IMG/VR virus record: IMGVR_UViG_3300020201_000009
Coordinates: 1 to 64,000 of that record
Source of the DNA: a virus
Reading direction: 5' to 3' (one strand)
Length of the DNA stretch: 64,000 nt
In this document: in pieces, positions 1 to 64,000 of the stretch
Layout of the letters: each line of letters opens with the position of its first letter
Position numbering within the stretch: position 1 is the first letter of the stretch
The notes under the pieces: model-generated
What the model was told of the DNA's origin: nothing
Database searches by the model: none
The model's input: the letters and a program-made list of their open reading frames with translations, nothing else
Program-made: the position numbers and the translations under genes

Positions 1-33
1 ATATTATAATAGTATATTTTTTTGTTAATGAAT

Positions 34-62
34 AAAAACCTCGTTAAAAAACGGGGTTTTTT
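34..62 (+). terminator. Probable intrinsic terminator of an upstream gene
   Basis: AAAAACCTCGTT-AAAA-AACGGGGTTTTT hairpin with T-run in intergenic DNA. Confidence 0.5.
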
Positions 63-133
63 AGTGTTATTTGGCTAAAATTAAACTATTTTTAACAAAC
101 TAACACTAAAATAGTGTTTTTTTATACTTTTTC

Positions 134-138
134 GTGTA
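134..138 (+). promoter_or_regulatory. Putative phage late promoter core GTGTA
   Basis: Same pentamer, usually after a T-rich or AT-rich stretch, recurs upstream of most structural-gene starts. Confidence 0.55.
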
Positions 139-165
139 ATATATAACTATAAACATTAAACTATT

Positions 166-624
166 ATGAAGACGTTTTGCGCAAGCTGTGGGTATGGTGC
201 TGAATATTCAGGAAAAAAACCGAGCTTCTGTTGCTCGTGTGGTCATCCATATGATGCAGCCTTTAAAAAAACTCCCGTTAATCAAGTAACTTCTACACCC
301 GCTATAGCAAGAGTGGGCGATGGAAAAAGATCTTCCGATTACGAATACGACGATGAAGAGGTCTATACGGGACCAACGGTTAAATTTAGGAAACCTTCAT
401 TAGCCAGTACAAAAATTAGTATTGGACGTTTTATGAAAACCGACGATTTAAAGACAATGGGGCCAGACGCCAGAATTGAAAGAGGACAACAATTATCCCT
501 TGAGGAATTAAACAAGAATAGTAGTGGCGCGATTGAATCTACTCGATCCAATGCTAATGTTCTTAGTAACTTACTAAAAGTTACGGCTCAAAATACGGTT
601 CACGAGCAGCAAAAAACAAACTAA
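166..624 (+). CDS. Hypothetical protein with N-terminal Zn ribbon
   Basis: CxxCG...FCxxCG at N-terminus; first gene of a tightly packed operon. Confidence 0.6.
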   Translation: MKTFCASCGYGAEYSGKKPSFCCSCGHPYDAAFKKTPVNQVTSTPAIARVGDGKRSSDYEYDDEEVYTGPTVKFRKPSLASTKISIGRFMKTDDLKTMGPDARIERGQQLSLEELNKNSSGAIESTRSNANVLSNLLKVTAQNTVHEQQKTN

Positions 625-627
625 TCG

Positions 628-1305
628 ATGCTTCTGACTTTTGAGGAGAGGCTTCCTGAAATAGAAAAAATTGTAGATAGTAGGAAATCAAAATGGTATC
701 TTTCTACAATAGCTTGGGAAGATGTGAGGCAGATCTTATTGATTAGAATTTTTAACAAATATCATCTTTACGACGGGGAAAAAGGAGAATTTATTCGTTG
801 GGCTAATCGCTTGATTACGAATGCAATAAGAAGTTTGCTAAGAGATAACTTATATAAATATTCGAGACCCTGTATTCAGGGAAGAGGGTGTGTTTATAAT
901 TTGGGCGAAGAATTTTGCTCTTATACAAAAAGTGGTAAACAATGCGCCGAATGTCCTTTGTTCGCTAAGTGGAAAAATAAAAAAGGAAATCAGTATAATG
1001 TAAAACAATCGCTACCTCTTCAAAACCACATTCAGGAAGTCAATAATATTCAACACGACTTTATTGAAATTGATAGTGCCAAAGTAATAATTGATGAAAA
1101 AATGAAAGAAACGCTAAAGCCTTATGAATATAGTATTTATAAATTAATCTATATTGAAAATAAAAGTGAGCAAGAGGCTGGAAAAATTTTAGACTACAAA
1201 AAATGCAATAATAGTGATATTCCAGGATATCAAATTATTCGTAAGGTAAAAAAACGAATTGTTGAAAGAGCGAGAGAAATTATAAATGAAGAGGGTTTAG
1301 TATAA
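628..1305 (+). CDS. Sigma-70-like phage RNA polymerase sigma factor with Cys-rich insert
   Basis: Region-2-like EDVRQ...YDGEKGEFIRWANRLITNAIRSLLR; region-4-like LKPYEYSIYKLIYIENKSEQEAGKILDY; 5 Cys in the linker. Confidence 0.65.
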   Translation: MLLTFEERLPEIEKIVDSRKSKWYLSTIAWEDVRQILLIRIFNKYHLYDGEKGEFIRWANRLITNAIRSLLRDNLYKYSRPCIQGRGCVYNLGEEFCSYTKSGKQCAECPLFAKWKNKKGNQYNVKQSLPLQNHIQEVNNIQHDFIEIDSAKVIIDEKMKETLKPYEYSIYKLIYIENKSEQEAGKILDYKKCNNSDIPGYQIIRKVKKRIVERAREIINEEGLV

Positions 1306-2426
1306 TGGCCGAAGAAGAATACGAATTAACAAAAGCGGATAAAAAATACATTTTAGATAATGTTTCTACTACTGACTTAGTTACAATGACCCGGTACATT
1401 ACCGGTGATGAAAAAGCAGACGGACGTAATAAAATTGGTAAGAAGATTAGAATTTTTGCTTCAGAATCCGGTTTAGAAATTGAGACTTCCCGGTACAGAA
1501 AGAAAGATCCGTACATACTAGAAGTCGAAGCCCAACAATTCATTGAGTCCAACATAGGAAAAATGGAATGGATGGAAATGGCTAAACATATATTTCAAGA
1601 TAAGGGTATCGCGTCAAGGGACATGCGTGCTCAGGCGGTCTATAATTACATTAAAGAGGTCGCCCCTACCTATATCCGCTCTAACGATGAAATAGTGGAT
1701 GAAGAAACCTACGAAGCGCCTAAGAGTCTTTATCATTTAGTCAATGTTGTGAATAGATATGTACAGAATCCAAATGATGAACTGAAAATGTATTATGAAA
1801 ATATTCGTTGCCATGACGATATTAAAAAGCTTCCAAGTCAAGAAATAAAGAATCTTAGGGCACTTCATGGGTTTATGAAGATTCGTAGGTTTAGCATTCA
1901 AGCGAGTGGTTATAAAAAAAAGCACTTGAGGGATCTTTTCGAATCAACTTTTGTAGGACATACCTACGACAAACCGGACTTATTAAGAGAAGAGGTGGAG
2001 CAATATATCTCATTGGCGGCTGAAACAGTTACTTGTGTAAGTATAGAAGCTCAAATTCAGATGCTGGAAATTCAAATCGACGAAACTCTTAATGATAACT
2101 CTATAGATGCTAAACGACTTAGTATGACCTATGTTGAGTTGTTAGATAAATCTAGAAGAAATTTAGATTCTGCCAAAAAACAAGTCGCTGATCTTCAAGA
2201 TTCTCTCGTTGGCTCTCGCGCCACTCGGCATAAAAATCGTCTAGCCGCTACATCCAATCTCCACGAATTCATCAAGATGTGGAAAGAAAAGGCTGGTAGA
2301 GAACTTATGTTGCAGGCCGCAAGGGACAGACAAGCTTTACTGAGTGAAGAAGTTGAGCGTTTGTCAGCCTTGGATACTATTAAAGCACATATATTTGGGC
2401 TTGACCCGAAGAGCATTATTAAGTAA
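1305..2426 (+). CDS. Hypothetical protein with C-terminal coiled coil (possible small terminase or packaging accessory)
   Basis: 373-aa ORF coupled to the sigma gene and upstream of the terminase; function inferred from position only. Confidence 0.4.
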   Translation: MAEEEYELTKADKKYILDNVSTTDLVTMTRYITGDEKADGRNKIGKKIRIFASESGLEIETSRYRKKDPYILEVEAQQFIESNIGKMEWMEMAKHIFQDKGIASRDMRAQAVYNYIKEVAPTYIRSNDEIVDEETYEAPKSLYHLVNVVNRYVQNPNDELKMYYENIRCHDDIKKLPSQEIKNLRALHGFMKIRRFSIQASGYKKKHLRDLFESTFVGHTYDKPDLLREEVEQYISLAAETVTCVSIEAQIQMLEIQIDETLNDNSIDAKRLSMTYVELLDKSRRNLDSAKKQVADLQDSLVGSRATRHKNRLAATSNLHEFIKMWKEKAGRELMLQAARDRQALLSEEVERLSALDTIKAHIFGLDPKSIIK

Positions 2427-2438
2427 AATAAAGAATAA

Positions 2439-3371
2439 ATGGCATTTGTTTGTTTGGTGGATAAGACAGAATTTGATGATTTGGATGCCCTGCACTATCA
2501 TCTTAAAGAGCTAAAAGTTTCCCAGAAGACTTACTATCTTCAATATTGCAACAAGAAGGATTTATTAACGGGAGAGACGTTGGAATTTAAGTCTGTCGAA
2601 CAGTATTTAAGCAACGACTTCCAAGACAAGAATAACCTTAAAAAATACCTCAAAACAAACGTCGAAGAGGGAAAAAAATGGTCTCTTAACTGGCTTAAAT
2701 TGAGGAAGGAATCGAAAAATCTTCGGTGGGCTCCCTCGCAGGTTGAATTAAGATCCCTTCCGTGTCCAACAATTCCTTATTTTGATTTTATCGGTGGCTA
2801 TAATAAAATTTGTACTGAAATGGGTATGCAGTTAAAATATACCAACGAAGATTTGGTATTTAAAAAACTCCCAGTTGAGGCAAAGATTATTGTGGATAGT
2901 CGAGAACAAAAACCGCTATCTTTTAATAACTCGGTTATTGAGGCCGTAAACGTTGGCGATTATGCGCTAACAAAACCATATGATAAAAAAATCTACGTAG
3001 AGAGAAAGAGTCTATTGGATTTTATAGGTACGCTTACAAAAGATCTTGGACGCTTCGAAAGAGAAATAGAACGAGCTGTTAAAGATAAGAGCTATATTGT
3101 TATGTTAGTCGAGAACGACATTAATGACTGTTTGGGTTTTACCTTTCTGGCCAAAAAATACATTGGTTTACGATATGTAAAAACCACGCCAGCACATGTA
3201 TTTAAAAATTTGAGAGATTTGCTCCAGAAATATGATAACTTCCAAGTTCTATTCGTCAATGGACGTATCGAAGCGAAAAATGGCGTGATTAAGATTTTTG
3301 AGTTGGGTGAACAAGTAAAGAAGACTGACCTTCAGTTATTCTATGAACTAAAAAAGTTAGTATTATTATAA
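2439..3371 (+). CDS. ERCC4/XPF-Mus81 family nuclease
   Basis: IIVDSREQ...VGDY...VERKSLLDF is the diagnostic ERCC4 motif (VDxRE, GD, ERKxxxD). Confidence 0.8.
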   Translation: MAFVCLVDKTEFDDLDALHYHLKELKVSQKTYYLQYCNKKDLLTGETLEFKSVEQYLSNDFQDKNNLKKYLKTNVEEGKKWSLNWLKLRKESKNLRWAPSQVELRSLPCPTIPYFDFIGGYNKICTEMGMQLKYTNEDLVFKKLPVEAKIIVDSREQKPLSFNNSVIEAVNVGDYALTKPYDKKIYVERKSLLDFIGTLTKDLGRFEREIERAVKDKSYIVMLVENDINDCLGFTFLAKKYIGLRYVKTTPAHVFKNLRDLLQKYDNFQVLFVNGRIEAKNGVIKIFELGEQVKKTDLQLFYELKKLVLL

Positions 3372-3374
3372 ATT

Positions 3375-6300
3375 ATGGCTTGGGACGCAGGAAAAAATCG
3401 TATAAAGAAATGGGAAGATACAAATGAAAAGTTATCGCAACTAGAAGGAGAGTTAACTGATCAGGAGGCTATGGAGACTTTCGCCGAATACTTGTTTGCC
3501 AATCCAAGTATTTGTTTGGAATTATTGGCAAATTTAAAAATTTACCCCCTTCAAGAGCTAATGATAAAGGGATGGATGAGAAATGATTATTCGATGGCAA
3601 TTTGGGGCCGAGGCATGAGTAAATGCATAGACATTAATAGCTCAGTATTAACGAACAAGGGAATTATTCCAATAAAAAATGTGGAAGTTGGCGATAATAT
3701 TTATGCCGAAAAGGGCGTTCAAAAAGTATTAAATAAATGGTTTAATCCAGAAGAAGACGGATTTAAAGTTACGACAAAAAAAGGCTATAGTTTTATCGCA
3801 AAGAAGGGTCATAAATTTAAAATTTACGATCCAGAAACATTTGAAACCAAGTTTATAAATATAGAAGATACTCGTTTAGAGAATCTTATTCCAATAAAAG
3901 TCGGTCCTAATTACTGGGGAAATCAAAGTTTAGATTTTGATAGTAAGGTGAAAGAAAAATTTTTAGTTAATATTGAAAACGATTTAGACTTTTATTATTA
4001 TATTGGACGGCTCTTAGGAGACGATTGTACTACTCACAAAATTGGAATTACATCTCCTGATAAAGAAATGATTGATTTTTTAATAGATTATTACAAGAAG
4101 ATAGCACCAGAAAATAATATTGAACAGTATAAAAAAGTTGATAATGAAACATCCGGCGCATGTATTTCTAACCAAAACCTAACATGTGTTTTAGAGTCTC
4201 TTGGCTTTGATTTATCATTACATTCGGTCTATAAAAAAATTCCCTCTAAACTATTATCTGTTTCGGGTGATAAAATTGCTATGATTCTTCGGGGTCTTTT
4301 CGATACCGGCGGTTACGTTTCATTGATGGAGAAGGAGGAAAAGAAATCTATTAGTTGTCTAATCGGGTATAGTTCTTCTTCTAAAGAAATGGCTAAACAG
4401 GTTCATACATTGTTGCTGAATTTCGGTGTTGTCTCTTCATTCGCTTTGCATTCGTCTGGAGAAAAAAATAAACTGGTAAATGGACAATTCTGCGAAACTC
4501 AAGACGATTATAAGGTGATTATTACTGGGAGTAAATATATAGAAAAATTCAATCAAATTATTGGGTTCGGATTAACCAGAAAACGAGAGAGAGTTGAAAA
4601 ATATTTAGCTCTAAAGAATCCAAAGAGTCTTTATTTTGATAATGTTATACCGAATCTCAGGAAAGCTTTGAAGAAAAAATTTACTCACTGTGGATTTAAA
4701 AAAGAAGAGTTTGAGCTACACGATTCAATGAATCTAGAAAAACTTAAGGAGATTTTTCCATTAATCCCAGAAGGTAAAGAAAAAAATAGCCTTAAAGAGC
4801 TAATAGATAGCGATTTTTATATCGATAAAATTGAATCTATAATACCGTGGAAAACTCAAACTTGTGATATAACAGTAGACAAAGAAGAGTGTTATTGGTC
4901 AGATGGAGCTATTCATCATAATAGCTTCACGGCAGCAGTTTTCTGTCTTTTTTGGTCAGTCTTCAACCCCGATAATCGTATCATTCTAATTTCGTTCGTC
5001 TTTCGTGCGACCAGAAGAATTCTTGAACAAATCGAAAAGTTTGTAAACGCAGATGGGGCTCATAATATTAAAAGTTGTTTTCCTAGCGATTTGCAAAAGA
5101 GAAACGATGAATGGAAATGGGCATTGCCAAATGGGGCTTCTATTGTTTGTTTACCTTTGGGCGATGGAACAAAGATTCGTGGTTTCCGTGCAGATACTCT
5201 CATTATCGATGAGTATAATTACATGAATTCTAATGTTATTACAGAAGTAATTCAACCATTCCTCGTCTCCTCAAATAATGTTTCCTCACAAATGGAAATT
5301 GATCGTATCGAAGACAAACTAGTGGCACAGGGGAAAATAAGAAATGACCAGAGAACAACTTTAGATGAAAATATTAAAGTTATCGCCTTAAGTTCGGCTG
5401 GTTTCCAGTTCGAAGACATGTACAAAAAGTATTCTTATTGGGTGTCCAATATTATGGAAGGAGGTATTACAAAGAGAGACAGTGGCGAAGAGGAGGTGAG
5501 GCTTGGTGTTGGTGAAAATATTTCCTATTTTGTTTCAAGACTCAGTTATGAAGCCGCTCCCAAGGGATTGTTAAATGCAAAAGTTATTGAAGAGGCACGA
5601 CAAGGCGCTAGTCAAAGCGTTTTCGATAGAGAATATAGGGCAATTTTTACAGCAGACTCGGACTCTTACTATTCTGCTAAAAAAATGGTAGAATGCACAA
5701 TCCCAAATGGCCAATCGCCATGTATGGAAATAGAGGGCGATAATGGATCGGAATATATTCTTTCAATCGATCCATCTTTCTCTTCGGCAGAGCACTCTGA
5801 CTATTTTGCAATGGTTATTTTAAAAATCGTCAAGAAAGACGGGAAGAAAATTCCCCTTCTTGTGCATTGTTACGCAGTTGCGGGCGGAAGTCTTAAAGAT
5901 CATACTCTTTATTTATATTTTTTACTTAAAAAATTTAATGTAGTTTATGTAGCTATTGACTCTTCTGGTGGAGATAGTAATGAATTTATTAATTCTTCAA
6001 ATAATTCTAAACTATTTAAAGATAGTAAAATAGAATTATTGGACATACAAGCGGATTTTGCTAAACATGATAATTCTGATCTTATAAAAGAAATTAAAAA
6101 AAGTTATAACTTGCAGCAAAAAAGAATTGTACAAAAACAACATTTCGGCGCTGGTAATTTTTTAAGATCCGCAAATGAATATATGCAAGGTTGCTTTGAT
6201 AGAAAGAATTTAATGTTTGCTGGTAAGATTAATAGTAATGCCAACGAACTTTCCAGAATATCGGGTACCAGTATGGATATACTAAAAGATCATAAATCCT

Positions 6301-6578
6301 TTAAAGATATTGATATCGAGGAATTTATCGAAGACCAAGATAATTGGATAGATGTCACAAAACAAGAATGCGCACTTATAGAAATTAGCACAAGCGCACT
6401 TGGAACAATGTCGTTTGATTTACCATTGTCTTTGCGAAGAAGTAAACAGGCGAATAGAGTGCGTAAGGACTTGTACTCAGCGTTGTTACTGGGAAATTGG
6501 GCGTTCAAACTATATATTGAATGTTTGAATGAGCCCGAGGTAAAGACTTTTGCGACTTTTGCTCCGTTTTTGGGATAA
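3375..6578 (+). CDS. terL: Terminase large subunit, intein-containing
   Basis: Spliced Walker A WGRGMSK/SFT; IRGFRA plus Walker B LIIDEY; RNase H-like nuclease LSIDPS...SDYFA...RKDLYSAL; portal immediately downstream. Confidence 0.85.
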   Translation: MAWDAGKNRIKKWEDTNEKLSQLEGELTDQEAMETFAEYLFANPSICLELLANLKIYPLQELMIKGWMRNDYSMAIWGRGMSKCIDINSSVLTNKGIIPIKNVEVGDNIYAEKGVQKVLNKWFNPEEDGFKVTTKKGYSFIAKKGHKFKIYDPETFETKFINIEDTRLENLIPIKVGPNYWGNQSLDFDSKVKEKFLVNIENDLDFYYYIGRLLGDDCTTHKIGITSPDKEMIDFLIDYYKKIAPENNIEQYKKVDNETSGACISNQNLTCVLESLGFDLSLHSVYKKIPSKLLSVSGDKIAMILRGLFDTGGYVSLMEKEEKKSISCLIGYSSSSKEMAKQVHTLLLNFGVVSSFALHSSGEKNKLVNGQFCETQDDYKVIITGSKYIEKFNQIIGFGLTRKRERVEKYLALKNPKSLYFDNVIPNLRKALKKKFTHCGFKKEEFELHDSMNLEKLKEIFPLIPEGKEKNSLKELIDSDFYIDKIESIIPWKTQTCDITVDKEECYWSDGAIHHNSFTAAVFCLFWSVFNPDNRIILISFVFRATRRILEQIEKFVNADGAHNIKSCFPSDLQKRNDEWKWALPNGASIVCLPLGDGTKIRGFRADTLIIDEYNYMNSNVITEVIQPFLVSSNNVSSQMEIDRIEDKLVAQGKIRNDQRTTLDENIKVIALSSAGFQFEDMYKKYSYWVSNIMEGGITKRDSGEEEVRLGVGENISYFVSRLSYEAAPKGLLNAKVIEEARQGASQSVFDREYRAIFTADSDSYYSAKKMVECTIPNGQSPCMEIEGDNGSEYILSIDPSFSSAEHSDYFAMVILKIVKKDGKKIPLLVHCYAVAGGSLKDHTLYLYFLLKKFNVVYVAIDSSGGDSNEFINSSNNSKLFKDSKIELLDIQADFAKHDNSDLIKEIKKSYNLQQKRIVQKQHFGAGNFLRSANEYMQGCFDRKNLMFAGKINSNANELSRISGTSMDILKDHKSFKDIDIEEFIEDQDNWIDVTKQECALIEISTSALGTMSFDLPLSLRRSKQANRVRKDLYSALLLGNWAFKLYIECLNEPEVKTFATFAPFLG
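3624..4922 (+). mobile_element. Intein (433 aa) with LAGLIDADG-type endonuclease domain inserted in the terminase P-loop
   Basis: Starts CIDINSSVLT; ends TCDITV...GAIHHN followed by Ser+1; internal blocks YYIGRLLGDD and LRGLFDTGG. Confidence 0.9.
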
Positions 6579-6611
6579 TTGTACAATATTTTAACATTTA
6601 ACTACTTTTGG

Positions 6612-6616
6612 GTGTA
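6612..6616 (+). promoter_or_regulatory. Putative late promoter core GTGTA for the portal operon
   Basis: TTTTGGGTGTAAAT in the terL-portal intergenic region. Confidence 0.5.
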
Positions 6617-6619
6617 AAT

Positions 6620-6868
6620 TAGATAGTATATAAAGTTAACAATTAAGACATTAAGCTATGATAAAACATAAATATGAAAAGAAAAATCTAGACTACTGGA
6701 AAAGAGTAGTGGCAGAAGAAGCGGTAGCTAAAGAAGTCGTACAAGCTATTATCTTGACGCAAAAAGCATACGCGGGCGTGGCTGTTGTCCGTAACACTAT
6801 CCTCAGCGTTGTTACTGAGAAATTGGGCGTTCAAACTATATATTGAATGTTTGAATGAGCCCGAGGTA
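6620..6868 (+). repeat. Decayed tandem duplication (mosaic copy of portal 5' end and terminase 3' end) containing a 62-aa pseudo-ORF at 6658-6846
   Basis: 6620-6744 matches 6867-7000; 6745-6801 matches 7199-7255; 6802-6868 matches 6476-6542. Confidence 0.9.
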
Positions 6869-6904
6869 GATAGTATATAAAGTTAACAATTAAGACATTG
6901 AGCT

Positions 6905-8875
6905 ATGACAAAACGTAAATATGAAAAGAAAAATCTAGACTACTGGAATAACGTTAAAAGAGTAGTGGTAGAAGAAGCGGTAGCTAAAGAAGTCGTACAA
7001 AGGCAATTGATGCCCACTCTAGATTATAAATTCGACGACAACGAGCATTTTACGGCTGTCGCAGCATGTGGCGGCGGCGCTTCTCGTTCATATAGAGACG
7101 GTGGATCGCCGGAAGTGTCACCTATAGATGCTTATGCTAATATCGATTCTCAAATTTTACCTTGGGAAACTTCTAACGGTAGAATTAGTATTTCTAGAGC
7201 TATTATCTTGGCGCAAAAAGCATACGCGGGCGTGGCTGTTGTCCGTAACACTATCGAATCCCAAGTTGAATTCAGTAATAGTAGGATTCATTTGAAGGGT
7301 TCGAATACAACTGCGAACGATTTTTATAAGGCGTGGTTCGACGTTATAGGACTATTTAAAGTCAAAGAGCAATTCTTTAGAGAGCGTTATTGTTCAGGTA
7401 ACTGGTTTGTTTATAAAATGATGGGGAGAATTCCCGACTCCCAAATGGCAAAAGTAAAAGGAATTGGGGTGAAGGGGAATCTTATTCCAATTAGATATTA
7501 TACTTTAAATCCTTCTCAAGTTTATTTACAAAATGGTTTAGGTTATTCTCCGGGGCAATGGGTAAAGATCATGAGTTCTTATGAAATTGATCGACTAAGA
7601 TTTCCCCAAACAGACGAAGACAGACAGGTTTTTAATTCCCTACCTCCAGAAACGAAAGATTTAATTAAAAGAGGCGGGGGTTTGGGAGAGTTATACATTC
7701 CATTAGACCCGAAACGTTTACGATATGTATTTTACAAAAAACAAGATTACCAACCGATGGCTATTCCGATGGTTTATCCTGTATTAAACGATATCGAATG
7801 GAAGTTGGAATTAAAGAAAATGGATATGTCGTTGTCTCGTACAATTGAACAGGTGATTCTCTTAATTACAACTGGTGAAAAAACTGATCAATACGGCGGC
7901 GGCATCAATCCCGAAAATTTAGCGAATCTTAGAACAATTTTTAACAGCCAAACGTTGGGAAGGGTATTAGTCGCCGACTATACAACTAAGGCTGAATGGA
8001 AGATTCCCGACATCGGCGCTATTCTAGGACCAGAAAAGTATAAACAGGTAGAGCAAGATATTAAAGAGGGCCTTCAATCGATTATGATGGGAGACGATAA
8101 ATTCGCAAATGCTCAAATTAAAGCGAAGGTCTTTATCGAAAGAATGAAAGAGGGCCAAGAGGCTTTTTTAAACGAATTCCTTATTCCCGAGATGCGGATT
8201 ATCGCCGAACAAATGAACTTTAAGAGCATTCCAGAGGTAGAATTTGAAGAGATTGATATCACAGATCCGAGCGTCATGGCGAGAATCTTCTTACGCATGG
8301 CCGAAGTCGGTTTATTAACTCCTGATGAACTGAATACGGCGTTAACAAGTGGTGTTTTACCAGAATCTGAGACTTCCAAGCACTCTCAAACGGAATACAA
8401 AAAAGAGAGAGATAAGGGATTGTATGCGCCTCTAATCGGTGGTGCTAAAGATCCCGCTGCCGGTGCAAACGGGAGGCCGCAAGGCACTAAAGCGCCCCAA
8501 TCTACAAAAAAGATGACGCCGCAAGGCACTAAAGGCTCTGATGTTGAAGAGGAAAATAGATATAGTCAGGCGAAATTTATTGAATTAGTCCCTATTGCCA
8601 ACTCTCTTAAAAAATTAGTAAAAGCTGAATTGTGTAAAAAATACAAGCTTGACCAAAATACGTTAAATCATGAGCAAGAAGAGTTAGTGGAAACATTGAC
8701 CAAATGTATCGTCGTCAATGAAAGTCCTGACGATTGGACGTCTAAAACCGCGAAGATGTATATTAAGGAACCAAAGATAATTAGCGATGATATCGGTAAT
8801 GTTATCGATGATATTGCGGTGTCCCACGATTTATCGGGTTGGAATGCCTCTCTGGCATACAAATGTATAGTATAA
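6905..8875 (+). CDS. Portal protein
   Basis: 656 aa, located between terL and protease/capsid genes; helical core with low-complexity C-tail containing GRP (GANGRPQGT), as often seen in portals. Confidence 0.7.
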   Translation: MTKRKYEKKNLDYWNNVKRVVVEEAVAKEVVQRQLMPTLDYKFDDNEHFTAVAACGGGASRSYRDGGSPEVSPIDAYANIDSQILPWETSNGRISISRAIILAQKAYAGVAVVRNTIESQVEFSNSRIHLKGSNTTANDFYKAWFDVIGLFKVKEQFFRERYCSGNWFVYKMMGRIPDSQMAKVKGIGVKGNLIPIRYYTLNPSQVYLQNGLGYSPGQWVKIMSSYEIDRLRFPQTDEDRQVFNSLPPETKDLIKRGGGLGELYIPLDPKRLRYVFYKKQDYQPMAIPMVYPVLNDIEWKLELKKMDMSLSRTIEQVILLITTGEKTDQYGGGINPENLANLRTIFNSQTLGRVLVADYTTKAEWKIPDIGAILGPEKYKQVEQDIKEGLQSIMMGDDKFANAQIKAKVFIERMKEGQEAFLNEFLIPEMRIIAEQMNFKSIPEVEFEEIDITDPSVMARIFLRMAEVGLLTPDELNTALTSGVLPESETSKHSQTEYKKERDKGLYAPLIGGAKDPAAGANGRPQGTKAPQSTKKMTPQGTKGSDVEEENRYSQAKFIELVPIANSLKKLVKAELCKKYKLDQNTLNHEQEELVETLTKCIVVNESPDDWTSKTAKMYIKEPKIISDDIGNVIDDIAVSHDLSGWNASLAYKCIV

Positions 8876-8890
8876 AACGTTAGATTTTAA

Positions 8891-8895
8891 GTGTA
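8891..8895 (+). promoter_or_regulatory. Putative late promoter core GTGTA
   Basis: TTTTAAGTGTATT 11 nt upstream of ATG 8907. Confidence 0.55.
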
Positions 8896-8906
8896 TTGCA
8901 TTAATC

Positions 8907-10646
8907 ATGCCTGAAACAGAAAAACTCTTTTCTAAATTTACCTCAACCGCAAAAGTTTTGACGAGTACGCCAGAGAACTTTGCGGAAGCGTCTTTGGAAA
9001 ATTTAGCTAATGTTTTCAGTGAAAAAATTGTAGAAGATATTCAGAGAAACCCAGATTTACTATTTATCGCCTCGACTCTTCTTGAAATAGGTTATGCAAA
9101 TAGAAACGGCGATGCAATTATGCCGTATGATTTTGTGCCGATATCCGATACTTTTAAAATGAAGTATATCGATTTGGAGCATAAGAGAAGCGATATAGTT
9201 GGGTCTATTAATGAGTGCGGGTTTACCTCCAATGGGATATATGTACAAAAAGATCTTGTTTCAAGACTCGTTGAATTGGGCGAAAGAGTTGAATTTGTTA
9301 TTGGCGGCTATCTATGGAGGGTTGTTAATAAAGAATTATGCCAATTTATTGAAGAATCTTCTTCTTTAGAAGACGGAAGGGCGTCTACCTCATTTGAAAT
9401 AATGTTTGAATATTATGACATTTGCGTGAGCCCGACCTTACGTGTTTTGGATGGAAAAATTTACGCCAAAGGTAGCAAAGAATTTAAACAATATAATTCA
9501 ACTCTCAAATTTAAAAAAGGTTCGGGTAAAGTTGGGGATCTAAATGTCTTTCGTATCTTGCGAGGTCCTATTATTCCCGTTGGAGCCGGTTTAGTGGCGA
9601 ATCCAGCAAGTGGTATTAAGGGTGTTTTGGCGCTTTACGGCACCGTCGTTATTGAAGAGGAATCCGTTGAACAAGAAACTGTAGACCACGAAGAAGAGGT
9701 CCCAGTTCCGGAGATCAAGAATAATGATGAAGAGCGGAACGATAATAAAGAAGAAGATGATGGCGAAAAGGGTGAAAAGCTAAAATTATTTACTAAAAAA
9801 GCTCTTTTCGACGGTAAAATACCCGAAGAAATGTGCGACGCCAATATAACTTCTTTTACTAATACCGTCATTTCTAACAATATTAGAATACCGAGTATAA
9901 ATACAAACGATTTAAGTGTAAACACTAAAACAACAACTATAGAAAAAATTAGCAACATGCCGATTACCATTAAGAAAGTTGAAGACATCCAATCCAATTG
10001 GACTGAACTTCAGAAGCCCGAAGCACAAGCCTCGGTTGTTACCGAATTTATCAAAACTAAGCTAGAAGAGGAATCTCTTCGTTACGCTCAAGAGTTAAAA
10101 GCCAAAGAAGACGCGATTGCAAATGCTGAAACCCAAAAGGTCGCCGCTGATGAAAAAATTGCTAATCTTGAAGCCGCTCACGCTAGTTTACAGGCGAAAT
10201 TAAGCGATTTAGAACAAAAGCAAGCCGCCGCTGATGCCCAATCCGCCTTTGATGGCAGAATGGCTGAGGTCGAAAACGAATTCGAATTAGACGAAGAATC
10301 TGAAAAGATCATCGTTGAAGAGGTCAGAGAACTTCCAACCGATGAAGCGTTTGCCAATTGGTTCGATAAGAAGAAAAAACTTCTAAAAGACAAGAGTAAG
10401 AAAGCAGTCAAGGAAAAGAAAGACAAAGCCGAAGCTGCTAAAGCCTCTGCAATCGCCGCTGGTGTAAAACCAGAAGCTTTTGCTGGTGAAGAAATCAACT
10501 TTGTTGAATTTCTATCCAATCTTAAAGAAGTAACCGCGAATGACGCCGTTACTAGTGTTGTTACACAGACACCAAATCTCAAAAACGAGATTCAGGCCAA
10601 ATTCGCGAATAAAACTACCATTAATGGTAAAAAATTCAAGAAATAA
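8907..10646 (+). CDS. Prohead protease-scaffold fusion
   Basis: N-terminal domain with NRNGD, IDLEH and STSFE (candidate His/Ser catalytic motifs), acidic linker, C-terminal Ala/Glu/Lys coiled coil; lies between portal and capsid genes. Confidence 0.65.
   Translation: MPETEKLFSKFTSTAKVLTSTPENFAEASLENLANVFSEKIVEDIQRNPDLLFIASTLLEIGYANRNGDAIMPYDFVPISDTFKMKYIDLEHKRSDIVGSINECGFTSNGIYVQKDLVSRLVELGERVEFVIGGYLWRVVNKELCQFIEESSSLEDGRASTSFEIMFEYYDICVSPTLRVLDGKIYAKGSKEFKQYNSTLKFKKGSGKVGDLNVFRILRGPIIPVGAGLVANPASGIKGVLALYGTVVIEEESVEQETVDHEEEVPVPEIKNNDEERNDNKEEDDGEKGEKLKLFTKKALFDGKIPEEMCDANITSFTNTVISNNIRIPSINTNDLSVNTKTTTIEKISNMPITIKKVEDIQSNWTELQKPEAQASVVTEFIKTKLEEESLRYAQELKAKEDAIANAETQKVAADEKIANLEAAHASLQAKLSDLEQKQAAADAQSAFDGRMAEVENEFELDEESEKIIVEEVRELPTDEAFANWFDKKKKLLKDKSKKAVKEKKDKAEAAKASAIAAGVKPEAFAGEEINFVEFLSNLKEVTANDAVTSVVTQTPNLKNEIQAKFANKTTINGKKFKK
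9957..10646 (+). CDS. Putative nested in-frame scaffolding protein (MPITIKK...)
   Basis: In-frame ATG at 9957 preceded by an A-rich leader and TTTAAGTGTA (GTGTA at 9916-9920). Confidence 0.55.
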   Translation: MPITIKKVEDIQSNWTELQKPEAQASVVTEFIKTKLEEESLRYAQELKAKEDAIANAETQKVAADEKIANLEAAHASLQAKLSDLEQKQAAADAQSAFDGRMAEVENEFELDEESEKIIVEEVRELPTDEAFANWFDKKKKLLKDKSKKAVKEKKDKAEAAKASAIAAGVKPEAFAGEEINFVEFLSNLKEVTANDAVTSVVTQTPNLKNEIQAKFANKTTINGKKFKK

Positions 10647-10686
10647 TAGATTTCCATCACAATTATATATAAAAAAATATTTTTTA

Positions 10687-10691
10687 GTGTA
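10687..10691 (+). promoter_or_regulatory. Putative late promoter core GTGTA for the capsid genes
   Basis: TTTTTAGTGTATTA upstream of ATG 10725. Confidence 0.6.
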
Positions 10692-10724
10692 TTAAATATC
10701 AACTATTCATAAGGATAAAACAAA

Positions 10725-11312
10725 ATGTTACAAAACTTTACATATGCTTTACCGCTACGTGATTACTCTGATCACGATCTTCTCCAGTTCTACTCTCTAA
10801 ATGGAACAGGCATGGGCGGTCTCTTCGTCATCGCAGAAACGGGTAATCAAAATCCGGTTCTCACCGCAGGACGCTATACCAATACCTCTGTAGGCGCTGC
10901 TTACGAAGGTACTACATCACTCCGTTACGAAAACCCACGCAAGGTTAGATTGGCTGGCTCTGGCGACAATCAATACAAGGTACTTGGCCTCATGCTATTT
11001 GGTACCGTTGAAACCGATGGAAACGGCCAAAGACTTATCCTCAACCCCAATCTTGCTAAAGAAATCGGTTGCGTGTATTCAGGTCAGACCACCCCTATCG
11101 CGTCTGCGGGTTATTTCCGTCTTCAGTTCGGCGCTTCAACTGGTATTCCAATTCCCGGCTTTGTCGGTATTATTCATAATACCCAACCCGGTAAGATTGC
11201 TTATGTCGATTCCGCGAACGTCTCTGACAAATCGCTAATCGTATGTAAGGTTCTCTCCAGCTCTGGTTCTGCTTTCGGTGGATATGCTGATGTTCAGCTA
11301 ACACTTGGCTAA
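10725..11312 (+). CDS. Capsid decoration/cement protein
   Basis: 195-aa Gly/beta-rich protein directly upstream of the major capsid gene; highly-expressed codon pattern (ttc, atc, ggt). Confidence 0.55.
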   Translation: MLQNFTYALPLRDYSDHDLLQFYSLNGTGMGGLFVIAETGNQNPVLTAGRYTNTSVGAAYEGTTSLRYENPRKVRLAGSGDNQYKVLGLMLFGTVETDGNGQRLILNPNLAKEIGCVYSGQTTPIASAGYFRLQFGASTGIPIPGFVGIIHNTQPGKIAYVDSANVSDKSLIVCKVLSSSGSAFGGYADVQLTLG

Positions 11313-11359
11313 TCATTAAGTACGGTTTATATAAAACTTAACTAAAAAGAAATTTAAAA

Positions 11360-12511
11360 ATGTCTAAATATCAGATCAATATCGAACAAGACGCAGATCT
11401 TTCAAAGCTAATCAAAGGTCTTGGCTCCAGAAATAGAGCTGAGTTCGATGCAGCGATGGAAGCTGTTGCGGCTTATATCGGTGAAGTTATTCTACAGGTT
11501 GTAGAACAATCTCCGGTTATCTCCAACCTTTACACGACCGTTACCTACAATGAAGGTTCCGCTCCCTCACTACCCCTCGATGTATACTATGACATCAAGG
11601 ATAAGAACTACCTCCAAGTTTGGACTCAGTCCATGCCCGGTGGTTTAGCCACTAACTTCGTTCACGGTTTGAACGAACTAATGGTTGCATGTTACGACAT
11701 CATGAGCGCGGTTTCTATGCACAAGCGCTATGCTCGCGAAGCACGTCTCGACGTTCTTGCCGCGACCATGGAACGTATGGCACAGGAAATCCTAGTTGTA
11801 CAGGAAACGAATGGTGCTAATATCCTATTCGCAGCTGTTGCTCAAGCTCGTTATAATGCAGTCGGCGGTGCTTCAACCCCACAGGTTATTCGTTCGGCTG
11901 TCGCTAACATTTTCCAGATGGACGATTTCAATCGTATCATCACTCTCCTACAGAGAATCCGCCCATCATGGGTCGGTGGAACGCCTGTTGGTGGTAACAC
12001 AATCTCACACCTCATTGGTTCACCTGAGTTCCATGAGCAGCTAAGATCAATCGCTTATCAACCTCAGAATACCCGCGCTGGTTCTTTGGCCACTAACGGT
12101 GCAACCGCTCTAGCGGCCCCTGATGCTGTTCGTGATAATATCTTCACTACCGCTGGTAATCCTAATTTCTTCGGCGTTGAATTGGTCAACGTCTTCGAAA
12201 TGGGTGTTGCTCAACCATACAATCAGTTGTTTGCTGATTACATCGGTGCTACAACCTTCCAAGGCTACGGTGGCGGCTCTAATGCTGTTTTCTCTCCTAC
12301 AACCGAAGAAGTTGTGCTAGCTCTATCTCTCAACTCGAACCGCAGAGCGCTAACCCGCCTTGTCGAACGTGGTGCGGAAAATGGCGCGACCTTAACTGTT
12401 CGCCCTGATGACTCATTCCCAATGAGAGCCGATAAGGTCGGTTTCTATGGTTCTCTTCGTGAAGGGCGCGTCAGTCTTGACAGCCGCCATTTGGCTGCAA
12501 TTGTATTCTAG
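11360..12511 (+). CDS. Major capsid protein
   Basis: 383 aa; follows protease/scaffold and decoration genes; highly-expressed codon pattern; followed by a strong terminator. Confidence 0.75.
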   Translation: MSKYQINIEQDADLSKLIKGLGSRNRAEFDAAMEAVAAYIGEVILQVVEQSPVISNLYTTVTYNEGSAPSLPLDVYYDIKDKNYLQVWTQSMPGGLATNFVHGLNELMVACYDIMSAVSMHKRYAREARLDVLAATMERMAQEILVVQETNGANILFAAVAQARYNAVGGASTPQVIRSAVANIFQMDDFNRIITLLQRIRPSWVGGTPVGGNTISHLIGSPEFHEQLRSIAYQPQNTRAGSLATNGATALAAPDAVRDNIFTTAGNPNFFGVELVNVFEMGVAQPYNQLFADYIGATTFQGYGGGSNAVFSPTTEEVVLALSLNSNRRALTRLVERGAENGATLTVRPDDSFPMRADKVGFYGSLREGRVSLDSRHLAAIVF

Positions 12512-12552
12512 TTCTTACTAAATAACAATTTGTAAAAGATTGTAACATTATT

Positions 12553-12583
12553 GAAGGCCGAGTTAACTCTCGGCTTTCTTTTT
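12553..12583 (+). terminator. Intrinsic terminator after the major capsid gene
   Basis: GAAGGCCGAG-TTAACT-CTCGGCTTTC followed by TTTTT. Confidence 0.8.
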
Positions 12584-12629
12584 GTATTATATCCATGGCA
12601 CATAGCAACAATAACAGAATTTAAAATGA

Positions 12630-13487
12630 ATGGCTGGAATAATTTGGGAAGATTGCGAAGATATTAAATTAATAGAGTTAGTTTCTTTAGGGAAATATAC
12701 ATTTCAAGAAATGACAGCTTGGATGTCAAATAGAACAGCAAGTGCTTTACAATCAAGATCCTCTATTTTGGGGCTTCAAAATAACTATCAATGGCATCAA
12801 TATGAATTTGATAAAAATTTCTTCGAGACGCCGAATAATAGAAATTGTTTTTGGGCTGGATGGTTGGCCGCAGACGGCAACTTCGAAAATTATTGCGGGG
12901 AAAGATATGCTCTAAGATGGTCTATACACCAACAAGATATCGAAATGATGGAGTTATTTAAATCGGACATAAAGTTTACTGGGCCAATAACTAAGTTCAC
13001 GAAAAAATTAAAAACGGGGGTGTTATCGCCACATGCGGTTATTCGGATTAATCAGGTGGATATTCAAAAATACCATTTGTATAAATGGGGAATGATCCCA
13101 AATAAGACTTACCGATTACCTCCCTCAATTTTAGAAACATTGGAACTAAAACTGGCTTTTATCGTCGGCTATATTAATGGGGATGGCTGTATAAATTATT
13201 ACAAAAGTAAAAAGGGGAAAGAAAACTTTTGTATTAAATTTACTAATTCGTCGTTGCAAATTCTTCAGTGGATTAAACAGATTGCGGAAGATTTCAACTT
13301 TCCGAAACTTAAAAATAAAAAGAAGCCAATTCGAAAGATCGGCAAAACAAATTGCTATGAAGTAGTCTTTAATGGTTTGGAAGCCGCTTCCCTATTCAAA
13401 CTCTTAAAAACTGTACATGTACCAAGTCTGGCGCGAAAATGGGAAAACCCTGAAATCTTAGAATATATCGAAAGAATTTTAAAATAA
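12630..13487 (+). CDS. Free-standing LAGLIDADG homing endonuclease
   Basis: Two motifs FWAGWLAADG and FIVGYINGDG; typical FDKNFF...N leader and terminal LARKW; N-terminal Myb-like W-E-D segment. Confidence 0.85.
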   Translation: MAGIIWEDCEDIKLIELVSLGKYTFQEMTAWMSNRTASALQSRSSILGLQNNYQWHQYEFDKNFFETPNNRNCFWAGWLAADGNFENYCGERYALRWSIHQQDIEMMELFKSDIKFTGPITKFTKKLKTGVLSPHAVIRINQVDIQKYHLYKWGMIPNKTYRLPPSILETLELKLAFIVGYINGDGCINYYKSKKGKENFCIKFTNSSLQILQWIKQIAEDFNFPKLKNKKKPIRKIGKTNCYEVVFNGLEAASLFKLLKTVHVPSLARKWENPEILEYIERILK

Positions 13488-13562
13488 ATATATAAGTTTA
13501 TAACGAAGTGGTGTATTGTATATTGCTAACTAGAATTTTAAGGTAAAAGGAAAATATAATAT

Positions 13563-14033
13563 ATGGCAAAGAAAATTAAGATCAAAAATCAAATCGTTAA
13601 TCCAGCCGTAGCTTCCGCTACATCAAAAACAGTTCCGGCCCCAAGCCATCGCCCCCGTAAAGTAGTTATAGGCGAAACCCCCGCGCCAACGCCGTTTACA
13701 AAGAAACAGCAAACGCATGGTAACATTGAAGAGGGTCCGGCTATCTTCGCTTATTTAAAGGGGCGAGAGTTTCCGTATACAGAAAAGACACTTAAGGAAT
13801 ATCAATTGTCATTAGCTAAGATGAGTAAGAATCAGCTTCACGAAGAAATGATGAAGGTAAATTTGATTCCGAATATTACCGAAAGAACCGAAATCGTTCT
13901 TAGGCTTGAAAAAGCTTATCTTGAAAAACAAGCGAGTTTTCTTCTTCGCTATACGAAATCAGCAATTCCCGCCAGTGACGGCGGTATTGATGCAGATCGA
14001 GCGGCAAGTATAATTTCAATTCTTAATCGATAA
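13563..14033 (+). CDS. Hypothetical (probable virion/late) protein
   Basis: 156-aa ORF with GTGTA at 13511-13515 and AAGG-rich leader. Confidence 0.55.
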   Translation: MAKKIKIKNQIVNPAVASATSKTVPAPSHRPRKVVIGETPAPTPFTKKQQTHGNIEEGPAIFAYLKGREFPYTEKTLKEYQLSLAKMSKNQLHEEMMKVNLIPNITERTEIVLRLEKAYLEKQASFLLRYTKSAIPASDGGIDADRAASIISILNR

Positions 14034-14036
14034 TCA

Positions 14037-14070
14037 AAAGGGCTGAATGTTTCAAAACATCGGTCTTTTT
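14037..14070 (+). terminator. Possible intrinsic terminator
   Basis: AAAAGGGCTGAATGTTT-CA-AAACATCGGTCTTTTT imperfect hairpin. Confidence 0.4.
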
Positions 14071-14087
14071 AGTGTATAATTACTACT

Positions 14088-14606
14088 ATGAGTTGTGAGT
14101 ATATTTTTGCATTAAGTACAGGTATCTGGCTAGAAATTGACGGCCCGTCTTCGATATCCGTTGCGTCAATTTCGGGAAGGCTCGTATCTTCTGGATTTCT
14201 TGGGCAATTAGATACACGGATAAATGGTTGTCATACTGTTGTTTCGGGATGTATCCAGCCTCCATTGAATATTGAAGAACAGGCTATTTACGAATACATG
14301 TATTTAGCCGGTTACTATAAAAAAAGATCTCTACAATCTTTTGGTAGCGCTTCTCCAGATAATCCAATGGCGGGCATCGAGTGGACTAGAATTCAAGAAA
14401 ACGATAGCGTTGTCTCCAGAGCAAACCCGAACGAAATTGCAAAATTCTGGAGAACGCTCTATAATGATGCAAATATTGAAGTTAACCGCCTAGTTGATCT
14501 TTATAAGAGAAACCGTTCTGCGGCTTCATCGGTAGACTATATTACGATTAATCAGTACGGCGGTAATGGCGTAGACGGTGGATCGAGAAATTATCCGTCT
14601 TCATAA
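14088..14606 (+). CDS. Putative head-tail connector/adaptor protein
   Basis: 172 aa downstream of capsid genes; helical N-part plus RIQENDSVVSR beta-hairpin; GTGTA at 14072-14076. Confidence 0.45.
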   Translation: MSCEYIFALSTGIWLEIDGPSSISVASISGRLVSSGFLGQLDTRINGCHTVVSGCIQPPLNIEEQAIYEYMYLAGYYKKRSLQSFGSASPDNPMAGIEWTRIQENDSVVSRANPNEIAKFWRTLYNDANIEVNRLVDLYKRNRSAASSVDYITINQYGGNGVDGGSRNYPSS

Positions 14607-14618
14607 TAAAAAGACATT

Positions 14619-15803
14619 GTGTTTAGATACAACACACACAGCGCTTTAATTTCATCAGGGGACATTACATCGTTACAAACTGGCGATGGAGATATCCTTC
14701 AAATTAGCCGTGTTCAAGATTGCACCATTGGTTTTGAAACACCAACGGATACGATCACATTTCTTGATACTAATATTGAGCTAGTGAGATTACAAGTTCC
14801 AACGGTAAATGTCACCTTAGAATATTTGACTACGAATGGCATGAACGAAAGAAATATTGGATTTGTTACCAATGGAACTTCGGGTGCATTCATAAAATTA
14901 GATCAAGAGAGAAATTTCTACTTTGTAGCCCAACAGGATAGCCAAGATGCTGCGGGCGGCAGTCTGGAAGCGAGGAACGTTTTGGCGGTTGGCAATGCAC
15001 TTTTGCAAGGCTATACCTTTTCGGCGGCGGTTGGGGATTTTGCCCGTTCGACTTTAAACTATTCCGCTTTAAATATTTGTGTCAACGAAGGAAGTACTGG
15101 TTTGAATCCAGCTTTATCTTATACCGATGGGAGTGTTCTACCGGGAACCTATGCTCTACCCATAATCACGTCTCAAGTCACGGTCAATAGCCCGAACCCT
15201 GCCGATGATGTAACAGCAATTCACTCGAAAGACATTCTTTTAACGTTCTCTTCGGGCGCGGGAATGGGAGTCAATCTTTCGGGTTACTACGGTTGTCAAT
15301 TGCAAAATTTTAATCTTTCGGTGTCGCTGGAAAGAGAATCGGCTATATCGATGGGGCAAAAGTATCCGGCATCCAGATCTATTGTTTATCCAATTACGAT
15401 TGAATTACAAGCGGAAGCGCACATTGATCGTTTTACAAAAGAATGTTTGCGCCAATATTTTTGCGATGTGGAACAACATAGCGTTACAATAACACTTAAA
15501 CAGCCTTGTTCCGAACTGGTTGCCTTCGAAATTGGCCTTAATAATCTTCGCTTAGCGAATCAATCTTTCGTTGCAACTATCGGAGAAATCGATGTTGTAA
15601 ACTTTACTTGGCAAGGGGTCATTCGTTCAGCTTTCGATACCGGAGCGAATTTGTTTATTACCTCTTACGAGGGAACTGAATTATGGATTCAGGAAAGTTG
15701 TTTTCCCGTTACGGGAGTGGATATCAATGGAGATTTCTATTTTACGTCGGGCTGTTTCTACAGTAAATCTTTCGTTGAAAACATATTCCAGTACGGAACA
15801 TAA
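14619..15803 (+). CDS. Tail-tube-like protein (paralog of 38134 and 39303 genes), GTG start
   Basis: Shared blocks LQISRVQ / LQIHRVQ / LKRVQ, FSAAVGD / FNFAVGD / VNASVGD, YPITIEL / FPITVTM. Confidence 0.65.
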   Translation: MFRYNTHSALISSGDITSLQTGDGDILQISRVQDCTIGFETPTDTITFLDTNIELVRLQVPTVNVTLEYLTTNGMNERNIGFVTNGTSGAFIKLDQERNFYFVAQQDSQDAAGGSLEARNVLAVGNALLQGYTFSAAVGDFARSTLNYSALNICVNEGSTGLNPALSYTDGSVLPGTYALPIITSQVTVNSPNPADDVTAIHSKDILLTFSSGAGMGVNLSGYYGCQLQNFNLSVSLERESAISMGQKYPASRSIVYPITIELQAEAHIDRFTKECLRQYFCDVEQHSVTITLKQPCSELVAFEIGLNNLRLANQSFVATIGEIDVVNFTWQGVIRSAFDTGANLFITSYEGTELWIQESCFPVTGVDINGDFYFTSGCFYSKSFVENIFQYGT

Positions 15804-15806
15804 TTC

Positions 15807-17693
15807 ATGGCGGATCTTCCTTTCAATCCTTTCTATAACGGGTATACGACAAGACAAAATATCTTAGCGTATGTCGATGGCCCCGATAATGTAGGGCAAG
15901 TTTTAACTTCTGGACAATTTTACTCTGGCCGTTGGGGAGGTTGGTATAGTATCGCGTCTCAATCATTTAAATATGCCAAAGCGTCGAACAACAGTTTTAA
16001 TCTTACGGTAAATAGCGACGGAACCAATTTTGGAAATCTAATACCGCCAGCGACATCGAACATTCTTCGTATATCAAATGTCGGAATGGCATTTGATGAA
16101 AACGCGAATCCTGTGATGTCATTTCAAGATAACGGAGATTCTAATGTGGGATTTTTTAACCCGCCTTTGGTTACGGTTGCTACAACCGGATTAAGTCTCC
16201 AGTTTTCGGGAAAAAATGCCGTCTTGTTTGCAACGGTTCAAACGAACTATCCTTATGGAATTCCAAATTTTCTATATAAAAGATATCAGACAGGCGACGT
16301 AGCTTGTTATTACAGTATTGAAAATGATAAAATTTATTCTAGATATAAAAGTGAAAATTTCGCCATTCAGCGCTTAATGTCTTCTGGCGTTCCCAATAGC
16401 GGAATGGCATTTGCAAATATTAATGTCTATCCATTTATCGATAGAACGAGTCAAGAATATCCGCCGTTTCGAAAAGTATACTCGTCGATTTCCGCCGATG
16501 GAAGAACTTTAAGACTAATACAGGGCGCTCCAACAATCAATTTTGCCGCTGATACATTCCAAAATTATCTTAGTGGAGAAGCGCCAGCGGTTTTGGTTTC
16601 GGGCTATGGAAGATGGATCGTTTCGACTTTATTGGGTGCCACAGTTGGGAGACAATTCACCGCGCAGCCTCGGGTGCAAGACGATTTTGAAGCGTATTCG
16701 TCCGGAGAAATAGCTAATTTAATCAGCGGATATCTCGTTTACCCTCAGATTACAGTTCCGACAACCGGGAGGGTATACGTGCAAGGCTTACTCATTGAAC
16801 CCTATACTGGTTATGCAACGGGGTATGATACTACTTTCGATAAAGGTTTTATAAATTTTAAAACGATTGTCGTCGCCACATCGGGGAGGTCTTATGACCC
16901 CGATTTATATTTCTTTGAGGGGTATGAAAATTATGCGTCGGGTTTAAGAAATACATTTCTTAGCTTCATCACTGGAAAACAATATAATGGTGTAAATGGA
17001 AGCGACGGGAGATCTTTTGCGGGATGGTCCCCATTGCAATTTTTAGGTATTCTTAGCGGGCTACAAAATCTGGGACTTGGACCCGCGCCTTTTACCGGAA
17101 GCGGGAGATTGAACATAGGAAATAACGATTTGATAACGAGAAATTATGTAGGATATCCCTATAAGGGAACCGGTATTTTCTTCAACAACAATGTATTTTC
17201 TTGGCAAAGACCTTTGGACCCCATTACCGATTTTACAGTTGAAATTGCCGCTTGGCCTAGTGGTTGGGCGACTTCAGATGCGAAAATTATTGAGGCAAAT
17301 CCTGTCGCTGGTTTTTCCTTGGGGAGATATTCCACAACCAATAATGTCGCGTTTATACTAAATAATGTAACTCACACGGGCACATTTTCACTAGGTTTAA
17401 ATGATTGGAATTTCTTATCGTTCTCTAGGAGTGGCGGCGTTGGTTCTCTCTATTGGAGCGGTAATCTTATGAATACTTTTCCAGTCAGCACGGGCGCTAT
17501 TACGGGCGGCGTTACGGTTAGTTTCGGTAAAAACTTTACCTCAAACAGTCAAAGATTTCTTGGATACCTCGACGAATTTAGATTCTGGGATACGGTCCGA
17601 ACCACCGGAGAGATTTATCGAGATTGGAATATTTTAATAAATCCACAACCTGATTTGATAGGCTATTTCTCGTTAAGAGACTACTCGTCTTAA
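15807..17693 (+). CDS. Tail-associated protein with C-terminal LamG/concanavalin-like domain
   Basis: DFTVEI...WNFLSFSR...FLGYLDEFRFWDTVRTTGEI...LIGYFSL matches LamG-3 hallmarks. Confidence 0.7.
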   Translation: MADLPFNPFYNGYTTRQNILAYVDGPDNVGQVLTSGQFYSGRWGGWYSIASQSFKYAKASNNSFNLTVNSDGTNFGNLIPPATSNILRISNVGMAFDENANPVMSFQDNGDSNVGFFNPPLVTVATTGLSLQFSGKNAVLFATVQTNYPYGIPNFLYKRYQTGDVACYYSIENDKIYSRYKSENFAIQRLMSSGVPNSGMAFANINVYPFIDRTSQEYPPFRKVYSSISADGRTLRLIQGAPTINFAADTFQNYLSGEAPAVLVSGYGRWIVSTLLGATVGRQFTAQPRVQDDFEAYSSGEIANLISGYLVYPQITVPTTGRVYVQGLLIEPYTGYATGYDTTFDKGFINFKTIVVATSGRSYDPDLYFFEGYENYASGLRNTFLSFITGKQYNGVNGSDGRSFAGWSPLQFLGILSGLQNLGLGPAPFTGSGRLNIGNNDLITRNYVGYPYKGTGIFFNNNVFSWQRPLDPITDFTVEIAAWPSGWATSDAKIIEANPVAGFSLGRYSTTNNVAFILNNVTHTGTFSLGLNDWNFLSFSRSGGVGSLYWSGNLMNTFPVSTGAITGGVTVSFGKNFTSNSQRFLGYLDEFRFWDTVRTTGEIYRDWNILINPQPDLIGYFSLRDYSS

Positions 17694-17757
17694 ACCTCCC
17701 CCGGCTAAAGCCGAGGGATTCTGAATCAGTGAATTGTTCTGCGGATGCAGAGCAATG
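17690..17757 (-). mobile_element. Remnant right end of an IS200/IS605-type element
   Basis: Minus strand reads GAATCCCTCGGCTTTAGCCGGGGGAGGTTTAA, the same C-TTTA-G-loop subterminal hairpin style as the intact element at 56874-58245. Confidence 0.5.
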
Positions 17758-17758
17758 C

Positions 17759-18607
17759 TCACGCGTATCGTTCGACAATGAGCGAACTGATTCGAAGCTT
17801 ACAAGTAAAAAACGGAGAGTAAATAATTACACCCTTGGGTTTCTGTAAAGGAATTCCGCCCGCAGTAAAATCGTGGGTATACGGAGTTCCAGAGCTAATC
17901 CAAGTGTTATTTGGGTAGGCCGTGCCGCCAGCCATTTGGCGAGTCGCCAAAACATTTGGATCTGAAGTCTGGGTGATTCCTGCCGGGGTCGAATCCATAA
18001 AGGCGAAATTGATTCTGTTTGTGGAGGGATTGTATTTCATTCCAACCCCGTTTAAATTAGTAAAGCCCGTATTGTTTTGAGGCAAATAACTGTTACCGCC
18101 CGGCCTACCGGGGAATGTGGGGGCCGCACCCACGGTATTGGATCTAAAGACTCCGGTAAAATTTCCAGAAGTGCTAACGGCACCAACAAAGAATTCGTAG
18201 TGAATAGCGCCGTCTTCTAGTAAATAGCCAGCTTGAGTAGCCCTTACTTGAAAAGTAGAGGGAGATTGGTATGGATCAGTTGTTAGGCCGACAAAGGTTG
18301 TTCCGTTACTCGATCCATTGGCATTTGGAACGCCATAAAATTCTCGAATATTCCCCGTCCAACCAATAAACCCCATCCAATAGTTGTTAGAAGGGTTGCC
18401 AGCAGCCAAGTTCTCAACGAAGGAATTGGCAAGAAATTCATTATTACCCGTGACACTAACAATAGACAAAGCCATCCCCATGCGGATTTCCGTCCAATCA
18501 TCGCCAAAATCGAAAGGATAGATAAGTGCCTCGCGAGGCTCTAAAATAAGCATTGTGTCGATCAGAGCGCCCGTTTGACCAAACTTTTTTTCGAAAATTA
18601 TCGCCAT
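17759..18607 (-). CDS. Tail-associated protein (paralog of 18641-19399)
   Basis: Shared ILEPREAL.Y.FDFG.W.E.RMG N-terminus and IYSP.F....RI.SL.VERY C-terminus; last gene of the tail operon. Confidence 0.55.
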   Translation of the reverse strand: MAIIFEKKFGQTGALIDTMLILEPREALIYPFDFGDDWTEIRMGMALSIVSVTGNNEFLANSFVENLAAGNPSNNYWMGFIGWTGNIREFYGVPNANGSSNGTTFVGLTTDPYQSPSTFQVRATQAGYLLEDGAIHYEFFVGAVSTSGNFTGVFRSNTVGAAPTFPGRPGGNSYLPQNNTGFTNLNGVGMKYNPSTNRINFAFMDSTPAGITQTSDPNVLATRQMAGGTAYPNNTWISSGTPYTHDFTAGGIPLQKPKGVIIYSPFFTCKLRISSLIVERYA

Positions 18608-18640
18608 ATTATGTTATAAATACACTATTTTTTGAGGAGG

Positions 18641-19399
18641 TTATTGATATCTTTCTACTACCAAAGAATGAATTCTTGACCTACTAGAAAAATAAGGCGA
18701 ATAAATAAACGCCGAATTAAGCTCGTTCGGGAAGTATCCAGTCATTGGTTGGCCTTGTATAAAGGAGGCGTTTAAAGAAGTGCTGATCAAACGTCTGCAA
18801 CTAAAAACGCTATAGTCTGTTGTAAGTTCATCTGGACTAGAGTTTTGAGTGGTCGATAACCATCCGGTTCCGCTATAATTACTACCCCTTCTGAGGGTAA
18901 TGCAATTAAATTTGGCATAAAGTCCGGCACTCGCCGCCGATGTAATCATGGTTCGGGGACCGTTTGCGTTAGTTACTCCATTGTATACGGTTCTTCCGCT
19001 GTAAGCGATTCCGTTATTGGCCACCCCACTGACAACCGCTAATTGGGCCGTTCCATTAAAATTGAAATAGTCAATATTTCCTTGGATACTATGTAGTAAT
19101 CCCGGAATAGTTGTACACCCCGCGAAAACAACTCCAGTTTCTCCATTATATGGCAGTCTAAAAGAAGAATCTTTGAACCCAATAAAAAGCTGCCCTTGTG
19201 GGGAATTGTCTGTAATCGAATCATTAAATGCTCCGGGATAATTTTGATTATCATTCCCGTTTTGTGTTTGACTGACAAAAAAGCCCATACGAAGCTCTCT
19301 CCAATCACCGAAGTCGAAAGTATATAAAAGAGCTTCTCTCGGTTCTAATATAACGCATTTTTCACCTGATGCGACTGATTTTAAGAATATCGTTGCCAT
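18641..19399 (-). CDS. Tail-associated protein (paralog of 17759-18607)
   Basis: Shared terminal motifs with 17759-18607; downstream of gpJ-like and LamG genes. Confidence 0.55.
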   Translation of the reverse strand: MATIFLKSVASGEKCVILEPREALLYTFDFGDWRELRMGFFVSQTQNGNDNQNYPGAFNDSITDNSPQGQLFIGFKDSSFRLPYNGETGVVFAGCTTIPGLLHSIQGNIDYFNFNGTAQLAVVSGVANNGIAYSGRTVYNGVTNANGPRTMITSAASAGLYAKFNCITLRRGSNYSGTGWLSTTQNSSPDELTTDYSVFSCRRLISTSLNASFIQGQPMTGYFPNELNSAFIYSPYFSSRSRIHSLVVERYQ

Positions 19400-19410
19400 A
19401 ATTTTGTTTT

Positions 19411-20523
19411 TTAGAGTTTTAAATAACCGATTAATCCCGCTGAATTAACGATAGAACCCGTTGCTCCAGAGGCAATTTCGTCTCGTGACCTCACGTAGTT
19501 CCAAATCCGAACTTCATCGATCCATCCCTGATATTGTTGAGAATTTCCATTAGTCATACGACGGCCAATAAAATAATCCCAATTGTTCAAAATCGTAAAA
19601 TTAATTTGTGGCCCCGAATTTCTTCTCATCCCGCTGATATAAAAAGTTCCGCTTATACCGCTTTTCACAAACGCAACGTGTGTCCATGATTGCTCGGAAA
19701 TTGAGACATCACAATTGAAGGCGCTTCCGGTAACACCAGCCCTAAGAAAGTCCGTGCTCGCGTTTCTACTTACAGTAAAACCAGATTGGCTATTGTGGTC
19801 GATCAATCTCGCATCAGCATCTCCCCAACCACTGCGTCTCATTTGGAATTCAACAGTAAAGTCATTGATAGCAGCCGGGTCTTTGTACAACTGTAAAAAA
19901 GTTCCGTTCCGCAAGAAAAGTCCCGATTCTTTATTATTATAACCAAGCCGAGTATTTCCTGCGCGATCCCATCCGCCAGTGAATATAAGACCCGACCCCG
20001 TGAATGTGGCTGGGGGCGATGCGCCGTGATTAACAAAACTTGTTCCCGTCACAATAAATACGGGGGGTATCCAACCCCAAATAGTCGTACCGGTTCCAAA
20101 ATAAGGCATTGGCCCCGATGCTGTCCAGCCCGAATAAAGTCCGGTGAAAATTAAACTATCCCCTGTAACAATAGGATATTTTCTCCAATCATCCATTATA
20201 AACGAGTAAGCATTAAACGCCTTTCCTGTTGTATATAAGGGAACGGGTAGAGGATTAAAAACGCCGCTATAGTCGGTCGTAAAACCAGTCAGAGCGCCAG
20301 ACGCATATTGGTCAAAAGGCTCTACGAAATATGAACTTGCTAAGAAACTGGTTCCCGTTGAAAATCCAGTTCGTGGAAGATTAAACCCATTTTCGTATAC
20401 GAATCCAGATTTATAAGTATCCCTAAAACCATCATTATATATATCAAAGGCTTCATATAAACCCGTATATACGAGTAAAGCAAGATCGCTTTGAGAAAAT
20501 AAAGTAAAAGGAAATGGGATCAT
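19411..20523 (-). CDS. LamG-domain tail/receptor-binding protein
   Basis: DFTVEF...WTHVAFVK...YQGWIDEVRIWNYVRSRDEI...LIGYLKL; directly after gpJ. Confidence 0.7.
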   Translation of the reverse strand: MIPFPFTLFSQSDLALLVYTGLYEAFDIYNDGFRDTYKSGFVYENGFNLPRTGFSTGTSFLASSYFVEPFDQYASGALTGFTTDYSGVFNPLPVPLYTTGKAFNAYSFIMDDWRKYPIVTGDSLIFTGLYSGWTASGPMPYFGTGTTIWGWIPPVFIVTGTSFVNHGASPPATFTGSGLIFTGGWDRAGNTRLGYNNKESGLFLRNGTFLQLYKDPAAINDFTVEFQMRRSGWGDADARLIDHNSQSGFTVSRNASTDFLRAGVTGSAFNCDVSISEQSWTHVAFVKSGISGTFYISGMRRNSGPQINFTILNNWDYFIGRRMTNGNSQQYQGWIDEVRIWNYVRSRDEIASGATGSIVNSAGLIGYLKL

Positions 20524-20524
20524 C

Positions 20525-23500
20525 TTACTTAAAGTCTTTCGATAGGATGGCGCGGATTACAGTCCCATCATAAGCGCACGTAAGGGTATCCCTCGCTAGG
20601 GTATCGGGTGTTAAAGTTGGAATTGTTCCACCGGGAAACTTAAATACCGTATTATAAGTCAATGCCCGACCGCCACCCGCGTCTTGGTCTATGAACCAAA
20701 TATATGTTGCGCCAGCGGCTAGATTGGTTGGAGCACCTAATATTCGAGACCCACCTAGGGTAACTTGAAAAACATTTCCCGTTAAACAGTCTGTAGCGAT
20801 TGTCGCAGCGTCAACTAGGTTAATAATACCTTTATTGATATTCGCACGAGAGGTTGTCGGACTTGTGACTTCCCTTAAATTACCCGTGATAGTGAGTAGA
20901 TCCCCGCTGATCGTTATCGAATTAGATCCACGGAAAATCGAAAGACCGTGACCTGACCTTAAGATGTCGCCACTGATCGTAATCGTCTGCCCGTCTTGAG
21001 TATAATTTAAGAAACCCGTACTCTTTAATATAACCCCTGCTTCGATAAAAGGGTTATCATTCGAACGTATCCCAGTGACGCCAAGATTGGTTCGCATTAC
21101 AATCGGCCCATAGATAGGGCAACCGCTGACACCAAATGAGTCGATGATTGAATACCATAACTTGTACGCTCCCGTCATGCGATGGGTGATAAATCCCGCG
21201 ACGGATTGACTTTCACCGCTCTTATTTTGAAAAGTCGGAGTTAAATCGGGAACATCGTTGCTGTACCAAAAGTAAACCCCACTAATGTCTGTATCTCTGG
21301 GATCAGGGTCAATGTTATATTGAAACCCACCATTCGCACCATAAAAACCTGAATTTATAGGGGATCGCGGAGCGGGATTGGTAATATTGATTGCACCACC
21401 GACAATTGTAGAGCCGAAAATGTCGCTAGTTTCCACTTGAAACCTCCAAGTTCTCAAGCGCCCCCCGGTGAAATTATAAATAATTCCTGTAGGAATATCG
21501 AAGTGCGTAATACTTGGATCTTCAACAATGTAAGGTTGGGAAATTTGAGTCCCGCCAACGGTCATTGCAGTTAATCTATATGTATCTAAAAATTGAACCT
21601 TTGGATCAGGATTTCCATTTGTATCGTAAATAGTGTCCCATGAAATTCCGGGTTGAACACCGAAATAACCCGTTGTAATACCGGACGAGTTGGGTGAAAC
21701 TGTATTTGGATCTCCGTTAAAATAAACCGATAAACCAGTAACAACGGGAGGTCCGCCTACAGGATTTGTTGTAGGAACAACATAAAAACCAGAGACGAAT
21801 GTTGACTCCTTACCTCCGTAAGAGACTGCCCCTAGAAGGAAATTATGCCTTCCAGTTTTAATTACTGGATAAGTTGTATTTCGAGATTGGGGATTCGCAA
21901 AGTTAATCCAGTTCCCACCGTGAACTTGACCAGATACGCGATAATATGCTAAAACGGCGGAAGCAGAACCAGTCCAATTTAATTGTATGTAAGCGAAATA
22001 GTCGTTATTATTGAGCAACCCTGTAACTGGGGTAACACTAAAGTTAGATGGTGGAGTAATCGCCGTTCCATCCCCGGTATTCGCGGGTAAAGACTGAACT
22101 GAATATGAGCGTTCGATGGAATAGTTAATGCCAGTTGAGTATTCCAATCCTAAAATTTCAAGCGTTCCGGGTTTCCCCTCAGAAGTCGCCAAGCAACGAT
22201 ATAGAAGAGATTTGTCCGCGACGGTCGCGGCATCACCCGACGCCGAAATAATAAAGGTTGTCCCTTTATTTAACTCTATCCCGAAACCAGCATTCGCGGT
22301 AATCGTACTATAATTGCCGGGGGTGTTTAAAAGAAGTCTCGTTTGGATTTGAGAATTTCTAATCAAAGGAATTTGGGAAGACCCGGTAATCTGGTTCGGA
22401 TCATCTAAATTACCAGTAGGCGTGATACAAGAAAGATTATATGAAAAACCAGCGTCTAAAGTTATAGTTCTATCAAGGGTAATAGCTGTTTTATTAACAC
22501 TAAAATCGATAATTCTTCCACCCTGTTGTTTATTAAAACGATAGTTGTCATAAACGGAAAAAACATCGCCGGGACGAAGATAGTTTCCATATTGTCCGAC
22601 AGAGAATGTAATGGTTTCAGTAATTAACCGCTCCGTTTGGAGAATCCATGAACCCAAACGATAAGCTTGACCTTTAGATGTGCAAGCGAATGCGGTAACT
22701 TCCTTTTCAATATACCCATAGCGTAAAATACCCTCTTGATCTTCGATTCTTTCAATTGCTTCTCGATAAAGGTCTGAGGGATCAGTATATCGAACGATTA
22801 TAACAGTTGACCGAGTATTTTTGGCAGTATCGGCGTATTGAAAAGACCCATTTACAATATTGGCGTTTGTGTAATTATAAACTGGGCCTTTATCGGAATT
22901 TTGAGTGGCGAAAATCTTGCCATTCGCAAAATACATCATTCCACGAAATGCTGAAACTATATTTTGAAGTAAATCGTAGGCTTCGGTTCTTTGTTGTAGA
23001 GAACAATTTACGGTGTATCGAGGTTCTGATCCACCCTTTCCGTTATCAACCATTTCATCGCAATGCTGGGCGATTTCATATAGGCTCCATTTATCAACCC
23101 ATTGTGTCGCAACGTATTTTCCCAAACCGTATCGTTTATTGGTGATTAAATCATATAAAATCCAAGCGGGGTTATTGGTCCATTTTAAAGTCGAATCAAA
23201 GGTTCCATTCCAGACTGAAGGGTAAACGGCGGAAGTATAGGTTCCGTCAGAATTTATAACTGTTGGTGTATATCCTTGCGGAACCTGAATTTGCGCCCCA
23301 TCTAATTCGTATGCTCTTGAAGGGATAGCGGGAAATTGTTCTGCGTCTAGTATAGTGCCAACTAAAACAGACGTTGGGTAGCTGAGAGAACTAGAGGAGA
23401 TAACCGAAAGCGATTCAAAATATAATTCATTTTGGGTTTTAATAGATAAAATATTGTTTGTAGTTCGCCTAACTCTAACCCTCCAAGAAAGATTGCTTTG

Positions 23501-24112
23501 TGTCGGTAAACCCTTGGGAAGAGTGTGGATTGTTTGTCGGACATACGCAGAAGTACATTTGCCGATGATTGAATATTCTCCTTGTTGTACCCAAGCTGTT
23601 TCGGCGACAGCAATATCTACCGCATATTTGATCTCGAAGCCATTTGTATTACCCTTGTCATCTTGGGTTAGTAATGCTGGGACTCTAACGGAAACTTTAA
23701 TCGAATCTGCGTCAGGATAGGTGTTGGTGTTTAGAGTTGCTACAACACTTGTTGCGATGCCTTGATTCACTGGGGGTTGAAACAATCTAACATTACCGCC
23801 AACGGGAATTATGTTTTCGATTTTTTCAAAACTAGAGATCGGCGCTTGATCGGTTGTGCCAAGTGTATATCCAAGACTAAATCCCTGACCGGATACGTTA
23901 TAATTGTATGTGCCGTCTAAATTTCTGACCCGAAGATCGTTATAGAATACTGAGGTAAGAGGGTCAGAACCGTATACCCCCGATTGAACAACGAAACCCT
24001 TAATCTGACCTTCTCCGACCAGATCTAAAATCTTAATTTGCTGTTGAGAAAATAATGTATTCGGCGCTTCATATGGCGGAGGCGGTTGAGCCGGTTGTTT
24101 CTTTTTACTCAT
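20525..24112 (-). CDS. Lambda gpJ-like central tail tip / host specificity protein
   Basis: ILDLVGEGQIKG, WTNNPAWILYDLITNKRYGLG, YEIAQHCDEMV, EPRYTVN, AFACTSKGQAYRLGSW are gpJ hallmarks; FN3-like and C-terminal fibre-adaptor domains. Confidence 0.9.
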   Translation of the reverse strand: MSKKKQPAQPPPPYEAPNTLFSQQQIKILDLVGEGQIKGFVVQSGVYGSDPLTSVFYNDLRVRNLDGTYNYNVSGQGFSLGYTLGTTDQAPISSFEKIENIIPVGGNVRLFQPPVNQGIATSVVATLNTNTYPDADSIKVSVRVPALLTQDDKGNTNGFEIKYAVDIAVAETAWVQQGEYSIIGKCTSAYVRQTIHTLPKGLPTQSNLSWRVRVRRTTNNILSIKTQNELYFESLSVISSSSLSYPTSVLVGTILDAEQFPAIPSRAYELDGAQIQVPQGYTPTVINSDGTYTSAVYPSVWNGTFDSTLKWTNNPAWILYDLITNKRYGLGKYVATQWVDKWSLYEIAQHCDEMVDNGKGGSEPRYTVNCSLQQRTEAYDLLQNIVSAFRGMMYFANGKIFATQNSDKGPVYNYTNANIVNGSFQYADTAKNTRSTVIIVRYTDPSDLYREAIERIEDQEGILRYGYIEKEVTAFACTSKGQAYRLGSWILQTERLITETITFSVGQYGNYLRPGDVFSVYDNYRFNKQQGGRIIDFSVNKTAITLDRTITLDAGFSYNLSCITPTGNLDDPNQITGSSQIPLIRNSQIQTRLLLNTPGNYSTITANAGFGIELNKGTTFIISASGDAATVADKSLLYRCLATSEGKPGTLEILGLEYSTGINYSIERSYSVQSLPANTGDGTAITPPSNFSVTPVTGLLNNNDYFAYIQLNWTGSASAVLAYYRVSGQVHGGNWINFANPQSRNTTYPVIKTGRHNFLLGAVSYGGKESTFVSGFYVVPTTNPVGGPPVVTGLSVYFNGDPNTVSPNSSGITTGYFGVQPGISWDTIYDTNGNPDPKVQFLDTYRLTAMTVGGTQISQPYIVEDPSITHFDIPTGIIYNFTGGRLRTWRFQVETSDIFGSTIVGGAINITNPAPRSPINSGFYGANGGFQYNIDPDPRDTDISGVYFWYSNDVPDLTPTFQNKSGESQSVAGFITHRMTGAYKLWYSIIDSFGVSGCPIYGPIVMRTNLGVTGIRSNDNPFIEAGVILKSTGFLNYTQDGQTITISGDILRSGHGLSIFRGSNSITISGDLLTITGNLREVTSPTTSRANINKGIINLVDAATIATDCLTGNVFQVTLGGSRILGAPTNLAAGATYIWFIDQDAGGGRALTYNTVFKFPGGTIPTLTPDTLARDTLTCAYDGTVIRAILSKDFK

Positions 24113-24801
24113 TAGTCTTGATACTGAACGCCGCCACCATCTAAGACCGTCTCAGTAACGGAACCGATTTGATTGGTGTTGGTTGTTGAACGCTCTTGGG
24201 TATTCGTCGCCGCAGAAATCGGCATCGGTGATACTAAAGTTCTCCCATATATGATACCAACGGAGCCGCCCTGAGCGACCGCGTTAGCGTTTCCTTGGAA
24301 TAAATTGGAACCGCCATCATCTACCGCTCCACTTGAACTAGTATCAAATTTTGGAACAGGCGTTAATAATTGCATAACGCCTCCTAAAATTAAAGAAGCT
24401 GCCAAACCGTAACCAATAGTTGCGGTTCCAGCGGAAATAAGAGCATTGGCACCAAAAACACCGGGGGTGGCGGCACCCCAAGTGACAATGATAAGAACGA
24501 TTCCAACGACAATTTGCAGCCAAGGACTATCCCCAGAACCTTTGATGGTCGGCATAATATATATATCAGATGAACCGATTGGGCCGCTTGACTCATTTCT
24601 GACATCAATAATATTTTTTTTACTTTGAAGGCCGATCTTATAATAGCGTTTAGCACCTTCTGTGGACATATATTTCATAAACTCACCCTTGGTGTTTACG
24701 TCGATAGCACGTAAAGCTTCGCGAACTGTGTCTACGTCAAGTTCCCATTTGCGTCCAAATAGTTTTCCCAATTTACCTTCTAAATATACAGTTCTTAACA
24801 T
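24112..24801 (-). CDS. Lambda gpI-like tail assembly protein
   Basis: VYLEGKLGKLFGR...TVREALRAI, hydrophobic middle, QGGSVGIIYGRTLV. Confidence 0.85.
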   Translation of the reverse strand: MLRTVYLEGKLGKLFGRKWELDVDTVREALRAIDVNTKGEFMKYMSTEGAKRYYKIGLQSKKNIIDVRNESSGPIGSSDIYIMPTIKGSGDSPWLQIVVGIVLIIVTWGAATPGVFGANALISAGTATIGYGLAASLILGGVMQLLTPVPKFDTSSSGAVDDGGSNLFQGNANAVAQGGSVGIIYGRTLVSPMPISAATNTQERSTTNTNQIGSVTETVLDGGGVQYQD

Positions 24802-24830
24802 ACCTTTTACCTATTCAAATGGAAATACAC

Positions 24831-25547
24831 TTAAAACAAGCTTTTATGTCTTAAAACTTTGGAAAGTTTACTTAACATTCTCGCTTCGATCATCGCCGTT
24901 TGAGAAAGCTGCCTGATCGGATGATGAATCATTTTAGAATTACCAATAAAAATACCGAGGTGCTGTGGATAAGCTCTCATAGAATTAAACAGTAAAACAT
25001 CATGTTTGTGCAATATTGTTTTTGTATTTGTTTCTATAAATCCTTCATCAGCAAATTTTAATAACATTTCTTCATTATCGCTATCTTCATAACTTTCATC
25101 TCTATCATAGTCTTTAATTAAAATACCAAAGTTTTTTTGATAGTAGTGACGAACTAAACCCAGACAGTCATTAATCCCCCAATCAAATTGAACACTTTCT
25201 ATTTTATGCTCTTTAGAGAGTGGATAATACTCCAACCATTCTCCGGTTTCATGAACAAAAAGATACACTGGAAGCATCATTATTTCAGATAGTTCCTTAT
25301 CGTCATCAGAAAAAGCAATTTTTTGACCAATGGGGTGACTATGAAAAATTCCGTAAGGGATACTCCATTTGGCGGCGTCTAAGTAGTCTTCGGCTGAAAT
25401 TTCAAAATGATTAATCTTATCAATTGAAATATTTTGACATTTAATAAAATGGACCTTACCGTTTCCGCAGGTAATTAGACCGCAAGCCTCTTCATTTAGA
25501 TTTAGTTTCGCATACTCAATTGCTTCATTTTTGATTCTAGTATTCAT
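24831..25547 (-). CDS. Lambda gpK-like tail tip protein (JAB/MPN plus NlpC/P60)
   Basis: EEACGL...FHSHP...SDDD (JAB); WGINDCLGLVRHYY...HLGIFIG...MIHH (NlpC/P60). Confidence 0.9.
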   Translation of the reverse strand: MNTRIKNEAIEYAKLNLNEEACGLITCGNGKVHFIKCQNISIDKINHFEISAEDYLDAAKWSIPYGIFHSHPIGQKIAFSDDDKELSEIMMLPVYLFVHETGEWLEYYPLSKEHKIESVQFDWGINDCLGLVRHYYQKNFGILIKDYDRDESYEDSDNEEMLLKFADEGFIETNTKTILHKHDVLLFNSMRAYPQHLGIFIGNSKMIHHPIRQLSQTAMIEARMLSKLSKVLRHKSLF

Positions 25548-26453
25548 TTATTGAATCCTCGCTCTCGAAACTCCCGGAAAAAAGCCACCTCTTAAAATTG
25601 CGCTGCCGGGGAAATGTAATCGGCAACCGAGGGGACTCCGAGAGCAGGCATCGACTAACCACTTGCTGGGAGCGCGTAGGGGGCTGTTTTCCGCACCAGT
25701 AATACTTCCACCCCTGCACACAAAGAAAGTGCGGTCTCCAGAGGTTTGGGGTAGCGTGCTATCGATGTAGACGTAATCCCCCTCAACATAGGTCGTCACT
25801 GCATTCCATTGACCTTTGTCTTGTAAACCAGAAAGATTCCACCCCGAACCCACAAACGCTTTATTATTTTGGTCCGTAACGGGAATACCAATGTACTTAC
25901 AGGTTGAAGCATCTCTAAATCTGAATGGGCATACTAAAGCTAAAACTTGCCTATTTGGTAATTTTGCACCATCAATTTCTAACACAGTAGCTAATTCAAA
26001 TTGTACGAATTGAGAATTTTCCGTTACTTTTCTATTAATAAAGAAAATATCGTCAACATAGGCGGTTGTATCTGGAGTGCCAAATGGGTTTACGCCACCC
26101 CTAAAATTTACCGCATCAATGAATCGAGAGTATACTTTACGCCTCGTTACTTGAGCGCCAACAAGGTTATCAAAATTATATAATATTGTAGATAATGCTC
26201 CGCCAATATTTGAAACAGTTAGTTTTGGTCTTGGCAAAGAACCCTTGCCGTCAATTTCTACCGCTTCGATAGCAATTGGAAATTGTTCATAAGCTTGGCT
26301 ATTAAAAGTTATTCGCCCTCCAACTTCATTGGAGCCATTAACAAAATAATAAATATCAGCTACGCCAAGATTCGTTCCGTCTAGTTGGAATAACTCCAAC
26401 AGTGAGGAAGGTACGAATTTTGATTCTTCTGAATTAACAATTGTTTTCGGCAT
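25548..26453 (-). CDS. Lambda gpL-like minor tail protein
   Basis: LELFQLDGT, GSLPRPKLTVSN, AQVTRRKVYSRFIDAVNF; four Cys (CPF...TCKY...ACS...GCRL) matching the gpL Fe-S site. Confidence 0.9.
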   Translation of the reverse strand: MPKTIVNSEESKFVPSSLLELFQLDGTNLGVADIYYFVNGSNEVGGRITFNSQAYEQFPIAIEAVEIDGKGSLPRPKLTVSNIGGALSTILYNFDNLVGAQVTRRKVYSRFIDAVNFRGGVNPFGTPDTTAYVDDIFFINRKVTENSQFVQFELATVLEIDGAKLPNRQVLALVCPFRFRDASTCKYIGIPVTDQNNKAFVGSGWNLSGLQDKGQWNAVTTYVEGDYVYIDSTLPQTSGDRTFFVCRGGSITGAENSPLRAPSKWLVDACSRSPLGCRLHFPGSAILRGGFFPGVSRARIQ

Positions 26454-26491
26454 TAACTACACTATAGTAACGGTTTCAGAACAAAAAGCAA

Positions 26492-27214
26492 TTAACTTAT
26501 ATCAAAAACTTGAACAACGTCTACGGAAGCGTCATTTATATTATATGACTGTGTCGAATAGCTAAAGCTTTTCGATATATATTTTAGACTTGGATTGTTA
26601 GTAAGTCTACCAACGGGCATCAATAATTGGAAGAGGTCAACGCCGCCTTTTTCTTCAATAAAGGTTTGTATAGCAAGAGTTTCCTTATCGGAACGACCTT
26701 GAAACGCAAGTTTCCACATATTAATATTATTATTAAGAGATACTCGCGCCCTTTGGCTATAGCCATCACCTAGTTGGGCTTCAATAACTTGTGAAGTATT
26801 TTCTAAAGAAGTCGAATAAGATGGTAAAAAATTGAAACCCGTTGTCCAAGCCGGGTTCATTAAACCATTGATAGTCCAAGCAACCGCGCTAGGTAGGGAG
26901 TTCACGCCGGGAGATAGAAATTGAACAAATCCGCTTCCAGCATTAAGAACCATACCCGTATAATCAACCGTTTCGATAAGACTCCCTCTTTGGAAATCAG
27001 GGAAAAGTCCGGTTGAAGAAAAATACAAAGTTCCAAGATTATCTTGGCGTCCAAAAAAACTCGCTGTATAAGATGGCTTATGTAATGGAATATAACCAGA
27101 ATTTAAATCCATCGTTGAAAAATATAATGTCGGATTGGAGTTGCTAGCCCGAACTATATCATATTTATTATATAAAAAAATTGATGAGTATGCGTAAAAT
27201 GTATTATTAGCCAT
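26492..27214 (-). CDS. Lambda gpM-like distal tail protein with N-terminal extension
   Basis: C-half LGDGYSQRARVSLNN...WKLAFQGR...FIEEKGG; directly after the tape measure. Confidence 0.8.
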   Translation of the reverse strand: MANNTFYAYSSIFLYNKYDIVRASNSNPTLYFSTMDLNSGYIPLHKPSYTASFFGRQDNLGTLYFSSTGLFPDFQRGSLIETVDYTGMVLNAGSGFVQFLSPGVNSLPSAVAWTINGLMNPAWTTGFNFLPSYSTSLENTSQVIEAQLGDGYSQRARVSLNNNINMWKLAFQGRSDKETLAIQTFIEEKGGVDLFQLLMPVGRLTNNPSLKYISKSFSYSTQSYNINDASVDVVQVFDIS

Positions 27215-30200
27215 TATCTATTATTTCCTTGACGGTTTAATTGTTGAAAGGTGCCACCGTTGCGATACTGATCGGCAATCGCCTCGTTAACTTTCTTTTC
27301 GATTGCGGAACTTAAAGCCAATCCAAACTCTTTATTTCGAGTCATATCACCATCAGATTGCAAAGAAGTTGATGTTTCACTTGTAACATCTCCTCCATTA
27401 TTATTGATTGTAACGCTTATACTGACAACTGGACTACCCATAGAACCAGCCATATCGGAAGCTGAAACATTCGGGATGGGGCCTCCGTCGGCAGCAAATG
27501 ATACAGGAGTTGATATTGCAGAAATCGGTCCACCATTGAAACGATGGACGGGTGTTTGAGCAAACTCAGATGTAGCGCCGCCGTATGCAAACTTAGGCAT
27601 TGAAGCCATTGGTGAGGCATAGTTAGGGATGCTATTAGTAGCCATACCACCACCAGAGAATCTACGAGTCGCGGGAGCGGCACCGAAAGAAGCTATTGAA
27701 CTTTGATCGGGTCCGAGATAGGCATAACGATCTTGGGAAAGATTGGTATTTACCAACTGAGCCTGTTCTTGTTCCAATCTAATTCTTTCAGCGGTAATTT
27801 CTTCATTTGTCATCGCTCGACCCTCAGATGGAGAGTCGGAACCAGATGCACGAAATGCCAAGCCAAGAGCGACAGAAGCACCGAGCCCGAATAAAGCGCT
27901 CCTCAATGGGTTTGAAGCGGCTTTCGAAGCGGCAGCACCAGCGGCACTAGAACTACTTACAGCGGCACCGGAAGCGGCACTACTAGCAGCCTTTGCGGCG
28001 TTTGATTGTAACCCGATGCCTTTTAGGTAGCCTGCGTTTTGAGCGACTCCGCCTAGAACGCCGCCGCCGATTGCTCCGATTAAAGCGCCTTTTTTGCCGC
28101 CAGTGGCATAACCAAGACCACCGCCTACTAGGGCACCAAGGATTGCTCCACCAATAAATTTCTTCTGGACCTTGCCGCCACCATTTAAAGTGTTGAGCAT
28201 GTCAGGACCATATTTATTAACAGAAGATTTTTTAATTACATAAGAACCAGATTGCAGGGAAGCTGGGACATCGTCTCTTAAACCAGAGCCACCAGAAACC
28301 ATACCGTAAGAATTCATTCCCCTTCCACTTGATAAAGCGCCGGGAGCAAGAGTACCATTATTTAACTGATTAAGCATACTCGGTCCGAGAGTACGAGCGG
28401 TATTAGGATCTAATACATATTCCCCGCCAGTTAACATTGCAGGCACGCGGCCACCACCGGCAAATTTTGGAATATCACCACCCCGATTTCTTCCAATTGG
28501 ACCACCTCTATACGCTTTCGCGGGTGCGCCTATAGGTGCGCCACCAAAAGCAGAACCCAATAAACGAGTCACAGCTTGACTAGCGAAGGCTCTCGCCGCG
28601 TCATTGAGCACATTCAGAACAAAATCTCGAAAGGCATCTTTCCCCGATTTTGCACCTGTGACGAAATCGCCAAAAGCCCCGCCAAGGTTATCTCGTAGAG
28701 AGGCCCCAACAATTCTACCTTCTTCGGCGAATGACTGTAAGTCTTCTTTGCCGGCTTTTAGACTCTGTCCGAAACCGGCTTTAAAAGTGTCGAATCTGGT
28801 CTCGGTGGCGGGTCCAAGAGGATCTCTACCGTCCACAGTAAGGGGTTTGAGGGCAACCGTACCGTTAGGCAAAACGCTTTCGATTGTACCGCTTAATTCG
28901 TTTGTCTTTTGGGCGAGATCCGCTGTCTCGGCTGTAGAATCTTTTTGAGCATTGGTATTGTTACCAACGGTATTATTCAAAATCCTAACAACCTTGTTAG
29001 AATCAGCGTTTATTTTAAGTTGAGCGCCGTCAATTTCCTTCGTGCGATTGATAACTCTATCTTCGGCAAGCGCTTTCCCGGCTTTAGCGGTGGTAATTCT
29101 ATCTTGAGTATTCGATAATACTTTAGTAGGAACTCCTTCTTTTATCTGTTGATTCAGTAATTTTTCTAAACTATCAAGTTGAAGACTAAAATCACGAATC
29201 GAGGTTGCGTCTTCTTGCTGGGCATATAGACGAGCTAATTGTTCTAGTAAGCCAACGGCTTTAAAAGTATTATCGGCAGTTTCACGGATACCGGTAGTTA
29301 GAACCTGATCGCCTAGCGTGATCTTTCCGGATTTAAATAAAGCGTCAACGTTTGCTTTTGGATCGGCGTTTAAGAACTTCTGAGTTTCGGCCTCAATATC
29401 GATAGACAGATTATCGAGAGTTGCTATCAATCTTTTTCCAACCTCTCTAAGATTTTTATCGCTAGAACCAGAAAGTTCTTCCGCTGCGCCCCTGAGACTT
29501 GCGTCATCGGTTCCAACCTGTTTCTTCAACAGATCGCCGGAAATACCCGCTAGAGTTCCTTTCGCGGAAATACCTTGTAAATCCCTTTGGCGTTTTAAAG
29601 TGTTATCGCTTTGAGCAATACCTAGAGAATCCAAACCACGACTGAAATCTAATTGCTTGTTAGCGCGGAAAATGTCGCTACTAAATTTAGAAGAACCTTC
29701 GACCCGGCTAGTATTAAGAGAAGCGATGGTTTGTGCATCAAATCCACCCGAATTTAAGAACTTTTGCTGTTCGGCAATAGCATTTTGAATCGATTGGATT
29801 TTGTTGCTCTCTACGGCTAGATCGATCTGTAAACCTGTATTATTTTCAACTTGACGCAGCTGAAGAACGACCGCGCGAAGTTCTTTGGCTGTTGCGGAAT
29901 TGGTGTCTCCAAAAACGGTTTTAATAATTTTCTCTAAATCAGAAGCGGAAGAGGCTCCCTGTATTGCTTCGGCTACGGAAGTACCAGTTTTACCAAAAGC
30001 CTGAGTCGCCCTTTCTCTACCTAGACTTGAAGTAAAGTCAGCGATGGCCGTCGAAAAACTCGATTGCCTTTCTTGGTTTGAAGACTCTATAGTCGAACGA
30101 AGATTTTCACTATTTTGAAGAGCCCCAGATTGTCTAGAATTTAGAGCGCCTGTATTTAAAGCGGCATTAATGTTTTCAGCACGGAATCTTTCGGCATAAT

Positions 30201-33200
30201 TAAATAAAGCCGTACTTGCTAGTTGGAATTCCCTGATGCCTTCGACGGCTTTATCAAACTCTTTTCGAATATTGAGACTAGACGCCGCAAGAGCCTCGTT
30301 TGGGGCATCGCCTTTAGAGGCAGCAAAATTGGCTTGGGCGATTTTTGCAAACTCCGAAAGTGTTTTAGCAATATCTCCGGATTTGGAACCCCTTAACTGG
30401 GTAATGATTTCTTTTTGCTGATCCTCGGTAAGAGCCGTTTTATTTAGAATTTTTTCAAACTCCTTAACCAATCTTTCTATATCAACGATTCCACTCACTC
30501 TTGAATCTTTAGCGAAAGTGGCGGCGGAAGCCCTTGTTACGGGTCCCGAGTTAAATCTTTCTAAGGCTTTTTGAGCGGCGGCGGATTGTTGTTCAACCGC
30601 ATTAAAGAATACAGAGAAATCTGTATTTTCATTAATATCCGGAGTCAATAAATTAATGGCAGTTTTTCTGGTTTCTACGGTTGGTTTTTCTCTAAGGGCG
30701 CTAAATGCGGCTACTGCTTGAGAGCGGCGATTTTCATTAGCCGCGTCTTTCGCAGCCGCTCTTAAGACTTCACCAATTTTTTCAACATCAGCGCCAGCCC
30801 TAGCTAACTCGCTACGAAATTGCGCTGGTAAATTGTTAGCAATTTGTCTTTGACTAGAGCGGGCGCTTTGAAGTTGATCTTTACTCCCACTTTTGGAAAT
30901 AACATCATTGATATCTTGTTGAGCGATTGCATATTGATTCAATCCATCTAGTAATCTGGAGTTTCTGGATTCGACAAGTTGCGTAGCTTGCGCTAATTCT
31001 TCGAAAGATTTCCTAGCTTTACCAGAAACACCAATGACAAGACCAATTGCGCCACCCAATGTAGCGCCAATAGCTGTACCAACCGGCCCAAATAGAGATC
31101 CAATTGTCGCACCTAAACCAACGCCGCTTGACGCGCCTTCAATGCCACCGGCAACTTTGCCCTTAGTAGTGCCGCCTTCAGCATTGGGAATTTGGCTGGC
31201 AATAGCGCCCCCCAAAAATGGGAGTGCGAAAGAAGCGCCGAAACCGAAATTTTGTAATCTAGACGATCTATTTTCCCCAAGACCTCTCGCGGACCCACGG
31301 ATGGAATCTTTTTGATTTTGATTAAATTTTCCACCGCTAATAATATTTTCAGCGGTTTTGTCAAAATTACCGAATAGACGAGTTTGCTTCTTTAATTGAT
31401 CAATAATTCCAGCTTGGTTAACGGGCGATTGCGATCCTTGTATTTTTTGTTGAACAAGGTTATTAATAGCAGATAGGGCGGTTTTATCCCCTCTTAAACC
31501 ACGAGTATCTAAACCTAATTCTTGTATGGAATCTTTACGAAACTGTCCTGTTAATACGGCTTTTTGTTTTTTATTTAAGCTGTCAAAACCACCAGAGGAA
31601 ATTTTTGAATCGATGTCTCTAAGTTGAAGATTACGACTGTTTGAGCCGCGAGCGTTGCTTTTCGTAAGAGAAATTTGTGTTTGTATTGCGGCGGCTTCTT
31701 TCTCATTTGCAAGGGTCGCTTCTTTTACACTTCTTTCATATGCAATCAGAGAAAAGATAGCTTTTTCTTGGACACTTCCAAGTTGAGTGGATTTAGCGCC
31801 GCTATCTAATACTTTTTGGGATGCGACAATGTACGCCTTCTCCAAAGTAATACCAGAATCAATTAATCCCTTAACATTTGTTTCAAATTGTTGTTGAAAA
31901 GTTTCAGCTTTACCGAGAGCAACAACTGAATCAGATCGTGTTGTGTTTGCTTGCAAACCTTTGCTGCTTCTAACCGCAGCGGTTTCGACGAAAGCGCCCT
32001 CACGAATGCCTTTAATAGATGCTTGCCTTCCGGGTTTATTGATACCCAAACCACCAAAGGAATTAACAATTTCATCTAAATTTTGATCCGTGACACTGTT
32101 TAAATTCTTTTTTAAAGATTCTTCTAATTGAGTCGCGATTTTCTTTTGGCTCGCTCCGAAAGCTCGTATAATAAAGTCAGGGTCGGGATCGCCGAGTTGA
32201 CCTTGTTTCGTGAAAGCATTGAAAGAGCTATCGTTTATATCCTCTGAGCCCAAAAATCCCCTTTCGCCTTTTGTAAATATTGGTGCGTTTCCAGCATCGA
32301 AAGTCAAATTAGCCTCTATCTCTTGGGCTTGCGCTAATTCTTGTGCCGCTTCACTGGCAGAGTCAGAATTTTTTTGTCTTTCGATAATATCAGCCCTGAT
32401 AGATTTCGCTTGTAATAACAAAACATCCCTAACGGCGGCAAGGGAAAGAGTATTTAGATCCAATTCCTTAATATAGCTTTTATTCGCCGCAGCTAGATTG
32501 ACCGCGCCTCCTTCTATCGCGCTACCATATGCCACAAAAATTTTATCAAGCTTATCTTGGGTTGCAACTGATATAACATTACCCTTCGACCCTATTAAAC
32601 CCAAACCAGAGAATGGAGAATCTTTTGGAGTCTGAACAAAGTTTGGAACATATCCACCCGCAGCGCCAGCGGTTCGAGGATTTTTACCTTGAGAAATGGT
32701 TCTATTCACACCTTGGAAACCGCCAATTGGTTCGTCCCTTTTGTTAGCGACAAGTAAACCGAAAGGATTCCCAGAGTTTTTAACTCTAGAATCCGAATCA
32801 ACGTAAATTTGTGTAGGGGATAAACCAGCGGCTTGTTCACGCGCTAGGGCTTCACCTAAACCGGATGGAAGAAATCCTCTGGCGAAAGCTGATCCTTTTC
32901 TTTTCAGGAATCGAGGATTTTGGATTTCATTCAATAAAGAAACTTCTCTTTCATTATCAAAAGCTTCAATAGCATCGACGTGACCATCCTTACCCTTGGA
33001 TCTATAATATTTTTTTAATAAAGATGAATCAATACCAATACCACCAACGCTGTTAGATAATTTTAGTAAACCATCGACTCCAACTCTATCTACAATCTTT
33101 TTAAGTCTGTCAGGATCTTTAAAAATATTTTTTTCTTTTAATTGGGCAATAATAAGGGCTCGCGAATTACCACTATTATCAAAAGGAATTTCGCCAGAGG

Positions 33201-35739
33201 CGGGAGAAAAATTCTTTACAGCCGGTCTGTTAGTGACCGTAGATCTATTAAAAACACCAAATGTTTTAGCAATCTTGAGAGATCGAGATGTTGGTATTAC
33301 ACCTTGTGCAGTTGATAAGCGAGAACCTAATAAATGAGTGACTAAATTTTCAAAAGTTTTTACGCTGGCGGGAAGCGTCGAATTGGATTTCGAAAGGTTT
33401 TTTGTGTTTAGTGGATCTAATCTTTGAAGGCCATCCTCTGAAAATTTATTTGTAGAAACCCCTCTAAAAAGAGTAGTCAGCGAATCCCTACCGCCAGCAA
33501 AGTTCGGCGTGAAACCCTCCGCAAAGCGAGGCGACTTCATACTAAAGCGGCTAAACACTTCATCAATCTGGGCTCGGATTTCAGATGGTTTCTTAGAAAG
33601 GTCTAGATAGGAAGTGGTTCCAAGACCATATTTCTCGGGCGTGTATTGAATAAAATTACCGCCCAACAGATCGCTCATTTGGGCTTGTGCCTTGGGGTCT
33701 CTGGCATCAACGACGTCGCGAATGAACCTAGCCAATTTTGGGTCTTGAGCTTCGATTTTAGAAAAATTATTCAGGAAACTTGGTCCGACTTCCTCTAAGA
33801 AGGTCTCGAAGGCATCTGAAGGACGTTTAGCCGTTTTGAAAGATACCGGAGTAAAGCCACCAGCAGCAGAAATCTTCTTAGCACCGGCAGGTAAACCCAT
33901 CGATCTAACCATATCTTGATTAAATACAGCAGACCCGCCATTTGAATAATTGGGAACTATATACTCAGAAGTGTTAGCAACAACAGTCCCAGTTTTTCCA
34001 CCGCCGAAAGCGAAATTCGGCATAATAACCGGCCTAGCATTTCGTGGAGCGCCACCAACGCCTTTTTGTACAGAAGAAACTTCTTTGGCTACTAAATTGG
34101 GAACATAACCATCAGCCGCGCCAACACCCCTTAAGGTTTTGATAGTTCTCGGCGAGAAGCCTGTAATAAGACCATTATCTCTAGCTTTGAGAGCGTTAAC
34201 AACCGATAGTTGCCGATTTAAAATAGATAATACAATTTGTTCCTGTTCGGCGACGCTCTTCGCGGCAATAAATCTCTGTTGTTCAAGCGAGGTCGATTGC
34301 GCCAAGATCGTATTTAGACCTTGCATCGCTTGCGTTTCTTTCGAACGAATCGCTAGAATATTACCTAAATCCTTAAAAGCGGTTATTCCAAGTTTGGATA
34401 TGATCTTAAACAACGCTATGCCAATAGTGAGACCACCAGAGGTAGAAATGACATTACCGATACCTTTTAAAATACCTTCGGCAACATTCGCACCGATTTG
34501 ATCGCCCGCATCCAATCCCTCTTTTCCAATGTTCTTAAATTGTTTGGCGACGGAGCCAAGGAAATCGTTACCAAGTAAATTTTTAAGAGGATCGGCGAAA
34601 GTCAAACTGCCGAGAATCGAACCAATTTCAGTCGCAGATGTTCTAAAATTTTGTAGAACTGCCGAGAGCGATTTATTTAAAGCTTCGTTCCTTAGAGTCG
34701 CTTCGTTTGTCGCCCCTTTGGCAACTTCCAATGCATTAGTATAGGAGTTATAAGAACGGGCCAATTCTCCTACTAGAGACTTAAATTGATTGATTTGGAA
34801 AATACCAGCGGAAAGTTCCGAGACAACGCCTTGTTGTTCTTTCGATAAATTGGCGAAATTCGCGCCAATATTCTTTAAAATTGTATCGGCTGCAAGAGCG
34901 TCTCCACCTAATGTTCTGACTTTAATACCGAAATCTTCTAACTGATCCAAAACTTCAGGGCGATTAATACGTGTGAAGATTGATTTTAGAGCGTTACCAA
35001 TTTCGGAACCACCTCTCGCGGTAATTTGTTGAGCTGTAGTAACGAGAGAAATTAATGAATCGAAACCGACACCGGCATCTTGAGCAGTAGAGCCGACTCT
35101 AGAAAGTGCTTCGACTAGATCGCCCGCTGAAACGGCGAATTTCGAATCGACTGCAACTAATTTATTAATGGCGACGGCGGCGGTTAAACCTTCCCTACGA
35201 TACGCATTTAATACAGCCGTGAGAGATTCAACGGATTTGGTTGCATCCAAACCGGAAAGACGAGTTAAAATCTGCGCTTGGTTGATACGATCTAATGTGT
35301 CGGTAACGCCCAAACCTTGACGGGAAAATTCAAGAGCGGCTTTAGCCGTAGTTTCGAAGGATTGAGCGGTATTACGAGCTACGTCGAAAACCTGAACCTT
35401 AAACTTATTAAGTTCGTTATTTGTTAAGGCGAAAACGGAATTGATATCAGCAAAGGCTTTTTCAACCGCAACCGTCGAATTGGCCAATTCGGCCATTCCA
35501 CGAGTAAACGCGGCGATGACGGAAGCGGAGGCACCGAAAGCCAAGACGCGCTGGTTAGCGGCAGCAAGGGAATCCGTAAACTTACTTACATCCGCAGTAA
35601 TTCTTCCGAGGGGAAGTTGTAGTGACCTAGTATTGAACTTAAAGTCAAATTTTTGAGCCTGATTAAGGGCATCACGAACCTGATTCACGAAAAACCGTGA
35701 ATCTAGACCAATTTTTAGAGTGCCGTCGATGCCTGCCAT
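27214..35739 (-). CDS. Tail tape measure protein (2841 aa) with inserted domains
   Basis: TP901-like core (ALEFSRQG, SRVGSTAQDAGV, EIGNALKSIFTRI), Ala-rich helices, Gly-zipper hydrophobic segments, C-terminal VPAMLTGGEYV motif; precedes gpM-L-K-I-J. Confidence 0.9.
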   Translation of the reverse strand: MAGIDGTLKIGLDSRFFVNQVRDALNQAQKFDFKFNTRSLQLPLGRITADVSKFTDSLAAANQRVLAFGASASVIAAFTRGMAELANSTVAVEKAFADINSVFALTNNELNKFKVQVFDVARNTAQSFETTAKAALEFSRQGLGVTDTLDRINQAQILTRLSGLDATKSVESLTAVLNAYRREGLTAAVAINKLVAVDSKFAVSAGDLVEALSRVGSTAQDAGVGFDSLISLVTTAQQITARGGSEIGNALKSIFTRINRPEVLDQLEDFGIKVRTLGGDALAADTILKNIGANFANLSKEQQGVVSELSAGIFQINQFKSLVGELARSYNSYTNALEVAKGATNEATLRNEALNKSLSAVLQNFRTSATEIGSILGSLTFADPLKNLLGNDFLGSVAKQFKNIGKEGLDAGDQIGANVAEGILKGIGNVISTSGGLTIGIALFKIISKLGITAFKDLGNILAIRSKETQAMQGLNTILAQSTSLEQQRFIAAKSVAEQEQIVLSILNRQLSVVNALKARDNGLITGFSPRTIKTLRGVGAADGYVPNLVAKEVSSVQKGVGGAPRNARPVIMPNFAFGGGKTGTVVANTSEYIVPNYSNGGSAVFNQDMVRSMGLPAGAKKISAAGGFTPVSFKTAKRPSDAFETFLEEVGPSFLNNFSKIEAQDPKLARFIRDVVDARDPKAQAQMSDLLGGNFIQYTPEKYGLGTTSYLDLSKKPSEIRAQIDEVFSRFSMKSPRFAEGFTPNFAGGRDSLTTLFRGVSTNKFSEDGLQRLDPLNTKNLSKSNSTLPASVKTFENLVTHLLGSRLSTAQGVIPTSRSLKIAKTFGVFNRSTVTNRPAVKNFSPASGEIPFDNSGNSRALIIAQLKEKNIFKDPDRLKKIVDRVGVDGLLKLSNSVGGIGIDSSLLKKYYRSKGKDGHVDAIEAFDNEREVSLLNEIQNPRFLKRKGSAFARGFLPSGLGEALAREQAAGLSPTQIYVDSDSRVKNSGNPFGLLVANKRDEPIGGFQGVNRTISQGKNPRTAGAAGGYVPNFVQTPKDSPFSGLGLIGSKGNVISVATQDKLDKIFVAYGSAIEGGAVNLAAANKSYIKELDLNTLSLAAVRDVLLLQAKSIRADIIERQKNSDSASEAAQELAQAQEIEANLTFDAGNAPIFTKGERGFLGSEDINDSSFNAFTKQGQLGDPDPDFIIRAFGASQKKIATQLEESLKKNLNSVTDQNLDEIVNSFGGLGINKPGRQASIKGIREGAFVETAAVRSSKGLQANTTRSDSVVALGKAETFQQQFETNVKGLIDSGITLEKAYIVASQKVLDSGAKSTQLGSVQEKAIFSLIAYERSVKEATLANEKEAAAIQTQISLTKSNARGSNSRNLQLRDIDSKISSGGFDSLNKKQKAVLTGQFRKDSIQELGLDTRGLRGDKTALSAINNLVQQKIQGSQSPVNQAGIIDQLKKQTRLFGNFDKTAENIISGGKFNQNQKDSIRGSARGLGENRSSRLQNFGFGASFALPFLGGAIASQIPNAEGGTTKGKVAGGIEGASSGVGLGATIGSLFGPVGTAIGATLGGAIGLVIGVSGKARKSFEELAQATQLVESRNSRLLDGLNQYAIAQQDINDVISKSGSKDQLQSARSSQRQIANNLPAQFRSELARAGADVEKIGEVLRAAAKDAANENRRSQAVAAFSALREKPTVETRKTAINLLTPDINENTDFSVFFNAVEQQSAAAQKALERFNSGPVTRASAATFAKDSRVSGIVDIERLVKEFEKILNKTALTEDQQKEIITQLRGSKSGDIAKTLSEFAKIAQANFAASKGDAPNEALAASSLNIRKEFDKAVEGIREFQLASTALFNYAERFRAENINAALNTGALNSRQSGALQNSENLRSTIESSNQERQSSFSTAIADFTSSLGRERATQAFGKTGTSVAEAIQGASSASDLEKIIKTVFGDTNSATAKELRAVVLQLRQVENNTGLQIDLAVESNKIQSIQNAIAEQQKFLNSGGFDAQTIASLNTSRVEGSSKFSSDIFRANKQLDFSRGLDSLGIAQSDNTLKRQRDLQGISAKGTLAGISGDLLKKQVGTDDASLRGAAEELSGSSDKNLREVGKRLIATLDNLSIDIEAETQKFLNADPKANVDALFKSGKITLGDQVLTTGIRETADNTFKAVGLLEQLARLYAQQEDATSIRDFSLQLDSLEKLLNQQIKEGVPTKVLSNTQDRITTAKAGKALAEDRVINRTKEIDGAQLKINADSNKVVRILNNTVGNNTNAQKDSTAETADLAQKTNELSGTIESVLPNGTVALKPLTVDGRDPLGPATETRFDTFKAGFGQSLKAGKEDLQSFAEEGRIVGASLRDNLGGAFGDFVTGAKSGKDAFRDFVLNVLNDAARAFASQAVTRLLGSAFGGAPIGAPAKAYRGGPIGRNRGGDIPKFAGGGRVPAMLTGGEYVLDPNTARTLGPSMLNQLNNGTLAPGALSSGRGMNSYGMVSGGSGLRDDVPASLQSGSYVIKKSSVNKYGPDMLNTLNGGGKVQKKFIGGAILGALVGGGLGYATGGKKGALIGAIGGGVLGGVAQNAGYLKGIGLQSNAAKAASSAASGAAVSSSSAAGAAASKAASNPLRSALFGLGASVALGLAFRASGSDSPSEGRAMTNEEITAERIRLEQEQAQLVNTNLSQDRYAYLGPDQSSIASFGAAPATRRFSGGGMATNSIPNYASPMASMPKFAYGGATSEFAQTPVHRFNGGPISAISTPVSFAADGGPIPNVSASDMAGSMGSPVVSISVTINNNGGDVTSETSTSLQSDGDMTRNKEFGLALSSAIEKKVNEAIADQYRNGGTFQQLNRQGNNR

Positions 35740-35795
35740 TTAATAACTTTTTCCGTATTTTATACGCGGAATTTTATCAATTCTATATAAAACAA

Positions 35796-36755
35796 CTAAC
35801 GATTATGCATTTTCATCATTTCTTGCATATTCATGGGCTTTGTTGGGGCTTTTGTTGGTTCTTGACCAGTAATCGCTTTAATATCCGCAGCCGTGGCTCC
35901 AACCATCCCAACGGCTCCCTTTGAATCTTTATCATTAATCATTTTCTTGCCTTTATCAATAGCTTCGATATATTCAGCTAACTTATCTGGGTCATCTCTA
36001 ATATGTTCTGGAATATTCTCAATTTTGACTTTTTGCATTAGTTGAGTATAATATTTTGAATAATTAGCCAATTTGACCTGAAAATAGGTCATTTTGGAAA
36101 TAGGCGTGCCGAAAAACTTAAAAAAATCGTCTTCGCAAAGATAATAGTAGGATTTATAAAAATCCTGCATGGTGAGTTTTTTTAGGTTTCTGTCATTACA
36201 CGTCTCCATGACGGAAGAGTAGGCGTCAAATAATTTTTGAAGTTCTATATCGTCTAAATCGTCAAATAGTTCAACTGAAAGATAGGGTTTTTTAAAGTCA
36301 GTATCTATAAAAATAGATTTTATTACGTAGTAATCATTAATCAATTTTGCCGCGTAAGATTCTACGGTTAAACCAACTAAAGCGATTTTTTTCTTTTCCA
36401 ATTCGAATATAAGCTTATTTTCCTTTTGAATATCTTCATCAATCTTCTGTAACATCGAAGGGTATTTCATGGTTTTCTTACCACGCTCTAGACCGCGAAC
36501 ATAGTCTTTCCGATCAAAGATATTCTTTTCGTCCTGTTCAGACCAAAGACCTTCTTTTTTCAGAAATTCCAACTGTTGTTTTTCCGTTGGAGCGCCGGAA
36601 TCGCGAGCCTTCTTTTCGAACCTATCTTGAATATCTTCTAACTCGACATGGTCGGCGTGAGACAAATGTTTAACATACAATGTCTTTCCACCAAAATCCA
36701 GTGTAGTATATCCTCTAGAGATTTCTAAGAATGACCTTCTTAGAATTTTAGACAT
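35796..36755 (-). CDS. Putative tail assembly chaperone
   Basis: Charged helical protein immediately upstream of the tape measure. Confidence 0.45.
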   Translation of the reverse strand: MSKILRRSFLEISRGYTTLDFGGKTLYVKHLSHADHVELEDIQDRFEKKARDSGAPTEKQQLEFLKKEGLWSEQDEKNIFDRKDYVRGLERGKKTMKYPSMLQKIDEDIQKENKLIFELEKKKIALVGLTVESYAAKLINDYYVIKSIFIDTDFKKPYLSVELFDDLDDIELQKLFDAYSSVMETCNDRNLKKLTMQDFYKSYYYLCEDDFFKFFGTPISKMTYFQVKLANYSKYYTQLMQKVKIENIPEHIRDDPDKLAEYIEAIDKGKKMINDKDSKGAVGMVGATAADIKAITGQEPTKAPTKPMNMQEMMKMHNR

Positions 36756-36758
36756 TTA

Positions 36759-37640
36759 TTACGTCTGAACTAGATTCTCAATCGCCTCAACAGCGACGGC
36801 TGCGACAAGAATATCGGGTGAATCATTGACCAATACTTTCGCCTTTTCTTCTTTGGTCTTTTTTTCCGCTAAAAGTTCTTCGGTCAATCTCTTTGCTCTT
36901 TCTTCGGATTCTGCTTTCAATCGATCATCTTCTTTTTGGAACTCTTCGGGGGTTGAAATACGCCCAAGAGAGTAGAGAGCCCAAAAATACATTAATAGCT
37001 GGATAGACTTTAAATAGAGCGGGTCTTCGTTCTCTTCTAAATCGAAATAGCTCTTTTCTCTTTCATCAAAGTTTGTGCCTTTAAACAAAGATTCAAACTT
37101 GCCATCAGAAACTTCAATGTACGACTGTGAGAAAATTAACCATAAATTGGCTCTTTCCTGAGCATAATTTTCAGCAGTATTATTAAAAATTGTCTGATTA
37201 GAGGTTTCGATTGCATTTAATTCTCTTCGAGCGTCTACAATTTTTTCATATAGTTGCACCTGATAAGTGCGTTTTTCATCGCCCTCTGTAAGTGACCCTA
37301 ATGCAATCAAATCGTTCTCAAATTTAGTCGCGGTCTGTTCTAGATAAACCATTCTCTTCGCCGTTTCCTGAGAAATGAGAGCGCCAGCACCGTCTATGTG
37401 TTTATTAATAAGAACGGCTTTGGACATTAGCCCATTGTCAATTGCCCTTTTAATCTGAGATCCGTAAAATAGACGCAGGGTATCGCTCTCCCCCCTGCCT
37501 AGTCTTTTAAGAGCGATCTTGTGGGGGACAGAAACGGTTTCTTTTTTAATTAGTTTCTGTTCTTTCCCGTCAACAATCGTAACTTCAGTCTTTTCAACTT
37601 CTTTTTCTAGTTCTACCGTAAATTTGTGTAGCAGTTTCAT
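36759..37640 (-). CDS. Putative tail assembly chaperone
   Basis: Charged helical protein between tail tube and tape measure. Confidence 0.45.
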   Translation of the reverse strand: MKLLHKFTVELEKEVEKTEVTIVDGKEQKLIKKETVSVPHKIALKRLGRGESDTLRLFYGSQIKRAIDNGLMSKAVLINKHIDGAGALISQETAKRMVYLEQTATKFENDLIALGSLTEGDEKRTYQVQLYEKIVDARRELNAIETSNQTIFNNTAENYAQERANLWLIFSQSYIEVSDGKFESLFKGTNFDEREKSYFDLEENEDPLYLKSIQLLMYFWALYSLGRISTPEEFQKEDDRLKAESEERAKRLTEELLAEKKTKEEKAKVLVNDSPDILVAAVAVEAIENLVQT

Positions 37641-37691
37641 TTTTTTCCTTTTTCCTTATCTTAATACTATGTCTTTTAACCTAAAAATCAA

Positions 37692-37991
37692 CTATTTGGA
37701 GATAATTTTTACCTGATCCAATTGTTCTCTTATGCTTCGTATACAATCGTTACCGCGATCCAGTATATCTTTTCGAAGTCTTTCGCATCGAGAGTCGGTC
37801 ATAAATTCTGCGAGCACAACTTTTCCTTTATGTTCTTCTGGAATAGATTCCATGAGTCTCCATAAAGCTTCATCGTTATCGGCCTTGAGATCCTCAATAA
37901 TCTTTAGAACCTCTTTAAATAAAACTGTAATATTTCTTTTAATATTGAAATTTACAATATTCTCCAATACCTTACTCTCATTTTCATCCAT
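37692..37991 (-). CDS. Hypothetical protein
   Basis: 99-aa ORF with AAGG leader and GCGTA promoter variant at 38036-38040. Confidence 0.55.
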   Translation of the reverse strand: MDENESKVLENIVNFNIKRNITVLFKEVLKIIEDLKADNDEALWRLMESIPEEHKGKVVLAEFMTDSRCERLRKDILDRGNDCIRSIREQLDQVKIISK

Positions 37992-38081
37992 AATCAGTCT
38001 TCCTTTGTTTTTATACCTTTTACCCGCAATCGAAATACGCGAAAAATTGAATATTTTATATTTTTCTCCATTTTAGGACAT

Positions 38082-38107
38082 AAAAAAGGCGAGAAATTAA
38101 TCTCGCC
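38082..38107 (-). terminator. Intrinsic terminator after the major tail tube gene
   Basis: Minus strand GGCGAGA-TTAATT-TCTCGCC-TTTTTT. Confidence 0.8.
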
Positions 38108-38133
38108 AAATTTATCTTTAACTCTAAAATCTA

Positions 38134-39231
38134 TTAGGTGATATTAAACGCACGTCTACCGGAAATGAATACACCGATATCGTTCTGACCAGCACCAATG
38201 GTGGTGGAGAAGCTTAGTGTAACAGTTTTGGCAACGTCACCGATAGAATCAGAGAATGATTCGCTGTCAAGTTTTGCGCCCTTGAAGTCGAAAATCATTG
38301 TGTCAGCGCCAGTGCCTTGACAATTTGGTTCTTTAGCTCTAACTCTTAGATTATATGTTTGATCGTTACATAGAAGATTCGAAAGAGAGGCGACCTCAAG
38401 ATTAACTTGATAGACGCTGACTTCCATCGTAACAGTAATCGGAAATGATGGTTCTTGAGCGTAGGAAAATAGAGAACCTAGCTTGTTTAGACTTTCACGA
38501 GCAAGAGGAATCGAGATGGAAACGCTCTGTACTGGACATGCATTGGCACCCGATAATGCAATACCTATACCGGCATTGGCTTCGAGGGTCACGTCACCGG
38601 GCTTAATAGCCGAGATGATGTTGACACCTGTACCAGCGGTAATCGCGGGAAGAGAGAATCTGCCAGAGACGGCTTGACCGTTCTCAATGTTAATCGCGGG
38701 TGTATTGATGTTCTGAGAACCAGTATCAAACTTAAGATTGAACCCTTGAATTGAAACGTCGGCGTTTGGTAAGTCACCAACGGCGAAATTAAAAGTTAGG
38801 TTCGAAATAGACGCATTGCCCAAAGAAACGACACCTTGGGGAGTCGCGTCCCCGGCCAAATCCACGCCTTCTCTCGCGATTGGAAAGAAATAGTTTTTCG
38901 GATCTTGAGTCTTGGCTAGAATTTTTGAAATACAAGAATTCTGACCAAGAGAGTCTAAGCCTAATTTGGATTCATTTTCACCATCGGTGAGCAAGTAATT
39001 GAAGGAAGCATTAACTACCGGAGATTCCGTGATGATTGAGTCAATACGGTTTAGTACGGTAAATTGATTAACGTCCTGCCGAGTGACAGAGAAATCATAT
39101 GTAAGTGATTGTACGCGGTGAATCTGGAGAAGTGTACTGGTGCCGGAAGTTCCCGAACTGAACATTGCCCCAGTCGCTACACCGCTGGAGACGAGAATGC
39201 CCTCGTTGTTGTAAATAATACGTGTTGCCAT
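38134..39231 (-). CDS. Major tail tube protein
   Basis: Beta-rich 365 aa with its own GTGTA motif (39273-39277) and terminator; upstream of chaperones and tape measure. Confidence 0.7.
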   Translation of the reverse strand: MATRIIYNNEGILVSSGVATGAMFSSGTSGTSTLLQIHRVQSLTYDFSVTRQDVNQFTVLNRIDSIITESPVVNASFNYLLTDGENESKLGLDSLGQNSCISKILAKTQDPKNYFFPIAREGVDLAGDATPQGVVSLGNASISNLTFNFAVGDLPNADVSIQGFNLKFDTGSQNINTPAINIENGQAVSGRFSLPAITAGTGVNIISAIKPGDVTLEANAGIGIALSGANACPVQSVSISIPLARESLNKLGSLFSYAQEPSFPITVTMEVSVYQVNLEVASLSNLLCNDQTYNLRVRAKEPNCQGTGADTMIFDFKGAKLDSESFSDSIGDVAKTVTLSFSTTIGAGQNDIGVFISGRRAFNIT

Positions 39232-39302
39232 TTTATTTTATCTTGTATTTAGAGTTAGAAGTTATCGGTTAATACACTTTTTTCCACAGTTTTTATTAAA
39301 AA

Positions 39303-40256
39303 TTACTGAATTATCAGGTTGCTACCATCTAATTCTAAGGTGTTTATACCAATTGGAATGGACATACCGATATCAACCGATATATAGTTGCCAACTTGAG
39401 CACCGAAATTAACACTATCAATATACGGTTTCACGACTGCATAAGTAGTTCCGGGAGTAGGAGAACAGCTAGGGATTAGTGTAAAATAATATGTTCCGGT
39501 TTCAAAACCGCCACAATTAAACCCAGATAAGCCGACAAAGTTACTCGCAATACCTTCGACGAAACCTTGGATCTGTAAGGTGGCGTTGGCTTCACTTAGA
39601 ACTCTACGAGGGAAACGAGTGCCGAAGTCAAAGAAAGATTGGCGATTAAATGATAAACCAATGCTAAATGATTGAATAGAAATTCCAGTAATCGCCGTTC
39701 CAGAAAAACTGATGCCAGATAAACTAATACCATCATTTTTAACAATGTCAGAAGTATATGTAACTCCACTTCGCGGTTGGTTATTGGGGGTTGTCCTTAA
39801 ATCAAAACCTTCGCCCCCGAAACTAATTCGTGCGATATCGCCAACCGAAGCGTTGACCGTATAACTTGTTAATACTCCGGTTTTTATGTTCCATTCATTC
39901 TCGTAAAAAAGTTTGGATGGGTCGGAAATTAAATAGTTAAAATCTCTGGCGGCATACCTCAGTAGAGAATTCCCATCCCCGCCTGTACCCAAAATAATAC
40001 CAACACCGCTTGAGTGAGTAAGGCCCAAGTGTTGTTCGGCGACATTGTCGCTCTTTAACATTTCAATACTGTAAGTAACTGGTGTATAGTTAATTACCGG
40101 TCTGTCGGACAATTGTTTAAATCGACCTAAAACGCGAGAATCGTAACGAGGAACCGTGTAGTTCCAAGACGCGCTCTGCACTCTTTTTAGAAAGATGTTT
40201 TCGGTCCCATTTTGACCGCTGCTCATTGAGACTTCTACTGCATTATATTTTGGCAT
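39303..40256 (-). CDS. Tail-tube-like minor protein
   Basis: Paralogous blocks to 38134-39231; GTGTA at 40289-40293. Confidence 0.6.
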   Translation of the reverse strand: MPKYNAVEVSMSSGQNGTENIFLKRVQSASWNYTVPRYDSRVLGRFKQLSDRPVINYTPVTYSIEMLKSDNVAEQHLGLTHSSGVGIILGTGGDGNSLLRYAARDFNYLISDPSKLFYENEWNIKTGVLTSYTVNASVGDIARISFGGEGFDLRTTPNNQPRSGVTYTSDIVKNDGISLSGISFSGTAITGISIQSFSIGLSFNRQSFFDFGTRFPRRVLSEANATLQIQGFVEGIASNFVGLSGFNCGGFETGTYYFTLIPSCSPTPGTTYAVVKPYIDSVNFGAQVGNYISVDIGMSIPIGINTLELDGSNLIIQ

Positions 40257-40308
40257 TTACCTTGTTCCTTATTACTTGTATAAATATTTACACTATTTTT
40301 TTCACTTT

Positions 40309-41163
40309 TTAACTTCTTGGATTTCTCATTTTTTGTATTTCTACATCCACAATTCCAACAAAAATTTGTTTATCGATATTAATTCGGTCGCTTGTTCGAG
40401 AACATTGAACGTAAGTAACTTCTAATAAAGACGATGGATCGGCAGAAGTTTTTAGCGTATTGTAGTTATAGCCAGAGGGGTACATACCCGTTTTAACGTC
40501 TTTAAATTCATTTAATGGATCTTGGTCTATGGTAATAAATGGAATTGACTTATATCTTGAATCTCTCATTATCGATAAAGCACCTTCTAAAGCAAAGTCT
40601 GTTTCGGCCATAAGAATCATCGATGTATTAACGGTAGTCATATCGGTTCCTGCTAGGGCGAAAGGCGCGTTGTCACTGTTTAATATGGATACGAAGGCGG
40701 CGGGAGTCATTTGTGCGTATGCCGGTAATCCACCAGTTGGGCGATTATTAAAACGAGGGTTGAAATAAGAGTTCGATCTAGTTAGAAGAGATTCTTGTGT
40801 TTCATTCGCTATATAAAAATTAAAATCCGGAAATGAGTAAGATGCACTTAAAACCAATCCAGTACCAAAGCCAGACGGGAAAAGAACTCTTCCATTTTCG
40901 TAGTCGATACGAATACCGCTTGATCTATTGTATATGACGTTAGAACCGCTAACGGATTCGCAAATAGTTGCTCCGGTAACACCCTTATCATAAACCCATT
41001 GTTTGAATGGGGATGAATAAGATACGTAACCATTCAAGCGAGCATCTGGTTGATAAAATAAATTAGATGTATAGTTGCGATAAGCTTGTCCGTTTTGAGA
41101 AATTTCGTGTTGAGCCCAAAAAAAGAAGGAGGAAAGGATATTATTGCTAAATTGTGGTTTCAT
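40309..41163 (-). CDS. Putative tail terminator / neck protein
   Basis: Directly upstream of tail tube genes; IDYENGRVLF motif common in virion proteins. Confidence 0.5.
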   Translation of the reverse strand: MKPQFSNNILSSFFFWAQHEISQNGQAYRNYTSNLFYQPDARLNGYVSYSSPFKQWVYDKGVTGATICESVSGSNVIYNRSSGIRIDYENGRVLFPSGFGTGLVLSASYSFPDFNFYIANETQESLLTRSNSYFNPRFNNRPTGGLPAYAQMTPAAFVSILNSDNAPFALAGTDMTTVNTSMILMAETDFALEGALSIMRDSRYKSIPFITIDQDPLNEFKDVKTGMYPSGYNYNTLKTSADPSSLLEVTYVQCSRTSDRINIDKQIFVGIVDVEIQKMRNPRS

Positions 41164-41165
41164 GG

Positions 41166-41816
41166 TTAGAAGTTACCAGCGCCTTTTTTGGCATTTGATA
41201 GAAAGTTACGAAAAATTTTACTTAGATAAGATCGGTTTTTGAAAGAACCGCCTCTTAGTTGATTTTCCACTTGCAAGCCTCCGCCCGAACGCGAAGGATC
41301 TGGGCTCTCAAATTTATCGGTATTCAAAAACTTCCCGATGCCGGGGATGCCTTGTTCGATACGATAAGCCCAAGAAATGCCGTTTGCCCAAGGCAATGGA
41401 GTCGCAGCGAATATTGCTGCCTTGTCGGGTTGCGTAATTCTAAACTGATATTCGCCCTCGTTTGTACGAGACCCTCTAAGATATTCAATTTTTGGACCGA
41501 ATTCTTTTCCCAGATTTGTTCTAGGATTAATCATTTTTCTTAATTCAATAATTGGGTTTGGTTCATCGGAGGAAAAACCGATAAATGAATAGAGATTCAT
41601 ATTACTAGAACGGCTATTCGGTAAGGTGTTAGAAATATTTTCAGCATCTACCCCACCAAGAATTTCTTTCGTAATTAGATCGGAGTCAAAATCTGCTAAC
41701 ATTTGCTGAACAGCCGGATTAAAATGCTCCCTGCGTGCTTTTTGAGTGGCTAGTGCTACAAGCCTAGCCGATTTGCTGATTGAAGCGATTATGCTTTTGG
41801 GATTAACTGTCGCCAT
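41166..41816 (-). CDS. Putative neck / tail completion protein
   Basis: Position in neck module; basic C-terminus typical of HK97 gp10-like neck proteins (inference). Confidence 0.4.
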   Translation of the reverse strand: MATVNPKSIIASISKSARLVALATQKARREHFNPAVQQMLADFDSDLITKEILGGVDAENISNTLPNSRSSNMNLYSFIGFSSDEPNPIIELRKMINPRTNLGKEFGPKIEYLRGSRTNEGEYQFRITQPDKAAIFAATPLPWANGISWAYRIEQGIPGIGKFLNTDKFESPDPSRSGGGLQVENQLRGGSFKNRSYLSKIFRNFLSNAKKGAGNF

Positions 41817-42283
41817 TAGATTGCTCTGTTAAGCCAGAGTGTCACATATTCTTTATTAAATAAACCGTGAGGTCGTTCAACGGAATCTAGTGTAAATTTA
41901 TAACCATCAAACTCTACTTGTTTTACATCTAGGAAAATTTGATCGTATGCTGCGACTTTGAGCTTAATACGTACTCTGCCATCGGGTACGTTATCTTTTA
42001 ATTGAGTTTCATCCTTAGCTCCGCCTACATAAGGATAAGCATAGGGATAATCTTGTTGTTTTTGATACCAAATTCTTGCCATAACATCAAAACGCTGTGG
42101 CACTCTCTCTGGTTCACTGTTATTTTGTATCGCGGCTTCAAATCGATTATAATTCTCATTTGAAGAGATTATGAGCTGTCCGGCCTCTTTATAAATTACA
42201 ATAGGTCTTTCCCACGTATCTGCTATATAGCTAATTACGGTGGCTAAAGCTTCCTTTTGGGCTGTTGTAAGAAATGATGGCAT
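41816..42283 (-). CDS. Putative head closure/stopper protein
   Basis: 155-aa beta-rich first gene of the tail operon; GTGTA at 42304-42308. Confidence 0.45.
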   Translation of the reverse strand: MPSFLTTAQKEALATVISYIADTWERPIVIYKEAGQLIISSNENYNRFEAAIQNNSEPERVPQRFDVMARIWYQKQQDYPYAYPYVGGAKDETQLKDNVPDGRVRIKLKVAAYDQIFLDVKQVEFDGYKFTLDSVERPHGLFNKEYVTLWLNRAI

Positions 42284-42336
42284 AATACAGTTTACAAGAG
42301 ATATACACTAAAATCGCATTCTTTTGTCAATAGACA

Positions 42337-42366
42337 CAAAAAAGCCGCACTTTTTGGAGTACGGCT
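42337..42366 (-). terminator. Intrinsic terminator ending the leftward early/middle operon
   Basis: Minus strand AGCCGTAC-TCCAAAAA-GTGCGGCT-TTTTT. Confidence 0.65.
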
Positions 42367-42394
42367 ATTTGTCGCAAAAAAATGATGAATCGAT

Positions 42395-42592
42395 TTAAGT
42401 TGAAGTCATTTTCAGAATAATTGGTTTCGAGGCCGGGGCGTTATTTGCTATAAGCTTCTCCATATGAATTTTTAGATCAAGGATACAATCATTATAACCC
42501 TTTTCGTAACTCCCGCGACTTGGCCTAATTTGAGAATTTAGCCATTTATGAAGTTCTGTGACAAGCTTCCAATTTTTAGGGAGATCACTCAT
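42395..42592 (-). CDS. Small hypothetical protein (likely start MSDLPKNW at 42592)
   Basis: ATG overlaps the end of the upstream gene; YEKGYND motif common in small phage proteins. Confidence 0.5.
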   Translation of the reverse strand: MSDLPKNWKLVTELHKWLNSQIRPSRGSYEKGYNDCILDLKIHMEKLIANNAPASKPIILKMTST

Positions 42593-42914
42593 TGATAGTG
42601 ACGAGTTTCGCTCCAAGGGCCTTTGAATACAGAATGACAACCTCTTCGAATTCTTTTCGAGTCAAATTTAATTCTCCGTTTAACCTAGTGCTTGTTAATA
42701 TACCGCTAAGAAAACATTCAATTGCCAATGTATAGGTCTCCGGATTCGGAATGGGAGATAAGTACTTACACGTAAGATGAGCAATAAATTGAAACAGAAA
42801 CAATTTTTCCCCCTTTAGCTCCTTCAATTTCTTTGAGGCGTCATCCATTCGGACTTTAGCTTCAAGATCTAGATGGTGTGACGATGTTTTTTTTTCTCTG
42901 TTTTCGTTTGGCAT
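42585..42914 (-). CDS. Hypothetical protein
   Basis: 109-aa ORF tightly packed in the operon. Confidence 0.55.
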   Translation of the reverse strand: MPNENREKKTSSHHLDLEAKVRMDDASKKLKELKGEKLFLFQFIAHLTCKYLSPIPNPETYTLAIECFLSGILTSTRLNGELNLTRKEFEEVVILYSKALGAKLVTINE

Positions 42915-42917
42915 TTT

Positions 42918-44021
42918 TTATAGTTTTGTAATTTGACCATCAACCCAATCGACATATCTCTGATTTTGACTGCGAATAGTTTCTAACAAAATCTTTCCCT
43001 TTGTGGATGTAAGGGTAGGAATCTGTATAGCGGAAATTTGTTTGGCAAATTCTTTTAGTTTTTCTTTGTCCGGAGCCGCTTCTTTACGTTCGGTTTCTTC
43101 TTGGGCTTGCTTAATAGCTCTTGTTTCGAATTCTTGTTTAAGTCTTAACTCATTTTCTATTTTTTTCTTCGCCTCTATTTCTACTCTTAATTTATCTGCA
43201 AATACTAATCGCTCTTGTTTAGCTTTCTTTTCAAGAGCCTCTTTTTCATCCTTAGCTTTCTTTTCAAAAATCTCTTTTTCATCCTTAGCTTTCTTTTCAA
43301 AAATCTCTTTTTCATCCTTAGCTTTCTTTTCAAGAGCCTCGCGTTCCTTCCTAGACTTAGACTCACGCTCCAACGCCTCTTTTTGGAGTCTAATATTTTC
43401 GATCCTAATCATCGCTTGTTCTTCCGCTTTGGCCTTTTCATCGGCCAGTCGCTTAGATTCTAATTCCTTCGCGATTTGCTGCTTACGTTCAAAAGCAAGT
43501 TTACTATTTTCGAGTAACTGATTATAAGAATCGTCTGGCATTAACTCTAATACATAACCGGTAGTATCAATATCGAATACTTTGAGAGCTGTCTCTCGCC
43601 TCAGCTTCAATTCTAACTTTCGTTTTGCCTCTTCGCGCTCAACGAATTCTTCCTTTTCCAGTAATTGCTTTTCTAGAGGTTCAATAATTTGTTTACAAAC
43701 ATTAGAAAAACCGTCAATGACACGACCGTCACGTAGCAAATTTTCTTTAAGAGCCTTTCGACTCTTTTCTAGGGCAATCCTAGATTTTGTTACCTCTAAA
43801 CGCGCTCTCTTAGCGAGTTCTATTTCTTTAGTCTGAGAGGCATCGGTAATTACAAGAGTTTCTACAACCTTTTGCCATTTTTGCGCTGTTACAAGAAATG
43901 GCTGGAAAGTTTTAAGTAAATCTTGAGCAAGTTGAAGTTCAAAATTATTCTGGGTAAGAATTAATTGAAATTCCTTTGGCGTTTGTACTTTTTCTACGAT
44001 TTCTGCTTCAATGGTTTCCAT
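42918..44021 (-). CDS. Long coiled-coil protein (possibly DUF1351/Gam-like), coupled to the recombinase-like gene
   Basis: E/K/R-rich; ARLEVTKSRIALEKSRKALKE...GRVIDG...IIEPLE pattern; EAAPDKEKL C-terminal motif. Confidence 0.55.
   Translation of the reverse strand: METIEAEIVEKVQTPKEFQLILTQNNFELQLAQDLLKTFQPFLVTAQKWQKVVETLVITDASQTKEIELAKRARLEVTKSRIALEKSRKALKENLLRDGRVIDGFSNVCKQIIEPLEKQLLEKEEFVEREEAKRKLELKLRRETALKVFDIDTTGYVLELMPDDSYNQLLENSKLAFERKQQIAKELESKRLADEKAKAEEQAMIRIENIRLQKEALERESKSRKEREALEKKAKDEKEIFEKKAKDEKEIFEKKAKDEKEALEKKAKQERLVFADKLRVEIEAKKKIENELRLKQEFETRAIKQAQEETERKEAAPDKEKLKEFAKQISAIQIPTLTSTKGKILLETIRSQNQRYVDWVDGQITKL
43219..43340. repeat. 33-bp coding tandem repeat, about 3.7 copies (EKKAKDEKEIF / EKKAKDEKEAL)
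   Basis: TTAGCTTTCTTTTCAA(GAGCC/AAATC)TCTTTTTCATCC units starting at 43219, 43252, 43285 and 43318. Confidence 0.9.
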
Positions 44022-44956
44022 TATTTAGACTCCGATTCTTTAATTTTTGACAAGATTCTATACACGTCTTCTTGGCTAATCGAAAGCCAAGAATCCCAAT
44101 CTTCAGGATTAGAAGATAAAATAGATTTATATTTCTTACTACAATTAGACTTTAGCTGAGAAAAAGTGATATTCATCTTCAAACATTTTTGTTGAAGAGC
44201 ATCGACTGGATTATGGCCTGTCACGGGTGTTTGATCTACCTTATCTGGAACGATTGCTGAAGAAGTCGAATTTACATTGGGAACAACAGATCCCTGATCA
44301 GGTCCAATTTCATCAAAACCAACAATGTTAATACCTAAATAGTTACGAATCGCACGAACAAAGGCTCGATTTTCTGCAATAGTTTCGATATATCGTTGAG
44401 CGAAATCAAAAGTGTTGGCTAATGAAGCGCCGCCGATACCGGAGTATTCATGGAATCCAAAAGCACCACTCGTTTTGGTTTCAAAATTTTCTATGAAAGT
44501 AATATTAGCTGTTATAGTACAAGAAACGACACACCGATAATTGTTATCGTATATAACATTATTAACAGTTGGGCGATACGATTCGATTCCTCGTAAGTGA
44601 GCTAAAAATTTAATACCAGCAAGATTTATAAGTAAAAATTTGTCTTCTGGATTAAGATCAACAATATCTTGGGTCTTGCAAAACCTTGCTTCCTTGCCAT
44701 ATTTCTTTAAAAACTCTTCTGAAAGACGCTCGCTCTTTGAGTTGACGTATAGATGTTCTGGTTTGAGCATAGCTCGCCAGTTGACACGGCCCTCTGGAGT
44801 AAATGTGTAATTGTAATTTTTAATTAATCCACGAGCATCTCTTTCAAAGAGATTTTGAGTGGGTTGTGTAATATCGTTTACCGTGGAGACCACTTCTTGA
44901 GTGACTTCATCGCTTGGAAACGGAATGTTTTCTGTCTCGTTTTTTTTCTTGCTCAT
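44021..44956 (-). CDS. Putative ssDNA-annealing protein (Rad52/Sak/Erf-like superfamily)
   Basis: LINLAGIKFLA...GGASLAN...ETIAENRAFVRAIRNYLGI...DEI resembles the AETRAxxRA helix of phage annealases. Confidence 0.5.
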   Translation of the reverse strand: MSKKKNETENIPFPSDEVTQEVVSTVNDITQPTQNLFERDARGLIKNYNYTFTPEGRVNWRAMLKPEHLYVNSKSERLSEEFLKKYGKEARFCKTQDIVDLNPEDKFLLINLAGIKFLAHLRGIESYRPTVNNVIYDNNYRCVVSCTITANITFIENFETKTSGAFGFHEYSGIGGASLANTFDFAQRYIETIAENRAFVRAIRNYLGINIVGFDEIGPDQGSVVPNVNSTSSAIVPDKVDQTPVTGHNPVDALQQKCLKMNITFSQLKSNCSKKYKSILSSNPEDWDSWLSISQEDVYRILSKIKESESK

Positions 44957-45070
44957 AAAAGCCTATTAAACGAAAAACTGATAAGTTCCGCAACCTTTTT
45001 TTACTCACGAAAAATATAAAAATGTGGGATTTCCTCCCAAAATACAGGATCTGGAATTACCTCTTGGATA

Positions 45071-48000
45071 TTATGTTCGAAGCCTTGCACAGGTTGATTT
45101 GCTATCCAAGCCGCTTTTGATTAAATATATATTTCCATTTGAAAGTAAATATTTATTGCTACGATAAAGTAACTTTCTGTTATCGGAAGATAAGATATCT
45201 AAAAGTAGATCGTAATCAGTATTCTGGTACTCAGCGGATTCTTCAACAAAGTTTTTGTATGACTTGACCGAAAAGCGCTCGATATTCCCTATATCAAAAT
45301 ACGTGAGTCTTATCGAAGATATTTCTTCTTGACTCGCGGTTTTATTGTATAATTTATATTTAATTCCAGCAGACTTAAGATTTTTAACAAATTCTAATAC
45401 GGAACCATCTCTAACTTCTACTGTGACTCCAACAACGTTTTTACGAAAAGATGTTAGCAAATTAATATTAATAGGTTTATCGGTAATAATACTTACTGGA
45501 CGGGTTTGTAAAGCCCCACTTAGGTTTTCTTCACTAAAATGGTAATCCATTCTACAAATAAGAGCTTGTCCATTTAAAAATTGAGGGCTAACGTTTAAAT
45601 CGGGGACCCATTCGATAACGGTCTGATTATAAGCTTCCCCAATGAGGTAACTTTTACGCTGAAATTTATTTGGACCATTAAAAATTTCTAAAATAGCATT
45701 AATGACATTTTCGGGAGGAATTTTGTTAATAGTTTTTGGGTGTTCTTGAGAATACGAGGGTACTCGGTTATTTCGATGGGACTCCAGTAAAAAAGTCTTA
45801 CTTGGGTTTTTCCACGCGGGGCCATGAGCCGAAATAGAAGTTGAGCCGTACAGGGAAACAAGGGGTTTGCCAAGAAATCCGGCTACGTGTGTCTGCCAGC
45901 TGTCGGGACCAATATGGCACATACCGTGGCGTAGTAGGTGATAGGCTTGGCGAATTGTAGTTTTTCCTTGGAAGTGTTCGCAATGTTTCAAAGGCGAATC
46001 CTCTTTCCCTCCCAACTGAATCATACGAATGTTATTGACTTTTAGAAGAGGGGATAAAATATCTAGAACTTCATTCATGTAATCGTAATTTTTTGATTGC
46101 TGTCCAGAGCCATTTTGAAAAGTAATATAGTTTCCTTCTATATTTGGGAAATAAGATTCTTCAATTTCAATAGATCCAACTTGGAGGGCGGTAGATCTGG
46201 AATATGTTTCGATTAAATTTGAATAAGAGAGATAAGATAATTGTCTTTGCGTATGAATAGCTGGATGAAAGTAATATTGGAAAAGCGCCTTTTCCTTATT
46301 CTGGCCAGCACCGATAGCAAACATTTCTTGTTCAAAGTGTTGAATATAGGGGAGAACTTTAAAAATTCTTGCGTTTCCTTCTAGAACCTCAAAATATTTC
46401 TGTTCACACATTACATATAAATCGACATTTGGATATTTTTTCTGAAACGATTCAAATAGAGAAGTACATAAAATAATATCACCAATTGATTCTTTGATTA
46501 AAAATAACGCTCTTTTGTTTGGGCGAGACCAATCAACAAGGCTATTAAAATCAAACGATTTATGTTTATTGTTTTCTTCGATTGCGACATTAATAAATAC
46601 GTTATGAACTTGCTGGCGAGTCATACCGTTTTTTATTTGATTGACCCAATGTAAACGACCATGACCCTCTGGACCTTCATCTAGTTTTAAAATTTCTTTA
46701 TAGAGAGTTGTTAGAAAATCATACTCTGATAAATCTTGAGGAAACGGAAAGTTTTGATTCTTTTCTTCCGCTTCGAGTTTAACCATTTCCCAATCAACGA
46801 ACGGTAATGAGTCAATAAATTCCTCAATTTTTTTGCCGTTAACTTCTAGATCATAATTTTGTTTAGCCCATTCGCGAGATTTTTTACCAAGTTCTTCCCG
46901 CTTTTTCGGCGGCATTTCGTAAACTTTTGTAAACATTTTCGCAATGGAAGATGGGTAAGGACTCGACTTTATAAAGTGAGTACCAAATTCGGTATATTTT
47001 GCCCAATCAAAACCTAGAGATCCCTTATTTAATTCAATAATATCTTCTCCATAGGAATAATCAGCGGTTAAAATAATCTTTTCTGCCGCTGCGGCTTCGA
47101 CACATGGTAATTCACACGCGCCCGAAGTCGCGGGATGAGAAAATACATCCATAATATTATACAATTCGTTTAACTGTTCTTCGGTGACACCTTTACCAAC
47201 GGATACAGTGTGAAGAGATTTTTCTTTACCCGAAAATGGACATGTCTGGTCATTTCCGGCGAAAGGATGAACAACATATTCGCTGGATTCGCTAGAGACG
47301 TAAGCCGTCCAAATGTCTTTATGGTTAACTCCATATTGAGTCGCCAGTCTCATAATATCCCAGCCCTCACCGAAGTTTGTGACTAATAACAAAATAGCCT
47401 TAGCTTTCGGGTTTTGCTTCTTAAAGAGAGCAAATCCCTCCATTCCATTTGTCACCGTTAGTTTTCTAAGCTGGTTACGAAATACGTCACCAATGATAAA
47501 CGTATCTGGGGAAATATTGTATTTTGCCCGAATTTCCCTCTTCTTTTGTTCTCCTAGATTATAAAAACCACTCAAATCAACAAGTGGATATTGAGTTTTT
47601 ACATGTTGGTATTCCTTACCTTGTTTATGAAATTCTTTACGAGCGAAATCACTCCATGTCCAATAGTGTTTGGTCTTTGTTGCGTCTTCTTTAGCGATAA
47701 GCGGAATACTATCATGGGTTGCCCAAAAGACGGATGAAATTTTACCCCAAAAGTTTTTGCCAGTGTTGAAGCCAATCCCCCATGCGTCCTCGACGAAAAA
47801 CGCGACATCGGGCCTGAATTCAGACACAACCTTTTCGACAAAATACTCTCCATAAGCTGCACGTTGGGCTTTGGCGGGATCGGAGTTCAGCACCTGAATC
47901 TCTGGCGGCGTAAAGGGTAATGCTCCATGGGCTTTCCATGGAAGTTGCTGGAGATCAGGGTTATTCGCCTGCATTTGAGCGGCGTATTCTAACAGTTCAT

Positions 48001-48115
48001 ATTTGCCAGTTTTCTGTAAATAGGTGAGAACATTTTTTGTGTTCTTGCCAAAGCCTGTAAATAGCTTTGAATAGTTGCTATTATATAATACCCTCTTCTT
48101 GCGCAATTCTGCCAT
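45071..48115 (-). CDS. Multidomain glycosyltransferase (GT4-like plus GT9/heptosyltransferase-like); C-terminus probably frameshifted, true end about 45001
   Basis: TGFG, RNQLRK, LNELYNIMDVFSHP...ELPCVEAAA (GT-B); ESIGDIIL, IQLGG, HIGPDSWQTHVA...PLVSLYG (GT9-like). Confidence 0.8.
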   Translation of the reverse strand: MAELRKKRVLYNSNYSKLFTGFGKNTKNVLTYLQKTGKYELLEYAAQMQANNPDLQQLPWKAHGALPFTPPEIQVLNSDPAKAQRAAYGEYFVEKVVSEFRPDVAFFVEDAWGIGFNTGKNFWGKISSVFWATHDSIPLIAKEDATKTKHYWTWSDFARKEFHKQGKEYQHVKTQYPLVDLSGFYNLGEQKKREIRAKYNISPDTFIIGDVFRNQLRKLTVTNGMEGFALFKKQNPKAKAILLLVTNFGEGWDIMRLATQYGVNHKDIWTAYVSSESSEYVVHPFAGNDQTCPFSGKEKSLHTVSVGKGVTEEQLNELYNIMDVFSHPATSGACELPCVEAAAAEKIILTADYSYGEDIIELNKGSLGFDWAKYTEFGTHFIKSSPYPSSIAKMFTKVYEMPPKKREELGKKSREWAKQNYDLEVNGKKIEEFIDSLPFVDWEMVKLEAEEKNQNFPFPQDLSEYDFLTTLYKEILKLDEGPEGHGRLHWVNQIKNGMTRQQVHNVFINVAIEENNKHKSFDFNSLVDWSRPNKRALFLIKESIGDIILCTSLFESFQKKYPNVDLYVMCEQKYFEVLEGNARIFKVLPYIQHFEQEMFAIGAGQNKEKALFQYYFHPAIHTQRQLSYLSYSNLIETYSRSTALQVGSIEIEESYFPNIEGNYITFQNGSGQQSKNYDYMNEVLDILSPLLKVNNIRMIQLGGKEDSPLKHCEHFQGKTTIRQAYHLLRHGMCHIGPDSWQTHVAGFLGKPLVSLYGSTSISAHGPAWKNPSKTFLLESHRNNRVPSYSQEHPKTINKIPPENVINAILEIFNGPNKFQRKSYLIGEAYNQTVIEWVPDLNVSPQFLNGQALICRMDYHFSEENLSGALQTRPVSIITDKPININLLTSFRKNVVGVTVEVRDGSVLEFVKNLKSAGIKYKLYNKTASQEEISSIRLTYFDIGNIERFSVKSYKNFVEESAEYQNTDYDLLLDILSSDNRKLLYRSNKYLLSNGNIYLIKSGLDSKSTCARLRT

Positions 48116-48166
48116 ATGTTACCCAATACTATCTATTTTACATAAAAAAACAACAAATATGGACAA

Positions 48167-48192
48167 TAAAAAACCCGGTTATTACACCGGGG
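48167..48192 (-). terminator. Intrinsic terminator after the SSB-like gene
   Basis: Minus strand CCCGGTGTAATAACCGGG-TTTTTT. Confidence 0.65.
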
Positions 48193-48226
48193 ATTTTATA
48201 ATCAAAATACAGATTAATTATTCAGT

Positions 48227-48931
48227 TCAAAAAGGAACATCTTCATCATTTACTTCGACCTCTGTTGAAGTATTAGATGATGTGTCCGCCGCTACATCGG
48301 CTTCGTGAGTCGGTTTAGAGACCCCGACTGACTTAGCAGTCTTCCCGTTGACCGCCGTAGCAACGGCCTTGAGTTCTGTTAAATAGAAGCTATTTAATTC
48401 ATCGTATTCCTTTGAGACGATCTGACCCTTCGAGTTTTTTACCGGGAGGGGTTGTGGAAGTTCATCTTGGGTAAATTTACCCTTGATAAAATTTCCAGCT
48501 TGAAAAAATCCAACATTGGAATACATTTCACCATTCTTACCCTCTTTCTTATAAAGAGTGATTTCGATATCGTGAAAGTTTTCTAGTGCTAGAAGACAAT
48601 TGAAGATATTTCGACTAGAGAAACTCATACGATTCTCTACAAGATAAGTTTCCTTTGCAACCTTGTCTGTGAGGAACAATTTTACAATATCATAGGGCTT
48701 ACCTTCATATTCTCCAGTGTCAAAGGTGATTCTTGTTAAATCACCAGAAACAGCGTACTCAATATTGGGAGACGATTCCCATTTACCATCTACATTCTTT
48801 TCTCTAACCTGAAAACCATTGGGCATTAAAGGGATGTCCTTTTGGGTTTTTGCATCCTTCAACTTGTTAATGATCTTCAGAATCTTTAACTTATATTCAC
48901 TCTGACCTTGATTTTTTCTTCCTAGTGCCAT
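48227..48931 (-). CDS. Putative single-stranded DNA-binding protein
   Basis: Beta-rich core, disordered linker and acidic C-terminal tail NDEDVPF typical of SSBs. Confidence 0.6.
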   Translation of the reverse strand: MALGRKNQGQSEYKLKILKIINKLKDAKTQKDIPLMPNGFQVREKNVDGKWESSPNIEYAVSGDLTRITFDTGEYEGKPYDIVKLFLTDKVAKETYLVENRMSFSSRNIFNCLLALENFHDIEITLYKKEGKNGEMYSNVGFFQAGNFIKGKFTQDELPQPLPVKNSKGQIVSKEYDELNSFYLTELKAVATAVNGKTAKSVGVSKPTHEADVAADTSSNTSTEVEVNDEDVPF

Positions 48932-49013
48932 TTTATTTTACTTTTTCGATTTTTATTTTACTTTTGCAAATGAGCTGTTAAGCTCATAATTTAATACACT
49001 AATAATTTAGTTT

Positions 49014-49280
49014 TTATTCAAAATCCGAAAATTTCTTAGGGATCTTAATCCACTTTTGCGGTCTATATTTTTCGAACTTAACTGATTTATTATTAGTAAT
49101 CTTATCCGTGTACCAAAATGCGTCATATCCGCGCTTAACTTTACGTGCAGTAGATATAAGAACATTCTCCATGGCCCGATCATTGGATGGAAAGGGTTCG
49201 TGAAATGCTCTTGAATACGACTCTTTCAAATCGTGAATTATAGTTGTAATATTTTCTCTACCGTCTCGTGCTTTTTTCAT
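49014..49280 (-). CDS. Hypothetical protein
   Basis: 88-aa ORF co-oriented with neighbours. Confidence 0.5.
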   Translation of the reverse strand: MKKARDGRENITTIIHDLKESYSRAFHEPFPSNDRAMENVLISTARKVKRGYDAFWYTDKITNNKSVKFEKYRPQKWIKIPKKFSDFE

Positions 49281-49319
49281 CTGGTACGAGGGCCATTATA
49301 AGAAAAACTTTGACGAATG

Positions 49320-49751
49320 TCAAGTAAGTTTACGTTGCACATTTCTTGACCGATTTTGAGCCCGCTCCGAAAGAGATATCTTAAGTTTTTTTAATTTTTC
49401 TTGAGCCAGTTTTTTCTTCTTAACTGGATTAACAATTCCAGTATCCCTTTCTATTTGATCATCATGTTTTTGTTTAATGGGATCAATACCTTCTTTTTCG
49501 GCTCGCCTAGAGGAAAATTCGGAAGAGCGTTCCCATAGTTCTCCGAAATTTCCCCCGTTTTTGTTGGTAACTTTTACGAAATCCTTCGAGCTATATGGAT
49601 CTGATTTTGTATCTTTTGAGGCTTGTGGTACTGTATAAATTCTTTTCCATATAACTTTGGTTTCATCAATATAAACTTTATCGTCTTTCATATGAAAGAA
49701 GATATCTTTCGTTTCTCCGCTAAGAGGATCTTCGAATAAATAATAAGGCAT
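49320..49751 (-). CDS. FmdB-like small protein (Zn ligands lost)
   Basis: MPYYLF...ETKDIFFHM...WKRIYTVP matches the FmdB-type MPxYxY/F opening but has no Cys. Confidence 0.45.
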   Translation of the reverse strand: MPYYLFEDPLSGETKDIFFHMKDDKVYIDETKVIWKRIYTVPQASKDTKSDPYSSKDFVKVTNKNGGNFGELWERSSEFSSRRAEKEGIDPIKQKHDDQIERDTGIVNPVKKKKLAQEKLKKLKISLSERAQNRSRNVQRKLT

Positions 49752-49766
49752 TAATAAATTTTAGGT

Positions 49767-50843
49767 TTAAACACCTCTAATAGCCGAATTATTAGATATA
49801 AGAGTATTGAAAGTATCGGCATAGGTTAAATAGCCAAAAGATCTTTTAGGTCCGGGGGCGGCGAGGGCTTGCTTTAAAACTTCAACAAATTCCTTTTCGT
49901 CCCAATCAAAGAAATTACCCTGATTAAAATCGGCACCGGGATGGAAGAAAATATTATCGTAGGCCGGAAATTTAGCGTTAGGTTTTACGACCCAAGAATT
50001 TTCGTTGTTAAAGTAATCTTTGTAGGCATGAGCATCCAAAGATACGATTTTTTTACCTAAACAAGCAGCTTGATAAACTGGTAAATCTCTACCTTCCCCG
50101 CCCGACATTCCTAAAAATACATCGCAGCTGTTTAGAAAATCATTGTATTCCGCGTTCTTAGGCATCGCTGGCATCGAAGGGAAATTATAAGGTCTGACTC
50201 CATTAAAAGTATGATGGAGAATTTTTGCATTGTCTTCTGGATTGAAGAAAGGATTGTTAACGGCGGCATGGATGGCATATTCCCCATTATTACCAAATTC
50301 TTTTTGAAGAACCCGAAGAATCTTTTGGGTTCTTTTGCGATTCTCAAATTTCCCCCCTAATCCGATAACCTTGACATCTTTTGGATATTTTCTACTGTTG
50401 ACTTCTTTAAAGTTATGAGTGTCAAAACCTAATTCTAAAAATACTACGTTCTTTAAACCATAAGATTCGAATACTTCCTTAGTGAAACTAGAAGTCACCC
50501 AAACCACGCTTTGCTGGGATAAAATATTGACCTCAGTCGGAGTCAGGGTATCGGTTTCATGGAAGGTGATTAGCTCTTGGTTGTTAGAAAACGATTCTAG
50601 GGAACCATTGATATGCCAAAGCTTGATTGTTCGAAAGGCACGAGAGTGATTCTTCATGTGACTCGTAATCTTGCTATTCACCCATTTTTCAAATTCCTGA
50701 TCTGGAACTTGAGCTGCCATTGATACGTTACCAATAGGAATAATTGTACAATCTAAATTTTTCTTATAAGCTTCACGTAGTAAAGCGATTGATGTTTGAC
50801 CCAGACTTAAGTCGTTAATTGGGAAGTGGAAAGTGACTGGCAT
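49767..50843 (-). CDS. Glycosyltransferase, GT-B / GT4-like
   Basis: GKFENRK, FLNSCDVFLGMSGGEGRDLPVYQAACLGK. Confidence 0.8.
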   Translation of the reverse strand: MPVTFHFPINDLSLGQTSIALLREAYKKNLDCTIIPIGNVSMAAQVPDQEFEKWVNSKITSHMKNHSRAFRTIKLWHINGSLESFSNNQELITFHETDTLTPTEVNILSQQSVVWVTSSFTKEVFESYGLKNVVFLELGFDTHNFKEVNSRKYPKDVKVIGLGGKFENRKRTQKILRVLQKEFGNNGEYAIHAAVNNPFFNPEDNAKILHHTFNGVRPYNFPSMPAMPKNAEYNDFLNSCDVFLGMSGGEGRDLPVYQAACLGKKIVSLDAHAYKDYFNNENSWVVKPNAKFPAYDNIFFHPGADFNQGNFFDWDEKEFVEVLKQALAAPGPKRSFGYLTYADTFNTLISNNSAIRGV

Positions 50844-51400
50844 TAAATTTCATTATGAATTTTTTCTTCTATTTTCTTTAGGTTGCGTATGTATATCATT
50901 CTCGCCCCTTGTTTTGTAATATTATAAAGTTTGGCAATTTCTGGCCAAGTTGTTTTTTTGAGACTACAATGTCTTAGTTCAAATATTTCTTGGAACCTTT
51001 TGTCATCTATATTATGAAATTCAGATTGAATGTAATCAATTAATTGTTTATCGTTACAGGTTTCTTTATCCGATAAATTTTCCAATCCAGAATCTTCAAC
51101 TTGTATAATACCTTCGTTATCATGAAGTAGTCTCTGGCATTGCCAACGAATATTTTGTCCAATCCAACTAGAAAATTTCATTTTCCGATCTGGATTGTAG
51201 TTCATTGCATAATTGTAAATATTATACATTTTATGTTCAAGTAACTCGTCTCGTTCAATTTTAGGAACGTAAGTATATTGATTTACGATATTTACATAAA
51301 TACCGGTATGACGATTTACTAATTCTAAAAGAGACGCGGAATCTTGTTTAGATTTAATCTCTTGAATCAATTGATGATCATTAACTTCGGCTGGAAGCAT
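50843..51400 (-). CDS. Sigma-70/ECF-like sigma factor
   Basis: DHQLIQEIK, YNPDRKMKFSSWIG (region 2), IFELRH...TWPEIAKLYNITKQGARMI (region 4 HTH). Confidence 0.75.
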   Translation of the reverse strand: MLPAEVNDHQLIQEIKSKQDSASLLELVNRHTGIYVNIVNQYTYVPKIERDELLEHKMYNIYNYAMNYNPDRKMKFSSWIGQNIRWQCQRLLHDNEGIIQVEDSGLENLSDKETCNDKQLIDYIQSEFHNIDDKRFQEIFELRHCSLKKTTWPEIAKLYNITKQGARMIYIRNLKKIEEKIHNEI

Positions 51401-51671
51401 CGTCTTCTCTTTTAACTAAATTTTTAAATGCTAACTCGATAAATAAAACAACAACTGGTGAAGTTATAATAAAATGACCCGGGATAAGCAGGAAACTCCA
51501 AATTAAAATTGAGATCCAAAAAGCGCTACAGAGAGCACAGGTCGTACTATATGCTACCCATGGATTTAGATATCTATTTAAGCTCGTGCGGAAAAACGAA
51601 AGAAGGAAAGAGTGGTTATATAGAAAAAAGAAAAACCAAACCGAAAGACAATAAAAGATAAAAATTGACAT
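51381..51671 (-). CDS. Small membrane protein with CxxCxxFW motif (DUF1360-like)
   Basis: Hydrophobic helices and TCALCSAFWIS. Confidence 0.5.
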   Translation of the reverse strand: MSIFIFYCLSVWFFFFLYNHSFLLSFFRTSLNRYLNPWVAYSTTCALCSAFWISILIWSFLLIPGHFIITSPVVVLFIELAFKNLVKREDDASSRS

Positions 51672-52109
51672 TTATTCATCGCCTTCTGGACTACCATCGG
51701 ACAAGCTTTGGTTTTGTAATAAATTATTAATCACAATACACAAAAACTGAATATCCTTATCTTGGATAGACATTTTATTGGTCATAATCGATCCATCTTC
51801 TAGTTCTCCTGAATAAGCGTTTACGATCTCCGCGACCGCATTTGCGGTTATCATAGAAATTTTCACGTTTTGACCCTCGGAGAAGATTGGATTGCTTAGG
51901 ACATAAATTGCCTTATCGCCATCAACTCCTAAGATTGCTTGACAGAAGTTAGACTCTTTTAGTTCTGACATTGCGAGTTTAACTAGTTCTAGTTTAATGT
52001 GTTCTTGTGGTTTACTAACAAGAACCTTCTTTAAATCTGTTGGTATTACAAATGTGTCGCAATCGATAAAATGTGCGACAATTTGGTTTCTAATTTCTAA
52101 TAGAGTCAT
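51672..52109 (-). CDS. Hypothetical protein
   Basis: 145-aa first gene of the leftward operon. Confidence 0.6.
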   Translation of the reverse strand: MTLLEIRNQIVAHFIDCDTFVIPTDLKKVLVSKPQEHIKLELVKLAMSELKESNFCQAILGVDGDKAIYVLSNPIFSEGQNVKISMITANAVAEIVNAYSGELEDGSIMTNKMSIQDKDIQFLCIVINNLLQNQSLSDGSPEGDE

Positions 52110-52118
52110 TTACGCTTT

Positions 52119-52148
52119 ATACTATTCAATTGTAAGTATAAGTCAACA
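52119..52148 (-). promoter_or_regulatory. Sigma70-type promoter for the leftward operon
   Basis: Minus strand tgTTGACT-N16-TAGTAT just upstream of ATG 52109. Confidence 0.55.
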
Positions 52149-52331
52149 TTTTTTTTTTGTTAAAAGTGCATAGTAGTCCTATGTGGCGCAGACACAAAGA
52201 CTTATAAAGTTTATAGAACTCATAAACAGTTTAAAACACTTGGGGAAACTTTAAGTAAGATCTTAAAACACCAAATATTAGACGAAAAAGTCATTTTGCG
52301 GCAAGTGAAGAACTTACTACCGATAAACTTT

Positions 52332-52601
52332 AAACAACTCTTCGGAGCCATTCGTCCAGCCCTGCGGTCTGAACTCATGGAACCTTCGGTTCATTGAAAG
52401 GCAATTTACATTTGCCATTCATTGTACAGTTTCTAAGTTGTACATTTTCCTTTTACTCACCATTTAGAAAACATACAGTTATTAACTGTAAAGTCTAATA
52501 ATGTACAAGTCTAAAACGGTAGAGGAAACTAGAAGAAAAATGCCTTTATAATGAACCGAAGGTTCACAACGATTCTTTACTTTAGTAAAGATGAGTTGTT
52601 T
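52332..52601. repeat. Nested inverted-repeat element (candidate replication origin or structured RNA)
   Basis: Inverted-repeat pairs 52332-40/52593-601 (9 bp), 52380-95/52550-65 (16 bp) and 52438-46/52500-08 (9 bp); central hairpin 52474-90. Confidence 0.75.
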
Positions 52602-52749
52602 GATTGGAAAACTTTACGGAATCTCGGACTTTACATTAGAATCTTTAGACTTACTAGACTCGCGTTGCTTCTCTAAGAATACTACCGTAAGAGATTTTTA
52701 ACAAACGCACTTTACAGAAAGGAAGATTAAAAGATTCTTTCTTTTTCAA

Positions 52750-53357
52750 TAAGAGCACCGCCCGCAGGGTGGGGCTCGTTCTGCCCCGAAGGGCCATAAC
52801 CCCCCAATGGAGCCCTTTTACATCACTTTGATTGACTCAAAAAGTGCGTATTATCGGTTATTCTAACCTACCCAACGTGTGATTAACTACCGGGCCACAA
52901 TTATAGTCAAGGCATTGTCATGCTCAGGGTGATCCCGCTTTTCATCTATTCAAATTCTTTTAGGTTTCAACCGTTATGTCGTTCAGCATTTCTCATAATC
53001 CGACTCGATAACCTGTTTTGACAGATCGGGACTACAAGGCCAAACACGTATCTAACCCGAATGTGAGGGTGTTTTATCACATTCTGTATGAGAATCTTAC
53101 TAATCCGCCCCGAGTTAATTCTCGGTTTCCACGTCCCAAAGGGCTCCTGAAGGGTCTCGTGCATAGTATTTCTACGTTTAAAGTAACGCATTAAGTTTTC
53201 AACCCCAATGGCCGTCACATCTTGACGGTAGTTTGACTGTCACGCTTAAACTTGTGAAGGACTTTCAAAAGTTATCTGGCCCTCGCGCAGGGCTCTAATT
53301 ATAAAGTATTATGTTAGTTTACGCCAAAAAAGGTTAATTTTATCTCAGGCGCTCTTA
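52750..53357 (-). ncRNA. Candidate large structured non-coding RNA (~608 nt)
   Basis: 10-bp closing stem UAAGAGCGCC/GGUGCUCUUA, nested 10-bp and 8-bp long-range helices, many hairpins including a cUUCGg loop; promoter immediately upstream. Confidence 0.65.
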
Positions 53358-53366
53358 ACTTTCACT

Positions 53367-53396
53367 ATAATACACATAATTTTTTGAAAGTCAACA
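53367..53396 (-). promoter_or_regulatory. Promoter for the candidate ncRNA (sigma70-type with overlapping GTGTA)
   Basis: Minus strand tgTTGACT-N16-TATTAT; GTGTA at 53375-53371; predicted start about 53360. Confidence 0.6.
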
Positions 53397-53507
53397 CAGT
53401 TTGCGTTAAAACTTTTTCGAAAAACCGAATCCATAAAAAAGTTTGCATCTAAAACATGTTGACTTTTGCCGCGTTTTAAGGGAAAATCCCTTTTAAGAAC
53501 AAATAAA

Positions 53508-54404
53508 ATGAAAATTTTCTCGGATGGGGCAGACTGCCCTCAGTGTCAAAGATGGAGAATCGAACGGGGTTTCAAGAAACTCGGCCATCAAATAGTTCTT
53601 GATATCAGTAAAGCCGATTTGATATATATTAATAATCCTTGGTATGATTCTATATATAAAGTTAATATATTAAAAAATAAAGTTAAAATCATTTTAAACA
53701 TTTTAGATTTGGCCCCGCATCTTGGAGATGATTTTCCACTAGAAAAGTTAAAGAAGTGTTTAAAAATGTCAGATGCTGTTACATGTATATCTGAAACAGT
53801 CAGAGACGATTGCACGGAAAGACTTAACATAACACCCCATGTTATTTACAATCCAATCATGGATGTTTTTTTACAAAAAAATCCCAAACCAAGAAAATTT
53901 AGAGCCCTTGCATCGGGAAGATTGCTTGACCCCAATAAGAGATCGCATTTGGGACTAATGGCATTGCAGGTACTCGGCGTAAAATCAGAAGAAATCGCAA
54001 TTTGCGGCTCAGAATATCCCGGATATGGAGAAAATTTGGGCATCGTAGGGGTAGACACTTTAAGAGAATTGTATAACGAAGTCGATTTTGTTTTGGTCAC
54101 TTCCCGACATGAGGGCTTGGGCTTACAGGTTCCCGAGGCGATGGCGGCGGGGGCTATCCCGGTTATATGTAATGATCTTTCTACGAAGCAGGAATTTTTA
54201 CCATCTATTTATTTTCCAGAGTACGACGAAGTTTACCCAAATGTAATATCTTTGGTTCATTTCATTTCTCGGTATATGGGTAGTCAAGAAAATATGTTGG
54301 ATTTCAAATCTAGGATTTATACCTATTACAATGCCAAATTGGCACATAAATTTAGTGATATCGGTGTTGCCAAATCAATTCTAGACATTTATTATAAACT
54401 ATAA
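53508..54404 (+). CDS. Glycosyltransferase, GT4-like (likely start ATG 53508 rather than TTG 53466)
   Basis: GRLLDPNKR, LRELYNEVDFVLVTSRHEGLGLQVPEAMAAGAIPV. Confidence 0.85.
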   Translation: MKIFSDGADCPQCQRWRIERGFKKLGHQIVLDISKADLIYINNPWYDSIYKVNILKNKVKIILNILDLAPHLGDDFPLEKLKKCLKMSDAVTCISETVRDDCTERLNITPHVIYNPIMDVFLQKNPKPRKFRALASGRLLDPNKRSHLGLMALQVLGVKSEEIAICGSEYPGYGENLGIVGVDTLRELYNEVDFVLVTSRHEGLGLQVPEAMAAGAIPVICNDLSTKQEFLPSIYFPEYDEVYPNVISLVHFISRYMGSQENMLDFKSRIYTYYNAKLAHKFSDIGVAKSILDIYYKL

Positions 54405-54405
54405 C

Positions 54406-55224
54406 ATGACAGCCGATTACATTTCCTCGTTAGTTAGTATCGTAATCTTAGACTATAAGAGACCGTTCGAAGCAGAGCTTCTTTTAGCCAGTCTTAAAAA
54501 ACATGCGCATTTTCCTTACGAACTCGTTTATGTAAGCAACGGGGGGGACCAAGGTTATGTACAAGAATTTTACAACCAAGGATTAATTGATATTTTAGTT
54601 CTTTCCAAAGAAAACGGCGGGACCGGGCTAGGTACTAGGTTGGGATTTAAAGCCGCATCTGGCGCATACGTAATGTATTTACAAGTTGACCAATGGTTAG
54701 GATCAGATATTTCGTCATTCGAAATCTCAGATATGGTAAATTTCCTCGTGCACCACCCAGAATGCTTCTATATCGATCTGGCTGGTAATCAGGGTCATGG
54801 CAATTACTCCGAAAGAGCGGGATTTCTAAATAGGGAGCGATATTTAAATATTCCAGAATTGGGAAAAGCATACGGAGGACCCGGTCCTTTCGCCCATATT
54901 CAATGGTCCGAAAATGGTGTTCAAGAGCATATTAAAAAGAATAATCTTAACATCGTCATTGGTCCCAAAGTTTTCGGAGACAATGGTAAAAATTCCGTTA
55001 GAGAATATCCTTGCGGTGGAATTTTAATGTTATCGACTGACGAAAAAAGACTAACTATTATTAAACAAATCAAAAAAAGGGCAGATTTTCCAAATTTGAA
55101 ATTAACAGACGCCGAGTGGGAACTAATTTTAGATGAAAAATGGATTGATGGTACAATTCCAGAGGGTCACAGGGATAGCAGTTTTGTTGCATGGAAAAAC
55201 GTGATTACGATTGCAAATTTGTAA
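54406..55224 (+). CDS. Glycosyltransferase, GT2/GT-A-like
   Basis: VSIVILDYKR, ELVYVSNG, ENGGTGLGTRLGFKAASGAYVMYLQVD. Confidence 0.75.
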   Translation: MTADYISSLVSIVILDYKRPFEAELLLASLKKHAHFPYELVYVSNGGDQGYVQEFYNQGLIDILVLSKENGGTGLGTRLGFKAASGAYVMYLQVDQWLGSDISSFEISDMVNFLVHHPECFYIDLAGNQGHGNYSERAGFLNRERYLNIPELGKAYGGPGPFAHIQWSENGVQEHIKKNNLNIVIGPKVFGDNGKNSVREYPCGGILMLSTDEKRLTIIKQIKKRADFPNLKLTDAEWELILDEKWIDGTIPEGHRDSSFVAWKNVITIANL

Positions 55225-55997
55225 TGATGAAAATTTCAATCTACAGCTCTGCTTGGTCGGCCAAAAAGATGGGATTCGATCTTAAAGGCGCGTTAGATAA
55301 TTGGTCTAAGTACGCCGATGAAATTATTATTGCGGTCAATAAATGCAATGAAACGTTTTTAGAAATCGCCGAATTGGAAAATCCAAAGGTAAGTATCGTC
55401 ATGACCGATATCGATTTTGAAAAAGACCCATTTGCATATGGTAAAGTCATTGATTCCGCGCTTCAATTTACATCGGGGGATTTACTTATTCAACAGGACT
55501 TAGACGAACGTTTCCGGGTAGATCCAGAAATGTTGCCGAAAATTTATAAGAGATTGAAGGATAATTTTTTTGGATCTTGTTTCGTACCTACAATTGACCT
55601 TTATGGAGATACCGAATCTTATGTTAATATTGGGAAAAAATGGTATATTCATTTACCGGGATTTCATCGTGGCCCTGTTAAATTTGGTATTAAGTCCGAT
55701 AATCACCCTGATTACAATAAGACCAGCACGGATGAGCTAATTGATAAAGACGGTAATCTTGTTCCGACATTAAATCTTTTTGATGGCAATATTAATGATC
55801 TTCAAAAATATGTTGAAAGAGGAATGCCTATTGTCTACCATCTTGGGTATTTGAACCTCATAGACAGGGCTGAACGCGCTAAGTGGTGGAAAGATTTTTG
55901 GGTTAGAGCTACAAATGGGGACTCTAATACACATATTACAGATGTCAAAGAATTACTGAAGAGAGAAACGAAAAAACATGGATTGCCGCTATGGTAA
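55224..55997 (+). CDS. Glycosyltransferase, GT2/GT-A-like (likely start 55224, TAATG overlap)
   Basis: MKISIY...ADEIIIAVN...ALQFTSGDLLIQQDLDE (DxD)...YHLGY. Confidence 0.75.
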   Translation: MMKISIYSSAWSAKKMGFDLKGALDNWSKYADEIIIAVNKCNETFLEIAELENPKVSIVMTDIDFEKDPFAYGKVIDSALQFTSGDLLIQQDLDERFRVDPEMLPKIYKRLKDNFFGSCFVPTIDLYGDTESYVNIGKKWYIHLPGFHRGPVKFGIKSDNHPDYNKTSTDELIDKDGNLVPTLNLFDGNINDLQKYVERGMPIVYHLGYLNLIDRAERAKWWKDFWVRATNGDSNTHITDVKELLKRETKKHGLPLW

Positions 55998-56031
55998 ATC
56001 ACCGAAAATTTGAGGCGGAAAACAAAAAAAT

Positions 56032-56892
56032 ATGAATAAAATTTTTATAGGTATAATTACCCAAAATGAAAAATCTAATATTGAAGATCTTACGGCCTAT
56101 TATCGATATTTCGACGGGCTTGCGTCAGTTGATCATGGAAGCGACGATGGTACGTATGAAATTCTAGACGAAAGAAAGGGTGTGGGTTTTGTAGAAAAAA
56201 TTCCTTATTACGGGCATCATGGTCATTCCATGAACCATTTCCTTTTAAATCCAAAAATCGGCATTGGAGATTGGATACTTTTAAGGGATTCCAACGAAAG
56301 AATCAACGAGGATTTTGCCAAAAATATTCGCGGCTTTTTGAGTCAAATGGAAAATAACGGCATTGGCTCAATTTATCAATATAGCAAGTTGTTATTATTT
56401 AAAAGATTTCCCAATCAATTTTTTGCGAACACTCCTCATTGGGGATTACAAAACGCTCAACCAAAACATATTCAAATAGACCAACAGAATTGGTTTTCGT
56501 CCGATGAGAAATATTGTTATAGTGTGAGAAACAAAAATAGAGACTGTTGGCATTTTGTTGGAGCGTATCTTCGCTACTATCTCATGAAAGATAGTAATCA
56601 TTGTTTGCTTGGTTTAGAAAAAAATGGAGACCCAAATATCTTGTTTCCCATTAGAAATAACCGTCGGATTAGATTTCTTCTCGCGCTTGAAGAATATAGT
56701 ATTCCAGCAAGTAAAGACGCAGTAATTGATGTTGCTGGCCATTTATATAAATATCCTAATTTAACAATATTTTTTAATGAAGAAAAAATTTTAAATGACG
56801 CATATCGTTATCATATTCTAGGCGATAGACAATTCAAAGATAATCACGATTTTAAAGATATGGTAGAGATTAAGTCAACTACCCCGCCCTAA
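56032..56892 (+). CDS. Glycosyltransferase, GT2-like; last 5 codons derive from the inserted IS end
   Basis: IITQNE, VDHGSDDGTYEIL, DWILLRDSNE. Confidence 0.7.
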   Translation: MNKIFIGIITQNEKSNIEDLTAYYRYFDGLASVDHGSDDGTYEILDERKGVGFVEKIPYYGHHGHSMNHFLLNPKIGIGDWILLRDSNERINEDFAKNIRGFLSQMENNGIGSIYQYSKLLLFKRFPNQFFANTPHWGLQNAQPKHIQIDQQNWFSSDEKYCYSVRNKNRDCWHFVGAYLRYYLMKDSNHCLLGLEKNGDPNILFPIRNNRRIRFLLALEEYSIPASKDAVIDVAGHLYKYPNLTIFFNEEKILNDAYRYHILGDRQFKDNHDFKDMVEIKSTTPP

Positions 56893-58245
56893 AGGGCGAG
56901 GCTTGTAATACATAAAGTCCCAATTACTTGGAACTTAACGGTTTATATACGTTTGGCTTGTTGACAGAAGCCTGCCCGTCGAGTCCCGTAACCGCTAGGT
57001 CACTGAACGAAACAGGGAGTTTGGAACGACCGGCTATATTGATCGCCGCATTTACATCTGCGTCCAATACAGTTCCGTCCTTGCAGTAGTATCTACTGCC
57101 TTTTCTTTGACCATCCATCAATCCGGTTCTTGAGTCAATTTGACTCGTAAACCGAGGATTGATTAGCCTAACCGTTTTCCCGTATATGGGTGCCTTGTAT
57201 GTCAAAATTCTTTTGAGTTCCGCAAACGGAACTTGGCCGATCTTATTGTTGTTAGACCGACTCATCTTTTTCTTTTTCGTCTTGGCGTTCTTCAATCCCG
57301 TCAGGTCTTCCAATACCAGCGTATTTCCTTTTGTGTTTCTAATCAGCAGATTAGCTAGGACATGAGACTGATTTCTGTTCTTGTTCGCCTCTTTATGCCG
57401 AATCTTAAACAAGTGGCGTTTTGCCGACTTGGTTCCCTTTGCTTGCAGTTGTCTTTTCAGAAACCTTAACTTTCTTTTGTCCTTATTGAACTTCTTGTCG
57501 ATATAAATTTGTCCTTCGGAAGTAGCGATGGCCCGATTTACTCCGAGATCAATACCGGTCGCCAATTTATTTAATGGTTCGGGCTTGACGTTTACTTCAA
57601 ACGTAAAGGCTATCCAAATCTTGTCGTTCCGAAAGAAAAGCAAAGGGTCGCAGAATTCATACTCGGCCAACAAACCGTCCAATTTCGCGTAACGCTTGAA
57701 GTCTACAGTCACTCTTTTCTCTAACGAAGTCAGCAGTATTTTTCCCTTCTTGTAGGTGTAAATGCGCTTATCCAAGCGCATCGAAAGATTCTTCTTGTTG
57801 ATCGGACCTACAATTCTGTGTTTATTGCTTTTGACAGAGCGATACGAAGACAGACATTCAGCCTGCGCTCTTATCACTATTTGCGATGGAATTCCCGGAT
57901 TTTTGTCGCGAAATTGCCGGTAAAACTTAGCGTGAAGCTCAATCACGGAGTTTTTTCTCTTACTTCCGTCGCCATAGTGTATGACACTGGCCTCGTTAAA
58001 AGCCGACCGTTCGGCCTTTAAAACGGCAAGGATTTTTTCAAAGTCCGCTTGACTTTGAAACAAAACCTCCGTATTGTATGTTAAGTGAGTCACTTCACTG
58101 AAATATACACGCATTCTTCAACTCTTTTATACAAAAATCTTTCAATCTGTGATAAATAACTTATCTTGCTATTCCGCGAATACCGCCAAACCGGCGAGGC
58201 TTCCTCCCGGTCCTAAAGGACCGGGTTTCCGCCCCATCCCCTGAG
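56874..58245 (-). mobile_element. Non-autonomous IS200/IS605-family (IS1341-type, tnpB-only) element, 1372 bp
   Basis: Right end ...GCCTCGCCCTTTAGGGCGGGGTAGTTGAC; left-end hairpin CCCGGTCCTTTAGGACCGGG; removing the element restores ATT-AAA-TGA overlapping the next ATG. Confidence 0.85.
56924..58114 (-). CDS. tnpB: TnpB RNA-guided endonuclease
   Basis: RuvC-I GIDLG, RuvC-II LVLEDL, RuvC-III DADVNAAINI; YKA...INPRFTSQ. Confidence 0.9.
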   Translation of the reverse strand: MRVYFSEVTHLTYNTEVLFQSQADFEKILAVLKAERSAFNEASVIHYGDGSKRKNSVIELHAKFYRQFRDKNPGIPSQIVIRAQAECLSSYRSVKSNKHRIVGPINKKNLSMRLDKRIYTYKKGKILLTSLEKRVTVDFKRYAKLDGLLAEYEFCDPLLFFRNDKIWIAFTFEVNVKPEPLNKLATGIDLGVNRAIATSEGQIYIDKKFNKDKRKLRFLKRQLQAKGTKSAKRHLFKIRHKEANKNRNQSHVLANLLIRNTKGNTLVLEDLTGLKNAKTKKKKMSRSNNNKIGQVPFAELKRILTYKAPIYGKTVRLINPRFTSQIDSRTGLMDGQRKGSRYYCKDGTVLDADVNAAINIAGRSKLPVSFSDLAVTGLDGQASVNKPNVYKPLSSK

Positions 58246-58665
58246 ATGAAAATTTTTCTAGTATACATTAAGGATTGGCCGGAAGATACTTATCGTGTCA
58301 TTTCCGTTTATACGTATAAAAAAGACGCCGAAGAACAAGCTAGGCAACTTCAGGCAAGAGTAAAAGAGGTTGAATTAAATCCTCCCCATAGACTCCCAGT
58401 GGGCTACATTCTATGGGAGATTCATGCAGAAAAAGAAGGTGATATTACATATCTAAGACCAATTGACATTGAATATTGTAAAGATCTACCCGAAGTTGGA
58501 GTCCAATATCCAAAATATGGCATTGGAAATGAAGACTATGTTGGTTATGCAATCTACACCAAACTATGCAAGACGGCGGAAGATGCGAAAAGAGAGTGTC
58601 TAATCGACAGAGAAACAGCGATATCTAGGGGAGAATTCCCATACGACGGACAACCGCAAAAATAA
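58246..58665 (+). CDS. Hypothetical protein
   Basis: MKIFLVY...VISVYTYKKDAEE N-terminal motif common in small phage proteins. Confidence 0.6.
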   Translation: MKIFLVYIKDWPEDTYRVISVYTYKKDAEEQARQLQARVKEVELNPPHRLPVGYILWEIHAEKEGDITYLRPIDIEYCKDLPEVGVQYPKYGIGNEDYVGYAIYTKLCKTAEDAKRECLIDRETAISRGEFPYDGQPQK

Positions 58666-58668
58666 TTT

Positions 58669-59454
58669 ATGCAAATACCCATTACAATCTGTTTATTTAC
58701 AACCACAAAAGGTCATTGGGGTACTAAAGATCGCTACAAGGAAACGATTAATTGGTTGGACAACAAAATTCCCTTACGTTATTTTTCGGGTCTAGTGGCA
58801 AATATAAAAGTTTCCCCCGAAGACGAGGGAACGCCGCACCATGTAGAGATGTTGAGGTTTTTGACTTCGAAAGGGTTTTCAATCCATCAGGATATTTATT
58901 CTTGGGCTCATGGTGCAGAATCTCACCAGAAGGGTTACATAAACGATATGCGGAAAGTATATAACAATCCTAAGGTTTTAAAAACGCCCTATGTACTTCA
59001 CCTTGAAGACGATTGGAAAATTAATTCTTTAGACGGCGAATTAATCGATTGGATTCGTATAGCGTTGAGTGTTCTAGATGAAGACCCGGAAATTTTACAA
59101 GTTCGCTTTGCTAGATTTTCCGACGAATATGATAGAATTCTAGGTTTGAAAGCCAAACATAATATTGACGGGAAGGTTAAGATTTTGACCGATAATATTT
59201 TTGCTTCCAACGACCTTAGCTTAAACCCGTCTATCTTTAGAGGGAGGGATTTAAAGAACGCTTTGATTCTTTATCTTCGTAACCTTCCAAATCTTCCCTT
59301 ACATGTTGAAATGGGTTTTTCAATTGCTCTTAAATACTTTAGTGAGAGCGCCACCCCCTTTGCGGTATTAAATCCTGAAAAAGTAAAGGCCGCTCATATT
59401 GGTAGCCCCCTTGGGGGCGAGGACGACCCTTTAATACTTAAGAAAGCCGATTAA
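58669..59454 (+). CDS. Glycosyltransferase-like protein (GT-A)
   Basis: ITICLFTT, TPYVLHLEDDW, LSLNPSIFR, HIG. Confidence 0.65.
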   Translation: MQIPITICLFTTTKGHWGTKDRYKETINWLDNKIPLRYFSGLVANIKVSPEDEGTPHHVEMLRFLTSKGFSIHQDIYSWAHGAESHQKGYINDMRKVYNNPKVLKTPYVLHLEDDWKINSLDGELIDWIRIALSVLDEDPEILQVRFARFSDEYDRILGLKAKHNIDGKVKILTDNIFASNDLSLNPSIFRGRDLKNALILYLRNLPNLPLHVEMGFSIALKYFSESATPFAVLNPEKVKAAHIGSPLGGEDDPLILKKAD

Positions 59455-59473
59455 TGGCACCGATGGGACAGCC

Positions 59474-59506
59474 AAAAGAAACCCGGTTGTTACGCCGGGT
59501 TTTTTT
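59474..59506. terminator. Bidirectional intrinsic terminator between convergent genes
   Basis: AAAAGAAACCCGG-TTGTTACG-CCGGGTTTTTTT. Confidence 0.75.
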
Positions 59507-59524
59507 ATTGTTTTTAAGTGTCGA

Positions 59525-60502
59525 TTATTCGGTATCTATAGAATCTTCGCCGCGACTTTCGAAATACTGGATAATCTCCTTTCTTAAACGCCAATTCCTT
59601 TCTGTCAATGTATATAAACCAGTGACATCTTTCTTAAGGTCTAATTCTGGGTTAAATTGATTTTCAACTAAGATTGACCATCTATCTCTATACCCCCTAT
59701 TAGCTTTCTTTCCGTGCCAATGATGGGTTATCAAACCCGGTAAGTAACCGATATTTCTATGAATATAATGACGGCAACGAACTTGCCAAATTTTTAAATA
59801 TTTAATATAAACTGGGTGGACTTTTGGATGAACACTAAATTGCACTTTATCTACTAACGCATAACACATATGACGATCTGCACTACCTAACACTGCCCAA
59901 TCTATTAATCCGCCCACCTTTTCTAAAGCGTCTCTACGTGCCGCCCAACAATAACCGGGATGCCAAGAACCAGCCGCATATTTTTTGTAGTCCCACTCCA
60001 TTTTCATATTATCATACCACGCTTTACAAAAACTCATTTGTGGTTTTTTATCAATCGGCTCTCCATTTGGACCCAAATCTTGCGCATGTGACCATGGCTG
60101 AATAAAGTCATGCAATTGTAACTTTTGTACGGTTTCTTCCGCCCAATCAGGTCTTTGAAAAACAATATCGGCGTCGCACCAGCAAATATATCTAGCTTCC
60201 TTTGGAAGACGTTGAATCATAAGATTTAAGAGATTTTCTTTTGACCAAATCACATTTCCCTTACGATCCTCGCCGCCAGTTCGAATTTGTAAATGGAAAG
60301 GATTATCAGAATTAGTAATAACAAAAGATCTTTCTCCATAAGCAAGTTCTACTGTCCAAAGTATAGCCCCCGCATCTTTAATTCTTTTAGCAAATTCTGC
60401 ATATAGCTCATAACGAGAGTTATAGTTAATAGGATTACTTATTGCAGTAACCACATGAAGCTTGTTTGCCCATCCTTCTAATCCATCAAATAGCGTTTTC
60501 AT
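59525..60502 (-). CDS. Glycosyltransferase-like protein (GT-A), lone antisense gene with late-type promoter
   Basis: WSKENLLN...YICWCDADIVF (DxD), GSAD, HHWHG; GTGTA at 60530-60526. Confidence 0.65.
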   Translation of the reverse strand: MKTLFDGLEGWANKLHVVTAISNPINYNSRYELYAEFAKRIKDAGAILWTVELAYGERSFVITNSDNPFHLQIRTGGEDRKGNVIWSKENLLNLMIQRLPKEARYICWCDADIVFQRPDWAEETVQKLQLHDFIQPWSHAQDLGPNGEPIDKKPQMSFCKAWYDNMKMEWDYKKYAAGSWHPGYCWAARRDALEKVGGLIDWAVLGSADRHMCYALVDKVQFSVHPKVHPVYIKYLKIWQVRCRHYIHRNIGYLPGLITHHWHGKKANRGYRDRWSILVENQFNPELDLKKDVTGLYTLTERNWRLRKEIIQYFESRGEDSIDTE

Positions 60503-60548
60503 AGTTTCTTCTCTTTACCTTAGATTACACCTAAAATCCAAATAAAAA

Positions 60549-60580
60549 TGTTGACTTTCTTCCCGTATTTCGCATTATAT
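60549..60580 (+). promoter_or_regulatory. Sigma70-type promoter
   Basis: tgTTGACTtt followed by CATTATAT upstream of ATG 60598. Confidence 0.5.
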
Positions 60581-60597
60581 TAAATATTAACTAAAAA

Positions 60598-61101
60598 ATG
60601 GCAGATATAAACAAAGACGAGCTAAAAAACTTACAAAAAGTTTTCATGGAAAGTACCGAAATCGATAAACTTTTTGACGAGTACAATGATGCACCAGATA
60701 CGATTATTTATAAAAATAACCCACATAAGTCTGGCAAACTTCTCTTAGAGGTTGATGCATCATATGCTTATGATTTTTTATCTATTTACGAAGTTAAAGA
60801 GGCGATGCATTCTACCGATAAACAAGCCGCCTTAAATTCAGATATGACCGAAGAGTTTTTAATTAGACAGTTAGGAAAAAATTTTCATGATCTTATAGTA
60901 GAATCAGATGAATATCAAAACCTTCTAGAGATTAACTTAGAATTATACCGTTTGGTTGATATGGTTAAAACCGAACCTCACCTTGGTAAAGAGGTGGATA
61001 TGGCGGTATTTAAGAGAAGGCTTTCTAAAATAGCTTTACAAGAAAAATTCTTTCCAAACACAAAGATTTCAGAGCAAAAATTCGGTTACGAAAAAGTTTA
61101 A
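60598..61101 (+). CDS. Hypothetical helical protein
   Basis: 167-aa ORF heading an operon of sugar-modification genes. Confidence 0.55.
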   Translation: MADINKDELKNLQKVFMESTEIDKLFDEYNDAPDTIIYKNNPHKSGKLLLEVDASYAYDFLSIYEVKEAMHSTDKQAALNSDMTEEFLIRQLGKNFHDLIVESDEYQNLLEINLELYRLVDMVKTEPHLGKEVDMAVFKRRLSKIALQEKFFPNTKISEQKFGYEKV

Positions 61102-61340
61102 TGGCGAAAAGTCTTGAGTTTTGTCTCATTCTAGAGACAATCGACGAAGGGTCAAAAAATAATTATTGGACGGAATTCTCGAATCTATACCGAGAGGGCC
61201 AATGGGAAGTCGTTTCTTTTTATGGTGTAAAAGCAAAAGCCAAATTAGTACACGACACAAAACCAACAGTGTTTATTAAAATATCCGATGATTTTCTATT
61301 TTTTAAAATAATAAATGGCGTTAAACAATTCGTGGCCTAA
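61101..61340 (+). CDS. Small hypothetical protein
   Basis: TAATG coupling to the upstream gene. Confidence 0.45.
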   Translation: MAKSLEFCLILETIDEGSKNNYWTEFSNLYREGQWEVVSFYGVKAKAKLVHDTKPTVFIKISDDFLFFKIINGVKQFVA

Positions 61341-62535
61341 ATTTAATTGGCCTTTAGGTATTTCCACAATGACGTGGAAAGACAAGTTAAAAATTAGTAA
61401 ATTTCTATTTACAGAGCCCCAATGGACAGCGGGTAAGTGGGTTGAATACTACGAGAATCTTTGGAAGGAAAGTACGAAGGCTCCATATGTAGTAATGACT
61501 TCGAGTGGTTCTTCAGCGAATCAATTAATTGCCCTTCGCCGGAAATGGGAGTTGAAACACTCGAACGAGAAGCACGGCAATAAAGTCCTTTTCCCGGTAG
61601 TCAACTGGATTAGCTCAGTTTCCCCCTTTGTACATGCGGGTTTTGATCCCGTTTTTGTTGATGTAGGACACAATCTTTGCGCAACGGTATCTGATATTGA
61701 AGATAAACTAATTTCCGATCCTCAGATTAAAACAGTTTTTTACACAACCCTTTTGGGTTTTGCATGTAATCTCGCTCATTTACAGAGAGTCTGTTTAAAA
61801 CATGGGGTCAAACTTTTACTCGATAACTGTGAATCGTCTTTTTCATATTTTGATGCAGGGGGGTCTACGTCTACATACTTTAAATCTTTTAATAATTTTG
61901 TCACTTGTTCGACTAGTATTTATATTTCCCATTTTACTAGCGGTGGCAATGAGGGGGGGTTAATATTCTGCCAAAATGAAGAAGAATATGAGTGGTACAA
62001 GATGGCCCGTAACCATGGCATGACTAGAAATATGCCTAAAAAATACCATAATCTAGATGCGAATGAAATGTTCGACTTCTATCTTATGGGGACAAATACG
62101 CGATCTTCAAATCTTCTGGCCTATATGGCTTCTTTGGATTTTGAGAGATCATCCAAGTTTTCTTGCGAACAAAGGAAAAATATAGAAATAGCATTTTCTT
62201 ACGCTCTAGATCATAACAAATACGATATGCCACATTATTACAATGAGCAATCGTCGAAATATTCGCCACTTGCTATTCCAATTATTAAAAATAAAAAATG
62301 CAAGGATGAATCTTTAATCGCAAAAGTGCAGTTTTTTTTAAAAGTTTGCGATGTTGCATATCGTCCAATTGTTGGCGGAAATCTTTTACGGCACACAGCT
62401 TTTAAAGAGTATGGAAACGCACGGTATTTTCCCAATGCTGAGTGGATTCATAACCAAGGTTTATATATTGGTCTCCATCAAGGCGTAACAATTAAAATGG
62501 CGGAAAATCTAGCAAACCGCCTATCAGCATTATAA
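61315..62535 (+). CDS. DegT/DnrJ/EryC1-family PLP enzyme, ColD/E1-like sugar dehydratase
   Basis: SSGSSAN, PVFVDV, LLDNCES, SIYISHFTSGGNEGG (His at the Schiff-base Lys position), RNHG, RPIVGGNLLRH. Confidence 0.8.
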   Translation: MALNNSWPKFNWPLGISTMTWKDKLKISKFLFTEPQWTAGKWVEYYENLWKESTKAPYVVMTSSGSSANQLIALRRKWELKHSNEKHGNKVLFPVVNWISSVSPFVHAGFDPVFVDVGHNLCATVSDIEDKLISDPQIKTVFYTTLLGFACNLAHLQRVCLKHGVKLLLDNCESSFSYFDAGGSTSTYFKSFNNFVTCSTSIYISHFTSGGNEGGLIFCQNEEEYEWYKMARNHGMTRNMPKKYHNLDANEMFDFYLMGTNTRSSNLLAYMASLDFERSSKFSCEQRKNIEIAFSYALDHNKYDMPHYYNEQSSKYSPLAIPIIKNKKCKDESLIAKVQFFLKVCDVAYRPIVGGNLLRHTAFKEYGNARYFPNAEWIHNQGLYIGLHQGVTIKMAENLANRLSAL

Positions 62536-62536
62536 G

Positions 62537-63532
62537 ATGAAAATTGCTTATATTGATTTGGGGGTAAACCGCCCAAGAGAAAGTTATGCCTTAAATCCTA
62601 AAAGATACGGCGGCGGGGCTTGTTTTGCCAGATATGCAAAAATCGAATTAAACACATCGAATGATCTCTTCGATATCCACGCCCCTATTGAATCTTTTAA
62701 TGAATTGGGTGAAGACGAAGGTAGGAGTGGCTGCTTTGGGCTAACTGAAGCAGAAATGTCGGCGATGAGAAATGGCGAAAATATTAGAGGGTATATCAAA
62801 GATGCTGAAAAATATGATATATTTGTATATCATCACGATTGTCTCGCAATTAATGCTTCCGGGTTAAGTGGAAAATTAGTGTCGTGGTCTTTAATGGGAG
62901 ATAACGGGGCGCAACACCCTTCCACTCCGTATGTATTACTTTATCGACCCGGCGAGCAGGCAAGATACGGAAAAGGTTTTCCGGTCACTATTGGTAAATT
63001 TGTTCCGAGTTGTTTTACTTATCCTTCTCTGAAAACAGAAAGTTTGTTCCAATGCTCTAGACACGATGTCCATATGAACACAATAGAGGTTGCTAAATTT
63101 TGTTTAGCTAACAAAAATATTAGCGGCATTTTCGCGGGTCCCATCCTTGATAACTATCCACTAATAGATTATATTAATAATAAGGATACCGTTTATCTTG
63201 GGTTGATTTCCGAAATAGATAAATTAGATTATTGTAAACAGGCCATCGCCACGACATATCTTCATACATGGGATACGGCCTTTAACCTCAGTGCAATCGA
63301 ATCTTTATCTGTCGGCACACCAATCATTGCAGCAAAGCGAGGTTGTTTTGAATATATCATTGAGGAGGGTGTAAATGGATATTTTTGGCAATCTGGAGAC
63401 GATCTTTCTGCTTTGGTTGAAAAATGCAAGAGACTAGACCCTTTGAAGGTCTGGGAAACAGCGCATAGATTTTCTCATAAGGCTATGGTTCGTAGTTTTC
63501 ACAAAGCATTCCAAGAAATTTTATCATTATGA
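62537..63532 (+). CDS. Glycosyltransferase, GT4-like
   Basis: YGGG, YLGLISEIDK, WDTAFNLSAIESLSVGTPIIA...IIEEGVNGY. Confidence 0.8.
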   Translation: MKIAYIDLGVNRPRESYALNPKRYGGGACFARYAKIELNTSNDLFDIHAPIESFNELGEDEGRSGCFGLTEAEMSAMRNGENIRGYIKDAEKYDIFVYHHDCLAINASGLSGKLVSWSLMGDNGAQHPSTPYVLLYRPGEQARYGKGFPVTIGKFVPSCFTYPSLKTESLFQCSRHDVHMNTIEVAKFCLANKNISGIFAGPILDNYPLIDYINNKDTVYLGLISEIDKLDYCKQAIATTYLHTWDTAFNLSAIESLSVGTPIIAAKRGCFEYIIEEGVNGYFWQSGDDLSALVEKCKRLDPLKVWETAHRFSHKAMVRSFHKAFQEILSL

Positions 63533-64000
63533 AAACACAAGAATACCAGAAGTTTAGCATGAAAATTGAACATATTACAGTTTGTGTTAACTATCTGGAT
63601 TTCTTAAGGGTAGCCTATTTACATAATACGCTGGCCGAAGCTTTTGATCACTATATTGTAGTCTCTGACTATAAAGATAAGGCAACCGAAGATTTTTGCA
63701 AACAACACTCAATTACGTTAGTAAGGACAAATCATTTTTATGATCGAGGGGCTGTTTTTAACAAGGGTCTCGCGATTAACGAGGGTTTTAAAGTATTAAA
63801 ATATAGGGATTGGGTGTGCCATATGGATGCCGATACATTTGTTCATAGGAATTTTAGGAAAGATATTGAATTATATCCATTAAACAAAGATTGGTTCTAC
63901 GGAACAGAAAGGGTACTATTAAAAACACCACAAGATCTTTTTTTATATCGTCGCGGAATAGCCGATGAAAGTTTTGAGATCCCGGAAGGGTTCGGTTATG
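63529..64000 (+). CDS. Glycosyltransferase-like protein (GT-A), truncated by the window end; not in the ORF track
   Basis: ATGA overlap with the previous stop; reads MKTQEYQKFSMKIEHITVCVNYLDFL...FNKGLAINEG...WVCHMDAD. Confidence 0.7.
   Translation, partial: MKTQEYQKFSMKIEHITVCVNYLDFLRVAYLHNTLAEAFDHYIVVSDYKDKATEDFCKQHSITLVRTNHFYDRGAVFNKGLAINEGFKVLKYRDWVCHMDADTFVHRNFRKDIELYPLNKDWFYGTERVLLKTPQDLFLYRRGIADESFEIPEGFGY

Follow-up and report, generated by a model that had tools for sequence, protein, structure and literature searches.

An uncultured phage (IMG/VR record IMGVR_UViG_3300020201_000009; 146-kb genome, 191 ORFs scanned) places serine or threonine before glycine far more often than expected in proteins of its distal virion, and this excess of [ST]G is a real, selected and lineage-specific sequence habit. 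Our best explanation, to which we give a little less than an even chance, is that [ST]G is a structural turn motif specific to the clade's distal virion proteins. The window analysed here (positions 1 to 64,000 of the record, 64,000 nt; Table 1) also encodes a set of glycosyltransferases (GTs), and an earlier note on this DNA had read the motif as an O-glycosylation acceptor.

Table 1. Coordinates and assignments of the features discussed
Feature	Position	Strand	Remarks
Major capsid protein	11360..12511	+	By position and conserved 370-385-aa orthologs
LamG protein B	15807..17693	+	628 aa, paralog of A; Laminin_G_3 at residues 473-603
Protein B repeats	16548..17045	+	Residues 248-413; four tandem ~41-aa copies
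LamG protein A	19411..20523	-	370 aa; directly after gpJ; Laminin_G_3 67.3 bits
LamG/ConA-like domain, protein A	19471..19881	-	Residues 215-351; Pfam; AlphaFold pLDDT 62-91
Protein A repeats	20215..20460	-	Residues 22-103; two clear ~40-aa copies, weaker third after
gpJ-like central tail fibre, C-half	20525..22312	-	Residues 601-1195; phrog_31 E 5e-173
Tail-module protein, 284 aa	40309..41163	-	Borderline [ST]G enrichment
Candidate neighbour protein, 311 aa	44021..44956	-	Adjoins large GT in three genomes
Double GT-B enzyme, 1014 aa	45071..48115	-	GT1/GT4-like and GT9-like, DUF4214 between; Pfam, PHROG 2170
Glycosyltransferase, 358 aa	49767..50843	-	phrog_2170 E 6e-12, phrog_4356
Plus-strand GT block	53466..56892	+	GT4-like 53466-54404; weak GT2-like 54406-55224; ORF 55191-55997; GT2_4 56032-56892
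Two ORFs once called GTs	58669..59454; 59525..60502	+; -	No Pfam, NCBIfam or PHROG match
DegT/DnrJ/EryC1-family sugar aminotransferase	61315..62535	+	Pfam E 3e-33
GT1/GT4-like and GT2/Fringe-like ORFs	62537..64000	+	62537-63532; 63529-64242, ending beyond window

The [ST]G excess in virion proteins, relatives and controls

The [ST]G count of each protein was compared with expectation by composition-preserving shuffles and binomial P values, with multiple-test correction over the 191 ORFs. Across the full 146-kb genome, two LamG proteins, A and B, are the sole strong outliers (z 8 and 6, respectively, against the shuffles). The earlier note had put about 27 [ST]G in protein A, and that count is exact: 27 among 43 glycines, where 7.9 are expected (P 1.7e-10; 3e-8 corrected for 191 ORFs). 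Protein B has 28 among 66 glycines against 11.2 expected (P 1e-6), and aligns with A at 28% identity (E 4e-29) with many [ST]G sites in register. Orthologs of protein A (P0151, P0002, P0152, P0006) have the same bias, with an observed/expected ratio (O/E) of 2.6-3.7. Because the shuffles hold composition constant and the excess persists, amino-acid composition, which the note had named as a cause that might explain the enrichment away, cannot account for it. The claim that other tail proteins are enriched held when they were pooled (O/E 1.78, z 5.0), a z score inflated by their having been chosen by eye in that note, but is weak for each one singly: P 0.0065 for the protein at 40309 (8 [ST]G against 3.1 expected; not significant once corrected), 0.07 for 38134, 0.12 for 39303 and 0.05 for the whole of gpJ. 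Within gpJ, the C-half has 25 [ST]G against 14.4 expected (z 3.2) and the N-half has z -1.3; gpJ of relative L010 reaches z 5.6.

Core and lattice proteins are slightly depleted (O/E 0.83), and non-structural genes stand at 1.19. For the major capsid protein, which has no family match in Pfam or PHROG, the note's figures were right: 30 glycines, none after S or T. By itself this depletion has P 0.018, which fails correction over 191 tests. Capsid orthologs in L009, L012 and G006 have 0, 2 and 1 [ST]G against about 4 expected each; for the two distant orthologs that lay outside the note's material, the count is 3 against 7.9 expected (P 0.045). Across the clade, the capsid protein has 3 against 15.5 expected.

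The bias extends to relatives, where 15 proteins from about nine unrelated families have S or T before 53% of their glycines. In these proteins, O/E is 3.09 for SG and 2.60 for TG, and 0.3-0.8 for every other residue before glycine. The most extreme proteins are those of the distant relative G006 (z up to 18), in which the hexamers around [ST]G are nearly all unique. In some relatives, the bias lies inside fibre repeat units (NLSGNLxSTGQQ, YPRxNPSG), and the enriched proteins of G003 and L012 are overtly repetitive. No bias is found in the T4 long tail fibres (gp34-38, z 0.1-0.8), in lambda J (z -0.5) or Stf, or in a GT-free 147-kb phage, and the choline-binding repeats of the Cpl-1 lysin reach merely z 1.6. 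The negative results for lambda J and Stf, T4 gp34-38 and the choline-binding repeats indicate that generic fibre architecture is not the cause. Choline-/cell-wall-binding repeats (PF01473) were also sought directly in G000, G006, G004, G003 and G002, with no match at E <= 1.

Turn glycines and the residue before them

Proteins A and B both pass the gathering cut-off of 27.6 bits for Laminin_G_3 (PF13385), a ConA-like lectin domain that occurs in virion proteins of phages and in giant surface proteins (67.3 and 40.8 bits, respectively). AlphaFold models support a jelly-roll beta-sandwich (pLDDT 62-91 for residues 200-350 of A and 56-93 for residues 460-620 of B) and superpose with the family, turn glycines in place. 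Foldseek searches with the LamG models return pentraxins, LamG domains and carbohydrate-binding modules (E 1e-10 to 1e-7). The N-terminal halves consist of ~40-aa tandem repeats with [ST]G at fixed positions, opening with [DE]-x-[FY]-[DE]-x-Y-x-[ST]-G. Self-alignment of protein A scores 4 SD above shuffles, with repeat HMM domains at residues 22-61 and 66-103; in protein B the motif recurs at residues 249, 292, 331 and 371 (HMM domains 248-284, 291-331, 330-371 and 369-413). This repeat has no family match in Pfam and is an undescribed module.

In a family alignment of seven sequences (27-64% identity), the hydroxyl residue before glycine is kept by purifying selection, and S and T can stand in for each other. 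S39-G40, T52-G53 and S177-G178 are invariant, S or T precedes retained glycine in 95 of 112 cases, and [ST]G counts in the orthologs hold at 23-27 despite divergence. At the sites, S/T is encoded by nine different codons and Gly by four, and this diversity indicates that selection works on the protein. In both AlphaFold models, the [ST]G of the LamG domain lie at two-residue hairpin loops or strand ends; protein A has seven such sites at or beside beta-hairpin turns. Of 1,070 ordinary LamG_3 domains, 96% retain G298 and 56% retain G289, which makes the turn glycines part of the fold. The glycines of [ST]G have a structural role in turns, and the pair with the highest conservation forms canonical LamG hairpin turns.

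The preceding residue departs from the family. At the G298 turn, 1,023 ordinary domains have N in 49% and D in 49%, with S/T near 0, whereas protein A bears S at the canonical [ND]G turns of both G289 and G298. In the A/B family, the canonical Asn/Asp-Gly hairpin ahead of the late strands has S or T in place of N/D in six of seven members, with the glycine retained. Correspondingly, [ND]G O/E is 1.6-2.0 in ordinary LamG_3 proteins and 0.2-0.9 in the A/B family. For [ST]G, the median O/E of 149 ordinary LamG_3 proteins is 1.2 (1.2-1.3) against 2.5-3.7 in the family, and the LamG fold alone is therefore not the cause of the excess. The earlier note had also named beta-turn preference as a possible trivial cause. 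That holds in part, since the sites are on beta-turns; with S/T standing where the fold has N/D, turn preference accounts for the glycine and not for the hydroxyl residue.

How might a turn motif produce such a pattern? In beta-hairpins capped by Asx- or ST-turns, a small polar residue precedes the turn glycine; S, T, N and D are interchangeable caps, and ordinary proteins prefer N or D. We suggest that distal virion proteins of this clade are built from short beta-strands linked by tight hydrophobic-[S/T]-Gly-hydrophobic/aromatic turns, in which the S/T hydroxyl would act as an ST-turn-type side-chain cap in place of the Asn or Asp of ordinary LamG domains. Indeed, in 49% of sites S/T follows I, L, F or V, aromatics are favoured after the glycine, and in several enriched proteins [ST]G recurs every 3-8 residues with periodic lags, fitting arrays of short strands. 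The repeat regions, which hold most of the sites, are poorly modelled (pLDDT <30, including residues 1-199 of protein A), so the turn geometry there is one that we infer. Proteins A and B would be glycan-binding adhesins with a repeat stalk and a LamG lectin head, probably mounted at the tail tip after gpJ or encoded at the end of the head operon. Against a structural motif, only the glycine is accounted for, and the replacement of N/D by S/T is left unexplained. The same switch has occurred in about nine unrelated families of the clade, which points to a clade-wide selective agent, and the T4, lambda and Cpl-1 controls do not reproduce it. Unlike ordinary capped hairpins, these proteins have near-exclusive S/T, at 53-67% of glycines in many unrelated proteins and in no control. 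A purely structural motif would still define an undescribed ~40-aa repeat module; it would also amount to the rewriting of a canonical LamG turn across the lineage, and that rewriting calls for a physical explanation.

Glycosyltransferases and sugar genes

The earlier note had listed ten GTs in this region. Family matches back those at 45071, 49767, 53466, 54406 (weakly), 56032, 62537 and 63529, and do not back those at 55191, 58669 and 59525. The DegT aminotransferase at 61315 likewise has a family match, although this protein scores under all NCBIfam equivalog cut-offs. The genome encodes Gmd, an SDR and this aminotransferase, and the gene content supports a predicted GDP-6-deoxy-aminosugar pathway alongside the GTs.

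The 1014-aa enzyme lies directly upstream of the tail operon and the 358-aa GT is likewise upstream, both co-oriented with it; adjacency to tail genes recurs in G006 and G007. Homologs of the large enzyme in these two relatives (37-42% identity) are split into two ORFs, and homologs of the 311-aa protein, found by BLAST, adjoin them in each. The 311-aa protein has no family match in Pfam or PHROG. The GT9 domain of the large enzyme (PF01075, 34.4 bits against a cut-off of 22, residues 618-776) weakly matches heptosyltransferases: its single PDB match is the WaaF-type 1psw (E 0.002), and its NCBIfam matches, LPS heptosyltransferases I-III, are all far under cut-off. A tblastn search with the whole enzyme gave no match at 1e-8 in 50,697 cultured phage records, mycobacteriophages included. 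The 358-aa GT has a full-length homolog in G006 (38% identity); for this GT, the large enzyme and Gmd taken together, identity to the G006 counterparts is 33-42%. Most of the GTs on the plus strand (53466-64242) have no conserved counterpart in that genome, and the search there found no homologs of the block at 53466-56892.

All of the GT and sugar enzymes are soluble. A hydropathy scan of the 191 ORFs predicted no protein with more than three membrane segments, and the 146 kb contain no candidate Wzx, Wzy, WaaL, Gtr or initiating transferase. No enzyme is close enough to any known protein O-glycosyltransferase for its acceptor to be assigned. If [ST]G is a turn motif, these genes would be a separate feature, acting on virion protein at other sites, on the host envelope or, less likely, on DNA. 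Several GTs in one genome do recall phage DNA glycosylation of the T4 hmC or MT/TET/GT type (bioRxiv 10.1101/2023.12.21.572611). However, no ThyA-like hydroxymethylase (PF00303) was found here in a search whose control worked, and a scan of 20 larger ORFs from 65 to 103 kb revealed no DNA-modification genes. ThyX is present.

Alternative explanations for the motif and the enzymes

During infection the enzymes may serve to remodel the host envelope, at a surface glycan of LPS-core or other type, which could block superinfection, for instance, or keep progeny from sticking to debris. Such a role would leave them unrelated to [ST]G, and we regard it as possible though on balance improbable. GT9, GT4 and GT2 enzymes with Gmd and DegT are what LPS and O-antigen loci usually contain, and the best matches, weak as they are, lead to LPS heptosyltransferases and to GT4s of the LPS or exopolysaccharide type. 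The variability of the plus-strand GTs is as expected of host-specific accessory genes. The missing flippase, polymerase, ligase and initiating transferase candidates count against this role, but core-type assembly on lipid A requires peripheral enzymes only and is therefore compatible with a genome that has no such membrane proteins. In addition, no match attains a curated cut-off, the two conserved GTs sit beside tail genes rather than in a moron-like island, and the host may have no LPS. An envelope role for the enzymes is compatible with the structural turn explanation.

To our knowledge, phage virion glycosylation has been proven in only a few mycobacteriophages, without an acceptor motif readable from sequence, and we know of no [ST]G O-glycosylation sequon in bacteria or phages. 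Such a sequon is nevertheless what the earlier note proposed. In the fuller form weighed here, [ST]G in exposed turns would be the acceptor for the phage's soluble GTs, and distal tail adhesins would be hyperglycosylated in the cytoplasm, ahead of virion assembly, with GDP-6-deoxy or amino sugars that the phage makes itself; the motif would be avoided in lattice proteins. From sequence, we judge this rather unlikely. It is similarly doubtful that, in this clade of large, uncultured siphoviruses, the conserved double GT-B/GT9 enzyme, the second GT, Gmd, the aminotransferase and variable accessory GTs form a self-contained, membrane-free kit for a hydrophobic-[S/T]-Gly sequon, and no less doubtful that this sequon was selected into at least nine unrelated virion families, overwriting the Asn/Asp-Gly of LamG, and out of the capsid lattice. 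Several lines of evidence fit. The excess is confined to the two hydroxyl residues, which swap at fixed sites and displace the LamG fold's canonical N/D, and the bias spans unrelated distal families but spares the core and the capsid. The large GT, the 358-aa GT and Gmd are conserved in G006, the home of the most extreme proteins; the large GT adjoins tail genes in three genomes; the enzymes are all soluble, in a genome without a polytopic membrane protein; and every GT-free control is negative. Yet the positive genomes come from a single clade, apart from G003, where the case is repeat-driven, so that co-occurrence of GTs and bias is not phylogenetically independent, and the large proteins beside the GT in G007 are not enriched (z 0.3-0.4). 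Glycans at some 27 positions of a 370-aa chain, many of them just 3-5 residues from the next, would also be an extreme load for a folded beta-protein.

Known systems offer partial parallels. In mycobacteriophages, the tail tube is reportedly among the targets, with a C-terminal location. Phage GTs of Che8 and its relatives are proposed or proven to add virion glycans, and the capsid is targeted (Freeman et al. 2023, cited in PMC11256854). Soluble phage GTs near structural genes are common to both cases, whereas the capsid that is the target there lacks the motif here; the search of the phage records with the 1014-aa enzyme gave no match. The GT9-family cytoplasmic BAHT enzymes TibC and AAH place many sugars on serines of the beta-rich, repetitive adhesins TibA and AIDA-I, including turn serines in the case of TibC, and one of two mapped TibC sites, Ser-313, precedes glycine (PMC4358343). 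The large phage enzyme also has a GT9 domain, but one that weakly resembles LPS heptosyltransferases and is not closer to TibC/AAH (no TibC structure came up in the PDB search). Moreover, TibC modifies Ser only, the paper defines no sequon (PMC4358343), and the phage encodes GDP-sugar enzymes. PBCV-1 encodes GMD and GMER, which supply the fucose and rhamnose of its capsid glycans; these N-linked glycans occupy non-canonical sites that share no motif (PMC4691112). In gene content, giant viruses (PBCV-1 Vp54, mimivirus fibres) share GMD with an SDR, an aminosugar pathway, soluble GTs and the lack of a membrane pathway, but they are viruses of eukaryotic hosts.

What would follow if [ST]G were an acceptor? 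First, this would be the first sequon-defined phage protein O-glycosylation system, legible from sequence alone. Second, metagenomes could be used to predict which phage proteins are glycosylated. Third, a minimal turn sequon and its enzymes could serve glycoengineering. Fourth, a glycan coat on the tail adhesins would matter both for how the phage recognizes its host and for how the immune system recognizes therapeutic phages.

Chemical stability is a far weaker candidate, and we think it very unlikely. Asn-Gly deamidates fast and Asp-Gly forms isoaspartate, a lability that is established protein chemistry, so exposed, long-lived virion proteins might shun both turns and keep the turn-compatible S and T. 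The loss of canonical [ND]G turns from the A/B family agrees with this, as does an NG O/E that is lower in the virion module (0.86) than in non-structural genes (1.23). However, among residues before glycine in the 15 enriched proteins, the depletion of N (0.68) and D (0.67) does not exceed that of E, I, V or A (0.56-0.79), so the signal is a gain of S/T and not a specific loss of N/D. The capsid protein keeps three NG among its 30 glycines, and the equally exposed T4 fibres favour [ND]G (z 1.6-2.0).

Finally, that no selection is involved, and that the excess merely follows from composition, from low-complexity repeats or from a motif at the nucleotide level, is largely refuted and has hardly any probability left: the repetitive proteins of G003 and L012 do count one ancestral unit repeatedly, and the N-terminal halves of A and B are also repeats, but shuffling preserves composition, site codons are diverse, the G006 hexamers and the steady ortholog counts do not fit, and nine sites in the non-repetitive C-terminal part of protein A (LamG domain and tail) are conserved at 27-64% identity.

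Distribution of the [ST]G excess

The [ST]G excess in this genome is strongest in two LamG proteins, A and B. Counts were compared with composition-preserving shuffles for 54 window ORFs and then for 191 whole-genome ORFs, and A and B are the only strong outliers among the 191. For protein A, the earlier note's count is exact: 27 [ST]G among 43 Gly, with 7.9 expected (z ~8, binomial P 1.7e-10). Protein B has 28, with 11.2 expected (P 1e-6). Gly is preceded by S or T in 63% of cases in protein A, 42% in protein B and 15% elsewhere. The same note had named the gpJ C-half and the proteins at 40309, 38134 and 39303 as rich in the motif; these are enriched when pooled, but are weak singly (P 0.0065 to 0.12). 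Pooled observed/expected ratios (O/E) run from 2.87 for the LamG pair (z 9.6), through 1.78 for the other named proteins (gpJ C-half, 40309, 38134 and 39303; z 5.0), 1.41 for unnamed head/tail accessory ORFs (z 2.3) and 1.19 for non-structural genes at 64-146 kb (z 2.7), to 0.83 for the core/lattice set (portal-region proteins, capsid, tape measure, M/L/K/I and the gpJ N-half; z -1.7). A gradient across protein sets exists, although the named set was picked by eye. The capsid protein, exactly as noted before, has 30 Gly and no [ST]G. By itself, this depletion is lost after multiple-testing correction; two distant capsid orthologs, outside the earlier data, have 3 [ST]G versus 7.9 expected (P 0.045).

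The bias recurs in relatives of the phage. The close relative L009 has the same pattern, and in L010 and L012 gpJ, fibre proteins and others are also enriched. In G006, a 107-kb relative that shares 34 genes and whose capsid protein is 37% identical, seven proteins reach z 5-18 and have S/T before 38-67% of their Gly. In all, 15 proteins (10,927 aa) are enriched, and by BLAST they group into about nine unrelated families; pooled, S/T precedes 685 of 1,301 Gly, with O/E of 3.09 for SG, 2.60 for TG and 0.3-0.8 for all other X-G (N 0.68, D 0.67). At 49% of sites I, L, F or V comes just before the S/T, and the position after the Gly favours aromatics. Proteins of some relatives are overt fibre repeats, and spacing is periodic in several proteins. 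A 766-aa distal-tail protein of G006 (L023, 44164-46464, minus strand) has 5 [ST]G versus 11.8 expected (z -2.4). Depletion here, with adjacent proteins on either side reaching z 7 and z 10, shows that the bias acts selectively inside a single tail tip.

Several explanations were rejected. First, the LamG fold is ruled out as the cause, with a median [ST]G O/E of 1.2 in 149 ordinary LamG_3 proteins. Second, a generic fibre property is ruled out by negative results for lambda J and Stf, T4 gp34-38 and the whole genomes of G002, a complete GT-free phage, and its relative G005. Third, codon diversity at the sites (nine codons for S/T, all four for Gly) rules out a nucleotide-level motif. Fourth, an HMM of the ~40-aa repeat module of proteins A and B matches the LamG family alone, so the enriched families have no shared hidden unit. 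Fifth, the analogy of the [ST]G-aromatic pattern to choline-binding repeats finds no PF01473 match, and Cpl-1 reaches z 1.6. G003, a jumbo phage that is unrelated and has a single GT1, is set apart as a different case because low-complexity solenoid repeats make up its enriched proteins.

The LamG family and the residue before the turn glycine

Proteins A and B are paralogs (28% identity, E 4e-29) with many [ST]G sites in register, and both have a C-terminal Laminin_G_3 domain. The protein A gene directly follows gpJ, the position that side-fibre genes occupy in lambda. The N-terminal parts of both proteins are degenerate ~40-aa tandem repeats opening [DE]-x-[FY]-[DE]-x-Y-x-[ST]-G, with four clean units in protein B (residues 248-413) and two or three in protein A; a family search with this module gave no match. 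AlphaFold is confident over the LamG domains only, and the repeat regions (A residues 1-199, B 1-456), modeled with 7- and 9-row alignments, have pLDDT below 30-45. The LamG-domain models superpose on pentraxins, LamG domains and carbohydrate-binding modules. Mapping [ST]G on these models, as had been suggested, places the sites at predicted two-residue hairpin loops or strand ends.

The LamG family is small, consisting of four orthologs of protein A (P0151, P0002, P0152 and P0006) and the B lineage. All members have 19-27 [ST]G sites, several of them invariant across 27-64% identity. Where the Gly is kept, the preceding residue is S/T in 95 of 112 cases, with S and T swapping freely. For ordinary domains, 1,070 LamG_3 domains from 149 homologs were aligned to the family HMM. 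At their G298 turn, Gly is present in 96% and is preceded by N in 49%, by D in 49% and almost never by S/T; at the G289 turn, D precedes in 55%. The phage family has S or T at both turns. The conservation of turn Gly in ordinary domains indicates that the glycines are the fold's own turns. [ND]G O/E is 1.6-2.0 in ordinary LamG_3 proteins versus 0.2-0.9 in the phage family, and [ST]G O/E is 1.2-1.3 versus 2.5-3.7. The peculiarity of the family is the switch from N/D to S/T before the turn Gly.

Sugar enzymes and the meaning of the motif

Ten glycosyltransferases (GTs) had been listed in the window. Family assignments support seven (45071, 49767, 53466, 54406 weakly, 56032, 62537 and 63529) and fail for 55191, 58669 and 59525. 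The 45071 protein combines a GT1/GT4-like domain, DUF4214 and a GT9-like domain. DegT at 61315 is confirmed; with Gmd and an SDR epimerase/reductase, both encoded outside the window, it forms a predicted GDP-6-deoxy-aminosugar route. Every match falls short of the curated cut-offs, which leaves the enzymes' acceptors unassignable. Neither a polytopic membrane protein nor a ThyA-like hydroxymethylase was found in the genome. Conserved in G006 are 45071, 49767, Gmd and 44021, the 311-aa neighbour of the large GT. The large GT and 44021 adjoin tail genes both there and in G007, a further relative, and the large proteins adjoining the large GT in G007 have no [ST]G enrichment.

What could the motif be for? 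The leading reading, held tentatively and at somewhat less than even odds, is that [ST]G is a structural turn motif whose link to the enzymes is unproven. Structure explains the glycines, the conservation of site positions, the repeats and the placement at hairpins. Left unexplained are the exclusive use of S/T, its reappearance across unrelated families within a single clade and its absence from structural controls. The hydroxyl is selected by something clade-specific. That this selecting agent is a clade-specific enzyme, making [ST]G a candidate glycan acceptor, is conceivable but doubtful. There is precedent in soluble virus-encoded glycosylation kits (PMC4691112) and in a repetitive adhesin whose turn serines are loaded by a GT9-family enzyme (PMC4358343). 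Against the acceptor reading, the co-occurrence of the bias with GTs is not independent, the enzymes have no homology to any protein O-glycosyltransferase, and the proteins would have to bear an extreme load of glycans. Moreover, we know of no [ST]G sequon. A literature search for phage O-glycosylation sites returned nothing relevant, and the available portion of the Jabs preprint text does not mention glycans. Chemical stability, with labile NG and DG being avoided, is improbable as the driver: it is consistent with the N/D to S/T switch in LamG, but it does not fit the finding that every other X-G is equally depleted, and three NG are kept in the capsid protein. That the [ST]G excess is an artefact is very improbable indeed.

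Genome setting and neighboring genes

The genome is a 145,870-bp IMG/VR viral contig, ~92% complete (CheckV), whose first 64 kb form the window; it is of siphovirus type and has no cultured relative. The plus strand carries the head genes (~3.4 to 17.7 kb) and the minus strand the tail genes (running from 44.9 to 17.8 kb), with a tape measure of 2,841 aa and lambda-like tail-tip genes. No cultured phage was found with the large GT, the major capsid protein or the LamG protein. Relatives in IMG/VR number only three; P0006 and P0152 are carried on contigs of 80-125 kb. Among cellular genomes, Gmd has a single match (51% identity), on the 2.6-kb scaffold JBAYJB010000035.1 (L036), which is binned in a groundwater Paceibacterota MAG. 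This scaffold may be mis-binned phage DNA, or may hint at habitat or host.

Features of the genome discussed in the text
Feature	Position	Strand	Size
Terminase-like protein	3375-6578	+	1,067 aa
Capsid protein	11360-12511	+	
LAGLIDADG homing endonuclease	12630-13487	+	
Putative diverged tail-gene paralog	14619-15803	+	
LamG protein B	15807-17693	+	628 aa
LamG protein A	19411-20523	-	370 aa
Tail-tip genes (M, L, K, I, J matches)	20525-27214		
Tail-module gene	38134-39231	-	
Large GT	45071-48115	-	1,014 aa
Holin-like protein	51381-51671	-	96 aa
Inter-block region	52110-53465		~1.35 kb
GTG-start ORF	52967-53218	-	83 aa
TnpB/IS605 OrfB-like gene	56924-58114	-	
SDR epimerase/reductase (outside window)	70398-71372		
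Gmd (outside window)	73362-74378		
ThyX-matching protein (L014 10597-11619)	74597-75619		340 aa

The double GT corresponds to two adjacent ORFs in G006 (35755-38943, 650+410 aa) and in G007 (9490-12587, 636+395 aa). Upstream, the minus-strand block bearing the two conserved GTs ends with the holin-like gene, whose product has three predicted membrane segments. The region between the minus- and plus-strand blocks holds the GTG-start ORF as its sole ORF of at least 80 aa. Within the plus-strand GT block, the TnpB/IS605 OrfB-like gene lies antisense, with a Cas12f1-like TNB domain (E 2e-15). The ThyX-matching protein, encoded next to Gmd, is longer than usual ThyX, and its match is partial and weak (E 6e-10, profile positions 61-189).

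Among head genes, the terminase-like protein has Bacillus phage matches at 20-25% identity only; its N-terminal part matches features annotated terminase or helicase, and its C-terminal part matches terminases. The G006 homolog is only 634 aa, and the window protein may have arisen by fusion or contain an insertion. The homing endonuclease gene separates the capsid gene from the head genes downstream, and L009 has in the same place a 315-aa counterpart with only a faint LAGLIDADG_3 match. The product of 14619-15803 matches the same 369-aa G006 protein (24% identity) as that of 38134-39231 (40% identity), and so looks like a diverged paralog of this tail-module gene.

Follow-up and report, generated by a model that had tools for sequence, protein, structure and literature searches.

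A candidate ADP-ribosyltransferase cargo module in a cassette slot of a giant phage tape measure protein

Can the tape measure protein (TMP) of a phage carry a ready-made enzyme into the host? The question is raised by a gene in the window analyzed here, a stretch of 64,000 nucleotides from an uncultured 146-kb aquatic phage, inside whose TMP a first-pass annotation had proposed an ADP-ribosyltransferase (ART) domain. Enzymes delivered with the virion are active before any phage gene is expressed, which makes them leading candidates for taking over the host and for pre-emptive counter-defence. Virion-delivered ARTs are known already (Alt of the T4 head, MuF and polyvalent fusions), and so are TMPs with cell-wall hydrolases. 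From the comparisons described below, we consider it fairly likely that residues 748-954 of this TMP form a divergent R-S-ExE ADP-ribosyltransferase cargo module, delivered to the host for NAD+-dependent modification.

The TMP gene (P0001, 2841 aa) occupies 27214..35739 on the minus strand, as do all features given below, and was identified as an open reading frame with Pfam and PHROG matches. Residues 121-304 (34828..35379) match the Pfam domain PhageMin_Tail (PF10145, 75 bits, E 7e-21), the PHROGs matched are tape-measure families with E-values as low as 4e-36, and a weak match to Pfam Tape_meas_lam_C was also present. Immediately downstream are the distal tail genes, homologues of lambda-like gpM/L/K/I/J. 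P0001 has the PhageMin_Tail domain, the great length and the place upstream of the distal tail genes by which TMPs are classed. A hydropathy scan pointed to a Gly-rich hydrophobic segment at residues 1549-1575 (31015..31095), a candidate membrane-inserting stretch, and to a C-terminal Gly-zipper with hydrophobic segments at residues 2528-2546 and 2611-2629 (27853..28158), where Pfam Gly-zipper_YMGG matched weakly.

The ART-like module spans 32878..33498 (residues 748-954). Every motif quoted by the first-pass annotation was located at the quoted residue: LTTLFRGV at residues 754-761 with R759, VIPTSRSLKIAKTFG at residues 814-828 with S818, and DNEREVSLL at residues 928-936 with E930 and E932. 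In the alignment, R759-G760 (33460..33465) takes the place of [FYW]-R-G, and R759 is the putative NAD-binding Arg on strand 1; P816-T817-S818 (33286..33294) is the counterpart of S-T-S, followed by A824..F827; and E930-R931-E932 (32944..32952) forms the ExE, after which come V933 and a run of hydrophobic residues. A family-specific insertion of about residues 870-925 (32965..33132), including the invariant K881 and G902, separates the Ser motif from ExE. The two caveats raised at first reading are real, as P0001 reads P-T-S where most homologues have S-x-S (SSS, STS or SFS), and S818 and E932 lie 114 residues apart, a spacing that is 89 residues in the shortest homologues. The insert had also been called Lys-rich, which it is only mildly (Lys 9.2% in the module and 6.3% in the whole TMP).

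About 15 homologues of the module were detected, every one inside a TMP of an uncultured phage, and two sister module families (16 sequences together) were seen only within TMPs. In an 8-sequence alignment the identity between subgroups was 17-30%, and 11 residues of the module body were invariant: R759, G760, L799, L803, S818, F827, K881, G902, E930, E932 and V933. R759 and G760 were identical in 7 of the 8 sequences, which are all those covering that region (the fragment P0121 lacks it). In a 16-sequence alignment, R-G was present in all 15 sequences covering the column, E-x-E-[VI] in 16 of 16, and the Ser of the Ser motif in all except a single sequence, where Thr replaces it; apart from this Thr, the R, S and E of the triad were kept in the detectable homologues. 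The loose composite pattern [FYW]RG ... xS-x5-[AS]xxF ... ExE[VI] matched 13 of 122 collected proteins, with 0.4 matches expected per shuffled set. When the PNF flanks were trimmed, the profiles of subgroup A (P0001, P0002 and P0003) and subgroup B (six sequences) aligned with 88.9% probability (E 2.4e-6) over 143 columns with the motifs in register, and the comparison with the sister family gave 93.9% probability (E 1.5e-7).

Further searches extended the family little. A phmmer search of the module against 1.84 billion representatives returned only P0001 itself, tblastn of the module of the window against 50,697 phage records returned no match, four scans of IMG/VR gave no new member outside the records of two proteins already known, two scans of JGI metagenome contigs gave no relatives of the module, and profile searches of a 5.8-billion-protein set gained only two extra fragments. 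With a homologue as query, tblastn against the 50,697 phage records gave only matches with E-values of at least 2, which we rejected, one being antisense to an annotated gene and one a hypothetical protein without a Pfam family.

The proposed identity as an ART was upheld in part: conservation of the triad and feature neighbours from the NarE, pertussis S1, Scabin and enterotoxin-A families speak for it, and a curated HMM match to back it was not obtained. Among ESM-atlas features, the homologue L001 matched NarE clusters at 0.97 and 0.96 (190 and 191 of 256 features shared), followed by PT-S1/Scabin, ArtA and enterotoxin-A clusters, with the ten best named matches belonging to one clan, and the module of P0001 itself matched NarE, PT-S1 and Scabin-like clusters at 0.88-0.90 with a low recognition value; by the calibration of the tool such matches are leads (recognition values 1811 and 2250, under the mark of 2300), and shuffled sequences reached the L001 scores about once in 100. 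The motif contexts also resemble those of T4 ModA/ModB (LWRGV / LYRGIS; VVSAS..A..FAS; EQEVMIP). Alignment of the module with ModA/ModB by hhalign gave a non-significant probability of 7.5% at the Ser motif only, the 16-sequence profile gave no match to them, and the Mod relatives in IMG/VR were near-identical Mod copies only.

The module had no match in Pfam, NCBIfam, PHROGs or PDB sequences. The NarE and Scabin-like Pfam models did not match the genome of P0001, lenient E-values included, the Pfam NarE model did not match two homologue records, and no NarE or Scabin-like sequences were present among 401 sampled genomes. Because only feature-level neighbours were found, the module was not filed under Pfam NarE (PF21641), Scabin-like (PF22596) or another curated ART model, for which neither it nor its homologues scored above the gathering threshold. 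ART-PolyVal (PF18760) was rejected as well, as it gave no HMM match and the module has R-S-E, not His/Tyr/Glu motifs. Matches of the module to ATP-grasp (E 0.5), ferritin (E 0.48), Hsp83 (E 0.12) and L22e are noise at chance level. Taken by its features and motifs, the module is probably nearest to the cholera/pertussis/NarE group of R-S-ExE ARTs.

As an ART cargo module, it would probably be a ready-made host-modifying enzyme sent into the cell with the tail contents. We propose that the TMP, while stored in the tail tube, is metastable and only partly folded. During infection the TMP would leave the tail before the DNA, its central and C-terminal hydrophobic segments would assist the envelope conduit, and the N-terminal cassette region would enter the cell next, where the module would fold, cut or uncut at its linkers. 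With NAD+ from the cytoplasm the module may then modify a host protein by ADP-ribosylation. Its ExE motif, which is typical of Arg-specific ARTs (PMC11606950), makes arginine the most likely acceptor, and this modification would lead to take-over or counter-defence prior to phage gene expression. Two points weigh against this course of events: the lumen of a siphovirus tail tube measures about 4 nm, too little for three folded copies of a 22-kDa domain, and NAD+ is cytoplasmic. A precedent for delivery comes from lambda, whose TMP was labelled by TurboID-ManZ during injection (PMC13190303).

A module that descends from ARTs may also have another role, as a pseudo-enzyme or NAD-binding part in tail structure or assembly, as an enzyme acting in the periplasm or membrane, or as one with a non-protein target such as the incoming phage DNA or host DNA, like Scabin and pierisin. 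We regard this as rather unlikely. It would agree with the Scabin-like clusters among the feature neighbours, with the Pro in place of the first Ser of STS in P0001, with the large insertion where a short loop before ExE is usual, with the result of the Pfam search of P0001, in which no protease domain able to release the module was found, and with T5, whose pb2C works in the periplasm (PMC10038345). However, that R, Ser and both Glu are strictly conserved at 17-30% identity argues that catalysis was kept, and a tail-structural role is opposed by close relatives without the module, because of which we take it to be dispensable for tail building. We know of no NAD+ pool in the periplasm, which tells against action there, and QxE is the motif of Scabin-type DNA-targeting ARTs. 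The presence of ExE instead of QxE points to arginine targets (PMC11606950).

Structure prediction was of limited use, the AlphaFold model of the P0001 module having a pLDDT of 38 and the AF2 model of the homologue L001 a pLDDT of 53. In the low-confidence L001 model FRG falls on a predicted strand, the Ser motif on a strand that leads into a helix, and ExE is followed by a further strand. The spacer from S to E held two helices, although the insert of P0001 had been called non-helical at first reading, and helices 108-139 were the best-predicted part (pLDDT 76-86). According to this model, the family-specific insertion is therefore probably helical. Foldseek searches (PDB and BFVD) and wide VIA-align searches with these poor models gave no meaningful match. 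These results bear on whether the module is related to ARTs at all, for its motifs might be kept because they form a binding surface or serve a different enzymatic activity, with the language-model neighbours being misleading. HMM and structural support was absent from the searches that we ran, the atlas matches are leads below 2300, and the spacing from Ser to Glu is unusual, all of which such an origin would accommodate. We nevertheless consider it improbable, since the three motifs agree with the R-S-E clade in their order, invariance and local context, the strand, strand-helix and strand predicted at the motifs in the L001 model fit an ART, and the idea of an ART, drawn from the motifs, preceded the feature search, which gave only R-S-E toxin families for the homologue.

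The candidate ART module is housed in one cassette slot in the N-terminal third of the TMP, with the PNF peptide on both sides. The preceding module (residues 633-741, 33517..33843, module cluster 1) is common to many related TMPs and aligns at 63% with residues 862-970 of the related TMP P0004. The upstream linker FAEGFTPNFAGG (residues 739-750, 33490..33525) has one copy of the G-[FY]-x-P-N-F motif according to its position and the motif logo, and the downstream linker FARGFLP (residues 952-958, 32866..32886) is a degenerate copy in which G955 and P958 are conserved; these are the two peptides by which the first reading had the insert bracketed, and both were found there. A conserved module of ~70 aa follows (residues 961-1028, 32656..32859), which is a member of module cluster 0, counted 176 times in 106 of the 120 TMPs, and has 55% identity with residues 1250-1338 of P0004, and then, by position, a GYVPNF motif copy at residues 1029-1034 (32638..32655). 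At the DNA level, a 33-nt repeat is common to the GYVPNF copy, 33497-33529 and 34091-34123 (61-79% identity). Throughout the 120 related TMPs, A-[AS]-x-G-[FY]-[IV]-P-N-F-A occurred 645 times, compared with 3 after shuffling, and the 483 inter-motif segments fell into 97 clusters, 62 of which were singletons.

Domain swapping at this site, proposed earlier as a check, was indeed observed. In the closest TMPs exactly this site is occupied by a different module: in P0004, P0034 and P0031 the homology to P0001 breaks at residues 748 and 952, with another module between. L003 is 81% identical to P0012, yet lacks the ART-like module of P0012. Other relatives have recognised domains in equivalent slots, namely Pfam ART-PolyVal (E 8.5e-22) between two motif copies in P0005 and a GNAT domain between two motif copies in P0029. 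The P0005 domain has FHGS / YFTS / DEYV, which we read as H-Y-E type, and phmmer gave no link between it and the module of P0001. The alternative module in P0004, P0031, P0034 and P0010 is kinase-like by motifs alone, with no Pfam or PDB support for a kinase. It is very improbable that the cassette region as a whole, with the module, mostly fills up length or is left over from recombination, setting tail length without an effector role. Although TMP length determines tail length and module content varies freely among relatives (97 clusters, 62 singletons), a catalytic-type triad would not stay invariant across copies 17-30% identical, recognised enzymes (ART-PolyVal, GNAT) occupy the same kind of slot, and linker conservation is far too high for debris.

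Further, we tentatively suggest that in this clade of aquatic siphophages the giant TMPs may serve as programmable polyproteins for effector delivery, in which the PNF peptide would be both recombination joint and processing site; this wider proposal is possible, but we rate it less likely than not. Self-cleavage is known at Asn-Phe and Asn-Ala sites in the capsids of tetraviruses and nodaviruses. Cleavage of the PNF site, whether by a protease or autocatalytically at the Asn, would free a variable collection of preformed enzymes in the host cytoplasm ahead of the DNA, including the R-S-ExE ART family, an H-Y-E ART, GNAT and the kinase-like module. The cassette system would also be a natural, testable scaffold for what a siphovirus tail can carry. 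If the ART reading of the P0001 module is correct, a toxin-type NAD-using enzyme in a motif-fenced, exchangeable TMP slot extends both ideas known already (virion-delivered ARTs and enzyme-bearing TMPs), and the module represents an ART family undetected by every current curated model. Full-text searches that paired TMPs with ARTs, with polyvalent proteins or with embedded effectors turned up no paper with such an arrangement.

Compared with NarE, cholera-LT, pertussis S1 and Scabin-like ARTs (PF21641, PF01375, PF02917, PF22596), the module has [FY]RG, S-x-S..A..F and ExE with a hydrophobic strand in the same order. It differs from them in an insertion of about 50-80 residues before ExE, in the P-T-S of P0001 and in having no HMM-level similarity to them, and, unlike the secreted toxin subunits of the NarE group, it sits within a 2841-aa virion protein; its own ART fold is putative. 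T4 Alt, ModA and ModB, the phage R-S-E ARTs for early host take-over, have similar local motif contexts. Alt, a separate head protein, enters ready-made with the DNA (cited in PMC5512222), and synthesis of ModA/ModB follows infection, whereas the present module is internal to a tail TMP.

Polyvalent proteins are single large polypeptides, delivered by the virion, that combine ready-made effector domains, ART and GNAT included (Iyer et al. 2017, PMC5512222, a paper in which there is no mention of TMPs as carriers), and MuF-VIP2 fusions occur in Microbacterium phages (PMC7302621). By comparison, P0001 has one enzyme-like module, and its relatives add ART-PolyVal, GNAT and the kinase-motif module; the ART-PolyVal of P0005 is the likeness to polyvalent proteins and MuF-ART fusions, although it is H-Y-E by sequence reading and the module of P0001 R-S-E. 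The carrier here is a TMP, its cargo is fenced by the PNF peptide, and P0001 yielded no metallopeptidase release domain. The TMP of T5, pb2, is a trimer that is cleaved in maturation and whose enzymatic domain is expelled into the host envelope, with a refolding step proposed for this domain (Linares et al. 2023, PMC10038345). The T5 enzyme is a C-terminal muralytic peptidase acting on peptidoglycan, whereas the P0001 module is N-proximal, toxin-like and would need cytoplasmic NAD+, and cleavage at its PNF linkers is hypothetical. Finally, TreX and Tre1 are R-S-ExE ARTs that reach bacterial cells ready-made at the tip of a large carrier, the Rhs proteins of the T6SS, and TreX was reported to be homologous to Scabin-like ARTs (PMC11606950); unlike these Rhs toxins, the module of P0001 is placed in a different delivery machine, the phage tail.

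The open reading frame at positions 27214-35739 of the window (minus strand, 2841 residues; P0001) belongs to a virus record of 145,870 bases, annotated as linear with a completeness of about 92%, and its product is a tape measure protein (TMP), as identified by its domains, its PHROG matches and the genes downstream. Pfam PhageMin_Tail is located at residues 121-304 (E 7e-21), with further Pfam matches to a Gly-zipper and, weakly, to a C-terminal domain of the lambda type; PHROG tape-measure families match with a best E of 4e-36, and homologues of lambda gpM, gpL, gpK, gpI and gpJ lie immediately downstream. Gly-rich hydrophobic segments are present at residues 1549-1575, 2528-2546 and 2611-2629. 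Elsewhere in the window, the 1067-aa terminase large subunit (Terminase_6N, 3375-6578, plus strand) has a LAGLIDADG_3 domain at residues 300-397, which suggests an intein or homing-endonuclease insertion, and a 1014-aa protein adjoining the virion genes (45071-48115, minus strand) combines GT9 and GT1 glycosyltransferase domains with DUF4214.

The first-pass annotation had proposed that an ADP-ribosyltransferase (ART) effector domain is embedded in this TMP and delivered into the host, and all the motifs it quoted were found at their residues (R759, S818 and E930/E932, the Arg/Ser/Glu triad of one ART clade, with bracketing peptides at 739-750 and 952-958). The segment concerned is residues 748-954 (window 32878-33498, minus strand; hereafter the module). 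Searched alone, residues 735-965 had no Pfam match, no significant PHROG match and no PDB sequence match, the module had no tblastn match among 50,697 phage records, and against 1.84 billion cluster representatives it matched only itself. With its conserved flanks included in the query, 120 related giant TMPs were recovered, among which local BLAST and HMM comparison identified true module homologues in P0002, P0003, P0046, P0048 and P0012. Additional members are the IMG/VR loci L001 and L005, the fragment P0121, and L012, whose contig had been assigned to a Neomarinimicrobiota MAG; a TARA ocean sample was the source of one fragment. Profile-profile comparison joined these members to a sister family, which comprises seven modules (in P0016, P0045, P0049, P0051, P0059, P0061 and P0064; 93.9% probability, E 1.5e-7). 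Related TMP genes were also seen (L008-L016) on contigs in MAGs of Proteobacteria, Flavobacteriaceae, Neomarinimicrobiota, Halobacteriovorax and Bacillota; most of these are probably mis-binned viral contigs, so that they give no reliable host.

Identity between module subgroups is just 17-30%, and the invariant positions of the module body in an 8-sequence alignment are R759, G760, L799, L803, S818, F827, K881, G902, E930, E932 and V933. Across 16 aligned sequences, both R-G and E-x-E-[VI] are kept wherever a sequence covers those columns, and the triad Ser is present in all except one, where it is Thr. With the flanks trimmed, the P0001/P0002/P0003 subgroup aligned to the other six members over 143 columns (88.9% probability, E 2.4e-6), the three motifs being in register, and a loose composite motif pattern occurred in 13 of the 122 collected proteins versus 0.4 per shuffled set. 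The subgroup alignments, the invariance of the triad and the shuffle test therefore show that the triad is the most conserved feature of a genuine domain family and not a chance reading.

The bracketing peptides proved to be copies of a short motif (PNF motif; consensus A-[AS]-x-G-[FY]-[IV]-P-N-F-A), of which the 120 TMPs contain 645 copies versus 3 after shuffling, most of them within 10%-50% of protein length. The segments between motifs (n=483) grouped into 97 clusters, of which 62 consist of a single segment, and each ART-like module of P0001, P0012, P0046 and P0048 occupies exactly one inter-motif interval. At the DNA level, three PNF linker sites in the window have a 33-nt direct repeat in common (32636-32668, 33497-33529 and 34091-34123; 61-79% identity), which may provide microhomology for cassette exchange. 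Next to the ART-like module we observed a conserved module of about 70 aa (residues 961-1028, window 32656-32859, minus strand; core ...GLLVAN[KR]RDEP..G.QGV.R...) directly preceding a PNF motif. No Pfam family covers this 70-aa module, which belongs to the largest module cluster (176 copies, spread over 106 of the 120 related TMPs) and may be a constant frame of the cassette region; a possible second unit of this kind was noted by eye at about residues 550-627.

Whether homologous TMPs swap domains at this site was a check put forward with the original proposal, and it came out positive. In P0004, P0034 and P0031, the TMPs closest to P0001 over the whole length, homology stops exactly at residues 748 and 952, and the slot holds a different module of 170-280 residues. 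This alternative module (P0004 971-1249, P0034 742-914, P0031 651-819 and P0010 843-1083) has kinase-like motifs, namely a GxGxFGxV loop, a Lys (..VFKKF..), DLxxDNF and DPG (vvDPG); it found no Pfam or PDB sequence support and is putatively protein-kinase-like from its motifs, in which case a second kind of take-over enzyme would occupy the same slot. L003 (IMG/VR contig IMGVR_UViG_3300029318_000015) and P0012 share 81% identity across their first 940 residues, after which whole cassettes differ, and P0012 residues 1975-2400, including the ART-like module, are replaced by other sequence in L003. Recognized enzymes were also found between PNF motifs: Pfam ART-PolyVal in P0005 (residues 676-813, E 8.5e-22; motifs at 649 and 851), which reads as the His-Tyr-Glu type and so would represent a different ART lineage, and a GNAT acetyltransferase in P0029 (residues 977-1029, E 1.2e-6; motifs at 949 and 1133). 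The module is optional cargo in a TMP that otherwise looks conventional in its N-terminal PhageMin_Tail domain, hydrophobic segments and lambda-type C-terminal region.

The order, spacing class and local context of the motifs agree with the R-[ST]-E clade: R-G has an aromatic residue before it, a hydrophobic run ends in the Ser, after which comes A..F, and V and hydrophobic residues come after ExE. Similar contexts are seen in the sequences of T4 ModA and ModB. In an ESM-atlas feature search, performed once the ART hypothesis was already set, the homologue L001 matched NarE clusters at 0.97 and 0.96 (190 and 191 of 256 features common), followed by pertussis-S1/Scabin-like, ArtA and enterotoxin-A clusters, the ten best named matches all being of one clan; in the calibration of this search, about one shuffled protein in 100 attains 0.95. 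The P0001 module retrieved the same families at 0.88-0.90, on its own no more than a lead. The low-confidence AlphaFold model of L001 (five sequences; pLDDT 53, pTM 0.52) showed strands at FRG and following ExE and, at the Ser motif, a strand with a helix behind it; two better-predicted helices separate the Ser and ExE motifs. Structural comparison of two AlphaFold models, neither good enough for the purpose, gave no match, and PDB profile searches with the module family gave chance-level matches only. HMM libraries recognized no member of the family, the NarE and Scabin-like Pfam models had no match in the window's genome, and the NarE model had none in two homologue records; by HMM criteria the module lies outside every curated ART family, and we assign it to neither NarE nor Scabin-like. 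Motif context, ESM-atlas matches and the L001 model agree with one another; for the module, an ART origin is predicted with high confidence, and catalytic activity with somewhat lower confidence.

Two caveats attached to the original proposal, P-T-S in place of S-T-S and a long Ser-to-Glu spacing, are real. The spacing to the A..F helix places the invariant Ser third in the S-T-S position; the first residue there varies (S, P or A), P0001 having Pro. The Ser-to-Glu distance is 114 residues in P0001 and 89 in the shortest members, because of a family-wide insertion containing the invariant K881 and G902 plus about 24 further residues, which only P0002 and P0003 have in common with P0001. ExE is typical of arginine-specific ARTs (PMC11606950).

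The tube lumen is about 4 nm wide, and three folded 22-kDa domains cannot fit in it side by side; storage would therefore be unfolded or staggered. On ejection, the membrane-active C-terminal parts of the TMP would leave the tube first and the cassette region next, just ahead of the DNA, whereupon the module would fold in the cytoplasm and could ADP-ribosylate a host protein. A Pfam search found no release protease in the TMP. In T5, pb2 is stored in the tube as a metastable trimer and undergoes cleavage at maturation; on infection its enzymatic domain is expelled into the host, perhaps with prior refolding (PMC10038345). A TurboID fusion of the inner-membrane protein ManZ labels the lambda TMP while the genome is being injected (PMC13190303).

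A full-text literature search turned up no account of a TMP that contains an ART, and the 2017 paper on polyvalent proteins does not mention tape measure proteins (PMC5512222). Polyvalent proteins and MuF fusions are known as vehicles by which phages deliver ART and GNAT domains ready-made (PMC7824862, PMC7302621). As a carrier, P0001 resembles T5 pb2, a TMP with an enzyme domain, and as a putative ready-made NAD-using enzyme on a carrier the module would resemble T4 Alt, the polyvalent-protein ARTs and the Rhs-ART toxins of T6SS.

Follow-up and report, generated by a model that had tools for sequence, protein, structure and literature searches.

A probable new large noncoding RNA, without known family or found homologs, in a gene-free gap of a phage genome

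What occupies a long stretch of phage DNA in which no gene can be found? The question is raised by the window analyzed here, which comprises bases 1 to 64000 of a virus record that is 145,870 bases long, about 92% complete, and 37.5% in GC content. At a point where gene directions diverge lies a 1.36-kb gene-free gap, bordered by the gene for a 145-aa protein, running leftward from 52109, and by a gene for a family-4 glycosyltransferase, running rightward from about 53508. An earlier note, made from the letters of the sequence, had proposed that this gap holds a large structured RNA with its own promoter. The evidence supports a promoter-driven, noncoding, strand-specifically folded element, probably a new large phage noncoding RNA without known family or found homologs, as far as sequence can tell. 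Its features are collected in Table 1.

Table 1. Positions of the candidate RNA, its predicted structural elements, its neighbors, and the RNA-like family found in the same gap of related phages
Feature	Position	Strand	Basis
Candidate large noncoding RNA, ~610 nt; core ~53293-52783	52750-53360	-	Folding, codon scores, promoter
Sigma-70-type promoter TTGACT-N16-TATTAT, 10/12 consensus, with overlapping GTGTA at 53375-53371; predicted start ~53360	53367-53394	-	
Second promoter-like site, 10/12 consensus; start ~53291, just ahead of the robust core	53298-53327	-	
Central 19-bp long-range helix, 5' strand; pairs with 52818-52798, p 0.97-0.98 in all contexts	53138-53156	-	
Central long-range helix, 3' strand; includes six-G run	52798-52818	-	
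Outer helix, 3' strand; partner 53357-53348 or alternatively ~53301-53292; context dependent	52750-52759	-	
Strand-swap segment near the 5' end; local hairpin while the transcript is short, later pairs with 52796-52783	53277-53293	-	Prediction
Strand-swap segment near the 3' end; forms the UUCG hairpin or pairs with 53293-53277	52783-52796	-	Prediction
Long nested stem with T-loop-like UUGAA at its tip (53202); the local domain that folds best, z -6.3 in a 150-nt window	53158-53244	-	
A-rich, weakly paired inner region (~130 nt) with T-loop-like motif at 52970 and possible pseudoknot partners	52860-52995	-	
Imperfect hairpin directly after the RNA; U tail on plus strand only	52716-52746		
Separate palindrome; inverted repeats nested in one another; perfect C-GAA-G mini-hairpins, one on each strand (52557 +, 52388 -)	52332-52600		
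Divergent family-4 glycosyltransferase gene bounding the gap	53508-54404	+	Gene annotation
Conserved 145-aa gene, N-terminal winged-helix fold; own promoter 52146-52119; gap marker in many relatives	51672-52109	-	
~420-nt family member	L018:3211-3624	+	
~420-nt family member	L065:4999-5420	-	
~420-nt family member	L068:4778-5182	+	
~420-nt family member	L069:5499-5904	+	
~420-nt family member	L237:~2796-3333	-	
~420-nt family, first motif	L010:2024		

Might the gap simply encode proteins? All of its open reading frames (ORFs) of at least 30 aa have negative codon scores, against +0.02 to +0.21 for real genes, with the caveat that one real hydrophobic neighbor gene is also negative. A gene caller placed no gene in the gap of an identical contig from a JGI metagenome, and the 83-aa ORF of the gap has no Pfam or phage match. 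The statement that no credible ORF is present thus holds. The segment is also elevated in GC content, as had been noted, at 44% compared with 33% and 28% in its flanks and 37.5% in the genome, with abrupt boundaries at both ends; some nearby genes equal it at 44%.

What would drive transcription of this segment? The minus-strand promoter with an overlapping GTGTA word that the earlier note had read at its right end is indeed there, one of 16 such matches in 3 kb, where 8.9 would be expected. Its proposed dual nature, host type and phage late, is supported by the distribution of the GTGTA word, which occurs in the 90 nt ahead of 14 of the 38 ORFs in the first 49.5 kb, the structural and late region (1.6 expected; Poisson P of 3e-9), and upstream of 6 of the 109 ORFs outside it. 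The phage also encodes a sigma-70-like factor, in a gene at 50843-51400, 1.4 kb away. On this distribution, GTGTA is probably the late promoter for that factor, and given both the enrichment and the encoded factor, an early plus a late promoter is a fair inference. In most relatives (L008, L010, L018, L063, L068, L070, and L241), a promoter-like site occupies the corresponding end of the gap, accompanied by GTGTA in L068 and L241. The second promoter-like site in the window, judged by its sequence, could give rise to a shorter RNA of about 545 nt.

Folding energies were compared with those of shuffled controls, a check that the earlier note had proposed. The minus strand folds to -184 kcal/mol, better than any shuffle (z of -4.1 with 20 shuffles and -3.6 with 60), and the plus strand to -160 kcal/mol, with a z of -2.1. 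The minus-strand fold contains 22 G-U among its 166 pairs, and its unpaired regions are A-rich. Among control windows elsewhere in the genome, 3 of 16 reach a z of about -3.5 or lower, a rough figure based on 6 shuffles each. Perfect helices are no more numerous than chance allows: four helices of at least 8 bp occur in 21% of shuffles, and one of 10 bp occurs in 15%. A 10-bp helix closing the ends appeared in 2 of 2000 shuffles, to be read with the caveat that the 3' end was chosen post hoc. As for the sequence word said to be repeated, one 9-mer does occur twice in the 611 nt, at about the chance level (simple arithmetic predicts about 0.7).

What shape would the RNA take? Every helix named in the earlier note exists as complementary sequence, and its inner long-range helix is robust, while its closing helix and several of its hairpins are less favored; the complete model proposed there lies 6 kcal/mol above the optimum. 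Two long-range helices, 53156-53138/52818-52798 and 53284-53277/52796-52789, are stable in every context tested. The first takes in the previously described 53147-53138/52818-52809. The second, which is new, has 8 bp and a pairing probability of 0.88 to 0.94; the hairpins at 53293-53279 and at 52794-52783 (the UUCG hairpin) have the necessary complementary sequence, but both exclude this more probable helix. Helix 53094-53087/52997-52990 likewise has its complementary strands, but a pairing probability of 0.13. The closing helix 53357-53348/52759-52750 reaches 0.78 in the trimmed RNA, but falls to between 0 and 0.6 when 10 to 95 nt of 3' flank are included. The competing pairs amount to a predicted strand swap, in which the 5' segment forms a hairpin in short transcripts and gives it up for pairing with the 3' segment once the transcript reaches about 585 nt; the predicted difference between these states is 4.3 kcal/mol. 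UUCG, GAAA, and three T-loop-like motifs are also present. Terminator prediction gives no intrinsic terminator for the RNA strand, so the 3' end would probably come from processing. Both ends are uncertain, and the RNA would be roughly 500 to 610 nt long.

Does the same RNA occur elsewhere? Blastn against phages gave no match to it. Blastn against plasmids returned three weak matches, of which the one in Enterococcus lies inside a 206-aa ORF without an Rfam family and is therefore put down to chance. DNA-pattern scans of viral contigs and bacterial genomes gave chance matches only, mostly in coding sequence. The phage itself has no close relative among GenBank phages. None of 13 metagenome loci reached via the flanking glycosyltransferase has the candidate RNA. 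Related loci were also fetched through three flanking proteins; across 46 related virus records and 27 loci, blastn, a sequence-only model, and a model of the 5' domain's structure found the candidate itself and nothing more. In L005, the closest relative with a complete gap, the flanking proteins are 62 to 72% identical and the gap sequence is unrelated. Since most related records are fragmentary and single-sequence models are weak, absence from the relatives is not established. Two further leads were dropped: short words that the candidate shares with the gaps of L063, L070, and L018 are not colinear, with local alignments at shuffle level, and the one outlier, L018 on the opposite strand (z of 5.7 in a set of 28 comparisons), received no confirmation from nhmmer or blastn.

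What, then, fills the same gap in related phages? The arrangement of glycosyltransferase, gap of 0.6 to 1.6 kb, and 145-aa gene recurs in many of them. In L018, L065, L068, L069, and L237, the gap holds a distinct element of about 420 nt, which lies inverted in L065 and has a T-arm-like word and a hairpin in its opening part. In the consensus of this family, 26 of 46 pairs have changed on both sides, a count reached in none of 500 shuffles and far above slid controls; it comes from four sequences (L018, L065, L068, and L069), two of them nearly identical, with the structure taken from the same alignment. An Rfam scan of seven relatives' gap loci, L018 included, gave no match. This undescribed family is better supported as RNA than the window's own candidate. 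The two share the slot, the kind of promoter, a similar size class, and the lack of an Rfam match, but the T-arm-like opening word is absent from the candidate RNA. A profile and a covariance model built on the four sequences give the candidate a best score of 8.4 bits, in fragments, which is no detection. Structured RNAs in the same slot make an RNA in the window more likely, but they are no proof of it.

Folding of the relatives' gaps varies. On the sense strand, z is -5.5 in L070, -4.9 in L068, and -3.3 in L241, and the gaps of L063, L008, L011, and even the family member L018 fold no better than shuffles. Several gaps contain gene-free, promoter-led stretches that are mutually unrelated (L070:4260-5000 [+], L241:1-700 [-], L235:1840-3020, and L063:5000-5320 [+]). 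In the L241 gap, R and S words like those of group I introns stand in normal order, and in L235 the antisense strand folds better. A freshwater subclade conserves a further stretch of about 800 nt without long ORFs (L142:1940-2760), 80 to 94% identical across records, with matching gaps in L095, L099, L102, L107, L127, L134, and L145. It may hold small genes or another RNA.

How is the window's element best understood? That it is a real RNA of some kind is likely. To regard it more specifically as a stand-alone, lineage-specific large noncoding RNA, acting in trans like ROOL and GOLLD without belonging to either, is a tentative step, taken by analogy and given slightly less than an even chance. 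The points that count for it are 3-fold. (i) A promoter lies directly ahead, its position is kept in relatives, and GTGTA is enriched. (ii) Folding is strand asymmetric, with two context-stable long-range helices and UUCG, GAAA, and T-loop-like motifs. (iii) A covarying family of about 420 nt occupies the same gap in relatives. Moreover, the winged-helix gene has its own promoter, so the candidate RNA is not needed as its leader. Against it count the failure of every search to find a homolog and its absence from L005, the control windows with equal z and the chance-level helix counts, the relatives' gaps that fold like shuffles, and the distant tRNA cluster.

The comparison with the large phage RNAs is instructive. 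ROOL and GOLLD are phage-borne, both form RNA-only cages, and ROOL averages 581 nt (PMC5737381, PMC12286853). ROOL, phage-borne and about 580 nt long, with a multi-junction fold, few conserved nucleotides, and a function yet to be found (PMC5737381, PMC12286853), is the kind of RNA that the candidate would resemble. The candidate differs in lacking even a weak model match, and any pseudoknots or cage of its own would be putative. It would be like GOLLD, a large phage RNA expressed during lysis, in that its late-promoter word predicts late expression; typical GOLLD RNAs are longer, many of them over 800 nt. Both classes also tend to adjoin tRNA genes, whereas the candidate is far from the tRNA cluster of its genome (Arg, Glu, Gln, Lys, and a weaker Leu), which ARAGORN places at 112 to 117 kb together with further noncoding gaps; ARAGORN finds no tRNA gene within the 64-kb window. 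Candidate structured RNAs from IMG/VR were catalogued by Fremin et al. (2023), with motifs of 29 to 151 nt and at least three homologs required (PMC10690425). Compared by description, those motifs are phage intergenic, structured, and without function, like the candidate RNA (PMC10690425).

Membership in GOLLD, ROOL, or RNase P, which the earlier note had left to be checked, is not supported: neither Rfam nor whole-genome model runs gave a match at the locus. An Rfam scan of the window at the gathering cutoff placed no family at the candidate RNA, and at an E value of 10 on 52100-53500 the only matches were chance ones of the miRNA type, on the downstream palindrome. The ROOL model (RF03087) gave no match at the gathering cutoff or at E 10, a test in which the control genomes hold no ROOL. 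The GOLLD model (RF02032) had no match at the locus, and its best score in the genome was at chance level (5 bits, E of 6, at 141 kb).

How might a stand-alone RNA of this kind operate? We infer its transcription, ends, fold, refolding, trans action, and assembly as follows. Host RNA polymerase would transcribe it early from the sigma-70-type promoter, and the phage sigma factor encoded at 50843-51400 would do so late from the GTGTA word. Local hairpins would form first and then swap into long-range helices that join the ends, the 3' end being made by processing. The accumulated RNA would serve as a trans-acting scaffold that most likely assembles with itself or binds a partner, in the manner of ROOL and GOLLD, and would be one of several unrelated structured RNAs that the phages of this clade have placed in the gap. 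A bolder version, which we rate as rather doubtful, sees the gap, between the glycosyltransferase cluster and the winged-helix gene, as the clade's exchangeable RNA slot, in which unrelated large RNAs, all of them foreign to Rfam, take turns behind a shared early/late promoter beside an origin-like palindrome; the window's RNA would found a new class, and its strand swap would make assembly, or the activation of an origin, depend on a finished transcript.

The palindrome between the candidate RNA and the 145-aa gene raises another question: could the transcript serve DNA replication? The palindrome folds on both strands (z of -7.1 and -6.8) and contains two of the genome's five C-GAA-G triloop hairpins. 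Gaps of the relatives hold 31 GNA triloop hairpins in about 14 kb, compared with 0 to 0.6 per kb in their flanks. For the core of the palindrome (52380-52565, 186 nt), a rod of 6S size that opens into a bubble at its center is another possible drawing, and Rfam's 6S model does not match it. The 145-aa protein is predicted with a pLDDT of 94 to have an N-terminal winged helix and a helical C-terminal part. A wider structure search identifies a generic winged helix (Z of 8.7), a match that shows no function; Foldseek alone gave no significant match, the protein belongs to no Pfam family, and it occurs clade-wide, with 207 relatives at 50% clustering. Palindrome, triloop hairpins, and winged-helix protein together suggest an origin, as far as sequence features can.

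ColE1 RNA II and the T4 origin transcripts are primer precursors or R-loop formers, and RNA II is similar in length to the candidate RNA. That the folded RNA is itself such a primer precursor or R-loop former, opening the palindrome at 52332-52600 while the winged-helix protein binds the origin, is unlikely, though it shares with those transcripts a long, promoter-driven, noncoding character, a G run, and a course aimed at a hairpin-rich, origin-like element. No terminator stands between RNA and palindrome, the strand is purine and G rich with six Gs in a row near its 3' end, the palindrome folds on both strands and has GNA triloop hairpins of a DNA type, which are enriched in relatives' gaps, and the order of promoter, long noncoding stretch, and winged-helix gene recurs in the clade. 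The lineage-specific sequence would then reflect fast origin divergence. However, the candidate has no sequence or family match to those transcripts, its neighbor is a putative origin, and its ends are paired by long-range helices, which suits a free RNA. Base pairing is predicted for the G run (p of 0.97), the covarying family in L065 is oppositely oriented, and a late promoter would be less expected for an origin primer. GC skew does change at the gap but follows gene direction, and skew at four-fold sites, a test with inconsistent results, gives no clean switch.

Perhaps there is no RNA at all. The segment might act at the level of DNA, as a control region or an origin, or be what is left of an insertion, with GC content and chance complementarity mimicking a fold. 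This would fit the lack of conservation in any relative, helix counts within chance, similar z values in other windows of the genome, and an outer helix that is unstable in context, and the promoter could serve genes further left. The strand asymmetry, however, is marked and comes from G-U pairs, GC boundaries are abrupt at both ends, no frame has a coding signal, the next gene has its own promoter, and a covarying RNA is kept in the same gap of relatives; a DNA-only element is not a likely explanation.

Is the element instead a very diverged or rearranged form of a known ribozyme, a group I or II intron or an RNase P RNA that has become a gene of its own? This is improbable. The isolated words GAAAGUCC and AUAGAUGA, which we take to recall RNase P, speak for it, but the RNase P patterns CR I and CR V (P4) are absent from the candidate RNA, and the type A model (RF00010) is silent on the whole genome while exceeding its cutoff in 8 controls. 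UAGUCC and a complementary GACUA could form an 8-bp helix like group I P7, but its predicted probability is 0.01, the S-like word precedes the R-like word, the reverse of the usual order, and no Rfam group I match appears even at E 10; a permuted group I form is possible. A group II intron, circularly permuted forms included, was likewise rejected, with no Rfam match, no domain V hairpin with the AGC triad, and no 5' GUGYG. ARAGORN, relaxed threshold included, detects no tRNA or tmRNA at the locus, and no canonical T arm is present. Pattern tests for the hallmarks of a tRNA core and of the 23S GTPase center were negative or gave the wrong order, and words resembling 16S and 23S rRNA are no longer than chance would give and find no support in Rfam.

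Finally, a long 5' leader or attenuator for the genes on the left, which encode the winged-helix protein, a membrane protein, and the sigma factor, with the strand swap as its switch, is very improbable: the RNA does lie upstream of that operon on the same strand and has two alternative folds 4.3 kcal/mol apart, but 640 nt and the palindromic element intervene, the winged-helix gene has its own promoter in relatives as well, and the swap is coupled to no terminator.

Why would a stand-alone RNA at this locus matter? Large, elaborately folded RNAs of bacteria and phages are rare, and the three solved orphan classes form unexpected RNA-only assemblies whose functions are open. A further unrelated example of 600 nt would widen this set. 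A single locus with several nonhomologous structured RNAs also invites comparative tests: are these RNAs replacements for one another, and do they have a role in replication at the palindrome nearby? For now the value is limited, the candidate RNA being a singleton from an uncultured phage.

Some other features of the window deserve mention. An unusually large cluster of glycosyltransferase and sugar-nucleotide genes (42900-63500) extends on both sides of the gap and is conserved in the clade. Inserted against the direction of its glycosyltransferase genes is a gene for a TnpB-family RNA-guided nuclease (56924-58114, minus strand), with no adjacent transposase among the listed ORFs. Elsewhere, residues 200 to 520, approximately, of a 1067-aa gene product (3375-6578, plus strand) match intein-containing families, and a free-standing endonuclease gene (12630-13487, plus strand) lies in the head-gene region.
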